Below, one piece after another: positions 1 through 64,000 of a stretch of DNA of 64,000 nt. The notes beneath the pieces are model-generated. The model was not told the origin of the DNA and made no database searches. It was given only the letters and a program-made list of their open reading frames with translations. Each line of letters starts with the position of its first letter. The stretch's first letter is position 1. Source of the DNA: Octopus vulgaris (lineage: Eukaryota); NCBI GenBank assembly GCA_951406725.2, contig OX597821.1:44888001-44952000 (forward strand), read 5' to 3'. The position numbers and the translations under genes were made by a program.

Positions 1-335
1 GTATATGTATAAAATGTATGTGTATATATATATATATATATATATAATGTATGTGTATATTGCGTTGTTTTTAAATGTCTGGAACTAACAAGCCTGCATT
101 TTTGTATTTCGTTTGCATTTTGTTGTCTGTCTGGTAAATAATATCTCGGTCTCTTTAGTTTCTTTTTCTTTTTTTCTTTCTTTTTTTTTTTTTTTTTGTC
201 AATGGCATTCTATAGGTTTTATGTTAAAATACTAATGTACCTAATTATTTAAGTAAGAATTGGCTCAACTGTTGCTATATTATGTTTCCATGAAGTGACC
301 AGCCATTTTCCTGAAATCATTTCAATGATAAATAA

Positions 336-915
336 TCCTTTACTATAGGCACAAGGCCTGATTTTTTTTTTTTTTTTTTTTTCATGGGAGGGGACTAGTC
401 GATTGCATCGACCCCGATGTTCAACTGGTACTTATTTCGATCGACCCCGAAAGGATGAAAGGGCAAAATGGGCCTCAGCGGGAATCGAACCCAGAACATA
501 AAGAGTCAGAAATACTGCAAAGCTTTTAGTCTGACACTAGTGATTCTGTCTATTCATTGCCCTAATAATCCTTCCTACTATAGGCACAAGGCCTGAAATT
601 AGTGGGGGGGGGACAGTCGATTGCATCGATTCCAGTGCTTAACTGGTACTTATTTTATCGACCCTGAAAAGATGAAAGGCAATAAATATTGATAATTGCT
701 TCAAATTTGAGCACGAGACCAGCAATTTTGTTTTATTGATCTCGAAAGGATGAAAGGCAAAGTCGACCTCGATGGAATTTGAACTCAGAATGCAAATCCG
801 GAAGAAATGCCGCTAAGCGTTTTTGTCCAACGCGCTAACGATTCTGCCAATAGTAATAAGTTATGGGACAACGCCTTCAATTTATGGAGACGGGTCGTCG
901 ATTAGATCGACCCCC
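336..915 (-). mobile_element. Cluster of 3-4 partial copies of a tRNA-derived SINE family
   Basis: Recurring blocks 'cctt..tactataggcacaaggcctga', 'aactggtacttattt..atcgaccc.gaaa.gatgaaaggc' and 'ggaatttgaactcagaa'. These are the reverse complement of the SINE seen at 28890-29330 and 61066-61288. Confidence 0.75.
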
Positions 916-962
916 AAAGAACTTTAGCTATAGTAACTTTGATTCTGTGCACACATACACAC

Positions 963-1000
<38 letters not shown>

Positions 1001-2098
1001 GTATATATGTATGTATGTATATAAACGATATTATGAAATATTCCAATATTGCAATCCTCTTTTTATAGAACAGTGCTGGTTGTGATTTTCGTTGAAAAGT
1101 TGATCGTGACGGTTTTTGTAAAGAATCTATATTTAAGTTATAATATATAGCTTGTGTGTATATATATATATACATCCTGTTTTATTCTACTCTCGTGTGC
1201 GTGTGTGACTGGCGTATTATAGTGAGCTGTGCGTTATATAAATGAGCTTGGTGTTTTGACAGTCAAGACTGAAGGAGAAAGCTGATATAAATGCTGATAG
1301 TAATGTTTTGCTAATTCAAAGATGTCAAATTTTCTGTTTAGTTTATTTCAATAAACAGTATTTCGCTTTTTAGCAAGTCTCAATTAGATACTGCAGTGTA
1401 CATTAAACAGCCAAAACAAATACGCATTGCTCCTAATGTATTGCTAATTATATAATAATATTATTAGTAATTAAACCCGTCTGGTCACAGGATTGTTTCA
1501 TAAAAATATTTTGTAACTAAGAAAACAATGTCTTCTTTGTATTCCCTCTCAAGATTATTTCATATTTACATACATAGAGAGAGGTTAGTGTTTTACTTTA
1601 TTGCCGTTTTTACGTGAATGAGTTATATTTTATATTATTGTGAGATTAGTGAAATCAATACTAGCAGCCATCAAAACATCCTCTACCATTATATATTCTC
1701 TACTTTTAAATAGTTCCATCGTTCTGTATTCTACCACTGGACACTATTTTATCAGTCTATATATATATCACATCCTCTCTCTCTATCTCTCTCTACATTT
1801 AAACAGTTCCGTCATTCTGTTTTATTATTGGACATTATTCTATCAGTCTGTATAACTGGCCTGTCGTTGTTTATGATACAGAAATCTACTCCAGTATTTT
1901 AGAAATGATCATTTAGCTTTAGATATCGGTGAATCTATTTTTCGTAATTCATTATTTCTATACATTGTTTCCTTGTTGCCAATTTTACATTTATTATTTT
2001 ACTACTTAACCTCATACAGAATATCAAAGCTTATCTTTAAAGGTCTGCCAGATAAATTATCAAAATATTCTAAGGTTCACTTTTCTTTCTATTTCTTA

Positions 2099-2165
<67 letters not shown>

Positions 2166-4639
2166 AGTAGTATAATTTATGCAAAGTTATCAAAATAAAT
2201 TTCTATATGATGAATAATAATAATAATAAAAAAGCAACGGAAAAATTCCATCTTTTCTCACCATTAACTTGCAGTATATTTTTGAATGTTTCACTGCTTA
2301 TTTTTCTTTGTACATTAAAATATTAATCATATTGCAGTGAGCAATGTTATTATATCTTGTCATCCCATTGATTCAACCAGTGAACATCAAATACACGTAC
2401 GACTATCAAATTTGTCACAACCTTACAACTGTTCATAGAACATAGCTCTCTCTCTCTTTAACCAACATGTTCAGCTCTAAACAAGTATAGTATATTATTG
2501 TGCTACAATAGTTGCTTGTTTGGTGGTTTGGGCGGCTACAAAGTGCTACTGTTCAGAAATATTGTCTTAGTGAAAGAAATAAGTCATTTTGTAAAATCTA
2601 AGTCGGTGATTGTACATGATGTCTGTTTGAGATGTACCAAACAGGCTGGCACTGATTTAGTAAACTTTGGATAGGTCAGAGAATCGGTGTTATCAGTTGG
2701 AAGAAATCTACGAGAAGAGAGACTTAAAATATATAGTTATCCACGATATTAAGTTGACTGACTCAACACTAATCTATTACTAGTATTTTTATTCTCCATC
2801 AGGGTCTGAAGATCATAAAGGGATTTTTATTTAAAAAAATTTTTTTTTTTTTTTGTGCCTGTCTCTGTCCTCTCTATGGATGTGGAGAATTTAATCTTAA
2901 AGCTTGAATGAATGACTGATATTTATACAATTCTAAATGGTAAACCACTAATTTTGAGATTGTACCCTTATTGTCTTGTTAAAATGATAGTGCTTTGTAG
3001 TAACTAGTTTTATCCTTCTTTCTTCTGACTTCAAATCCTATAAAGATTGACTTTGTATTCAATTCTTCTAGGATTGTTTTTCATGTAATCTCAAACCAGT
3101 CCTGATGTAGCCATCTTATAATCAGAGATGTTCCAGTCATGACCACCTCGTCTTTTATTCAGTTATAGTTCATCTAGGACCTCATAATTCAATGTAACCT
3201 AGATTTTTACAGTTTAAGAGAGATTTGGCTGCTATTTTCACAAGTTGATTAAATATTTACTAATTATATATTAAGTTCAAATCATCCAAATACATTGCTA
3301 AGGCTATCATCTTGCATAAGAAACATTTGATTTAAATCAATAATTTTAATCTTTTAATATATTTCTTAGTGTCGGTTTAGTCACTTCCAAACATTTTTTT
3401 CTCTACATTCATCATACATTGTCCAATTTATGATGCTTTTCCACGTTTGCCTGTTAACATGAATCTATTTAAGGTCTGATGCCATAATTTCAGCCATCAT
3501 TTGAATAAACATTCTAAATGTAAAAGGCTACCTTGGAAACTGGTGTATTTTGGATAAACACTGTAGACACACCAACCTAAACAATAATAACAAACTTATA
3601 CTTGATGACTTGGATACAGCAGATTTTGTCACTTCTGCAATGTTCTACAGCAAGAATGGAACATCTGGACACTAATGATCAATAAAATGTTTGTTTTTGT
3701 CTATTAAAAGTATGACAGCTATATTGTTTTGGTAACAACAAAACCCCTGGAACTCGAAAGTTTTAACAATTTAAAATCTGTTTGTTCCCCAAAGAAATTG
3801 ATAAATGCTGAAAGAGTCTGATTCCTATCATAGCATCAAAAACTGACTGAATCTATTTAAGATTGTTCTCGGTGATTACATGGATCAACCTGATTTTGGT
3901 GAATTTGATAAAATTGAAACTAAGGGACTGAATAGTGCAGAAGACGATTTAAATGAGTCTTATAGACTCCATACAACTACGTGAGCCTCGTGTGAAGAAA
4001 GCATCAGAATATCTCCATACGTGCATTGAATTCATTAAACAGCTGCTTTAAATGATTTCTAAATTTCAGCTAAATGAAACAAACAAAGTAAAGGGTGAAA
4101 GAGCTTGATCATAGAATCACATATTGATAGAAACAAGTAGAAGTTTGATTATAAATGGTGCTTTTGTGAATGTAAACATGCACCATTTATATATCCTACA
4201 TTGGGGAAAAGTTGAAATCTGGAGAAATAATCACTATGAGAAAGTATATAAATCTATTACTACAGGTTGAGGAAATTATTAAAAAGAATTATTCTGCAGG
4301 TATTTATGGAATTGGCTTAAACACTATAGTAATCAGTGTGAAATACCATTATTTTAAGTTCACATTTCCCTGTTTACATAGGTCAGATGAAATTTGTTGT
4401 GGAAATTTTTCTACAGCTCAATATTTTTTCTGTTAGTAGCTCTCATCTGCTAGTCTTTTGCGCATAAACCACTTAATAGCTGGAAAATAGCAAACGACAC
4501 CACTTGTTGGATAGTAGGCATGAGCATATGATGCACACACACATCATACCACAAAGTAGAGAATGCTAGAAAGAGCAACCTTTTCTGGACTTGTGATAAG
4601 TTCACATCTCACCTAGATGATTATGCCTATAGTTTCCAA

Positions 4640-4800
4640 AAACAAGAGAGGTTTTCTAAATACCTGATTAACAAAATGGTAAGAAGGCCTCTAAACTTCC
4701 ATGTTGTGATAGTGTTATGTCATATCAGTAGTTGTCCAAAAATATCTGTAAGATACTACATTCCCATGAGACATGACATTGTTGCCCAGGCAGTCTGCCT
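4640..4800 (+). mobile_element. Short relic of an RLE-type (R4/Dong-like) non-LTR retrotransposon, zinc-knuckle region
   Basis: About 4720-4790 translates as HISSCPKISVRYYIPMRHDIVA, resembling the HIxSxC...RHD motif that precedes the restriction-like endonuclease. The fragment is very short. Confidence 0.4.
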
Positions 4801-4859
4801 AATTTCGTACCACTGCAAAAGGAATTGTGAGCTGCAATAAATTCAATTTTGAATATAAC

Positions 4860-5035
4860 CATCATCATCATCAAACGTCCATTTTTAATGCTGGCATGTG
4901 TTGGACAGCTTAACAGGAACTGGCAAGGCCAGGGGCTGCACCAGGTTCCATCATCTATTTTGATTTGGTTTTTATGGCTGGATGCCCTTCCTGAAGTCAA
5001 CCACTTCACAGAGTGTGGACTGGGTGCTTTTTTTC
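4860..5035 (-). mobile_element. RTE-type LINE/SINE shared 3' tail fragment
   Basis: (CAT)n followed by 'aaacgtcc...ggctggatgcccttcctga...accact', the reverse complement of the tail at 61775-61967 and 50940-51105. Confidence 0.65.
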
Positions 5036-6369
5036 GAGACACCAGTGTCAGTATTTTTTATGTGTCACCTTAGTTTTAGGATATCAATTCTGTTGTGGGC
5101 AGGATCTTCTCGAACAGCAGAATATGATACAGCTGTAATACTAAAGGGTGGACAAGATAGGTTTAGCTTATGCAGATCAAATAAACACTGACATAGATAC
5201 TGATAGTGAACAAAATAAAAACTTTGGATCTGAAGTTTATAATGACATTCCAGACTATTAATAAAGATTGTGACTTGACAACTGATACAGGAATAAATAT
5301 AACAAATGGTGATAGAGTTCTCAGATAACAAAAGGATTGAAACCCAATTTGTTTCCAGGTGATATGAGATTCTTGTATGTGACTGAGTTTATTTAAAGTG
5401 GCTTTTACTTCAGTGTCATGGCCATTCAGTTGACTGTAACTGTTGAACATAAAGGATCTGCATACTTTTTTGCTTTGTTTTGTCTGTCTCTTTTTTTTAA
5501 CAAAAAACTTATTATAAATGGTAATGGCCTGACTTTTCATCAAGTCAGGTGCTATATCTAGTTATATAATAAACAAACACATCTTTTACTAAAAGAACCT
5601 TGTACCTATTTAAAAACAACATTTTATCTTGAATGTCAAGTGAATTTACAAAAACCTGACATATGAAACATTAATGTGTTGTGCTGCTCTTAAATATTAT
5701 AAGAAATACTTTTTTTTCTTTACAATAGAGTTAATTTTATAAACCATCTGAAACATGATTTAATTATTGTTAATGACTCCACTGACATTCCTGTAATATA
5801 TATAAGACACAGAAATTCCATACATAGCAAATATATACATTCCAGGATTTAGGTCTTCTTTGTACATTAGATTTATATTTAAAAGAAAAAATACAAAATT
5901 TAATCAATTTACTTTTAAAAAATAACATAAATATTAAGAAATATATGAATAAGGTTATTGAAATTTATGAAAATATGTGGCTGAAATTTATATGCTAAAT
6001 ATCATACTAATAGTCTCTTGAGAATGAAAAATGCTCCCTGTGAAAAGCAATTTCTTCTATTAAGTTTAAATTTAGATTTCCAAGGACAATCATCATTATT
6101 GGCAGTATTTAGAACAGACGTACAGCAATTAAGACAAAAATGGTCTGCTAGTTAAGAGAGTGGTTTCTTGTGATCTGAGAAATTTAAAAATAGAGATCAA
6201 CAGATTTGATCACTTAAAATGTTATTCTTGAAGTTATAAAGGATGTGATTTTACTTTTATTAGTTTCATAATTTAAAAAAAAATAAAGAAAGGGATAATG
6301 TAGAAGGAAATGACACTTGTAAATTGATCAATATTACATTCTACTCTAGCTTCAAGTAAAAAAAAACCT

Positions 6370-6650
6370 CAGCACCATCTGAACGTGGTTGATGCCAGTA
6401 CCCCCTGATTGGTCCCCATGCCAGTGGCACATTAAAAGCACTATCCGAATATGATCAATGCCAGGCCCGACTGACTGGCTCCTGTACCAGTGGCATATAA
6501 AAAGCACCCACTACACACTCGGAGTGGTTCGCGTTAGGAAGGGCATCCAGATCAGATTGGAGCCTGGTGCAGCTGCTGGCTCTCCAGACCTCAGTCAAAC
6601 TGTCCAACCCATGCCAGGATGGAAAACAGACGTTAAATGATGATGATAAT
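6370..6650 (+). mobile_element. RTE-type 3' tail fragment
   Basis: 'aaaagcacccactacacactcggagtggtt...aggaagggcatccag...ccatgccaggatggaaaacagacgttaaatgatgatgat', the same tail as 61775-61967. Confidence 0.7.
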
Positions 6651-7823
6651 GAAGAATTTAATAAAATAACACCATTATTAAGCTAGTGTTTGGAACATAA
6701 ATTAATGTGAAATATTGATGGGAAGTTTAAATTTAGATCACATTAATACAGGGAGTCTATGGCAGGTTGGTATCAAAAGGGTTAAGCTACATCCAAACTA
6801 AAGTTATGAATACTGTTCACATAATCCATAATCCTAGACATTTATTTATATAGTGTTATCAGCACCAAGCAGTGATGAAGAATAAACAAACTTCAGGTTA
6901 GTTAAAATATGTTTGTAACATATTTTAACTTCTAAAGGCAAATTCATTTAATCTACCATGGAGTAAAAATTCTTTTGTATGGTAAAAAGTGTAAAATATG
7001 TTACAAGCATATTTAAATATATGATATAAATATATAAATTAGTATTAGGTAGGAAGTTAATGTATTTATGGATTTTGTGAATGAATGAATCATTTGTTAT
7101 AGGTTTCTAATGGGCTTACCCTTGCTTCACTGTACTTCTCAGTAAGATCTGTCAGGAAATGTCTCTGTAGCACAGGTATAATAAATACCACAAGGTATTT
7201 TGTTGGAAAATATACACAAGTAGACAGAGCAATAAAACAACTAAGACAAGTTACTTTTGGGTATTTGTATACATGTGTGTGTGCAATCTTTCCTTCTGCT
7301 AACTTCACTAAGCATTGATCAGCCTAAGATTCTATGCAGTGAGATTGAATCTGGACCCATGTGGTTACAAAGCAGACACAACCATACATGTGCCCGCTTA
7401 ATTAGTTTACTTTCAAGCCTCAGTTCAATATTAGCACATCCTATGGCGTTTTGGATCTTGGCAATATTTCTCCTCTGTTCTAATTATTAATTTTCCCACA
7501 GTAACCAACATCTGAGCCCTTACTATATGATTTAATTAATTTATCATTTATCTGTTGAATATATGTATGTATCCTGTTTGCGCTGACTTTGTAAGCCAGC
7601 CATGTGATGAAGTTAAGAAAATTTGAACTTTCAACCCTGAAGAATATATAAACATCTGAATATTAAAAAGTACATGTACAGTTCTATATTTTGGTGAACT
7701 ACACAAATCTTGCAAAGCTTTCTTACTTTCCTAAGTTAATGCTAAAACCTAAGGAACAAGAGATAAAATTTACATGGAAAGAAAATGTGGGGGAATTTAA
7801 TTTGTATATAAATATTTGTAACT

Positions 7824-8960
7824 GTACAAAGTATTCAGGCTAAATTTGATAGGCTTCATAAATGGAAAAGAAGTATTTTTTTAAAAATCAAACAATTCCA
7901 ACAAGGTTGTGGCTAGGAGATGACAGTTTACTCAAAGTAGACAACCTCAGCTTCCACCACAGCCTTAAAATGGCTATGGAACCTGGCATATCTGTTCCTC
8001 ACTGTCCCTGGAAAGATCTTTCAACACCACCTTGATCTTGGCCTTGGTGTTGCAGGCTGTATAGCTGGTGTCAGTCTCAGTTGTGCCCCATACGTAATAA
8101 TCCACTGGATTACAGTTGGAAGAATTAGGAGGCCAGAAATTGGGGCTGATGAAGTCATAGAAATTCTCTGACAACCACTTCTAACTCTTTCCAGAGGTAT
8201 GACAAGGAGCCAAATCCTGTTGCCAAACATATGGCCTTCCAGCAGCTTCACATAGCTGTCCAAATTGAGTTTAAGGCCCTGTTCTATGATGTGGAATGAC
8301 ATGATGTCACTGGTGACACACCCCAAGGTTGTTACAATTTGGGAGAACTTGGTTTTCATAATACATGAGACATCACATGGAAGCTACCTGTTGTTCTGGT
8401 TGTGCAACTGGTCCTGGCAGAAGTTTTTTTCATCTGAGAAGAACCAGATCATCCTCAGCTCAACAACATGCCTCAATTCAGGAGCTTCTTTACCTTCATC
8501 AAGCAGTTCTCATTATCTTCCTTGCAGCTTTTGTACATGTGGTAGCAAAGGTTCTCACTTAGGGTCAGCTGCAACTTCAGCACTCATCTCTCTTACCAAA
8601 GCCTGAATTCCCTTGCCCTGATCTTCCGTCACCATGTCCATGTGGGCACAGAATGCCCACTGTGTCCCTTCCTGCTGGTCATGGCTTCATAGTCTCTATT
8701 GCAGCTGCCCATGTCACATCTTGCAGTGTTCACAGAGCATTGAGCAACAGTCATGATGTCAGCATTTTGACACCTAGTGTGAATCATGATACAGGTAACT
8801 CTTTTCCAATATTGAGATGGCTTCCATTCCTCCATATCTGCTAACCTCTCAACTACAACTTCAATCTTATGCTCTCTAATGCCATTGAATGTTCACCATT
8901 ACATGTAGCTGTTTCTGAAAAAGAGAAACAAAATATTGTCAACTTTAGACCTCTCCCTCT
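7824..8960 (-). mobile_element. Degenerate Tc1/mariner-superfamily DNA transposon
   Basis: Frameshifted ORFs 8629-8835, 8021-8359 and 7974-8174 give an HTH-like N-terminus and the catalytic-region motif FWPPNSSNCNPVDYYVWG (cf. WPxxSPDLNPxD/E). Weak TIR similarity ('ctaaa.ttga') at both ends. Confidence 0.75.
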
Positions 8961-8969
8961 CTCTATCTT

Positions 8970-9037
<68 letters not shown>

Positions 9038-9060
9038 TGTGTGTGTGTATATGTATATAG

Positions 9061-9549
9061 AGATAAATTAAGAAATGGAGTTAAATGCAGGTGTTATTCA
9101 AACCTCTACTTCCGACATTTGTTTTGAAGAAAACATTGATATTATTCCGGAGGGAACTAAATGATGTAAAGCAATGCAATCAACTCAAGGAAAAAAAAGA
9201 AACAAAACATATCACTAAGCCATTTTAACTGAATGTGATTATTGCATATATGATGAAGGGGGAACGCTGGCAAGTTATTTTTTTAAAAAACCGTTAATAG
9301 ATCTATTGGTTTTTTAAAAAATAACTTGCCAGCATTCCCCTTCGTCATTATACACAGTAATCACATTCAGTTAAAATGGCTTATTGATGTGTTTTTTTTT
9401 TTTTGTTTCTTTTGCCCTTATGAGATGATTGCATTGTTTTACATCGTTTTATTTTCTCCGGAATAATATCAATGTTTTCTTCAAAACGTATGTCTGAAGT
9501 ATAAAGATTTGAATAACACCTGTGTTTAACTCCATTTCTTAATTTATCT
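9061..9549. repeat. ~490 bp loopless imperfect palindrome (fold-back element)
   Basis: 'agataaattaagaaatggagttaaa' at 9061 is the reverse complement of 'tttaactccatttcttaatttatct' ending at 9549. Complementarity continues throughout to the centre 'aataga|tctatt' (9296-9307). Confidence 0.95.
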
Positions 9550-10149
9550 ATGTTATACAAAAACATTTCACTTAACTCTGGAATTTCTACCTTTATAAGT
9601 GGGCTGTAACATCCTTGGAACTTGTGGGAATTTTTGCTACCCTGGTAACTATTATCCCTGCTCAAAGAATTTCTTGTCTTTACTGGTGAAAAGCTTCACT
9701 GGGTGAATTTTACATCCTATTCAGAGTTGAAGGTCTGTCCATTCAATGAGTTTTCAATTGCACAAGGTTGGGCATTTATAGAGGTTGCAGCAAAACTTCT
9801 CACCTAAGCCCCAGTAACTTCTGCTATGTCTGCCAAAAATGATGAAAGACAATGCTATTGATTACCAAGTGCTGGATGCTTCTGGTGGATCACTCTTAGC
9901 AGTTTGTCCAGTCCTATCAAATTGAAAGCACAACCTTCTTTAGGTGAAGTCCTGCATTGGTGATTGTGTGAGATAGTTCACCACACTTCTCCCATGATTG
10001 TTTGTTTCACATTGATTAAGAAGGCCTTTTTTTTTTTTTTTGTTTGTTTGTCCTCTGTTACCATTCTCTTCAAAAAAAGGGATTGTTTTCTCCATGTTTC
10101 TGCCACAACTCACAGATGGAAATCCATTGGGTAGAGTCAGCCGCATTCA

Positions 10150-10570
10150 GCTGATGTGGGACCCAAACATCAACTCTGCTGATGTAACCATGTTAATGTA
10201 GATGGTTTTCGACATTCAATTTTGATGTTTGGGGAATATCTGCATTCATTCTGGTCATAAAATAGGCTCATATTAACTAAACTCCTTCATCAAAATTTTG
10301 AAAACCACTTCTGGCACCCATGTTCACCATACACAGTGCTTATCTTCCTGTAGGTTTCCACTGCTTTCCTGCCTTCTTTAGATTAAAAAAAGCATGAGGT
10401 GTCGATAATATTCATTTTAGTCCTCCATTTCCAGTGTGATCTCAAATATAAAATACTAGTTTGAAGTGTCAAGTATCTAACAAATGCACATACACAAGGG
10501 ACAGACTGATTTGAGTGCTTGAAGATTAGTGTTGACAAATACTAAATGGATTTTTTGGCCAACCCAATGC
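10150..10570 (-). mobile_element. Mariner-like transposon 5' fragment
   Basis: The minus strand at ~10293-10318 reads CQKWFSKF (mariner HTH 'VxxWFxxF' motif). TIR-like 'ttttttggccaacccaat' at ~10551-10568. Confidence 0.45.
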
Positions 10571-12909
10571 ATAAATTCTGTAAACTGAACACAGTATTTA
10601 GTAGTAAATTGTATACAATTAACATTAAAATTTTCTGGCTGAAAACTCAAACCTGATTGTAAACTGAATTATATTAATATGATATCTGGTAAGTAAATAA
10701 AAGTATATTTAATGCTTAGAATATCAGAAAGCCACACTATTAAAATAATTAGTAAAACAATGATACAGAAGATCACTTTGAGAATGTTTTACTTGTTGAA
10801 GCTTTTTAGCAAAACTACGGCCTCACAATCATGTAAAGTACTAGCAGTTGAATTGCTAAGTAAACATATATAGATATTTATTACAGTAGAGTAAGAGTAT
10901 GCTACAAAATGAAATTAATATGGGTGCCAGCTGCATGATATTTAACAGTTAAATAGGTAGATGTATATTTAGTTAATTGAGTTAAGAATTCAGCTAATGG
11001 AGACACCTAGTGTTCACGGAAACCAATAACAATTTGTATCTGATGTTGTTGAGAACCTATCATTGGAGAAATGTAGATAGGTGGCTGTATATAGGTATAA
11101 AGTGTGAATTAATGAGGCAATAATGATGATGGTAGGTCACAAGACTATTGACAAGAGATTTGAAATTTAGCATACACAATCATTTATATGTATGTGTTGT
11201 TATTATTTTCCATCTGCTTTTCATGCTGGAATAGACAGGATGGTTCAATAAGATTTGCTCCAATGTCCCATTTGTGGAATGTTTTTATGGCTGGATGCCC
11301 TTCCTAACACCAACTACTTTACAGAATGTACTGGGTGCTTTGTGTGTGTGTGGACCGACACAAAAGATGTCTTGCTGTCTGTGAGATTAAAGAGCCTTCT
11401 CGAGCACTGTATTGTCACTGCTTGAAGCAAATACGGAGAATGATAAAGTGGTATTGGTTTTGATAATGGGGTGGGTTGAATACTGGGATGGGTCAATCTG
11501 CTTGTGGTCTTAATAAAGTTACATAGATTTATTGTTGAGAGAGAGTAGATATAGTATAAAGGTCTAATGGGAGGGAAAGTGAAAACTTGCATTCAGAGGT
11601 TAGAGAGTGAGTGGACAGTGGGAGATGTGCTAGCCCACATTATACATAGGTGGATAAAATGGTATTTGAAGTAAAAATAAGATGGAAGTAGATAATGGAA
11701 AGGAAAAATAGTCTCAGGAGATTAGTCAGAGCAGAACTTGAGACTTCATGATTCTAGATTTTGATTCCACTTCTGGATTTTTTTTTTTCTTTCTTTAAAT
11801 TTTCAATAATCTTTGCTCTAAAAACTAAGTCATCAACATATACAGTGGCTCCCATGAGCAGCTGGTCTTAAAGTTCACTGTTATGGCCCTAAATGGATGA
11901 TGAGAGGGTTTGATAGCTGAGCCTGGTAGACACCTACTTGCACTCCAAATTTCTTGCTGAACTCGTTTCCAACACTCACTTTACTGACTATATCATTATA
12001 CATGATTTGCACTGCTCTCACCAACCATTGTTCATCTTCTAGTTTTCTAAGTAACCACTTGACTAGAAATTGTCTAGGTCTTCTGTAGATCAGTGTATGC
12101 TAAGGAAAGAGGCTACACGCACATGCTTACACATACATACAGACAACAGGCTTCCTACACTTACCACCTACCATATTCACTATCGAGGCTTTAGTCAGCC
12201 AAGGCTGTAATAGAAGACTCCCAAGGTGCCATACAGTAGGACTAAATCTAGAATTGTGAAATTCTGAAGCAAACTTCTTAACTATGATGTCAGCTAGTTT
12301 AAATCTATTTTAGCTTTTCATGATGGACATGGTAATACTGGAGAGGCAACTGAACAGAAACATATTTTTATGGCTCATAAAATTAATCATATACATTAAA
12401 AACATTAAAAGCTTTATCTATAATTAATTGCATAGAAAAGAATTAACTATTGTTTAGGCTAGCTTCATGAGAGAAAGTACATTATCAAAAGTTATATGCT
12501 CTTTAACCTACATTTCACTATCATCATCATCATCATCATCTCGTTCACTTTTCTGTGCTTGCACGAGTTATATGGAATTTGTTGAGGAAGATTTTCTACA
12601 TCTAGATTGCCCTTTCTGTCACCAGCCCTTAACTGTTATTTCTCCATGACCAGAGGCATTTTCATGAAGTGTTGGATATGAGTGACAATGGCATTCATTT
12701 ATTGCTGCCATGCAGTGTCAGGATGGGGAAGCACTTGCATGCACACACTCCTATACATGTACACATATGCATACAATAGGTTTCTTTCAGCTTCTATCTA
12801 CCAGACCACTCAGGACTGAACATGAAGCCATGCAGTTGGCAGGTGAACTTCTTGACCACACAGTCACACCTGCACTTTATATATATATATATATATATAC
12901 ACATACGCA

Positions 12910-14800
12910 ATAGCAATGCATCCCGGCGTTGCCTGGGTGTTCAGCCACATTGTATTATTTGTTTCTTTCTTATGGGTAGAATCATTACATGAGGAGCATG
13001 AAGCAAACAACTCTTTTTTATAAATATGTTTTTTGATCATTTTGTGATGAATAATGCTGGAATTGTTGTCACCAAAAACATGTAGAATGGCAGCTTAGAT
13101 TAAGAATGAAATCCTAAAAATGCCCCCAAAATAACCTAGACTTAAGGATGTAAAGGATTGGATGATGAAAGAGAACGTAAAGGTATCTGTATTGCAAAAA
13201 GTAAGGTACATGGAGAAAAAGCTGTTTCATTGTGAAAAGCACCATCTCTGTAATGTTTGGGCAGACTGCACGCTTCAACATATGTTAAGTGAAGCCGATA
13301 ATGCTTCTGGGTAAACTATGCTTTGTGTAAGTCCCTTGCTGGTAGAATAAACATGCAAGTCATCTGCACCGCTAACTCAAGAGAAAAGCAGGGTAGTTGT
13401 AAATTGAGACCCACAATTTTTAGAGTTTGACCCTGGGCTTTGTTGAGTGTCATAGTGAAGCACAATCACACTGGAAACTGGAGGCACTTGAATTGAAATG
13501 GCACATTTGAGGGAATAAGGGGTATACGTGGAATCTATGTGATCTCTTTGATGGCAGCTGGCAATAATGGTTGCTTCTAGGACATGACTTGTCATCGTAG
13601 TTATAATCAATCTTGTACCATTGCATAGTTGTGGTGGGTCCAAATTTCTCAAGAGCATGATAGCAGTCATGTGGGCTGTAGAGAGTTGAGAAAGTCAACA
13701 GCGGCATGTTTGTTGATGGTAGTATCAGTGGAGACAAACGTCGAAGTATCTCCAGGAAGAATGTGGAGGAGTTCTTGGTTTACTTTATCAATGCTTTCAT
13801 TCCGAGGTACTAAATTAGCTCTCTCTGTGAACCATGCTATGTTTTTGAAGTTGTCTTGCAATGTGGGAAGTACCTTTTCTTTAAGCTCAGCCAATGTAGA
13901 AACCATGTACCCACATTGCAGTACATGCTGCTGCAGGGTGTTATTCAACAGTAAGGTGCCATTTCCAATTTGTAGAAGTTGAGAGAATTCCTCAGCTAAG
14001 GGATCATTGTAGAGATGAGCTCGCATATTCTTGCTTAATGAAAGCTGACGAGAGATGTAAACTTCAGACACACATAGATCTCATCAGCTTGCATACGCCA
14101 TGGTATGACTGGTAATATTTGACGGAAATCCCCTGCAAGGACAACAGTTAAGCCCCCCATAATAGCAGTATTCTTTCTAATATGCCTTAGTGACCTTTCT
14201 AGTGCACCATGGTGTGCCATCGTGCATTCATCCCAGGCAAGTGTCGTTTGGAGCAGAACTTCTGCCATTGGTGATCGTTATGAAATATTCCACATTTGGG
14301 CATCTGTTGATGTCAAATTGAAAGGTAATTTGAACGTTGAGTGAGCTGTTCATCCACCTGTTAACAAAGTTGCTGCTATCCCTGATGATTTACCAGAAGT
14401 AGGTCAAGTAGAAACGTTTTCCCTGTTCCTCTTCGTGCATCAATGACGACGTCCTTCTTGCAAGGTAGACATTACTATTTCATTGTAAACAGATCTTTGC
14501 TCGGCTTGCAATAATGGTTCAATTTCATCAAGTTGCCTTTTCAGGGCATGCAAGTCATATGCTCTTTCTCGAATGACTTCTCTTGAAAGGCTGTGATGTT
14601 CAGCTGAAGGTGTTGGAATGCCACAGTCACATGCACATTTGCCTCCAATGGAATTATGTCTTCTAAATGCCATAATGCTTTGGTGTATATAACATCCGAG
14701 TAAGAGACACTTGGCCCATGCAACCGTCAAGCTTCATGAAGTATGTCATCAGATAGGCTGTCTTTGTGGTTTTCCCAAAGTTGTGGATTCAGTAAATTAC
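12910..14800 (-). mobile_element. Degenerate Helitron (Pif1-family helicase portion and 3' terminal hairpin)
   Basis: Frameshifted ORFs contain the Pif1 motifs WDECTMAH..ALERSL, GGLTVVLAGDFRQILPVIP, LSKNMR and IMLLRNLDPPQLCNGTRL. The minus-strand 3' end reads 'cccaggcaacgccggg...gctat' (~12910-12937), resembling the Helitron subterminal hairpin plus a mutated CTAG. Confidence 0.85.
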
Positions 14801-15103
14801 AATGGTACAACATTATGTGTGTGTGTGTGTGTATATATATGTATAGGCATATGTATATATATATATATATATATGTACATATATGTATTTATGTGTGTAT
14901 AAAAATTAAAATTCTATTTGTGCAGCTGATGATAGCTCTGCATTTAAATTGATGTAATGATTGCATTGTTCAATTAAATGGAGACGCTTGAAACGGCCGT
15001 ACTGCATCGCTTCTTGATATCCTGTTGTTTATTTTGATTTTATTCAGACTGACTTGGTGCTTCAACTTCAGTACCTAATTCAACTGACTCTCAATTATTC
15101 CTT

Positions 15104-15248
15104 ATATATGTATATATACATGTACACACACACATATATTTTTCTATACATATATGTCTATGTATGTATGTATGTATGTATATATATATGTATGTATATA
15201 AATACATATGTATGTATATAAATACATATGTATGTATATATATATATG

Positions 15249-15286
<38 letters not shown>

Positions 15287-15717
15287 TATGTATGTATGTG
15301 TATATATATATGTATGTATATATGTATGTGTATGTATATATATGTGTGTATGTATATATATGTATGTATGTATGTATGTGTATGTATATATATGTGTGTA
15401 TGTATGTATGTGTATGTATATATATATGTGTGTATGTATATATATGTATGTATGTGTATGTATGTATATATATATATATTAATATATATATATATTATGT
15501 ATTATATACATATGTATATATATATATTAATATATATATATATTATGTATTATATACATATGTATATAAATATATATGTATGTGTATGTATGTATATATA
15601 TATATTAATATATATATATATTATGTATTATATACATATGTATATAAATACATATGTATGTATATGTGAATACATATGTATGTATATGTGTATATATATG
15701 TATATATACATATACAT
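15104..15717. repeat. ~600 bp compound (TA)n/(TATG)n microsatellite with a higher-order repeat
   Basis: Near-pure AT/GT alternation. The unit 'tattaatatatatatatattatgtattatatacatatgtatata' recurs three times between ~15477 and 15647. Confidence 0.95.
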
Positions 15718-15930
15718 GATGGCTTCCCACTCGTGATCGAGGAAGACCATTGCTGACCTTCAGGAACCTTATGCGCTCTAGGACTAAATTATGTTTTGCA
15801 TTTGCAGTTCCGTTGGTGGTTAATGAGCTCTGCTCTTGACAAGCATACACAACTGCAAGTTCAAATGCAGGAGTGAAAATAGAGTGAAAGACAATTGTCA
15901 AGGATGAATGAGGAAGCATCTCATAAAAAT
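15718..15930 (-). mobile_element. 3' terminal fragment of an RTE-like LINE
   Basis: The minus strand reads CSCVCLSRAELINHQRNCK (C-terminal Zn-finger-like motif of RTE ORFs), then a short 3' UTR '...gatcacgagtgggaagccatc' running into the microsatellite. Confidence 0.5.
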
Positions 15931-16387
15931 GTGATCATTTAAGAAAAGATACAATATCCTGTATCCAGGGATATTGCAGACATTAAAAACTGTTCTGCAG
16001 AAATGTCTCCATATTGTAGATGTATCCTTCCTTGGAAAAGAAATAAACTGGTAAGAAATAAGTGTACTGAACTTGAGGCTGAAGATTTTCTTGAATTACA
16101 AGCATTAAAACTAACTCCATTCTGTATGGTTTTTTTTTTTTTTGTTGTCAAGTTTCTAATTGAACCACTCAGTGCATATCAACAGGCTCTAAGCCTTTTC
16201 TAGAAAAAGGGAAATGCTTTGTGTCTAAGCAACACATTTTTGTTACATTATTCATTTTGTTTTTGTTATTTTAACAAGCAATTCTATTTATTTAATTTTT
16301 GATATTGTTATATCGAGTTGTTGAATGTTCATTGTCTGAAGAAGAGTTATTTATTTTCTAAAAATATTTTTCTTCTCCACTCCTCAG

Positions 16388-16564
16388 ACTGGCGACAAAG
16401 ATAAAGATGCTGACTCTTCAAAGTCTGCTAAAGCAATCCATGTGACATTCATTCCAAAGAGATCGAAGACATGTGTGAATCTCAGTTTGCTTTTCTTCTC
16501 TTTATTGGTTCTTTCTGCTGGTGTTATAGGTGGAATTTACTTGTATACACGCCTGAGACAGAAG
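16388..16564 (+). CDS. ITM2: ITM2/BRI2-like BRICHOS protein, coding exon with cytoplasmic tail and transmembrane helix (upstream coding exon not found)
   Basis: Polypyrimidine tract 'ttttcttctccactcctcag|' and donor '|gtaaat'. 177 nt, phase 0/0. Encodes TGDKDKDADSSKSAKAIHVTFIPKRSKTCVNLSLLFFSLLVLSAGVIGGIYLYTRLRQK; the GG.YLY end of the helix is typical of ITM2. Confidence 0.85.
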
Positions 16565-17818
16565 GTAAATAAAAATGTTTTACTTATCTTTTGCAATGAA
16601 ATTTCTAAATTTATAAGTTTGATGAACACTACTGTTATAGTACAGCAAAAATTTTCTCTAAAACTAAAAAGAAAATGTAAGTATTTCAAAATATAACACT
16701 GTGTAACACGATTTTTGCCCTTGGGTAGCAACTGCTATTTCCTATTTGCTTACCCCTAGAAAGTAAGAAAAATGTCCAATATTCCTTTAAACTTTCTTTT
16801 GTTACATTTATTCAAACCTCAAAAGATCCTTCTGAATACATAGCTATGATTCTCCTCCTCTGCTGCTGCTCATGTTCATTGATGCAATATTATCAGTCAT
16901 TAAGAGATATGGTCAAGCAACTGACAAGCAAATCTGTGGTATTGAGCAGAATATTTGCTATAACAATATTTCGGCTTCAGCAACTCAGCACTGAATCTGT
17001 CTGAAATGTAATGGAAAACAGGTCAGTTTCAAAATATTAATGTCCAGGTTACAAAAGCAAAGTTTGAAGGGAATAGTAGTCATTTCCTTTGATTTCTCGG
17101 TAGAAGCAGATAGGCAATAACACTTGCTGACCAAAGACAAAAACGAAAAAATGAAAATTTTGTTGCATAGTGTAATGAGACTGATGAAAATAAAAATGCA
17201 TTTATAAAGGTGCAATGTTGCTTGCCAGATAATGTTTACAGCATTACTGTCTCCTTAATCTGATCACTTAGGACTCATGAAGCCTGACTTTAACCTGGTT
17301 TCCATAGTGTATAAGTAACTGAGAATACATGACCCCTTCACCTGAACAAGATGCCAGTCCATTGCAGGGCTAATTTCCTAGCTATTGCTGGAACTCATAG
17401 CTGAGTGGATAGGAGCAACATGAAGTTTTTGCTTATGAACACAATGCACCACCTGGTCTCGGAATTAAAACCACAATTGTAAGATTATGAGTGCAACACT
17501 CTAACCATTAGGCCACGCATGTTTGTTGATGAGATAGGGAAAAACTTGAGTAATGTTTTCTGAATAAAACATGAAATTCAATATTACAAGCTTGCATGAG
17601 AATTAAAATTATTTAATGAAAATTACATAAAGATGTATTTCTCTGATAGAAAATTACAATCACTGGTGAAAAACTTGTTTTTACTATTAGCTTCTTTTAG
17701 AACATGTTATTTATTTAGAAATGGTTTTCTTTTGTTTCATTTTAAACCGTTACAAATAAATTTGTCTTTAGTGTAAAGGAAAAGGAATGTGTTAATAATT
17801 TAAAACTATCTTTTACAG

Positions 17819-18052
17819 GTAACCAGAGGGCGATGTGGAGTAACCTATGTTCAGGATTTTGTTATGAGGAATTATAAACATTCTTCCCCAGTGTCCAACA
17901 AGCTTCGAACTCATGGGCACCCAGACTCAAACCTTCGTGCAATTTCATTTTTTGAAGAAAATGTTGAAGTAATTGACAATTATTTTGAAAGAGTTGAGAT
18001 ACCCAAATTTGATGATTGTAAGGATGCAGTGATTTTTCATGATTTTGAAAGG
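17819..18052 (+). CDS. ITM2: ITM2-like protein, linker exon and start of BRICHOS domain
   Basis: 'ttttacag|' ... '|gtgagt'. 234 nt, phase 0/0. Encodes VTRGRCGVTY...FFEENVEVIDNYFERVEIPKFDDCKDAVIFHDFER, matching the ITM2 motifs CGV.Y, E.I.VP.F and HDF. Confidence 0.9.
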
Positions 18053-18074
18053 GTGAGTACTTAATAATAATAAT

Positions 18075-18470
18075 AATAATAATTGTGTACAGTGCTCAGG
18101 TGCACTACAACTCATCTAAAGTGTATATATAATCAGGTGTAGTTTCGGCGGATTTCGGAAAGCATGAGGGCCTTAAAAGATGCAGTGTCATGGCAGTCAA
18201 CAACTGACGCAGGCAGTTTATTCCATGCTTCAGCAACTCTGAGCGTGAAAAAATGTTTCCGAAAGTCATGGGAGCTGTATTGTTTTCTGACTTTGTAGGC
18301 ATGTCCACGTGTGTTAGACACATGGAGATCAAAAAGGTGTTCAGTGTTGTTGTTGGTGAGGTGGTTGATAACTTTGTGGGTAATTGTGGTAACTTGTGTT
18401 TGTAATTTAGCCATTGTATACTTTGAAATTGAAAGATTAGCAACCTGTCTTTTATTTACTAGGTGATGGC
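18075..18470 (-). mobile_element. CR1-type LINE 3' fragment in an ITM2 intron
   Basis: ORF 18133-18474 has TRGHAYKVRK...RKHFFTLRVAEAWNKLP, the canonical CR1 ORF2 C-terminus. It ends in an (ATT)n tail immediately next to the exon donor. Confidence 0.85.
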
Positions 18471-18850
18471 ACAAGTTGTTCAGAATTTGACTGATTGAAG
18501 TATTTCTTAATCACTAAGTCAAATACACTGTCATAATTAGTTACTGTTTTTTGGGTGGGGAGTTCTGTATTTTAGTTTTTAGGTCTACAGCATGAAAGAA
18601 AAAGTTATAGGGGAAATAATCTATAAATATTTTTAATTTTACATAGCTTCAATGTTTTCTGAAATAAATATAAAATCTATTCCGAGTTTCTAATACCTTT
18701 TCTAAATACAACTAAAAAAAATATCATTCATTCTTTTGCTTGCATTTTATGTCACAATATATCAAGTAAAATTATTGAATTAAAAATGAAATTTAGATAT
18801 GTTCTAATTTTTCAATTGTCAATTACTTTTTTCTTAATTTCTCTTTTCAG

Positions 18851-18961
18851 AACTTTACTACTATCGTGGACAAAGACATTAAAAAGTGTTTTGTTATGAA
18901 ATTGAACCAGTCTGTTATTGCTCCTCCCAAGAATCTGTTGGATTTGCTTACTAAGTTAAAT
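18851..18961 (+). CDS. ITM2: ITM2-like protein, BRICHOS exon
   Basis: 'ctcttttcag|' ... '|gtaggt'. 111 nt, phase 0/0. Encodes NFTTIVDKDIKKCFVMKLNQSVIAPPKNLLDLLTKLN, with the conserved Asp, the first BRICHOS Cys and PP.NL. Too short to appear in the ORF track. Confidence 0.9.
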
Positions 18962-19966
18962 GTAGGTTTAATTTAATTTACAATTTTAAAAATTTCATCT
19001 TGATTTTTCTTGATCAATTAAAACTAATGAAAAGGCTTTGAGAAATGGGGCCCACTTGTTCCCAATTTTCCATGAAAACATGTCTGTCCATGGGGAAATA
19101 TTACTCTGCTTTGGAAATGATGAGGGTTAACAGCAAGAAGGGCATCAAGCTGTAGAAAATCTCCTTCAACGAATCCCATGTGACCCACACTGAATTTGTT
19201 GAAGGAGGTGGAACCCAAAACTCTGTGGTTGAAAAGCAAGCTTTTTAACCTCACAGCCATGGAAATGTTTGATAAAAGTTTACACTCTCTGCATTTGAAG
19301 ATGAAAATATTGATTTTCTAATAGTTTCTTCTTCACACCTGAAATGCCATCTTATTCTAAGTTGGGAACCCCTGTTGCTGTGGTTAAGGTGATGATTGCA
19401 TATGTATGGGGTTAAAGATTACAACAAAGGTACACTGTTTATCAGGATTAACTTTATCTCTTTTTTTACTGAATTTCTTACCAAAATACATTCCTTATGA
19501 GTTTCAATTAAATTCTAAAATAATTGTGAATTCATACCAACTCCAACTTTGTTATTTATCATCATATGATTTTTGGAATACAATTTAACAAGGTTCTTAA
19601 CGAAATCTATTGCATAATGTTCATCTCAAATTGAATCTAATTACAGGTAGATGTAGATAAATTCAGCAAAATTCAAAATTATTAAAATTCTGTTTAAACA
19701 TCACCATGGTAAATGAGCTATTTGCTAATATTCATTGAATATATAACAAAATTTTAATAGATAAGGATCTTTTAAATTACTGGATTATCTATCAGTTGAA
19801 ATTATTACATTACATAGGTAAAACAACAAAACACTGGAGTTTATCTTTGAAGAAAACTAAAGAACAGAATATACATCAGCTAAATGAAATAAACTCACAC
19901 ACATACATAAAAGTGCAAACATATACAAATGAGATAAATTTGAAAAATATATTTATAAATCAAACT

Positions 19967-20025
<59 letters not shown>

Positions 20026-20834
20026 TAAATATATGCACACACACACACAATATTCCTAAAAATGCTTGGATTTCTTATTAACATGTGGGAAACCTCAAAC
20101 TACCTGTTTTTGTTCTTTGTTCTGTATATTGATTGGTTTCCACAGTAAATGCTTCAAAGGAAAAAGTAAGAAAAAAAATAATCTAATGGTTTTGTTTTCT
20201 TGGAAAGATTGTGGCTAGGTCTAGTGTCTTCTTAAAAATAACTAAGCAAAGCTGTTTTCAAATTCTTCGTATATTCTGGCACAAATAGATTTTTGTTATC
20301 ACTGTTGGTTCTAACAGGACTCTTGTTGTTTCTTGTCAGTTCAGTCAGTGAAACAGGTAACTAGTCACTTTAGCAGGAGATAGTTACATTTGCTGTATAT
20401 TGTGGTTCATGTTGACCATTCAGAATATAATAAACCCAGATACCTAGTCACTGTAGCAACAGACAGTTACATTTGCTCTTTTAACTTTGTCTGATAGATG
20501 TTTGGATGAGTGGCTGCTATTTTTAGTAGTTTTAAGAATTAGTATATTTACAAGTAATATCTGCAATTATAAAAATAAACCATGGAAAGCAGGCATATGA
20601 AAAATAACTGAATTTTATTTATAGAATAATTAAAGTATTAAATTCTAAATTTAAATATATTAATCCTTGTTAGTAAAATATACATTTGTATCATTTTCTA
20701 GTATAGATATTTGATTAAATCATTCAGGGTATCTGTTGACAGTGAAAGTTAGTTATTGAGTATATTCTTTAAGAACCAATTCTTTTATACTTTAATTTAG
20801 ACTGAGTGTTATTATTGTTATTGTATTGTTGCAG

Positions 20835-20982
20835 ACTGGCTACTATGTTCCTCGTGCTACTGTTGTAAGACAGACTTACACTATTGTACATCCAGCAACC
20901 AAGGATCTGAGCATACTGGGACAGCAAGTAAGAAAGGAATGTGGTACATTTCATACATACATGTTGAGAAAGCTTGATAAGT
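20835..20982 (+). CDS. ITM2: ITM2-like protein, BRICHOS C-terminal exon
   Basis: 'tgttgcag|' ... '|gtaagt'. 148 nt, phase 0/1. Encodes TGYYVPRATVVRQTYTIVHPATKDLSILGQQVRKECGTFHTYMLRKLDK, with GYY.P, the second BRICHOS Cys and TY.L. Confidence 0.9.
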
Positions 20983-23550
20983 GTAAGTTTTGCTGCTCAT
21001 TACTATCATTATCTGCCATTTGTTTTATTTTTCATGTTGACACACTCAAGAATATTTTTTGCCTGACGTTATAACACCCAACCCTGTCTTGTTTAAGTGT
21101 TTTGTTATAAGTTTTTGCTCTTGTACTTCCTGTTAACCATTCCATGTTATGTTTTTTTATTCATATTACACACCCAATTAAAATGCAGTGTATTAGCTTC
21201 AAAAAATGAAAGCAAATTGACCAGAAATGACAACACTGACATTTTCCTAACTTCATGTAGACAGCATAAAAAAAAACTGATAAATCCTCTAAATTCTATT
21301 AACTGAACTCTCTCATTATGATGTGTCCACAAGCATCCACTTGTATAGTGCCTTCTAGTGATATTTTAAGTATTTCAAAAATAACAACTGAGATACACTA
21401 TTCCAATGTGCTGTACCCAACAACAAACACCACTATGAAGGTAATTCAGTGGCTTACATGTAGACATATGATAGCCAATACATGTGAGCAAGGCAGTAAT
21501 CCTAACTGCTGAGCTGTACAAAAAGAATTGATGAGAAGCAACCGTGGTGTTCTTGTCAATTCACTTTAGATTGTGCACAGGAAATTATAAGATTTCATTA
21601 TCATTACTGCCAATCAATTTACTTTCACTTTTTAAATCCCTAAATTGCATATTTACCACATATCTTTACAGTCAGTTCTACATACGTTGGAAAATGATTT
21701 TGATATTCACCTACTGATTTTTGCTACTCATTTACACACATCCTTCTACTTACTCTGCACTCAACAAATCATTGTACTCTCCCTCCATCTTAACTCTTAT
21801 TGTGCTGTACAGCATGAATCCACAGCCACACTGCATCTATCAGTTAGTTCTATACCACCAGACAAATCAAACTTCCCTTGTTTACATTTGTTTTAAAGGG
21901 AGTTATGAACTCCCTAATCTAAGGGAGTAAGTTTTAATCCCTTCCTCAATCATTTCATTACTTTCTGTAACATTTGCTATTAATTTAAAGTGTCACTTGG
22001 GGGATGAGCTGACAGTTGTTGGCATGCAAGGCAAAATGCATAGCGGCATTTTGTCTGTCTTTACATTTAGTATTCAAGTTCCATTGAGGCTGACCTAGCG
22101 TTTCATCCTTTCAGGGTTGATAAAATAAGTACCAGTTAAGCACTGAGGTTGATGTATTTGACTTATCCCTTCCCCTGAAATTGCTGACCTTGTAACAAAT
22201 TGTCACTGAATTTTCTCCTTTTTTTTGTCTGGAGTTATTTTTTGTATTGAAACTCTCTATGAGAAATACGTTCTAATCATGCTTTAAGTAATAACTTATG
22301 TGATGATTTAATCAAAAAAATTCATGGCAGGTAAGGTTTTAGAGATTGTAACCAGAGCAATATATCTGTTTCCTTCATGCACTCCCAATGTTTGACATCA
22401 CTCAGATTAAATATTACCTGAATGAGCCAACACTGAACCTTTTGCAAGTATTGTTGGTCCAAAAACACCCTTTTCATCATACTTCTCCTCTACACCACTC
22501 TACCCACCCATTTGTTATGTAGGGAAGCATTGCATCTCCTCCTCAACCCCATTCCTCTTCCCACTGTCTTTATCATTCTTAAGCTCTCACTAATCTCCAC
22601 CCATATGCAGCCTGAGCTAGAACTACATCTCCCACTGTGGAATCACTCTCTGAACAATAAACTTTTGAAAGTACTGTAAGAACTGTCTTGGATCCTAACA
22701 AACCACTTAACCTATTTAGGCATATAAAATGGGCTGACCCATCCAATAACTGGGTTCTCCTCTTCAACCTATCATTTTCACACTAATCCCTCACATTATC
22801 CTTCTCTTGCTCTCCATTATCACTTTTACTCCCACCCCACATTGTTTCCTCTGTTATTTGTACTGTAATCATCCTCTAACAATAAGTCTGTTCTTTCTGT
22901 CAAGGGGACACTTTCAGATTGCAAGCTGCACTATAACCCCAACATGCCAGTACCATTAAAAAGCCCTCCGTTAACTCTTAGTGATTGGTAACTGATTCAA
23001 GCAACAACAAGACAGCGCAGAGCTTGAAAGGGCTTTTTAGTTTTGCTGACAGCAAGACTATACCTTTAAAGATACCACAAATGATAATTAAAAAAGTACC
23101 CAATACATTCAGTAAGGTGGGCATCCAACTATGGGAACCATTCCAAAACCGAGACATTGGAACAAGACCTAGTTCTCTGACCTATTGAACCCTGTCAAAT
23201 TATCCTATCTTTGCTAGCATGGAAAATGGATGTCAAATGATGATGTTCGTGCGTGTGTGTGTATATAAATAAAAGAAGCCTGTCATATATATATATATAT
23301 GTCTTTAGGACCGTTTGTTCTCCCACCACCAATTGATAAGTGGTGTTGGGTTGTTTACATCCCTGTAACTTAGAGATTTGGCAAAAGAGATCAATAGAAT
23401 AAGTACCAAACCTTTAAAAAAAACGTAGTGAGGTCAATTTATTTAACTAAAACTTTTTGTGGTCATAGTCTAATGACTGAAACAAAAGATAAAAGATATA
23501 TATCTGTGCACACACATTATTTTAATAAAGCTAAGAAAAATCTTCCCAAA

Positions 23551-23588
23551 CTGTTTCTCAGAGTTTCACATGATCCTTCTTCAGACAG
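23551..23588 (-). ncRNA. Degenerate minimal hammerhead ribozyme remnant
   Basis: The minus strand reads ctgt-CTGAAGA-aggatcatgt-GAAA-ctctgag-aa-acag: stem I ctgt/acag, both core boxes and a near-palindromic stem III. The cleavage triplet is GAA instead of GUH and stem II is poor. Confidence 0.45.
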
Positions 23589-24387
23589 GTGTGATAATAT
23601 ATAAATATATATATATATAATGAAATTATTGTATACAGTACTCAGGTGCACCACAACTTGTCAAAAGTGCGTATAAAGTATATGCAGTAATGTACAAATG
23701 TTTGGAAAGTGAACAGTGTATAAGTCAGATACATGCTTGCGTGTGCAGACTAGTAATCCATTTCTGCTTATACCTTTTACAAAAAACATATAAATATATA
23801 TATTTACTTACTCGCACACACATACACATATGTATGTATAGATATATAAATCTTTAATTTAAAGTTTTGGCCCACTTCTATTCTGTTTAATCCTTGTAAT
23901 ACTCTTGACATAGTCTATCTCATTCCGATTATTATATTTTCACTTGCACCTACACAAAGTTTTTCAATTCAACTAGTATTCCTATATATTTATGTTACAG
24001 TCAATCCCCACTATACACCACTACTGTTTAAAATAGTTGCCCAATCAGCTTTAAATGCTTATTCATTGAACTGATAAATGCTTGTATATTCTCACAATTT
24101 ACAAAATTTCTTTACTAGTTTGTATTATCATAAGTCTGGTGAATGGTCACGTTAAACTTGGAGTTTTTTGGGAGTTTTAATAAAATAACATTACGGTACA
24201 AATAACATTTATTTGAGGATTTTTACCACCTTGTTTTGCACTTATGTACTTATTTGTGCATGTGTGTGTGTGTGTAAGCTAAGTGCTGGGGTCAATTCTT
24301 TCTGCTAAAAATAAGTTGGCTGCAGTCAGATGACTGAAGCAAGTAATATATATATATATATATAATATAATAATATAATATAATGAA

Positions 24388-24724
24388 GGCGCGTGGCTCA
24401 GTGGTTAGAGCGTCGAGCTTACGATCGTGAGGTTGTGAGCTCGAATCCCGGACCGGGCTGCGTGTTGTGTTCTTGAGCAAGACACTTTATTTCACGTTGC
24501 TCCAGTTCACTCAGCTGTAGAAATAAGTTGCGACGTCACAGGTGCCAAGCTGTATCAGCCCCTTTGCCTTTCCCTTGGACAACATCGGTGACGTGGAGAG
24601 GGGAGGCCGGTATGCATGGGCGACTGCTGGTCTCCCATAAAACAACCTTGCCCAGACTTGTGCCTCAGAGGGTAACTCTCTAGATGCAAACCCATGGTCA
24701 GTGTCTGACCGAAGGGGGTCACCA
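24388..24724 (+). mobile_element. Young full-length tRNA-derived SINE with target-site duplication
   Basis: Head 'ggcgcgtggctcagtggttagagc...gagctcgaatccc' (Pol III A and B boxes). CpGs are retained. Flanked by the direct repeat 'aatataatgaa' (24377-24387 and 24724-24734). Confidence 0.9.
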
Positions 24725-24729
24725 ATATA

Positions 24730-25712
24730 ATGAAATTGTATATAGTGCTCAGGTGAACTACAACTTGTCAGATGTGCATGTACAGTACGTTGAATTATGT
24801 ACAAAAATCATGAAAGTGGACGGTGTACGAGTCATGATATACATATGTGCATGCATATGGAGGCAGGGATATCAGGTGTAGTGTTGGTATATTTCAGGAA
24901 ATATGGAGGTTTAAAGTATGCAATGTCTCTGCAACTAACAACTGATGCAAGTAGTTTGTTCCATGCATCAGCAACTCTGCTTGTGAAACAGATATTTCCA
25001 AAAGTTGTGGGAGCTGTGCTGTTTTCTGACTTTGTAGGAATGCCGACATGTGTTAGACACATGGAGCTCAAGGTGGTTGTTGGCATGTTGATTAGTAATT
25101 TTGTGAGTGTTTACCAAGTCAGTTGCCAGACGTTGGAGCTGCCCAGGGAAGCAAGGCAGCATTCAGGGTATGGTAGATGACTGATGGAGAGTATTCACTT
25201 GGTCACACATCTCTTAACAGTTTCCAGGAGGTCAGTGTCCTGAGCAATATAGGGGTTCTAGACTGGTGATGCAAATTCCAAGTGTGGCTACATCATAGCC
25301 ATATACAGATAGCTGGAAAACGGCTGACGAAGGTCTTGCTGAGTGATGCCAAGAAACCTTCGGCCTTCTTGACAATTTTAGAAATGTGCTTTGTCCTGTG
25401 CAAATCACTGCTAACAGTAATGCCCTGGTCACGTTCAAAAGATGACTTCTTGATACTAGTGTTGTGGAGAGAGTATGTGGACACTAGGTTTTTCCTCCCC
25501 AAATGCATGGTGGTACACTTGTCCACAGCCAGCTTGAGTTGCCAGTCCATGATCCATTGTTGCATTGTGTCCAGGCCTGATTGCAGGAAAGGCCTATAGT
25601 GTTCAGAATCTGTCCATTTTATCTCAAAGTGTAGCTTGATGTCATCTGCATATTTCAGCACTGTAGCATTCTTTAAGTTGGTATCCATGTCATTCATATA
25701 TACTGCAAACAA
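24730..25712 (-). mobile_element. CR1-type LINE, 5'-truncated RT fragment
   Basis: FAVYMNDM...LKYADDIKL...WQLKLAVDKCTTMHLG (RT YADD region), then the C-terminal region and a 3' end ('gtgctcaggtg.actacaact') shared with 18075-18470. Confidence 0.88.
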
Positions 25713-26450
25713 AATCTCTCATTTGAAAAACAGAAGAGGGTTGCCAACAGAAAAAAGCATCTGGTTGTAAGCTACTGCCTCAAGTGTGTCTAAACCAGGC
25801 TAGCATGGAAAAACATGTAAAATGAATACTTATGTAGGAGCTCATTAGGTAGATAGGTAACAGTATTTTGTATTCTCTAATCTATTCATATAAAAGAAGA
25901 AAAAATAACTTGCCCAATGTCGAATGTTTTCATCATCATATCTATTTTCCCTCTACTATCATGAATTCAACAGGTCTGTAATACACCATGTTGTTACTGC
26001 CACTGCCTGCATAATGTTTTTTTCTTTGTGTTGATGTTAATTTCCATTCCCAACACAGTTGCTTTCTCTGTTTTTCTCCCCATGTCGGACAGTTTTCAAC
26101 TTCACAACCTTTCATACAAATATTAATCTTTTAACCTCCTCAAATCTTAAACACTTAATAATATTTTGTTGTGTTATCAAAAAAGTATTAGAGAGTAAAT
26201 TATTGTTTAGATTCTACTGTCATACAATTCCCAATGTGCAAGGCCAGTTAATTTGTCTTAGTCAAGCTGACTGGAATCGAATCTACATTTTACATTAGTG
26301 TCTTTGGAAAACTGAAAAATGGACAGTTGTGAAAACCTGTATATGTCAAACCACTTTTTTTAAATATCTAGATTTTTAAAAGTCAACCACCTATTATGAA
26401 AGAAAAATGTTTGAAAAAGGTTATATTTATGCTTACCTGTTCTTTTTCAG

Positions 26451-26554
26451 TTCGTGCCAGATATCCACCAGGTAGTGATCCTACATATGGGTTGTATGAT
26501 CACAAAACATTTTTGCATAAGTTGGAGGTTTTGGATATAAACAACATGCTGTGA
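26451..26554 (+). CDS. ITM2: ITM2-like protein, probable terminal coding exon (C-terminal peptide)
   Basis: 'tgttctttttcag|' with a phase-1-compatible frame: (F)RARYPPGSDPTYGLYDHKTFLHKLEVLDINNML*, TGA at 26552-26554. Followed by an AT-rich, TE-free 3' UTR with AATAAA signals. Confidence 0.65.
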
Positions 26555-26760
26555 AAATACATGAAAGTAAAATTTTATGTGAATCATAATCTCTAGTTTT
26601 TGTTTTTACTGTTTATTCTGTTAATTAATCATGATCAACCTACATCAGTGTATATTTGCAACGAATTATTAGATGTTTAGACATATAACCCTAAATATGT
26701 ATTCTAACCAATACTCATATAATGCATAAACACTTTATATTACATTAGGTCAAAGTATTG

Positions 26761-27192
26761 AATAAATGAACTAAAATAATAGCTTACTGTTTTATTCTCT
26801 CTCTCTCTCTCTTTCTCTCTCAAATGTAAACATTTCAGTCTTATATTTTCTTTGTTTCACTAATTGTTTTAAATTTTATTACCAAATGATATAAAAATAT
26901 TTAAGGATATATTACCATAAAGAGTACTAAATTTTTTTTTTCTATTTGTACACTGAATAAATCCTTGTATATTTGATTGTAGAGTTTTGGTTCTCTTTAA
27001 TATTTTTGCTTATAATCATAGCCAATGCGTTATTAACGATTCATTGTAGGAAATTGATTTGTTCTGTGCATCTGTGCATCTGATAACATAAATATTGTAT
27101 TATAAACATTAGAAATGATTCTTAGATATTTTATTTTCCAAGTTTTGAAAGAAATTGTACTTTTCAATAATAAAATAGTGTTTAATAATAAA
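26761..27192 (+). promoter_or_regulatory. Candidate polyadenylation signals of the ITM2-like gene
   Basis: AATAAA at 26761, 26956, ~27169 and ~27187. The region is AT-rich, so some will be chance matches. Confidence 0.4.
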
Positions 27193-27827
27193 ATATTTCT
27201 TTATATTTTATTTTATTTTTTGTTTCATGGGGGGGGGAAAAATGATTTTCTAAAAGTATGTATATTTAGTTTAGTTTTTTAAAATAAGAGAAAGATGAGT
27301 ATGATATGTATTTTCTCTATACAGATTTTCTAAAACATTTCAGCGAGTTGACATTCCATAGTGATTGAAATATCAGGAAGTGAAGATTAAGAACAAAATA
27401 ACTTTGAATTATTGTAATGCTATTAAATTACTTTAATACTTGCTTACGTTTTCACTTCCATTCAGCTGTTTAAAATCCACTGCTGGATGAAACCTCAGCA
27501 TGCCTCTGCTGGCTTCTCTATGCTGCTTATAGGCCTACTTGTCCACACACACTGGCTAATTGTGTGTCAGACAGAGTACTCCAGCAGTGATCAACATCTA
27601 GGCGAAATTTGAATTCAGAATGTAAAGAGTTGGAACACGATACTGCAAGGCATCTTCACTATTCTATCAGTTTCACCAATCCGTCTCCCTGCACTTGGGG
27701 CTTTATTTATTGACCCCACCTGAAAAAAATGAAGGGCAACATTGATCTGCTTTCATACTACTTAATAATTTCAGTTTAATTTTGACATGGTTTTTTCTTA
27801 ATTATTTCACAATATTATTGTTCTATA

Positions 27828-27871
<44 letters not shown>

Positions 27872-28889
27872 GGAATTTCCCAAAAATATCAGTTAATACA
27901 AGGAATTTTTAATCTAAATTTTCATTCAACTAAGTATGGTCAAACTTAGCATCTGTAGAGTAGAGAATTCTGTATACTGATGCTTTTTTTTTTTTTTAAA
28001 ATCCTTGTTCTTTTCATCACTAACTTTTGGCACAGAATTTTATTCAGTGAATCACATATAATATACATAATATCTATACATACATACGTACATACATTTA
28101 ACTCTTTCAAAAATTTGCTGTAAAGACAGTTTAACCCGCCTTGTAAAGTAATTTCTGGTTGTGAAATAATGAAATGACCCCATCAGAATATTAACTGGAT
28201 TGAAATCTTTTTGTAAATATTTGTAGGTGTGCATGTGTAAATACATATTTGTATGCATACGCACACATGCAGCTAAATTGTTATGCATGTAACCTGTGTA
28301 ATAAGCGAATCATTAAATTTCAAAAAGTAGTTATTGAGCTTTGATTATTATAGTTATAATTAAATAATTTAATGTGCTTTTAGACAATTTCTTTCCCTTG
28401 CAGCTGTCCTATGTTGTAGCACTGTTGTTACTGTCAATAAAAAGCCCAGTTTTTATAAGTTCCTAACTAAACCGCAGTGGTTTTCTTATTTTATACATAA
28501 ATAGAACTACATACATATATACATACAAATATAATTACTCATGTGTGTGTGAGTGTGTGCAGCCATTTTGTCATGAAATTTCTTGCTTTTAGCATTCCAA
28601 CTGTTTGTATTCTTTTCAATAAAAAGTGTTCTGGTTGCAATTTTTAACTTATTTCTTTTTCTTCTGTTTAGCTTATTTGCACATCTGTTATAAAACTTGA
28701 GTGAATGCAGTTTTGAATAGGTTTTATTTTTTTCAAAGTCATACAGTGATGGGTCTCTTTTTTTTTTTTTTTCTATTCAACAACAATTGATTAAATTTGA
28801 CTAGACATAGTCAGTTATCCCCTATTTTAACCTTTTCTTATGAATTGTACTGAGCACTGTATACAGTAAGATTTATTATTAATTATTAT

Positions 28890-29330
28890 TAAGGTGGTGA
28901 GCTGGACAAAATACTTAGCGGTACTTTGCCTGTTGCTGCATTCTAAGTTCAAATTCTGCCGAGGTCAACATTGCTTTTCATCCTTTTGGGGTCAATGAAT
29001 TAAGTTCCAGTCAAAGACTGGGGTCAGTGTAATCAACTAGCCCCCACACACACACACAAATTTCAGGCCTTGTGCCTACAGTAGAAAGGATTATTGTTGT
29101 TGTTGTTAAGGCAGCAAGCTGGCAGAATCGTCAGCATGTTTGGCAAAATACTTAGCAGCATTTCATCTGTCTTGATGTTCTGAGTTCAAATTCCACTGAG
29201 GTCAATTTTGCCTTTTGTCTTTTTGGTGTCGATGAAATAAGCACCAGTTATGTACTGGACTCAATATAAATCAACTAGCCCCTTCCCCCAAAAACTTCAG
29301 GCCTTGTACCTTTAGTAGAAAGAATTATAT
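28890..29330 (+). mobile_element. Two tandem SINE copies (a third, decayed copy at ~29670-29860)
   Basis: Repeated 'agctgg...aaaatacttagc...agttcaaatt...gaggtcaa...ttcaggccttgt.cct..agtagaaag.attat'. Confidence 0.75.
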
Positions 29331-29929
29331 GACATTAAACTATTTATCCTATTTGAGAAACATTTAGGCTTGAATTTGTGAGTGAACTATTGTATAAAAT
29401 TTGAAGATTAATTATATTGCAATGAATAATAGTGATTTTGTTTTTATACAGTACAAGGCCAATTTTTGTTGTGGAGATATTGTAATTGATTAACAGTGTA
29501 TTACTGGGGCTCTTTTTTTTTTTTTTTTTTTTTAGTTATATATTAGGCATTCTTACTTCTAATTAGATGCCAATATATTATTAGACATTGTAGTCTATGT
29601 AATGAAAATTAATGAGGTGAATATATTTTGAAATTTCAATTCCAAAATTGCCTCTAAATTGGTGGCTGCAGCGCTGAGCAGGTAGAATTATTAGCACACC
29701 AGAGAAAACGGAACATTTTACATTCTGAGTACAAATTCGACTGAGGTTGACTTAGTCTTTCATCCTTTTGGGATCAATAAAATAAGTACCAGTTGAGCAC
29801 CAGGGTTGATGTAATTCACTAGTTTCCTCCTCTCAAAATTTCTGGGCTTTTGCCTATTATTTTACTATCATTGTTATGTAGATCTTTTACAAGGCTTTTG
29901 CTCATCGTTTATTTATACTGCATACTTTC

Positions 29930-30450
29930 ATCATCATCATTGTTTAACGTCCGCTTTCCATGCTAGCATGGGTTGGACGATTTGACTGAGGTCTGGCGAA
30001 CCTGATGGCTGCACCAGACTCCAATCCGATCTGGCAGATTGGGGCCCAATGTTCGAAGGTCATGCTTCACCACCTTATCCCAAGTCTTCCTGGGTCTACC
30101 TCTTCCACAGGTTCCCTCAACCGCTAGGGTGTGGCACGTTTTCACGCAGCTCTCCACATGATCATACCAGTGCAGTCGTCTCTCTTGCACACCACATCTG
30201 ATGCTTCTTAAATCCAACTTGTCTCTCAAGGTCGAGTATGCACACTGACATCCATTACACATCCATTGGAGCATACTGGCTTCATTGCTTGCGAGCTTAC
30301 ACATGTCCTCAGCATTCATGGCCCATGTTTCACTGCCATGTAGCATGACTGTTCGCACACGTGTCATACAGTCTACCTTTTACTCTGAGCAAGAGGCCCT
30401 TTGTCACCAGCAGAGGTAAGAGCTCTCTGAACTTTGCCCAGGCTATTCAG
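29930..30450 (-). mobile_element. RTE LINE 3' fragment
   Basis: VRTVMLHGSETW...QERRLHWY.HV...VEGTCGRGRPRKTW, followed by the (GAT)n tail. Confidence 0.85.
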
Positions 30451-30845
30451 CATTTGTTATTCCAATATACATTCTTCTCAGCCACTTGTCCTTCTGTAAT
30501 GAATATTTAAGACAATTTACCCGAAAGATAAAATCAAATTGTACCTTGTTTTATGTATTAATTTATAAACAGTATTTTTGTTCAAACTTAAAGAGACTTA
30601 CATGAACTAGATGGATCATCTTACATTCATAACAGCAACTCTGCTTAAGTATGAGATAACGTCTGTTTTCCCATCTGTAGCTGGGATTGGACATATTGAT
30701 TACCCTATCCTTCCTTCCCTAGGATCCATTTCATCCTACCATTCCTTTTTTCTTAGTACTTAGCACATTGTTTTTCATCGGCCTTCCTCATTCAAATCTA
30801 TACAAATGCAGTTGTCTCCCCTATACTCTTAAGCCAGTCTCATCT

Positions 30846-30945
30846 NNNNNNNNNNNNNNNNNNNNNNNNNNNNNNNNNNNNNNNNNNNNNNNNNNNNNNN
30901 NNNNNNNNNNNNNNNNNNNNNNNNNNNNNNNNNNNNNNNNNNNNN
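30846..30945. other. Assembly gap (100 N)
   Basis: Run of N. A round 100 usually marks a gap of unknown size. Confidence 0.99.
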
Positions 30946-30969
30946 AGATTAAATCTACCAAGACTGCTA

Positions 30970-31945
30970 GAAGAGCAAGGAATACCTGAGGAGATCATAT
31001 GTGATAATGGGACCCAATTCACATCTCAGGAATTAAAAAAAAACTAGCCAATGAGTATGGGTTCAACATCATAACCTCATTACCACACTACCCCAAAGGT
31101 CATGGATTCATAGAAAGACAGGTGCAGACAGTCAAGAAAACACTAATCAAATGCTGGGAAACTACGGAAGATCCACACCTGGCACTTCTGTCCTTATGAG
31201 CAACACCACTGAGGGCTGACATGGAGTCCCCCAGCAGAAATGTTGAATGGTAGGAAATACAAAATCATCCAGCCAACAAAGATTCAACCTCCTATTGACC
31301 AGGAAGACACAGGAGCAAAGCTAGCAGCCACTCAAGAGCAAGGACAGAAATATTATAACAAACATGCACAATACTTACCTGAGATACTTGGAGGACAACA
31401 TGTGCATACTCAAGATCCTATAACCAAAACATGGATCCCAGCACAAGTTATCAGTAGAGCCAAAACTCCAAGATTATGCATTATAGAGACTGAATCTGGT
31501 AGGCAGCTGAGACGAAACAGGGACCACATCCACCCAACACCTGCAACATCAACAAGAACTACAACACCTACAACAGATGATGACACATACAGAATGTGTG
31601 CTTCCACAGACTCATCACCTCAACAGGCATCAACCACCCACCAACAACCCAACAACACATCAACATCATGCACAACACCTCAGACATCAGCACAGAGCAC
31701 ACTAAAGTCTACTAGATGGAGACCCAATATCTTACCACTGATTCGATACCACTGAAAAAAAAAAAAGATAAATAATAACTAATTTTGCTTAGATTAGGAA
31801 GCAGAAAACCATGCGTGTGGGCACAATAATCTCTACTGCATGATTGCCACCTTTGCTCTGACAATCCACTGGAGTAGGGAAGATTTACTTCTATTTTCTT
31901 TTAATTGCCAAAACATCTTTTTTTTAGACGAAGGGATGTTATATG
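30970..31945 (+). mobile_element. Degenerate Gypsy/Ty3 LTR-retrotransposon integrase 3' fragment
   Basis: GIPEEIICDNGTQFTSQE...YGFNIITSLPHYPKGHGFIERQVQTVKKTL (DDE core) and a C-terminal W.P..V....TPR...IETESGRQLRRNRDHI segment. A purine tract then TG ('agacgaaggga|tgttat') at ~31925-31941 marks a possible PPT/LTR start. Confidence 0.85.
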
Positions 31946-32122
31946 TTCATTAGGGTTATGACTTTTTGATTTTTCTGGAAGTAAACAATTTGCTGTATCA
32001 AAAGTCAATGAACAATTTCACATATGTAGGGAAAATAACCTTTATTTTAAGTTTTTTTTAAAAAAGGTAACCCTTAACTGAAGAAATCTAACACCACTTT
32101 TAACCCAAATCATGCAAAATTC

Positions 32123-33765
32123 TAGGGCAGGGTTCATAATACCTACTCAAGTTTTTGCCAGACTGGGTGTGCTGACTTAATGCAATGCAGAAGCAGTATA
32201 TCTCAAAGTTCAGCTTTCAAGTTTAAGTAGGTTATAGAGTTTTTAATTTGTTACCACTTAGGCCATACTTTAGGAAATATCCTCTTCTTCTCCTTTTTAT
32301 TTCTGTGACGCTAAAAACTCTGACTATATTAACTGTTTTTCAAAATAGTAAGCTTATCCAACTAGAGTATCTAAAATAATGCCTTATAAGAGAAGTGCTA
32401 GTGTCACTCAAAGAAACAGAAAAATCTGGACGAAGAATCTCGTGCAATTTCAAGACTCACATAGGAAAAGAAGACCTGTTCCTCTAGAAGAGCATTCTTT
32501 GGAAAATAACTGCAGGATCCCAATGAAACTTCAAATTGTCGGTCGCTACCTGTTCCTAAGAGGCACTATCAAAGGAACGAAAGAAAGAACAAAGGAAGTT
32601 TTGAAAGAAGTAACTTTTTTGGCAAAAGAAATTAAATTTCCCATATTTATCAATTCAAAATGTACAAGCAAAAGTAGAAAAAGTGCTGAATACCTACGAT
32701 AAATGTGTAAAATTAGGAAAATACGATTCATTGAAAGGAATTTTTGAAATCACAAAGGAAAACGGTGAATGGCTGTGCAGTGAGGATAGAAGGTTATACT
32801 ATCTTCAAATTGAAAGCAAGGTACAGGTTGGGTATGGAACTGGAAAGGTAGCCAGTTCCAAAACTATTCCTCCATCCAAAAGAAGAAAAGTGTCCTTAAT
32901 GCCAACTTCAACCAAAGCAACTGCAGTGTCATTGTCAATGTCTGAAGCAAAGACTGAAAGTGAAAATCAAGAGTCCTAAAAATCAGATGAAGAATTCACA
33001 CAAACAAGGAGGAAGTATAGCAAAACTGGAACTGCAACCAAGTTAGTAATATCTTCCATGCTACCAACCCAAAAAGCAGCAACAGTTTGTCGACAATTAT
33101 CTCAAGATGGAATCAATGTTGAGATTCCTTCCCAATCTGGTATTTACAGATCGACTATCAAAAAAGCTGTTAAACTGAAAAAGAAAATGAAGAAAACGTT
33201 ACATTTAGAAAACTGGTCATTGCATTTTGATGGTAAACATATTGATGACCAAGAATACCAAGTGCTAGTTTTAAAGAATGAACAGGGAGAAGTTAAGTTA
33301 GAAGCACTTCAATCACCAAACAGAAAAGCCAAGACTGTTGTGAAAGGAATAACAGCTGTTTTAGATAAATACAATTTATGAAACTGTGTAAAGATAATTG
33401 TCGCTGATACAACGAGTGTGAACAGTGGGAAAAGAAATAGCATTGTCATTCAGTTGCAAAGACTGTCTGCTCAAAGGAGCTTGAAAGAACTGCAGTTTAT
33501 TGGTTGTCAGCATCATATCCTTGATAGAGTCCTTTGCGTTGTAATGGATAATAAACAAGGAGAAAAAAGCCATCTCTCAAAATTGAATATACATTTATCC
33601 CAGAAAGATTACTGAATCAGCAGGATAGCGAGACAACATGAAATTTCTATTTCATTTGACCAGAATTTTTTGTTTCTTTGAAAAAACTGGAAAATTTCCG
33701 ACTGTAAAGTTTAAAAAAATACCCAACTTAAGTAATGCAAGATGGAATTCTTGAGCAATACTACT
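32123..33765 (+). mobile_element. Degenerate DNA transposon, hAT-related (hATm-like) transposase
   Basis: Interrupted ORFs give SLHFDGKHI, IVADTTSVNSG and FIGCQHHILD (DDE with a CxHH motif). 'tagggcaggg' at 32123 is a possible terminus. The subfamily call is from memory of motifs. Confidence 0.6.
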
Positions 33766-34184
33766 GACTTTTAAATCCATCATTAAGATTTCTCACTGCC
33801 GTTGATCTATCTTACAACTTTTAATTCTTAATTCATTTTTTAATTCTTATTAATGTTATTAATTCTTAATAACATTTTTCATCTTCAATTCAAAATGATT
33901 TTTAATTGATGCATCACTCTTTAGTTATCCTTTCCACAAATATTTTTACTTCATGTATTTTTTATTTCTAACATATTGATATGTTCCTTGTCTTGGTGTT
34001 ATATGTATTTATTGTGTTATATGTATTTATTATGTTGATGTAAATCATAACTATAGAATGATTATCTAAATTTTATCTCTTCTTAAACCAAGTTATATAA
34101 TGTCTAGTGTCTCAGGTTCAACCTGAGCACTTTCAAGCAATTGTTCGAAAGAAAAAAAACAATACATTTATATATATATGCAAA

Positions 34185-34230
34185 GGCATCACAAAAGCTG
34201 TTACTCAGAAGTAACAGTTTTTGTGATGTC
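34185..34230. repeat. Short hairpin/palindrome
   Basis: 'ggcatcacaaaagctgttact-caga-agtaacagtttttgtgatgtc'. Confidence 0.8.
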
Positions 34231-34332
34231 TTCACAGCTTTATTAATAAAGCATATTACTCTACCTCTAGTATTCAAGTACTATTTTTTCCACCTTGTTT
34301 CAGATTTATGTGCTTATTCTGGTGTGTGTGTG

Positions 34333-34380
<48 letters not shown>

Positions 34381-34443
34381 GGTTTCAGTGCGAATGGTTT
34401 TGTTACACAGTGCCATATTTTACAATCCTGTAAATAATAATAA

Positions 34444-34663
34444 TGGTATTTTTATATAAACTTAAAGCTTATGGCGATCACCGTGCAATGACTAAGGAAA
34501 ATAGTCTAATAAAGGGGCATAAAAGCCCTTGACAGAAAAAAGGAGGCTTTCCTATCCACATGGGATGCGAATAGGAAAGCCTTATATGCCCTGTTATTAG
34601 ACTATTTCCCTTAGTCATTGCACGGTGATTACCATAAGCTGTAAGCTTATATAAAAATACCAA
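34444..34663. repeat. ~220 bp fold-back element with an inner hairpin
   Basis: 'tggtatttttatataa.ctta.agcttatgg.gatcaccgtgcaatgactaagg.aaatagtctaataa' is mirrored by 'ttattagactatttcccttagtcattgcacggtgattaccataagctgtaagcttatataaaaatacca'. Inner stem: aggctttcctat/ataggaaagcct. Confidence 0.93.
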
Positions 34664-35152
34664 TATATATATATAGAGAGAGAGAGGGGGGGGGGAGAAA
34701 AGAAAGTTATGTTATTCAACACAGGTAGAAATATAGAAAAAAGAAGATGAAAATGCACTGGAAGTCTTTTAGATGGTTTATTTTCAAAGACTTTAAAAAT
34801 AAATCATACCAGCTTGTTATTCCCTGACCTGTCTTCATCTTTTGTTTTCTGTAAATTCAAACTGTATATATACACACGCACACACACATACACACACATA
34901 CATATATATATACAAGTCAGTAGAAAAACGAAAGAAGAGAACTCAACTGAATCAAACTGTTTTGATCTATCTATATATCTATATAACACACTATATACGC
35001 ACATTCACTCACATGTGTGTGTATTAAGGCCTGCTTGGTCCTCAACCAGTAATAGTATAGGAGACCTGCCCAAGGTGTTGAGCAGTGGATTGGAACACAA
35101 AACCATATAATTTCAAAGTGAATTTCTTTATCACACAGCTTAGAAAACCAAA

Positions 35153-35847
35153 TCATAAATCATAGTGAAAACGTTGTACTTGGTCTGGTGGAACTTGATC
35201 AGAATTTGAAGATAGCTTGAGGAAATGCTGCACAAGATTTTGCAATTCTTTTTTAGAGACACTATGTTGTTGATGTTCAGAAAGATATTTACTTTGATAA
35301 TTATTCAGTTGATCACTTAATAATTCCAACTTACTTTTGTATGTAGCTTTTAATTTTTCAATATTTAATTCCAGTTTTTTCGATAAATCTAATTTGGTAT
35401 TCTCCAACTGTTTAACAATTTTTTCATATTCATTTTGTTTTTTATTTAATAATACTTTCAACTCAGAAGTCTTCTTCAAGAGTTTCTCCCATTCTTCTGA
35501 TAGTTCACTGTTAATTTTGTATAAACACTCTATAGTTGAATTTGCTGACTTCAGTTCTGTCTTTAGAGATGTAATATATATATGCTGTTGTTCATTCACT
35601 TTTTTCAAGTTTGATATATTTTCTAGAGCTTCATTTGATATCGTTGTAAGGACAGTAGCCTTCCCTTCTAGCTGTTTAATATAAGTTTCCTGCTTTTGTA
35701 ATCTGACTTTCATTTCTGTATTTTCTTTCTTGACACTTTCCTGTTCACTCCTTAATATGCTAAGTTCATCTGATGTCCAAACAACCCTTTTTCCAGATAT
35801 TTTTGCTTTTGGTTCCAAATTCCTTCCACCAAACAAGTATTCCATAT
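35153..35847 (-). CDS. CCDC160: CCDC160-like coiled-coil protein, terminal coding exon
   Basis: Minus-strand acceptor 'tatattttatcag|at atg gaa' (phase 1). A 230-codon open heptad-rich frame ends ...YLSEHQQHSVSKKELQNLVQHF...FHYDL*. The phase matches the exon at 56419-56653. Confidence 0.75.
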
Positions 35848-36419
35848 CTGATAAAATATATATTTGAAGAAATGTTAACAATTATTGTAGAAGTTATGAA
35901 TATATATGAACAATAACTTTGATAATAACAGTTATATATTCCTTCTTACCAAACTATAAACTAAATATAGTTAAGTGTAGTAGGGCAAAAGCAGTTTGTA
36001 ATTTTTAATGGTAAAATATAAAGGTTTTACAAGTGAGAAGTGTCAACATCAAAGAATAGACATTAATATTAAGCTTGAATGTGGCCTAGTAGTTCTGGTG
36101 TTGGGTTCACAATCATGAAGTTGTAGGTTCAATTCCAGGGCCGCATTGTATCCTTGAAGAAAGTACTATATTTCACATGATCCAGTTTACTCAGCTGTAA
36201 ATGAATATCAACCAAGAACTGGTGCAGTACTTTCTCTCTCCAGCTGCTCCACTGATTCAAAGATGGGTGGGTGAAGAGGGCATCTGTATCTATTTGTGAC
36301 TATACAGGCACCTCAATCAATTAGCAAAAGCATGGTACATGCAACAAGGTCACAGTTATTTGTGAGTGACAGCTCTGGTCAGGATTAACTGTATGAGAAA
36401 TAAAAGATAGAAACTAAAT

Positions 36420-36566
36420 GGCATGGTAAGAAGCTTGCTTCTCAGCAACATGGTTCTGAGTTCAATCTCGCTGCCTGGCACCTTGGGCAAGTGTCTTCTA
36501 CTATAGCCTTGAACAGCCTAGAGCATTGTGAGTAGATTTGATAGCCAGAAACTGAAAGAAGTGTGT

Positions 36567-36617
<51 letters not shown>

Positions 36618-36860
36618 TGTGTGTAGGTGCATGCGTGTCTTTGTGTCTGCCCCAGCCACTGCTTGACAACTGATATCGGTGTGTTTTTAAGTCCCCGTAA
36701 CTTAGCGGTTTGGCAAAAGACACCAATGATTTAAATAAGTATCAAGCTTCAAAGCATAAATACTAGTGTTGATTCCTTTGACTAAAAATTCTTCAAGGCA
36801 ATGGCCCCGGCAGAGCCCCAGTCTAATAACTGAAACAAGTAAAAGATGAAAGATAAAAAT
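36420..36860 (+). mobile_element. tRNA-derived SINE with internal (GT)n
   Basis: 'tggtaagaagcttgctt...catggtt...gttcaatc...ccttgggcaagtgtcttctactatagcc' head, (GT)n core and 'tgaaacaagtaaaaga' tail. Same family as 37203-37605. Confidence 0.8.
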
Positions 36861-37202
36861 ATTAAAGCAGACAACAAACAAAAGACGATGGATGGTGGTA
36901 TCACGCTGGTGTAACAAGTAAATACACAAAAGAAAGTATTTTATTACTGATAAATGGAACTGAATAATCTTCATTTAAAGCTGAGTCTATGGGAATCAAT
37001 GCCAGGAGTTTCTCATTCCTGTTCAAGATCGGGAACAATAAACTCAGGGTAGCAATTTATACAGACTCAGTTCACAATATAATATAACAAAGGATATACA
37101 CAATATATTGGTTCTTGATAATCCTTCGTTTTTATTCTTATTAAATAGGTAACCAACAATGTTGACAAATATTAAAGCTTATAGATTAAATATTTAAATT
37201 AT

Positions 37203-37605
37203 AGGTGCAGGTATGGCTGTGTGGTAAGAAGCTTGCTTCAAAACTACATGGTTTCAGGTTCAGTCCCATTGTATGGAACCTTGGGCAAGTGTCTTCTACT
37301 ATAGCCTTGGGCCAACCAAAGCTTTGTGAGTGGATTTGGTAGACAGAAACTGAAAGAAGTCAGTCATGTGTGTGAGTGTGTGCACCTATGTGCGTGTGTC
37401 TTTGTGTTTGTCCTCCACCACTGCCTGACAACCTGTGTTAGTGTGTTTACGTCTCCATAACTTAACAGTTCAGCAAAGGAGACTGATAGAATAAGTACCA
37501 AGCTTTAAAAACAAGTCCTGAGGTCAATTTGTTTGACCAAGACCATTCAAGGTGATGCTCTAGCATGGCCATAGTCAAATGACTGAAACAAGTGACAGAT
37601 AACAG
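37203..37605 (+). mobile_element. tRNA-derived SINE (full length)
   Basis: 'aggtgcaggtatggctgtgtggtaagaagc...ggttcagtccc...' through 'gtcaaatgactgaaacaag'. Further copies at ~41195-41555 (-), 48475-48640 (+), 54765-55160 (-) and 55375-55800 (-). Confidence 0.85.
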
Positions 37606-38019
37606 ATATAAAAGAGTCATATCATGCTCAGAATAAAACTAAAATAAGTTCCACGGAGTTAGATTGGGAGCTGCACATAAGATGAGAAATGCTTCAAACA
37701 TATGTTCCCTACAAACAGGTGGACACTATCTGAGACACAACCTATCAAGTAACTATAACCATAAGAATATATGAACAGTCAATTAAAGTTTACATACAGA
37801 GTTGAGTGAGTTCCATTTTATTTCTAGCCTTTCACCACTGACATCATTCACATTCGACACTGAATATCATCAGACATTTCCACTTGCATGAATAGAAGTC
37901 CTCGGAAACATCTTCTAAGACGATATTTCCAGAATCTTGATAACAACAACAACTCTTGATAACATCTACTCTACTGTTTCAATAGTATCAATATACAAAA
38001 CAATACATCTACACTTTCT

Positions 38020-38445
38020 CAACTCATAAAACTACACCTTCCTATCACACAACACTCTACTTTCCCCAATTCACTACATTATCTCTTTTTATTCTATCTC
38101 ACAACACCTTCCCAACTCACAAAGCTACAATTTCCACAACACAATACCTTTCCTACTCTCAACACTACCCCTTACTATCTCACAACTCTACCCCTTCCTA
38201 ACTCACAACACTACACCTACCCAACTCACAATACTAAACCTTCCTACTAAACCTTCCTATCTCACAACACTTCACCTTTTCAGCTCACAACACTACACCC
38301 CTTTCAATCTCAAATCACATCTATCCAGCTCACAGCTCCACACCTTCCTATCTCACAACAATACACTTTTCTAACTCAGAACATACCAGCTATCTAACAA
38401 ACAACACTACATCTTTTCAACTCACAACACTACACCTTCCAACAC
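38020..38445. repeat. Degenerate ~23 bp minisatellite (consensus approx. ctcacaacactacaccttcctat)
   Basis: Recurrent 'ctcacaacactacacc', 'ccttcctatctcacaaca' and 'aactcacaa'. The + strand is nearly G-free over ~420 bp. Confidence 0.8.
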
Positions 38446-38786
38446 AAAATAGATGGAAGGAAGGTTAGTGATATGACAGATAAATAAGAATAATGACATG
38501 ATAGAGAAACACGAGAAAGGAATACTTGTGTAAGATATGAATATAATATATTGTGGCTGAGCAATAAAAGGCAGAGTGAGAACTGCTTATAAAAGGTATT
38601 GCTAGATAAAGATGATAAGATGAATGAATTCAAACAATCTCAGTAAGCAACAGGGAATTAGAAGTATCACAAGATAAGAGGATGAACAAGTAATATGAGC
38701 TGGCTGTAGTTTGAGTGGAAGGGGGATAGGGTGAGTAAGAAATATAGAGGATTGACCTAAGGGAGAGGAAATTGGGAGAAATATCT

Positions 38787-38868
<82 letters not shown>

Positions 38869-39243
38869 TACATACATACGTACATACATACATACATACA
38901 TACATATACATAAATATATATATAAGAGTTAGGGAGGAGTAAAATGTTTTTGAGACATACAATCCCCAAAATACATAAATTATTGGCATGATAATAATGA
39001 AGATAATGATGAGAATAACAAGACAATACTAAACAATTAAAAGAAAAACACTGTTCATTTATAGAAAATCTCATCTGAAATAAGAAGCAAAGAATTGTGG
39101 TATGTTCTGTCAGGAATAATTAAATAGATCATGGAGAATTCTCTTACACTGATAGAAAATTTTCCATCTTTGATAGTAAAAACATCTCTACTCCATAATG
39201 TTTGAACAATAGACCAGTATGGTATAATTACACTGTCTTCTGC

Positions 39244-39303
<60 letters not shown>

Positions 39304-40571
39304 TTCTCTCTCTGCTGTCAGTGTACATCACAGTAATGGTCACTGCTTCTGAAGAACCAGATTTACCAGCCTAGGCTGTCAGCAAATGTGTTTAGCATAA
39401 TTTACCACATTCTTCCTTAACAAATTAACAATCTCCTTGTCAAGTCTAACAACTCCCACCCACACACCCACAAACACACACATGCATGTGTATACACACA
39501 CACACACACAAACACGCGCGCACACACACAATGTTGCCAAAACTGTATTCTTCCAAAGACTAGATTTTCTCTTTAGAATCAGAAAGAACTTCAGTTGCTA
39601 AAAAACATCTACATAAAATGAAGTAACACCCACATTCAAGTATTTCTATAGTACACAGGACAGTGTTACTGCTACATGCACACAGACATCCTACACTGTA
39701 ATCTAGGATATCTGACTGAAAAATATTTGTAGTATATCATAACTTGCAAACACACTTTTACTTCTTTCTGCTTCTTCAGTTACTAGCTATATAGGCCTCC
39801 TCTCCTCCTCTCATGCAACTATCTACATACTCCTTTCACTTAGGCTTGCTTATTACACCCTGTATGTCTCAGTTTTTTAGATCTTTCACTTAAACTTTAC
39901 TGTATCTTATAATTCTCCTACTTGGGTAATTCCTCTTGACATCCAGAAACATCTGCAGATGTTGCCCTACAGACACTCACCCTGAACATCAACTACATTA
40001 ATCTTATGAGAGTGGAAGAGCCAGCTCAGGTGGTCAGGTAACATCACTGTTATTCAAGTGATAGTATTCATTTGCAATCTTCAGTGAAAACATGTCTGGC
40101 CATTGAGCTGTTTTGAGAAAATATTATCTTGCTTTGAAACAGGTAAGAGGTGTGCAACAGGAAGAGCCTCTAAATGTAGAAAATCTGCCTTGATACACAG
40201 AAAAGTGGGGACTGAAACAATGACAATGAATATAGAAGACACAAAAACAAAAGGTTGTAGCATTGCCTGAAGGAACTGAATTTGCATAGAACCAACAAAT
40301 TGAAATACTGAGCAAAGCTGCCTTGTGGTGATCTGCTCCAACTCAGTTAAGACCCTTCACAACAGGTATATCTCTCTCCTGAAAGTTCATGATAATGTTG
40401 CCCCAGCATGGTCACAGTCAATGGACTGTAACGAGTAAAAGACTAAAAGAATACATAAAATGTCAATTACTTAATTATTACAAAAAACATTAATTTTGGT
40501 GGAAATAACAAAGACAATAACAGGGCTGAATTGAAATGTAGCCTTGGTTTGATATGAAATATCAGAATAGA

Positions 40572-40618
<47 letters not shown>

Positions 40619-40827
40619 GGTGTGTATGTGTGTGTGTGTGTAATACAAGAAAATGTTTTATGGGGTGTGGATGCTAGAGTTACTGGTGGCTAGTAGAAAA
40701 GCTACTTTACCATCCTTTCAAGATAGTCTTAAAGGTTCCATGCACTAATAACAAACCAAACTATGTGAAAGAAAGCCTGTTAAGAATACATATTTGTGTG
40801 TGTGTGGGGGGGGTGCATGTGTATTTG

Positions 40828-40864
<37 letters not shown>

Positions 40865-41194
40865 AGGTTATGTGTATTTATAAATGTCTGGGGTGAATGT
40901 ATGCTATAATATTTACATTTAAATTTATGTGGATTATGGCAGGGTGGGAGGAGGGGTATGTAATATATTTTCGGATGCCAGTAACCTTGTGTATGAGAGA
41001 GAGAGAGAGAGAGAGGTAGGAGATGAGAAAGAAGGCCTGCATGTACTCAAGCATAACTCTATATATGTATTTATGAAAGTGCATAAATGCATACACATAT
41101 ACATATATATATATATATATGTGCATATGTATGTGTGTGTGTGTATATATATATTTATATAAATATACATACATATATACATACACACACACAC

Positions 41195-41555
41195 TCTTGT
41201 TTCGGTCATCTGACTGTGGCCATGCTGGAGCTCCACCTTTAGCCAAGCAGATCGACCCCAGGACTTATTCTTTGTAAGCTTTGTATTTATTCTACCAGTT
41301 TCTTTTGTGGAACTGCTAAGTTATGGGGACATAAATACACCAGCGTCAGTTGTCAAGCAATGTTGGGGGGACAAACACAGACACACAAATACGCACACAT
41401 ACATATGACAAGCTTCTTTCAGTTTCTGTCTACCAAATCCACTCACAAGGCTTTGGTCGGCCTGAGGCTATAGTAGAAGACACGCAGTGGGACTGAACCT
41501 GGAAAGCATGTGGTTGGTAAGCAAGTTACTTACCACACAGCCACTCCTGCACCTA
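41195..41555 (-). mobile_element. tRNA-derived SINE
   Basis: Reverse complement of the 37203 family, ending 'ttaccacacagccactcctgcacct'. Confidence 0.8.
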
Positions 41556-41839
41556 TACATATATAAACACACATATATATTATATAGTAATTACACATAT
41601 ACATTACACAGGAATTATTTTAGACTTGAGTATACACCTGGTAGTGTGCCAATTAAAGCACATTCACCTGATGTCATCAACAGTATGGATATAAATACGA
41701 CTGGATTTACTTCAGGAAATCCTCCATGTCCATTGAATATATAACACAACAACCAGCTACAGGCAAGTAATGAAATGTATTATAATCGAACTAAGCAAAA
41801 CCAGGATGCACCACAACTAGTTGTCCAGCCAGGCCAAGT

Positions 41840-43845
41840 GTGACTTGGTGGTGGAACAAGAAGGTGGACAGCGCTATAAAAGCAAAAAGACAGATCTTAA
41901 AAAACTGCAAAAATGGTGGAAGCAAAGCATTATATCAGGGAGCCAGAAGGGAAGCTAGGTGACAGGTTTACATAGCAAAGTAGGATAGCAGAAGATAAGA
42001 AGTTTGCTAATGTTCTACAGTAAGAAGATCAGGGATGTAAGGTGTTCAGGATTGCAAAGTAGTGTATCAGAGAAAATAGAGATGTGGTAGGTGAGAAATG
42101 TGTGCGAATGGATAATGGTATGCTTGCACTTAGTGACTCAGGGAAGAAAGATGTGAGGAGATGCCATTATGAAAGGTTGTTAAATGTGGAGAATGACTGG
42201 GAGAAGGAGAGTCTTTCAAATATTGACCAGCCATCAGAATGGGTAGCAGTATAATAGATAAGGCAATTAAGAAAATGAAGACTGGGAAAGCCCCTGGACC
42301 ATTGGATATCACTGCCAAGATGATTGAAATATCAGGTAGTGTGGGATACAGCCTAATCACTCGCATAGTTAATCAGGTTATACATCAAAGACAGGTGAAG
42401 CAATATCGTAGCCAGCTGTTATAAGGGTAAAGGTGATGCCTTAGATACAAACAGCAAACTGTTGGATTAGGCCATGAAAATTACAGCGAGAGTTATATCA
42501 CAACTAAATGGGGATAGAATTAACCTAGATGAGATGCAGTTTGGTTTTGTACCTGGGAGAAGCACCACAGATGTCAACTACATAGTGAGACAGTTGCAAG
42601 AAAAGTATTTGGCGGTTGCACTTAGCCTTCATTGACCTGGAGAAAGTTTTTGACAGGGTTCCCAGCTCTCTTATCTGGTGGTCTCTAAGGCAGCTAGGAG
42701 TACAGGAGTGGCTTGTTAGAGCAGTTCAAGCCATGTACAGCGATGCTGTCAGTAAGGTGAGAGTTGACCTTGAATACAGTGATGAATTTAACATAAAAGT
42801 TGGAGTACACCAGGGATCAGTTCTTAGTCCACTCTTATTCATCATAGTTCTCCAAGCCATAACAGATGAATTCAAAACTGGATGCCCATGGGAACTATTA
42901 TATTTTGATGATCTTGCTCTTATTGCAGAATCTGAAGCAGAATTGGAAAAGTTCCAGGTTTGGAAGCAAAATCTGGAATCAAGGGCCTTAAAGTTAACTT
43001 AGCTAAGACTAAAGTTGCTATTAGCAAGAAAGGAGATAAGACTCTCATTCCGGCTGGCAAATGTCCCTGTGCAATATGTAGGAAAAGAGTAGGATATAAT
43101 TCCATTTGCTGCACCAAGTGTAAGTTATGAATGCATAAGAGATGCAGTGGAATCATAGGAAGTTTATCAGATTAGGTCGCTTTCATGTGTGGCAGATGTG
43201 CAGGAACAGTAAGTACTAAGAGCATGAGGGACTTAAACTCTCTCAAATGCTCAGGAGACTCTCTTGAGGTAGTAGATAGTTTCTGCTGTTTAGGTGATCA
43301 AATTAGTAATGGTGGTGGATGTTCTGAAAGTATTGTTTCTAGAATAAGAACAGGGTGGAGGAAGTTCAGAGAACTACTAACTCTGTTGGCAGCAAAAGGA
43401 CTCTCTCCCAGAGTGAAAGGTTGGTTGAATGTTACTTGTGTGAGAACGGCTATGTTATATAGTTGTGAGACATGGGCTTTGACTGCAGAGGACATGCATA
43501 GGCTGGAGAGGAATGACGGTAGTATGCTCTGTTGGATATGCAATATCAGTGTGCATGACCGACAAAGCACAGCTGTGTTGAGAGAAAAGTTAGGCATAAG
43601 AGGGATTAAATGTGGTATGCAGGAGAGGAGACTGCGTTGGTTTGGATATGTGTTGCATATGAGTGAAGACAGCTGTATACAGAAGTGCCTGTCATTGTAA
43701 GTGGATGGTACTTGTGGAAGAGGGAGATCCAAGAAGACATGGGATGAAGTAGTAAGGACTGATCTTAGGATGTTGGGACTTATGGAGGAAATAACAGTGG
43801 ACCGAGATGTTTGGAGATATGAAGTTCTAGAGAAGACTCGGCCAT
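41840..43845 (+). mobile_element. Degenerate RTE-clade LINE (RT domain with an embedded PHD-like finger)
   Basis: KMKTGKAPGP, QFGFVPGRSTTD, AFIDLEKVFDRVP, GVHQGSVLSPLLF, LLYFDDLAL, MLYSCETW and RRLRWFG, with multiple stops and frameshifts. Confidence 0.92.
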
Positions 43846-46800
43846 GAAACTGAGTGTTAGAAGAGTTGTGTCACACCCATTCTACCCTAAGAAATCAAAC
43901 TACAGCTCCTCTCCTAACTGCATCTTTGTCTTCTTCACATTTTCTCTTCATAAATTATGATTGTTTTCCAATCCCCTTTCTTGCCCTCACTGTATTGCTG
44001 CTCCCACACTTCCAACACCCACACCCTATTTTTCAAACCAGGTTCTATGCTCATATTCTTGTTACTTGTGAGTACACTCTAGCATTACACCATCTCACTT
44101 CTGCTCTCTCTCTTACACTTTTGCTGTTTCCTACTCTCTCTATTCCCTTTCATCACTCTCTCTCTCCTTCTCTTGATTTTCCTCTACCTCTCTCTTACTC
44201 TGTATATCTCTCTCTCTCTCACTGGGTAACCATGTACCTCCTCTACAGCAAGACACCTATTTCTGCCTCTCTATTTCTCTGTTACACACTAACCTTTCAT
44301 CATTTGATACTGGATCACCTCCTATAATGCCCCCTCTGTTGTGGCAAGACACCTGCTTATGTCTCTCTGTCTCTTTGTCACACTCCAACCTTTCATCCTC
44401 TTGTCTTGTGAGTTACTTGGTTACTCTGCCAGTGCTGGTGCTATGTTAAAAGCATCCAGTCCACACTGTAATGTGGTTGGTGCTTGGAAAGGCATTCAGC
44501 TGTAAAAATCATGCCAAAACTAACATTACCTGTGCTAGTGCCATGTAAAAAGCACTGAGTCCACTCTGTGGAGTGATTGGTGTCAGGAAGGGCATCCAGC
44601 TGTAAAATCCCTGCAAAACAGACAGAATAGCCTAGGGTAGTTTTCCTACCAGTCTGGCTCCTGTCAACTGTCCTACCTATGCATGCATGGAAGATGGATG
44701 TTAAACAATGATGATAATAGCAATGATATATATATATATAAAAACATGAGACTAGAAAATTTTGTGACATTATTTATTCACTATTAAATGTTTCATTTTC
44801 TAATGGGAATTACAAAATTGTACATGTAATAGAAAACATTTTCAACTCTTAGACATACCTCTCACAAACATAACATCTACATACAACTTTGAAGTACAGG
44901 AATAAGCAGGATCACAATCCTATCTGCATTGTTTAGGCACAATGATTGATAGATTGATTAATTGATAGGCAGGCAGGCAAGCAGATAGTTAGATATAGAT
45001 ATAGATATAAGAGCAATAGATATAAAGTTAGGTGAACATATTCCATGCAATACTCAATAAATTCTTCATTTATTGAAATTTTAATTGCAGACAAGGAAAG
45101 CAAAAATCAGACAGGTCTCACTCCCTGTTGCATTCCTAGTTACATTGTGGGCAAAGTTCAGTGAATTTAAGAGATCTATTGCTATCTGTATTCACATGGA
45201 CAGTATAGTTAGAGTGAGAAAAAGGGATAAGTAATATGGGCACAAGTGAAAAGGCCAAGGATGACAAATGGGTAGCAGTGATATGACTGAGAGATAGGTG
45301 AGTGATGAGAGGGATGTGTGGTAAGAGAGGCAAGTGACAGATATATTAGAAGGATGGGAGGCTATCCAGGAGACCCAAGATTTGACCTTGACAGTATGTA
45401 TGGAGGCTGAGAGTAGAAACAGACTGGCCAGGAGAAGAGGGCTTTGGTGTGGGAGTTGTGTTATTTAGAATGACACTCTGAGTCTTTCAAAGGATAGGCA
45501 ATGAAGCTGCCTAGGCACCAAAATTAGGTTGTAGTCATGAGAAAGTCAAAAGAAGGGAGGGTGTTGCAGTGTTTAATTCACAGATGACCTCAGTTCTCTA
45601 GGTGTTAACTATTAAGCCCATTTTTTCCTAAAGTGTAACCACCAGTGAAAAGATGACCTAGAGCACTCTGGTATCTGACCTATCTGAGTACAAACTTCGA
45701 TATGTTATAACCCAAGGATCTGTTCAAATCTAAAGTTGGTGATGGCTTGCTGCCTTCTCATGTTGAAAAGATTTCTGTCAGGTCACAAATTGATAGTGGC
45801 ACATGCCTCTCTTTTTATTCTGTGCTCTTGAGCGCTACTGGTAACATGTAAACCAGTACAACCTGTCACATGGTCGGGTCGTTGGCGACTAAATTGGCAA
45901 CTCCATCAAGCTTGCTTGATGAGGAGGGTGATTGTTGGACACTCTGTGGGATGAAAAATAAGACCCATCAAAGGGTGGAAGAACTACTGTGTAGTCAATG
46001 GCCAAGTCAACAAGTACCTTGTCACAGTGAAGTGCCTGTGTGCTCCATTGACCCAGAGAACTATGCTGGAGAGAGAGAAATCTTCAGGCAGGTCGAAGGG
46101 TAGGAGACGGACAAAACCATAATGCCAATAAATTGAAGTGTCGGCAGCAGGGTGTGGATTTAGTTATCGGCAGGACCTAACAGATCAGATTCCTGGCTTT
46201 GAACTAGCAGGATATCATGCGGAGGATCTTGAATACAAGACAATGGATAGGACCCTCATATTCATGGTTAGGTGGAAACTGCGGGATCACATGGAGTAGC
46301 ACCCTGTGACTCCTATAGTATGTGCAACTGAAACCCCTATGGGGGCATCCTATGCGACAACCTAGATGAGATAGATGACCACACAGGAGCCAGTGTGCAA
46401 CCTTTCTTAGCTCCCATTTTATACTGACAAGCTCAGATTTCTACTCTCCAACAATTCAAACCATCATCCCTATGTGGACGTAATGGTGGAGACTTGTGAA
46501 TATATGCAGGAACCAAACTTTCTGAGAACATCTAAAGTACCACAAAGCAAAACTCACACAAACAACAAATAAACACACAGAGAACAGGCTTCTGCACAGT
46601 CTCCTTTTACTAAACTCCATTCACAAAATTTTGATCATATTGAGGCTAAAGCAAAAGACACTTAGCCAAAGTGCTATGCAATGGGATTGAACGCAGGGCT
46701 GCATGGTTGCAAAGCAAATGCCTTACCCACCTAGCCATAGCTGCACCTATTCTTAACAACAGAGCCATACATGTGACCATATTTAATTATAATACTAAAC

Positions 46801-48633
46801 ACTTCTCATTACAGTAACCACCATAGATATGCCAATGACATTTACAGGTAGGTTTTTATGGTAATATTTTGCAGTTTTGGGATGGCCTACCTATTTTACA
46901 GCTTGGTATTACTGAGGTGAGTGTACAATAATGTACTTTATTGAAGAACACATCTCTAATGACAGAATTTTAGCTTACAAATATTAATGTCAGTAGTCCC
47001 CTAGCTATACCTATGTTTCTTGGCTTATCAAACACTGACAAAGATGGAAAAGCTTAGTTGTTGCCAGTTGTATGTATTGTAAGGTTAGTTTAAAAAAAAA
47101 AAAACCCAAAAAACCTGCCCACAAATTAATGACCCTAGCATTACGTCTACATTGAGAAGAAGACATTCTGGAGCATGTAAAGATTATGTTTATGTTCTCG
47201 CTGTCACATGGTAGGAATTCATTAAAAAAAAAAAATAATGAAAATAAAGATAAAAAAGTAATGACAGCTGTAAAAGATATCTCCTCTAACAAAACTTATG
47301 ATAGAGTTACAATGTATATTTTTAGCTATATCTATACATATTCAGTTTTATAAATATCACTTTAAGCAATGCAAAGCTCTTATTAAAATTGGATTGTGAC
47401 ATAAGAAGTATAACAGTGAAATATATTTCATTGGTAAAATGTGATAGTGACCACATTTCAATTGAAATAATAGGAATTATAATGAAACAAGACTATAAAA
47501 ATAGTATTAAAATCACAATTATAGCCTTGCAAAAAGATATTTAATGTATCGTATGTAGATGCAAAACAAATTTACTCGACTAAATTCTATATTTTTATTT
47601 TTGAAGTAGTTGTTATTAAATTTTGCTATCAATTTTATTTTCATCTAAATGTACATCCTATATATCCTACAAACATACATACATGTATATCTTTATATAT
47701 ATATATACACACACATATATATACATAGACTTATCAACATCCTTAAGTGATTTACAACAGCAGTACACACACACACACAGAGTAATAAATAAGTAATGGT
47801 TAGCAACGATAAGTCTCTAAAATAAGATTTGATAATGGAACTCTGGAGTACATCATACTAAAATAATACTTCCAAATAAAAATTAAAAAAACGAAAAACA
47901 AAACCAGTTTATTATGAGAAGTTTCTAATAGTTGTAGCCTTGATCTATATGATATGTAAGTTAGCAGAATATCACCAGGTCAGCATCTGTAAAAGCTGAG
48001 GGCAACACGTTAGTTGTAACTTGATATCAATCTCTTTGCTCAAATGCTTTCTGTTACTAAGAACTGGAAGCTGGTAAAAGTATTCTTAAGTAGCACTGCT
48101 ACTACATTGCTGTTGTAGTCTCAAATATATTAGAGATGCTAAATTGTCTTTTAATTTCTCTTTGAGGAGCTTTTCCATATTATGTTGGGTACCAAGGTAG
48201 GCATCATTCCTATGCTTCAGGAATTTATCCTATTAAACAGAAATATCATTGCTATGTTGACCTCCCACTAGCATGAAAACAGTCTCACATTGATAAGAAT
48301 TGAAACTATGAAGTCCCCAGAGATTCTATAGATATAATATCAATCTTAATTTCAAAAGACCACATTTTACTTCATGAAACAATCAGCTGTAGATTGTTAA
48401 ACTACTACTAATACCTAGAAAATAAACTTCCAAAGTATTTCGGGGAAGATTTGCCTTACTAATTGCTATAGGAACAGGCATGGCTGAGAGGTTGAGAAGC
48501 TCACTTAGCAACTACATGGTTTCAGGTTCAATCCCACTGTACTATACCTTGGGCAAGTATCTTCTACAATAGTCCTGGGCTGACCAATACCTTGTGAGTG
48601 AATTTGGTAGCTTGAAACTGTGTGGAAGCCCTG

Positions 48634-48688
<55 letters not shown>

Positions 48689-48939
48689 GCCCTTTGTGGA
48701 TGCAAAACCACTGGTCACTCTATGACCAGACATAAACTTAACTACTTATAAATATATATATATTCTTTTATTTGTTTCAATCATTTGACTGCAGCCATAC
48801 TGAAGTATTGCCTTGAAGGGTTTTTTTTGTTAAACAAATTGACCCCAAGCCTTTTTTAAACCCAGTAATTATTCTATGATGGGGGGGGGGGACAAACACA
48901 GACACAAACAGGCACACACACACACACACACACATATAG

Positions 48940-49001
<62 letters not shown>

Positions 49002-49382
49002 AAACAATACTGGGAGGATGAGAAACGGAACGAAACGAAGACTCGAACGAACCCGACGCAAAGCGCTGTCAGACAATAGTGTAATAAATAAAATATATGC
49101 ATACATACAAACATATATGTACGTACAGACATCTACATGTATATATACATGCATAGGGTAATAAGAATTATAGAAATTTTTATTACCAGTGGCCTAGCGC
49201 ATAAAAAAAGTTAGTCAATAGACTATATATTATATAAAAAATATCGTGTATATTAAAACACATTAAGAGGCTTCCATCATAGGAAAGCCTTGCACTAGAA
49301 AGAGCAGTAAACAACTCAAAGCACTAATTAGGGATAAATTCACGAAGGGAAAGAAAATTAAAAACATTTACCATCTAATTTA

Positions 49383-49454
49383 GTTCCTAAACCATGGTTT
49401 CTGACTTACTTCAGTAAAAAAATTTACCAAAGCCAGTCTTCATCAGTAGGTAGC
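49383..49454 (-). ncRNA. Second hammerhead copy in the opposite arm
   Basis: Reverse complement reads gctaccta CTGATGA agactggctttggtaaa...ttactgaagtaagtca GAAA ccatgg TT|tagg. GUU triplet; stem II has some mismatches. Confidence 0.65.
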
Positions 49455-49637
49455 CTTTAGATTTTAAATATACACACAACGAGATTGATTTCGCATGTAA
49501 ACTCATTATCTATATATTCTAACTTTTCAAATCCACTGCGCAGACGGAGCTTATTTCCGGCAACAGAGAGGATGCTGGTAAAACCTCGAATAAATTTATC
49601 AAAAATCATTCATTGTGTGTATATTTAAAATCTAAAG

Positions 49638-49708
49638 GCTACCTACTGATGAAGACTGGCTTCAGTAAATTTTTTACTGAAATAAGTCAGAAACCATGGT
49701 CTAGGAGC
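49638..49708 (+). ncRNA. Minimal type I hammerhead ribozyme (Penelope-type, palindromic stem III)
   Basis: gct-a-ccta CTGATGA a-gact-ggc-ttcagtaaa...tttactgaa-ata-agtc-a GAAA ccatgg TC|tagg-agc. Stem I is ccta/tagg plus gct/agc, stem II is long, stem III is the ACCATGGT palindrome, and the GUC cleavage site falls after 49701. There is a non-canonical A.A at the base of stem II. Confidence 0.75.
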
Positions 49709-50059
49709 TAAATTAGATGGTAAATGCTTTTAATTTTCTTTCCCTTCGTGAATTTATCCCTAATTACTGGTTTGAGTTGTTTACTGCTCTTTCTAGCGCA
49801 AGGTTTTCCTATGATGGAAGCCTCTTAATGTGTTTTAATATACACAATATTTTTAGATGAATAATATATAGTCTATTGACTAATGTTTTTTTTGTGCTAG
49901 GCCACTTGTAATAAACATTTCTATAATTCTTATTACCCTAATATTACTTATTATGTTTAAATGATTTCTGATAAATTTATTCGAGGTTTTACCAGCATCC
50001 TCTCTGTAGCATAGTGCTACAAGTACAGACATATATCACAGCAGATGAGAACCATCTGA

Positions 50060-51105
50060 AATGTGCAGAAAACAGACTCTACCAACTGCCAGTGGGGCAA
50101 GCTAGAGGTAGTAGATAGCTTCCGTTATCTAGGTGACCAAGTTAGTAGTGGAGGTGGATGCTCCGAGAGCATTGTTGTGAGAATAAGATTAGGTTGGGCA
50201 AAGTTCAGAGAGCTCCTACCCCTGCTGGCAACAAAGAGCCTCTCTCTCAAAGGCAGATTGCGTGATGCCTGTGTGCGAACAGCTATGCTGCATGGCAGTG
50301 AAACATGGGCTATGACAGGCGAGGACATGTGTAGGCTTGAAAGAAATGAAGCCAGTATGCTTCGCTGGTTGTGCTATGTCAGTGTGCATGTTTGACAGAG
50401 TGTAAGCATCTTAAGAGAAAAGTTAGGCATAAGAGGAATCAGATGGGGTGTGCAAGAGAGATGACTGCACTGGTATAGTCATGTGATGTGTATGAATGAG
50501 GACAGTTGTGTAAAGAAGTGCCGATCTCTAACTGTGGAGGGAGCCTGTGGTAGAGGTAGACCCAGGAAGACATGGGACGAGGTGGTGAAGCATGATCTTC
50601 GAACTTTGAGCCTCACAGCGGCAATGACTGATGACCAAGACCTTTGGTGATGTGCTATGCTTGAGAAGACCTGTCAAGCCAAGTGTACCCAGCTGATGGC
50701 ACATAAAGAACGTCTTTTGAATATTGGGCTTTATAGAGGCAAAGTGGCTGAGTTCCTTTTGAGTGTTGGGCTTCACAAATGTAATGACCAAAGCCCTTAG
50801 CATTATGTCATGCTTGAGAAGAAGACCCATCAAGCTGAGCAAAATCCCAGTCATGGCAGATACTGGTTTCATGCAAATTGGTACCCATGCTGGTGGTATG
50901 TAAACACAGCCTGGTGTCATACCGGTGTCACATAAAAGCACCCATGACACTCTCAGAGTGGTTGGCATTAGGAAGGGCATCCAGCTATAGAAAACCATAC
51001 CAAATCAGACTGGAGTCTGATGCAGCCTTCCGGTGTGCCAGCCCAGTCAAACCATCCAACTTATGCCAGCATGGACAACGGACATTAAATGATGATGATG
51101 ATGAT
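50060..51105 (+). mobile_element. RTE LINE 3' portion with 3' UTR and (GAT)n tail
   Basis: LEVVDSFRYLGDQVSSGGG...MLHGSETW...GRGRPRKTW, an internally repeated 'tgcttgagaagacc' UTR and the tail 'ggacattaaatgatgatgatg'. Confidence 0.88.
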
Positions 51106-51328
51106 ACACACGTGCACACACACACACTGATGAAAGATGTAAACATCAACAAGATGAAGTGGTGATTCTGAAGTTTGTTCTGTCAGTGTTTAACACCAGA
51201 AGCATAAATATATTGAATCAAAAACAGTTCATAGTGGCACCTGTAACTAACGAAACAATTGTTTATAAGGTATAATATAAATTAAGAAAGAAAAGAAGTG
51301 GTGATGTTGTACAAAATGTCTCGTGCAT

Positions 51329-51375
<47 letters not shown>

Positions 51376-52289
51376 CACACAACAACAACAACAAATAAAA
51401 TTATTTCTTTATCACAGAGGATAATTAATCAGCCTGGAGACATTACTCCAATTACTCTTACTTGAAGAATGAAAGACAAAGCTGACTACCATGAACATTG
51501 AGACATCAAATTGATTAATATTAAAGCCTCATGTACTACACTGTACATCTTTATTATCTCTGCTCTCTTAAATGGTGATGTTACATTGATATAAACAGTG
51601 ATCAATAACCTGAGAGATAAATTAAATATTTGTTAAGCTGAGTAATTAGTAATTACAAGATACTGAGTGGTATTTATGTTAACGGGTGATAGACCAGTGT
51701 CAAATAGGTTAAAGTTTTTGTTTGGAGATTAGTGAAATAAAATTGCTAAACTGGATATTGAACCTTGATTGCAACTAAATTTTAACTACATGATTGTTTT
51801 GGAATAACTGACATCATTGTTTGAACATTTAGAGCTTTTGTTTAATTATTGATTAAACCTAGCCAAAGGTAAATAAGGAGAGAAAACTTGCAATGACAGT
51901 TCTTGTTATCATATAGATATCTAAATACCAGTTATTACTGACATTAACTGGTTTCAGTTGGCTGCAACTACCTGACGTACTCTCCAACTCTCCAATCTTA
52001 TTTCATCCTTATCATCCTAGTTCTTTTGACCATTTTGAGGTATGCATATATGTATTATGTATTCGTGTGTGTGTATACACACACACACATACATACACAC
52101 ACACGGAGATAACCCTGCTTGATACTTAGAAAAGGTTTCAGGAGAAACTCCATATGGTGTACTCAGTACAAGCTATGGTCACATAAGAAGTGCAGTGCTA
52201 TCACTTGAAGACTAACAGAGAAAGTAGTCTTTACATGTGGCAGATGTGCAGGTACATTAAACACTGCCCCACTAGACTGATAACAAGTA

Positions 52290-54620
52290 GACCCCCGTAC
52301 CATAACTTCTATGACCAAGAAGACCCCTAAAGAGAGATGGAATGAGTGGACCAGAGTTATATGGACCCCCGAAAACAATGATCGGGTTAAAAAGATGGTC
52401 ACACATGAGGTGGGTGCGAGTACCAAGACCACACTCAAGAACCATATATCTAAGTTTAATAACAAGATATATGTCTAAGAGCAAGGTGGAGACATCAGTG
52501 TCAGTATCACTGGCGATGTGTTTAACATATTTATGGTATGGTGGGATAGGAAACTTAAAGAGAAATTAGCAGAGAACTCCATAAATCTAACCATGTACAC
52601 CTGCTATGCGGATGACATCAACATAGTAGCCAAAGCACCCCTACAAGACAATATTGATGATCCAGAAGCTAACACTATGGACAGCATCCAACTAATAGCT
52701 AACTCCATCCACCAGAGTATAGAAATAATGATAGACTACCCTAGTAAGCACCTTAACTATAGGTTACCCATTTAAGACACAGAACTCTGACTAGAAATGA
52801 AAAATGGTAAGGTCCGGATCCTTCACTCTCAATATGCCAAACCCATGGCCTCTAAGTACCTTGTTCACAAGAATGCGGCTATTGCAGACAACGCCAAGTT
52901 CAACATTCTTATAGCTGACTTGGTGAGAGAGATGAGGAATGTGTCTCACATGTGCGACCCTATGGAATTGGGAAGACACATGTAACACTTCATCCACCAC
53001 TGCAGTTCTCTGGTCACAATCAAAGGGACAGGATTAGAGTGTACAAAGGAATCAGAACTAAGAGGATCTGCCTGCTGTACAGGAATAAATCCTGGAACAG
53101 CACAGAAAGGACCAAGATAGATAAGGCCAACTCTTGGTATGACAGCAAGAGCACACATGAAGACGAAAAGTATCACTGAAGAGGTTACAGATGTGTAATG
53201 AAAGATTTCTGGACAATGGACATGATTTAAAATAAGAACAGAAATAAACGAGTGAAGAACAAATAATAAGAGTGTGTGTTTATTTGGTTAAAAAAAAAAA
53301 ATTACCATCCTGAAATACAACAATATACAGGGGTTGGACAAAATAATGGAAACACCTAGCATCATAGTATCATAGTTGATGCTACCCCTGGCAGCAAACT
53401 AACATACCCTTTTAGGAAAATATTAAGTAAGGCTAATCTACAGATTAAAGTAGTAGAAAGGCCTGGTACTCCTACAAAATCCCTGATCTGTAGAACCTAT
53501 GCCTTTGATAAGTCTCTATGAATGGAGAACAATTGTGTTGAATGTAGGATGAACCTATGGGTTAACTGTAAAGTTAGGAATATAGTGTATAGCTTACAAT
53601 GTAGTGAGGGATGGTGCAGAAACATGACAACTACCTACATTGCAGAGACTGCATGCAGCATAGGAGTGAAGACTGGCGAGAGCTCAAAGAAGAGAAAGGC
53701 TCATCAGTGCCCCAGCAACATGCTCAGGCAGAACATGGAAGATCAGTTAATAGCATAGAGGTTGAAGTATTTTCGATACATAGAACTGACATGACACTAT
53801 GACAGCTCACAGAAGCTACACACATAGAAGTGGAGAGAAAACATGAATGGAACACCACACGACTAAAGACAGAAGGAAGGAGAAGTGAGAGGTAAAGAAG
53901 ATAATAAATAAAACATAGATACAAACAGGGTAATACACACACAATAGACATATATGAAAATACCTGTAATACATTATATTAGAAATAGAGATCGATAAAT
54001 ATATAAAAATAAATAAATATATTTGTTACATTCCTATGACAAATATAAGAAATAGAGATATATAATAAATAAATAAATATAAAGGGTATGAACACAAAAA
54101 ACATAAGAAGCGAATTCATATACATACACACAAACACACACACAAAATAACTTCACAGATGGCTGCAATAATATCAACAACATGACTAACAATGACAACA
54201 GCAGCGACGTGACAACGATGGCTATAACAACAACAACTACCATGATGACAATATCATGGATGAACACAGAGATACAGGAAGTGTAGCAAATTTTCAGGTC
54301 CTAGGACAGCAGCAGCACAATGGGGTGAGAGGATGGGGCTGAGAGGAAAGCCATACTGCTGCCAAGAACAAGGACACACACACATGTGCACACACATACA
54401 CACACAAACACGGATGCAAATGCATGCGCACTTAAAGATACACATCATAGAAGTGCAGAATGGAGGAAGAGCACACACGAAGACGGAAAGTGTCAGTGAA
54501 GAGGTTACAGATGTGTGATAAAAGATTTCCGGACAATGGACATGAGTTAAAATATGAACAGTAATAAACGAATGAAGAACAAATAATAAGAGTGTGTGTT
54601 TATTTGGTTAAAAAAAAAAA
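52290..54620 (+). mobile_element. Degenerate Penelope-like element (RT C-terminal half, GIY-YIG endonuclease and terminal repeat)
   Basis: CYADDINIV (RT YxDD), ANSIHQSIEIMIDYPSKH..RLPI, YAKPMASKYLVHKNAA (PLE thumb), DATPGSKL..IKVVERPG and CKVRNIVYSLQC...C....YIAET..S (GIY-YIG with Cys/His motif, later HAQAEH). Hammerhead-like motif in the terminal repeat. Confidence 0.85.
53147..53374 (+). repeat. ~228 bp direct repeat of 54467-54694, inserted within the PLE ORF
   Basis: 'aagagcacaca.gaagacg.aaagt.tca.tgaagaggttacagatgtgt...atacaggggttggacaaaataatgga.acacctagcatcatag' occurs twice, 1320 bp apart. Confidence 0.92.
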
Positions 54621-54764
54621 ATTACCATCCTGAAATACAACAATATACAGGGGTTGGACAAAATAATGGATACACCTAGCATCATAGCATCATAATTTTG
54701 AAATATCTATAAAACTGTCAAAAGCATGTTTATTTTTATGTTTTTTATTTATTATTAGTGTTAC

Positions 54765-55160
54765 TCTTTTACTCTTTTACTTGTTTCAGTCATTTGACTG
54801 CGGCCATGCTGGAGCACCGCCTTTAGTCGAGCAAATCGACCCTGGGACTTATTCTTTGTAAGCCCAGTACTTATTCTATCAGTCTCTTTTTGCCAAACCG
54901 CTAAGTGACGGGGATGTAAGCACACCAGCATCGGCTGTCAAGCAATGCTAGGGGTACAAACACAGACACACAAACACACACACATACATATATATATAAA
55001 CACATATATACGACAGGCTTCTTTCAGTTTCTGTCTACCAAATCCACTCACAAGGCATTGGTCGGCCCGGGGCTATAGCAGAAGACACTTGCCCAAGATG
55101 CCACGCAGTGGGACTGAACCCGGAACCATGTGGTTGGTTAGCAAGCTACTTACCACACAG
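54765..55160 (-). mobile_element. Young tRNA-derived SINE inserted in a Tc1-like end fragment
   Basis: CpG-rich copy of the 37203 family. The flanks 'ttattagtg' and 'cttaatgttttgc' continue a sequence beginning with the TIR-like 'tacaggggttggacaaaataatgga' at ~54646. Confidence 0.8.
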
Positions 55161-55374
55161 TGCTTAATGTTTTGCTAAAACTGCTGTTTCTTTTCAGATA
55201 TCATCAGAACAAAGTAATTAATATACCCATTTGCATCGATGAGAAGCTAATATCTTTTCATTATTTCAATAAAGCTTCTTACCACACAGCTACACCTGTG
55301 CCTATATCTATATAAATGTTACATGAATGATAACGTTTTGAAATGAAAAGTTTAATATCTAATTTCATATTCTT

Positions 55375-55599
55375 TTAGTCCTTTATTTGTTTCAGACATT
55401 TGACTGCAGCCATGCTGGAGCAACACCTTTATTTGAACAAATCAACCCCAGGACTTCTTCTTTGTGAGCCTAGTACTTATTCTATCAGTCTGTTTTGCTG
55501 AACCGCTAAGTTATGAGGAAGTAAACACACCAACATCAGTTGTCAAGCAATGGTGGAGGGACAAACACAGACACACAAATACATATTATACACACAAAT

Positions 55600-55636
<37 letters not shown>

Positions 55637-55800
55637 CGACGGGCTTCTTTCAGTTTCTATCTATTAAATCCACTCACAAGACTTTGGTCAGCCCAAAGCT
55701 ATTGTAGAAGACACTTGCCCAAGGTGCCACGCAGTAGGACTGAACCTGGAACCATGTGGTTGGTAAGCAAGCTACTTACCACACAGCCACTCCTGCGCCT
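55375..55800 (-). mobile_element. tRNA-derived SINE
   Basis: Same family, ending 'ttaccacacagccactcctgcgcct'. Confidence 0.85.
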
Positions 55801-56418
55801 GTGTATATAAGTGATAAATATAATTTGATAAAAATTTGCAGTTTATTTTGATTAGAATGCTAGCATCATCAGTACAAAACCTTTTACTGCAGTTTGCCTG
55901 CAACTCAATCTCACTCTATTTGTTGTTTTAGTTTCCCTGTATCAGTGTGACCAATGGGACACACATTGCATTTTATTATATCTAAGATATTCATTGGGTT
56001 GAAACTATAATGATATCTGTTCAGTAGCTGAAGATGGAATGTATGTTTCATGTGCTTGCTCTTAGGGTTTTTCTTAATTTCTTTTTTTCTTTTTTTGTGT
56101 ATGCATCATTGTCAGTGAACCTTTTGTATCGTGGTTCTAAACAGTCCTTCATTGAAATTCTAGTTATTGTAATTCTAGTAATTTAAGGTTAAATTTGTTT
56201 AAAGAGATCTTGATTTCTTAGTTTATGGTAGTTTTGTTGTTTATATTATTCCATACATCAATATTGTGTAATGGCCCTTCATTAGGAATCTAATTCTGGT
56301 TTAAGGGTTATACTTGTTTAGGGGTTTCTAATTTATGGTGGCTTTGTTGCATATCTATTTATCTATTTACACACACACACACACTACCTGACAAAGTAAG
56401 ATATGAAAGCAAAGTTAC

Positions 56419-56653
56419 CATTTTCTCGTTGCTTAATGTCAGCTGCTTTTTTCTCTTCAGCTATTTTCTTTGCAAGATTTATTTCAGCTACTTTCTGATA
56501 GATGTCTTTAATTTCATTTGGAGTAATTCCTGGGCTTTTGCTAGAGATTCTTGATGTGTACTTTGGGTTACATATTAGACTGAAATCATCTTCAGAATAC
56601 TGGAACGCAGGGGGAAATAGTTCTTGAACCCAATGTTTTTGTGAAGACTCCAT
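56419..56653 (-). CDS. CCDC160: CCDC160-like protein, first coding exon (exon extends to 56688 as 5' UTR)
   Basis: Acceptor 'tttattttacag|' at 56689/56688, ATG at 56653, donor 'gaa aat g|gtaact' at 56419/56418 (phase 1). MESSQKHWVQELFPPAF resembles my recollection of the CCDC160 N-terminal 'KHW.E..F.P.F' motif, and 'IKDIYQ' resembles 'MEEIYN'. Confidence 0.7.
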
Positions 56654-57247
56654 AATGTTGCAATGGATACACTTTCACACACTCAAACCTGTAAAATAAA
56701 TAAACATTAATGTTTTTCAAACAATTCTGGTATTTTTTTAACAGCATGGTAATTAGAAAGATATAAAGTTTTAGTGATGCTTAATCATTTTTCACAGATA
56801 TCTTTTAGCAAAGTTTACTTTGTATTGCTATGGAAATGGAAGACATGTGACTACATCTAATCAGGCAATATTGCTTATTGAAGAGTCTAACCTTTATTAG
56901 TTTTGCAGTGTGTCTATATATAAGATACTTTACCCTCAATCTATGTGTAAAGCTTAATTTGTCAGAAACATTTGGAGTTTGTCTCTGTTTCTTGCTCAGT
57001 CAGAAAACAGTATTATTTAACCTTAATATTTTTGCCTAATCACCACATTTAACTTTATTGTGGTTATTTCAGAATGTTGACAATATTGAAAATAATCAAA
57101 GCTATCTTTGTGTTGCTTTATTCCCAATACTTCAGTTTACTTAACTGTAAACAAGATGGTAGAACTCACTGCTGAATGTGTCAGGAATACTTGTCTTAGA
57201 TCTTCAACATGACGATCAAATCTCTAAACAGTCTTTCAATGATACAA

Positions 57248-58340
57248 TACAAGAATGGGCTGAAAAGTTCATAGACTGACTATGAAGGAGTGACATCAGA
57301 GCTGTGAAATCTCACATGCATTAATTTCAACCCTTCTTATTAATAACTATACTGTTTCTTTCCAGCTAAACTGACAACTGACTGTTCAAATAAGACTTCA
57401 AAAGTAACTGGTGACTTCTCTTGAAAATCAACAAAATTTGACATTATGGTGTTATCAAGTACCTGCAGAAAAAGGTTTAGGCTCCAAGGATATTCATGTT
57501 GACATGGTTGTTACATTAGGGGGTGATGCGCCAGCTTTATCAACAGTGCAAAAGTGGGCAGCTGAATATAGGAGGGGAAGGGAGAGTTTTAAAGATGACC
57601 CAAGTTCTGGATGTCCTGCAACTGCCACCACTGAGGAAAACATTGATCATGTTCACTACATGATAATGGATGACAGGTGACTTACTTGACATGATGAAGG
57701 TTTCTGCTTGGTGAGTGCCACATCTGAGACCTTGTCAAAAGCACACCAGGCTGATCATATGGAAAAATCTGACATTCTTTCAGGCAGATCAAGCTGGTTC
57801 CCTTTCATCTACAAGGAAGGTGATGGCCTCAGTTTTTTAGGTTGCAAAAGGTATTGTGCTTATTGGCTATCTTCAAAAGGGTCATGAAATCAATGCCAAC
57901 TTGCTGAGGTAGCTATGAAAGGCTATCAAGTCAAAGCACCCAGGAAAACTGATGAAAAGGGTCTTGTTTTATTTGCATAATACTCTAGCACACAACTCCC
58001 TAGTTTCAATGGCTGCTGTGCATGACTGTGGCTTTGAATTGGTTGATCATCCACCCTATTCTTCTCATATGGTCCCATCTGAATATCATCTGTTCCCCAA
58101 CATGAATAAACACTTGGCTGAGAATCAGTAATGCAGAAATGATGATGATCTACTGCTGATTACTTTTATGACTAACAGGATAAAATAAAAATTCTTCACC
58201 AATAGTATCAAAGCACTGCAACACCAATAGAAAAAGTGTATGAGTCACAAGGGAAACTACATTGAGAAATAAACCTCATAAGGTCACATTCCATGTGGGT
58301 ATCTTGGTAAGCCTATGAGCTTTTCAGTTGACCCACATAA
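57248..58340 (+). mobile_element. Degenerate mariner transposon with both TIRs
   Basis: TVQKWAAEYRRGRESFKDDPSSG.P.TATTEENI and HPPYS..MVPSEYHLFP motifs. TIRs 'gctgaaaagttcatag.ct' (~57259) and 'agcctatgagctttttcagt' (~58310). Confidence 0.85.
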
Positions 58341-59514
58341 GCTATGGCACTCACTCACACACACCCACACTTAAATTCAGTGATAGAAGGTCCATAATCC
58401 TTGTAGAAGTCCATAATCCTTGTAGGCTCCCTTTTTGTAAAAATCAAATTTTGTAAATAAAGTTAAATTTGTTTCAATCATAACCAGGAAGAGAGTCTGA
58501 AACTACTTTTAAAATCATTCATTTTAACATTATTTTTTGTTCTTTTGGTTTGAACTTTCAAATTAATAAAATTTTGATGACATTTTTCTCTTAAGTACAA
58601 GTCAAAGGAGGAGACATCAATATAACATACTGATTTCAAATTTTGGCACAATGCCAGCAATTTCGGGGGTGGTGGTAAATCGATTATATTGATTCCAGTG
58701 CTCAGTTGGCATTTATTTTATCAACCCCAAAAGGATGAAAGACAGGTGGGTGATTGTAATTACATATTAAAATTTTTAATTTTCAATTCAACTCAATAAA
58801 GTTTCAATATATTACAGAACTTTGATTTTAATTTAAATTTCAAAATGTGATTCTTTCTATTTTAAATTTTGGACTTGGTAAACATTTCTGTTTCGTCAAG
58901 TCAAAAATTTCCAACATTTTTAGCATAAATTTACATCAAGCATTTTGTAAATATATTCTTGTCACGGAGAAACTGTTGAAATCATTTGGACTATCACATA
59001 ACAACTATTGAAACTCTAATTGCATGGTATATTTCACATGCTAGAAGACTGAATTGTATAATGAATTATCACTGAATGTACTACTACAACACACAGCTGA
59101 ATTAGAGCAGAAATAGAGAAAGAATAATATAGGACAGCCCACACACTTCCACACTCTCCCCACAAAGCTTATCTGGTAAAGGAAATAAATCATTCGAAAC
59201 AGTGTGGGAACAGATGTATTCTCAAATAAAGTACATTTTTGTTTCTAGTTGTCTTGTTTTGTTCATATAACTAGAATCAAATTTATAATCTGAATTTCTA
59301 AGGTTTTATATAAATCAGTAATTGTAAAGCTGTGAAGTGTTATTGACCCAGACAATACACATGTTACTGGCAATGATAGGGAATTCAACCAAACTATTGA
59401 ACAAAATTTCTTCTGGAACAGGCAACCTTGGAGTTGATCTCTCACTAAGATGGGATCAATAACTTTTCAAACCAGCATGGAAAGAAAGAACTTTACAACC
59501 AGATTGGAAATCTC

Positions 59515-59883
59515 TATGAATGCCAGACCACACATCACAAAAATGACATTGGCAAAACTACAGGAGTTGGAGTTGGAAGTTCTCCATCATCCACCATACT
59601 CACCTGATCTTGTCCCCACTGACTACCACTTCTTCCAGAATTTTGATAACTCTTTGATAGGAAAAGATTTAATTCTGACGATGCTGTAAAACAGGCCTTC
59701 CAATATTTTATTGACTCTAGATTGCTGGGCTTTTACAGTTCCGGGCTGGACAAGCTACCATTGAAATGGCAAAAGTGTATTGACAATATGGGTGCATACT
59801 TTGATGAATAAAATTATTCCTTGTATTTATAAAACATTAGCAACCTTTTTTTCTTTTTTACAAATTTCATACTTGACGACCTA

Positions 59884-59886
<3 letters not shown>
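59515..59886 (+). mobile_element. Mariner transposase 3' fragment
   Basis: NARPH...LEVLHHPPYSPDLVPTDYHFF...KWQKCIDNMGAYFDE*, ending 'gacgacctaata' and followed by (GATA)n. Confidence 0.85.
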
Positions 59887-59970
<84 letters not shown>

Positions 59971-59973
59971 GAC

Positions 59974-60029
<56 letters not shown>

Positions 60030-60619
60030 CATGTGTGCTAGTTTTTTGTAGAGTTGTGTCAAAGAACTGATCAAAAGTGGCTGTAGTAATACACCAAAGT
60101 TACCACATACAATACAGTCAACTAATGTAAGACAAGACAATATACAAATTGGAAACCAGAATTGTATATGAAATATACAAACAAATCAGAATGAAAGAAA
60201 CTGATGTGTAATCAGGAAGCAAAAATAGAAAATATATACATGCCAACCAATTACAACATTTTTGTTGGTTCCTTAAAACATCTGTTCTAAGACAACGTTT
60301 ACATCATAAACAATATATGAACATGGCTTAAATATGCTAAAATATTGCAAAACACCAATAATTTTTTTGTGTTTTTTGACATATGTTACACCTTGTTGTT
60401 GGTGGTGTTTATTAATATTGCCCAAACAGCAGTTTGCTAAAAAACAGAAGTGACATGTGGGACAAAATTGATAAAATCCAGGCTGTTGTTCAGTGCTGAA
60501 TCATTCTTGGCTAAGCAGATATGGTCATAAACATTCAAACAATGACCGTCCCGAAGATCTAGTTATGTAGAGGGAAGTCATTTCAATTTGCTACAGTATT
60601 TAATCAAAAGTCATCAATC

Positions 60620-61565
60620 AGACACCGATCATTCTTGATTTTGGCTAGTTCTTCTTCTGTAAGTGAAAAATTAATTGATGCAGTTGCAAGAAATTGGATT
60701 TCTGATCCAATCGTAGTTTTGGATTTCAATATTTAGAAAATAATAATAAAGTTTTTCTCTAAGCAATGTTAAATGGTGAACAAGTAATGAGCCGATCTCA
60801 CATTTTAGCTCACACTCACAAGTTTTGGAAAACATTTCAAAATTTTCTTCTTTTACTTTGTGTTTCCAAATTGTTATCTTGTCTCTCATAGCACAAATTT
60901 TATCAACTGATGTTAAGATATTTTCTGCTTTTCCCTGCATACCTGTGTTAACTTTATTCAAATATTCAAATACATCCGAAAGATATGCTGATTTGGTACA
61001 CCAAAGTTTGTCTTGAATCAGATCATGAAATTCATTCTGTTGATTTTCTTCAAAAGGTTTAAGCAGCGAGCTGGCAGATATGTTAGCATGCCAGGCGAAA
61101 TGCTTAGCAGGATTTCATCTGCCGCTACATTCTGAGTTCAAATTCTGCCGAGGTCGACTTTGCCTTTCACCCTTTCAGGGTCGATTAAATAAGTACCAGT
61201 TACATACTGGGTCGATATAATCGACTTAATCCGTTTGTCTGTCCTTGTTTGTCCTCTGTGTTTAGCCCCTTGTGGGTAGTAAAGAAATAGGTTTAAGCAT
61301 CATTTCTCTCAATTCGTATAAATGACAAAGCACATGACATTTTGAAAGCCAACAAACTTCTGCTAGTAGTAGAAGTTTCTTGAAATTTGCTCCCATTTCT
61401 GCACAAATATGAGCAAATAATCTTGAATGAGAGGTCTACGTTTGATGTAATTGACCATTTGAACCACTTTGTTTATAACTCTTCATAAATCATCTCCAAC
61501 AGTTGGAGCAATTAGTGCTTTGCGATGCAAAAAACAATGAGTAATTATAATATTTGTATTCTCTT
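60620..61565 (-). mobile_element. hAT (Buster/ZBED5-like) transposase fragment interrupted by a SINE
   Basis: The minus strand gives THCFLHRKAL (~61514-61542), VVQMVNYIK, AYLSDVFEYLNKVNTGMQG and DWIRNP. Confidence 0.8.
61066..61288 (+). mobile_element. SINE with target-site duplication
   Basis: 'gcgagctggcaga...gagttcaaattctgccgaggtcgactttgcc...' flanked by 'aggtttaagca' at 61055-61065 and 61289-61299. Confidence 0.85.
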
Positions 61566-61774
61566 TTTTTTTTGCTAAAGGTTAGATTTACATTTTGCAT
61601 CAAAGCCTAAACAATTTTACAAGCATGGCATTTATAAGCTTGTTGACAGAATGAAGTTCTAGAAAGCAATGGAAATAATGTTAACGAATAAATATCGTCT
61701 TAATCACGGGCTTTTTCATTTTTAATAGAGACCTTAAAATTGGCCATTACCTTTGCACCAACCTGATATATATG

Positions 61775-61964
61775 TGTCGGTGGCACATAAAATCACCCAC
61801 TACACTCTCGGAGTGGTTGGCGTTAGGAAGGGCATCCAGCTGTAGAAACACTGCCAGATCTGACTGGCCTGGTGCAGCCTTCGGGCTCCCCAGACCCCAG
61901 TTGAACCGTCCAACCCATGCTAGCATGGAAAGCGGACGTTAAACGATGATGATGATGATGATGA

Positions 61965-61967
<3 letters not shown>
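61775..61967 (+). mobile_element. RTE-type 3' tail fragment
   Basis: 'cacccactacactctcggagtggttggcgttaggaagggcatccagc...ggaaagcggacgttaaacgatgatgat'. Confidence 0.8.
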
Positions 61968-62003
<36 letters not shown>

Positions 62004-62046
62004 ATATATATATATATATACACATACACACACACATATTTATATA

Positions 62047-62246
62047 TAAGAAAATGAGATGACAGGATAAATTACTATCTTATGAGCTTCATTAGCTTAC
62101 AGCTGATTTTGCTATAAAATGCAGTGGATTCATTGTTGAGTGCCTGAGTAACACCTATGAGTCCACTGCATCTTATAGCAGAAACAACTGTAAGCTAATG
62201 ATGCTCAAAAAATATTCGCTTATTCTTTTGTCATCTTATTTTCTTA
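62047..62246. repeat. ~200 bp fold-back element
   Basis: 'taagaaaatgagatgaca...gagcttcattagcttacagctgattttgctataaaatgcagtggattcat' is mirrored by 'atgagtccactgcatcttatagcagaaacaactgtaagctaatgatgctc...tgtcatcttattttctta', with a ~20 nt loop. Confidence 0.9.
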
Positions 62247-62879
62247 TTACCACTCTGTACTTGTCCAATGCTTTGTTCTGAAGACTGTGTACATTGAGTT
62301 CTACACAAGGTTATTAGTATTGCAATATACATATATATATATAATCATTTGACATCTACTTTTCTACGTTTGCATGAGTCAGAATTTGTTGGAGCAAATT
62401 TTCTATGGCTAGATGCCCTTCTTATCAAACACTCTTACCTGTTTCCAAGCAAGGTAATATTTTTCCATGCCTAAACATGTTTTTTGCAAAAGACTGGAAG
62501 CAAACAACATTGTCTGTATGATGATGATGATGATGATGATGATGCTTATTCAACCCATCATGTGATGTCTAGACAGAGGTACACACAAACACTTATCACA
62601 CACATATATATGATGTGTTTCTTTCATTTTCTATCTGTCAAATCCACTCACATGGCTTTGATTGCCCTGGGACTATAAAAAGCACCTGCCCAAGATACTG
62701 CACAGTGGGACTGAACCCAAGACCACATGGATGGAAAGCAACACTTAAGCATACAGTTATGCTCCGTAAATGTGAAGTTCAAAGGAAAACGACAACTCTG
62801 TTTCGACCAAGAAAATTAAAACAACTAGTGTCCATAATAGTGGAAAGAACAAAAAGAAGAGGACACACAGTAACTGGTA

Positions 62880-63200
62880 CTCCATCAATTGTGGAAATGA
62901 TGGTTCCAGTTGATCCATTCAATGGAACAGCCTGCTTGTGAAATTAATGTGCAAGTGGTTGAGCACTCCACAGACATGCATACCGAACATAAATTTTTAG
63001 TGAGATTCAGTGAGACACAGAATGTGACAAGACCAAGCCGTTGAAATACAGGTGTAACTCATTTTTGCCTGCTGAGTGGACTGAAGCAACATGAAACAAA
63101 GTATCTTGATCAAGAGACACAACAAGCTGCCAGAAACTGAACTCACAACCTTACGACTGTGAGCCAAATACCCCTAACCACTAAGCCACATACCTTCATG
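62880..63200 (-). mobile_element. tRNA-derived SINE (head related to the 24388 copy)
   Basis: 'gctgagtggactg.agcaacatgaaa..aagt.tcttg.tcaagagacacaac...actcacaaccttacga...ctaaccactaagccac'. Confidence 0.75.
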
Positions 63201-64000
63201 GACACACAGTAATTTTTGAAGATAATATAAGTTAACTGAAAGTTTTGACACAAAGAGACAATAAATAGGTAATACAAAATAAAAACAAAAATTTTCTATC
63301 TGTCTCCTCTCTTTCTGCCACTTTCTCCTTTTCTCTCTCTCATTGCTCACACATTACCATCATCCATCTTTCTTTTCCTACGCGATGTTCTAAAGACTGG
63401 ACATCTTCTATCCCTCTCTTCCATTGTTTCTTTTTTCAACGAAAATATTTCTTCCAGTGTTCACTATTTTCCCCCTCGTTCTGGTCTAACGACCCTCCAT
63501 GTTTGTTTTCATTCGGTTTCCTTGTATGTCTCCACTGTTCTGTTTTTGTTCCCAACTTTGACCCTCCATAAAACTGAAAATTTATTTTGAAAGTTATGGG
63601 AGCAACTGTCTTCAAAGACTCATATTGTCGCTGAATGCTTGAAATGAGGAGTAGATAGACAGCTGACAACTGATGAAGGGTCGTTGTTTGTGTTACTTGT
63701 CCTGTTTTAAATTTTTCTCTCTCGTTGTTTGCATATTTAACTCGAACTTTATGTTGTTTACAGTTGGTAACATCCTGTACCCATATATGTATATATTATT
63801 TATATTATTATGTGTATGTATGTATATATATTATTATATGTATGTATGTATGTATATATGCTTATGTGTGTGTGTCTGTGTCTGTCCCTCAGCCATCACT
63901 TGACAATCGATGTTGGTGTGTTCATGTCCCTGTAACTTAGCAGTTCACTCCATTTTTTTTTTGTTTTTGTTGTCGAACACATTCACTTACTTTCTCCTCC

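What the first reader, a model, noticed from the sequence alone, without database searches (positions are those of the whole stretch)
9061..62246. Candidate system: recurrent fold-back elements linked to hammerhead motifs and a resident Penelope-like element
Seen: five fold-backs in 64 kb (9061-9549, 34185-34230, 34444-34663, 49154-50007, 62047-62246), each next to (TA)n or low-complexity tracts and without obvious TSDs. One has clear hammerheads; others keep only pieces (e.g. GAAACA[A/G]CTGTA at 62181; TGA[T/C]GA...AAACC near the 9301 axis). A PLE with a hammerhead-like terminal motif lies in the same window. Established: PLEs often insert with an inverted terminal repeat. Inference: these palindromes may be a class of non-autonomous PLE-mobilised hairpin elements rather than classical DNA MITEs, seeding long intronic dsRNA. 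That would matter if the host is a coleoid, since coleoids have extensive A-to-I editing.
Basis: inference. Interest (0 to 1): 0.75.

Follow-up and report, generated by a model that had tools for sequence, protein, structure and literature searches.

The report
Penelope-type hairpins, one carrying a tRNA
The five hairpins in this octopus DNA are short, back-to-back leftovers of five different jumping-gene families, likely all pasted in by Penelope-type enzymes, which is a known pattern; the one unusual member is a small non-coding repeat that carries a tRNA-like fold where its relatives carry a self-cutting RNA motif.

Summary
All five fold-backs are real, but their density is ordinary here (61 in 600 kb of evenly spaced control DNA). 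They belong to five unrelated high-copy families. Copies of each show the published Penelope-like element (PLE) footprint: (TA)n, an inverted copy starting at a preferred point, a variable fold axis, a one-sided tail, no TSD. So the hairpin is a by-product of insertion, not a MITE and not the mobile unit. Two (9061, 34185) are 3' stubs of protein-coding PLEs. One (49154) is a ~480-nt head-to-tail hammerhead unit, retrozyme-like. One (62047) carries a family hammerhead, autonomy unresolved. One (34444) is a 318-nt head-to-tail unit with no canonical hammerhead but an internal tRNA-like cloverleaf (ARAGORN; Rfam above cut-off in one copy); I found no such PLE-type element in print. The resident PLE is real but shares no sequence with the five. 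Editing, small RNAs, circles and cleavage are untested. The scan noted the same inverted-PLE footprint, retrozyme-like units and a tRNA-headed PLE repeat before on other DNA of this genome.

The parts
9061..9653 (+). F1: 5'-truncated 3' end of an autonomous RT + GIY-YIG PLE: inverted copy 9061-9300, sense copy from about 9301, one-sided tail 9550-9653
9416..9494 (+). decayed copy of the F1 family minimal hammerhead (a second decayed copy lies in the left arm, - strand)
34177..34325 (+). F2: very short 3' stub of a second autonomous PLE; folds back at the hammerhead helix III palindrome, keeps only the last hammerhead bases (34209-34218); tail 34242-34325
34378..34663 (-). F3: truncated copy of a 318-nt head-to-tail non-coding unit with an internal tRNA-like cloverleaf; sense copy on - strand from about 34565 to 34378 (tail 34378-34443), inverted copy about 34566-34663
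34552..34565 (-). remnant of the F3 tRNA-like domain (3' strand of the T stem and acceptor stem); the rest was lost by 5' truncation in this copy
49154..50010 (.). F4: two opposed pieces of a ~480-nt head-to-tail non-coding hammerhead unit (retrozyme-like); the + arm runs across the unit junction; intronic in the - strand gene
49642..49705 (+). intact minimal type-I hammerhead, GUC triplet, palindromic helix III
49386..49450 (-). second minimal hammerhead, GUU triplet
62047..62341 (+). F5: truncated copy of a hammerhead-bearing PLE-type family; inverted copy 62047-about 62150, tail 62247-62341, 3' half of the hammerhead at 62181-62195; no ORF found upstream in relatives
52280..54700 (+). resident decayed PLE (RT about 52281-53120, GIY-YIG-like part about 53402-53890; 234-bp repeat 53144-53377/54464-54697 with a hammerhead-like motif at 53176); unrelated in sequence to F1-F5
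35156..56653 (-). host gene: coding exons 56653-56420 and 35848-35156 with a 20.5-kb intron that holds F4 and the resident PLE

Best explanation
The five fold-backs are 5'-truncated insertions of five unrelated repeat families, likely all made by Penelope-type reverse transcriptases that primed twice at a (TA)n target, so that a short inverted copy lies head to head with a short sense copy. Shown: the shared insertion shape in dozens of copies per family; ORF-bearing relatives for F1 and F2; head-to-tail non-coding units for F3 and F4; minimal hammerheads in F1, F2, F4, F5; a tRNA-like cloverleaf and no canonical hammerhead in F3. Inferred: a PLE endonuclease nicks TA-rich DNA, one DNA end primes at the RNA's 3' end (giving the sense copy with tail), the other primes at an AT-rich site 60-150 nt further in (giving the tail-less inverted copy), and the two aborted cDNAs are joined at microhomology or at a palindrome. 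F4, and likely F3, are non-autonomous passengers copied from tandem or circular RNA. In F3 the tRNA module most likely serves as an internal RNA polymerase III promoter or RNA-processing signal (my odds: promoter 0.4, inert passenger 0.35, RNase P/Z cut site 0.25).
For: Copies per family, own copy included: inverted copy next to the 5' end in 8 of 17 (F1), 14 of 20 (F2), 15 of 29 (F3, tail query) and 19 of 19 (F3, fold-back query), 10 of 29 (F4), 17 of 20 (F5); its outer end is nearly fixed in F1 (403-427 of 560), F2 (322 of 406 in 9 of 14), F5 (225 of 317 in 10 of 17) and the F3 fold-back set (251-274 of 318), while the axis varies. This is the arrangement drawn for PLEs in PMC8557442 section 6 and Fig. 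2 legend (inverted 5'-truncated copy, one-sided tail, (TA)n target, no discernible TSD). F1: 4 of 17 copies run over 1.2 kb upstream into RT-end and GIY-YIG remnants; F1 matches the 3' ends of loci with RT + GIY-YIG ORFs up to 677 aa, which have 54 homologues, most marked PF26215. F2: tblastn hits upstream in L180/L184 (one duplicated locus), L191 and weakly L203 of 30 loci. F4: unit junction crossed in 20 of 29 loci (17 direct, 3 inverted), hammerhead pattern in 26 of 29 (one doubtful parse), no PLE ORF hit in 29 loci. F3: the 3' end lies directly upstream of the unit start in 28 of 29 loci, no shared sequence beyond the unit; ARAGORN calls tRNA-Thr on the majority sequence at default threshold, 0 of 500 shuffles, 10 of 29 copies at relaxed threshold; Rfam RF00005 35.3 bits against a cut-off of 29 in copy L176. 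Control DNA: 30 of 61 fold-backs have a microsatellite at an outer end against 20% background (p 4e-7), 27 of the 30 on one side only.
Against: No autonomous partner was found for F3, F4 or F5, so PLE mobilisation of these rests on insertion shape alone. The F1, F3 fold-back and F5 copy sets were fetched with fold-back queries and over-represent fold-backs; only the best 40 candidates per search were scored. In F4 the inverted copy's outer end is not fixed (85-479), and 4 of 15 inverted F3 copies in the tail-query set include the tail. Tails of 60-150 nt are longer than the 30-40 nt given in PMC8557442. Pfam named no domain in the 677-aa ORF; 'GIY-YIG' and 'Neptune-like' rest on motifs read by eye and on recall. 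Rfam found no tRNA in two other F3 copies, no compensatory pair was seen in the F3 cloverleaf among 29 copies, its first acceptor pair is a mismatch, and a T6 run just behind it should stop polymerase III. Of 27 one-sided fold-backs in control DNA only 1 matched one of the five families and 3 held a relaxed hammerhead core, so the genome-wide extension is not shown.
Confidence: 0.85

Rival explanations
1. One class of non-autonomous hairpin elements that transpose as hairpins and are mobilised by the resident PLE.
For: Many F3 and F5 copies are fold-backs of similar size; four families carry hammerheads.
Against: Axes differ among copies; monomers and tandems are common; F1 and F2 continue into ORFs; no similarity among families or to the resident PLE beyond chance-level words.
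Confidence: 0.05
2. Ordinary DNA MITEs or foldback transposons with TA target duplications.
For: Palindromic, short, high copy, TA flanks.
Against: Asymmetric ends with a one-sided tail, 5' truncation, head-to-tail junctions, hammerheads and RT-linked relatives.
Confidence: 0.03
3. F3 is a tRNA-derived SINE mobilised by a LINE, with inversions from twin priming, and only looks like the PLE-type families.
For: tRNA-like domain with A and B boxes; tRNA-derived SINEs are abundant in octopus (PMC13282606 passages).
Against: The tRNA is internal (unit positions 74-145), units are joined head to tail in 28 of 29 loci, none of 29 tail-selected copies starts at the tRNA 5' end, the inverted copy duplicates the 3' part rather than inverting the 5' part, no TSD or poly(A).
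Confidence: 0.12
4. F3 (and F5) are terminal repeats of autonomous PLEs whose full-length copies were missed.
For: An earlier scan note (e1-8669850, unchecked) reports a PLE terminal repeat that begins with a tRNA-type promoter; F5 relatives continue upstream into TG/TA-rich sequence like the F2 3' UTR.
Against: For F3 the sequence upstream of the unit start is its own 3' end in 28 of 29 loci and no ORF adjoins it; only 40 of 492 first-look candidates were scored.
Confidence: 0.2

Closest known systems
Endonuclease-bearing Penelope-like elements with inverted 5'-truncated copy and one-sided tail (Craig et al. 2021, PMC8557442; passages and section 6 read)
   Same: Inverted 5' copy, partial tandems, tail at one end, (TA)n targets, no TSD; RT with C-terminal GIY-YIG in F1 and F2 relatives.
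   Different: Tails here are 60-150 nt; the window's copies are reduced to 150-600 nt so that they mimic MITEs.
Minimal hammerheads of metazoan PLEs (Cervera and de la Pena 2014, PMC4209133; passages read)
   Same: Type-I core, short helix I, long helix II, palindromic helix III in F1, F2, F4, F5.
   Different: F2's majority core has C in place of U at position 4; F3 has no such motif.
Metazoan non-LTR retrozymes (PMC7229834, passages; Li et al. 2026, bioRxiv 10.64898/2026.07.22.740005, parts 1-3 of 5 read, supplements not seen)
   Same: F4: short, non-coding, head-to-tail unit with a type-I hammerhead, proposed PLE dependence.
   Different: F4 is dispersed as 1-1.9-unit copies with PLE-type inversions, hammerhead of the minimal type; circRNA not shown.
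Helenus / TRIMp3, non-autonomous LTR elements with a tRNA-like sequence in the LTR (Kojima 2024, PMC10886601; passages read)
   Same: F3: small non-autonomous element with an internal tRNA-derived module not at the 5' end.
   Different: Helenus has two LTRs, PBS, PPT and 4-5-bp TSDs and depends on LTR elements; F3 has the PLE insertion shape; that paper does not contain the word Penelope.
tRNA-derived SINEs
   Same: tRNA-like A and B boxes in F3.
   Different: tRNA internal, head-to-tail units, no TSD or poly(A), inverted 3' duplication.

Membership tests
EN+ Penelope-like element (F1, F2) | RT plus GIY-YIG endonuclease ORF in the family | tested here: met
   ORF remnants collinear with the 3' ends; homologues with PF26215; Pfam itself gave no hit, domain names by motif reading
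EN+ Penelope-like element (F1, F2) | inverted 5'-truncated copy and one-sided tail | tested here: met
   8 of 17 and 14 of 20 copies
EN+ Penelope-like element (F1, F2) | minimal hammerhead near the 3' end | tested here: met
EN+ Penelope-like element (F1, F2) | placement in the Neptune clade by RT phylogeny | not tested
   label recalled from motifs; F2 relative L180 shows the cysteine motif before GIY-YIG, L266 lacks it; no tree built
Non-LTR retrozyme (F4) | non-coding head-to-tail unit with a type-I hammerhead | tested here: met
   20 of 29 loci cross the junction, 26 of 29 match the hammerhead pattern, no ORF
Non-LTR retrozyme (F4) | two consecutive units each with a complete hammerhead (Li et al. 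criterion for active copies) | tested here: inconclusive
   L006 spans both positions but only one matched the pattern; 29 of some 2600 candidates seen
Non-LTR retrozyme (F4) | self-cleavage and circular RNA | not testable with these tools
   only assembled contigs were offered
MITE / DNA foldback (all five) | symmetric fixed termini and fixed internal structure | tested here: not met
   one-sided tail and variable axis
MITE / DNA foldback (all five) | target-site duplication | tested here: inconclusive
   none visible at the window's ends, but TA duplications cannot be read inside (TA)n
tRNA-derived SINE (F3) | tRNA-like A and B boxes | tested here: met
tRNA-derived SINE (F3) | tRNA head at the 5' end of the element | tested here: not met
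   tRNA at unit positions 74-145; 0 of 29 copies start at 74 +/- 5; 28 of 29 loci continue upstream into the unit's own 3' end
tRNA-derived SINE (F3) | 3' tail shared with a LINE | not tested
   no LINE library available
TRIMp3 / Helenus (F3) | two LTRs around a PBS-PPT spacer, 4-5-bp TSD | tested here: not met
   units abut with no spacer; ends in (TA)n with PLE-type inversion

The most novel reading that the evidence does not exclude
The 34444 family is a Penelope-mobilised, tRNA-derived non-autonomous retroelement, the PLE counterpart of SINEs and TRIMp3, in which a tRNA module enclosed in a long stem replaces the hammerhead as promoter or RNA-processing signal; and aborted double-primed PLE insertions are the main source of the roughly quarter-million short fold-backs of the octopus genome, hence a major supply of long dsRNA for A-to-I editing.
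Probability: 0.3. Interest if true: 0.7.

Novelty: new variant of a known kind. Interest (0 to 1): 0.42.

Why it matters
Most of the finding is a known PLE insertion footprint, useful mainly as a warning that MITE-like palindromes in cephalopod genomes can be retroelement stubs. The F3 unit would add a third way for a small RNA gene to found a mobile element (after SINEs on LINEs and TRIMp3 on LTR elements) and gives a testable case of what a PLE enzyme needs in a passenger RNA when no hammerhead is present. If fold-backs of this kind are transcribed, their density (about one per 10 kb) would make them candidate ADAR substrates, but that is not shown.

Tried and rejected
Rfam on the whole window gave only microsatellite-driven miRNA matches, no hammerhead. 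Pfam on 300 of 310 stop-free frames of 55 aa or more found LINE-type RT pieces, PIF1 and BRICHOS, and only a weak RT hit on the resident PLE. Similarity of the five families to the resident PLE: none beyond chance words. The shared 13-mer between F3 and F4 is in opposite orientation and taken as chance. A pile-up of F3 5' ends at the T arm and acceptor (16 of 29 at unit positions 133-150) could reflect a reverse-transcription stop at the tRNA, but lies at the edge of the query and is also explained by microhomology, so it is not counted as evidence. A rewired hammerhead in F3, suggested by earlier scan notes on other families, was looked for by eye only and not found. Covariation in the F3 cloverleaf: none among 29 copies. 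Walking F5 upstream ended in TG/TA-rich sequence with no ORF hit in 24 loci. Attribution of control fold-backs to PLEs by similarity to ORF-bearing loci was uninformative because matches fell in flanking SINEs. RNA: no RNA holder listed for the F4 copy; contigs laid on 33500-50500 show the host gene's last exon but are swamped by other repeat copies over the arms, one A>G difference in one contig is no evidence of editing. Read support for the gene structure beyond 50500 was not obtained, so whether F5 is intronic stays open; the position of F1 relative to the BRICHOS gene was not tested. Literature searches listed no paper on a tRNA-bearing PLE-mobilised element or on PLE-derived fold-backs in octopus; most subscription papers and Repbase are outside that library.
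Full report
Observation. Self-comparison confirms five fold-backs at 9046-9565, 34183-34232, 34440-34666, 49154-49940 and 62046-62247. I call their families F1 to F5 in that order. The genome is 2.8 Gb and a window gene is 99% identical to an Octopus protein, so the host is an octopus.

Five families, one insertion shape. Each element has 1400-2600 first-look candidates in the genome, of which 40 were scored per search. In the 600-kb control the families have 3, 4, 2, 3 and 1 insertions, diverged relatives included, that is thousands to some ten thousand copies each. Family references share no more than 10-31-nt words with each other or with the resident PLE. Copies read: (TA)n, an inverted copy whose outer end lies at a preferred point 60-150 nt before the family's 3' end, a junction that differs from copy to copy, the sense copy, a tail present on that side only, (TA)n. 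Counts, own copy included and duplicate loci dropped: inverted copy in 8 of 17 (F1), 14 of 20 (F2), 15 of 29 and 19 of 19 (F3, tail and fold-back queries), 10 of 29 (F4), 17 of 20 (F5); the F1, F3 fold-back and F5 sets are biased towards fold-backs by their queries. Craig et al. 2021 (PMC8557442; passages and section 6) describe exactly this for PLEs: 5' truncation, partial tandems, an adjacent inverted 5'-truncated copy, a one-sided tail and (TA)n targets. MITE membership fails on symmetry and fixed structure.

F1 and F2 are stubs of autonomous PLEs. Four of 17 F1 copies extend over 1.2 kb upstream into remnants of an RT end and a GIY-YIG-type domain. A protein search of the genome returns a related family with open frames up to 778 aa; loci of both groups carry sequence like F1 behind the ORF, and the 677-aa frame of L266 has 54 homologues, most marked PF26215, though Pfam names nothing in it directly. 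F2 relatives run about 1 kb through an AT-rich UTR into the same kind of ORF (L191, L180/L184 of 30 loci). 'Neptune-like' is my recalled label, not a tested placement. Both families carry a minimal type-I hammerhead with palindromic helix III, the form described in PMC4209133 (passages). The window's F1 copies of it are decayed and lie at about 9416-9494 and in the mirror position, not at the axis; the window's F2 copy folds back at the helix III palindrome and keeps only its last bases.

F4 is retrozyme-like. It is a unit of about 480 nt whose end is joined to its own start in 20 of 29 loci, with the hammerhead pattern in 26 of 29 and no PLE ORF hit. The window's copy is two opposed pieces, one crossing the unit junction, so the template was longer than one unit (tandem or circular; inferred). 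This fits non-LTR retrozymes (PMC7229834, passages) and their proposed PLE origin (bioRxiv 10.64898/2026.07.22.740005, parts 1-3 of 5; supplements not seen). It lies in the 20.5-kb intron of the minus-strand gene.

Upstream walking reached TG/TA-rich sequence with no ORF hit in 24 loci; autonomy is unresolved.

F3 is the odd one. Its unit is 318 nt; in 28 of 29 loci fetched with its 5' part, the unit's own 3' end lies directly upstream, nothing else is shared and PLE ORF fragments in 4 of those loci lie some hundreds of bases away as separate insertions. It has no canonical hammerhead. Positions 74-145 form a tRNA-like cloverleaf: ARAGORN calls tRNA-Thr on the majority sequence at default threshold and on 0 of 500 shuffles, and on 10 of 29 copies at a relaxed threshold; Rfam RF00005 scores 35.3 bits (cut-off 29) in copy L176, chosen as one of the best, and nothing in two other copies. 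A long stem encloses the cloverleaf and includes a T6 run. No compensatory pair appears among the copies, as expected for neutrally decaying copies of one master. It is not a standard SINE (tRNA internal, head-to-tail units, no copy of 29 starting at the tRNA) and not Helenus/TRIMp3 (PMC10886601, passages), the nearest published idea. Searches listed no PLE-mobilised tRNA-bearing element; an unchecked scan note (e1-8669850) reports a tRNA-headed terminal repeat of an autonomous PLE in this genome, which keeps open that F3 derives from such a repeat.

Resident PLE. About 52280-54700 (+) holds decayed RT and GIY-YIG-like frames and a 234-bp repeat with a hammerhead-like motif that folds no better than shuffles. 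It shows no protein similarity to the F1-type ORFs and no DNA similarity to F1-F5; its presence is a coincidence of a PLE-rich genome (PMC13282606 passages list 31 recently active PLE families in O. vulgaris).

Mechanism (inferred). A PLE endonuclease nicks TA-rich DNA; one end primes on the RNA's AT-rich 3' end and the other on an AT-rich site a little further in; both cDNAs stop early and are joined at microhomology or a palindrome, giving a hairpin with a one-sided tail. Earlier scan notes (e1-9539494, e1-8667002) reached the same double-priming reading for other families; they are not independent support. The dsRNA and editing idea remains untested: only assembled contigs were available and they are uninformative over repeats.

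Verdict. Observation confirmed; interpretation partly supported. Four of the five are members of known kinds; F3 is a new variant worth a targeted follow-up. Interest 0.42.

Noticed in passing
window 13380-14440 (-): Decayed PIF1-helicase frames (Pfam PIF1 and Pif1_2B), likely a Helitron remnant.
   Followed up: no
window 16340-18973 (+): Exons of a BRICHOS-domain membrane protein gene, ITM2-like by recall.
   Followed up: no
window 53144-53377 and 54464-54697: The resident PLE's 3' repeat also sits inside its ORF, between RT and endonuclease parts, 94% identical.
   Followed up: partly
F1 and F5 references; control locus L272:2533-2946: The point where the inverted copy starts follows a similar CATTT(T)CTTA word in F1 and F5, a weak hint that F5 uses an F1-type enzyme.
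   Followed up: no
F2 family (e.g. L096, L098, L099, L102): Several copies fold back exactly at the hammerhead's helix III palindrome, beside the predicted cut site; the query was biased towards such copies.
   Followed up: partly
L146 (G000:C1:78388000-78393800) and L148: ORF-bearing F1 copies are fold-backs too, with arms over 1 kb, and L146 holds nested PLE RT fragments.
   Followed up: no
G000, e.g. C5:89649005, C1:75011825, C5:2197208: A younger PLE family about 61% identical to F1 has many long open frames, up to 778 aa, often in opposed pairs.
   Followed up: partly
window 6902-7017: A sixth, weaker fold-back without flanking microsatellite.
   Followed up: no
window 32350-33600 (+) and 30950-31750 (+): Decayed frames that look like a DNA-transposase fragment and an integrase-region fragment; no Pfam hit, labels by recall.
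   Followed up: no
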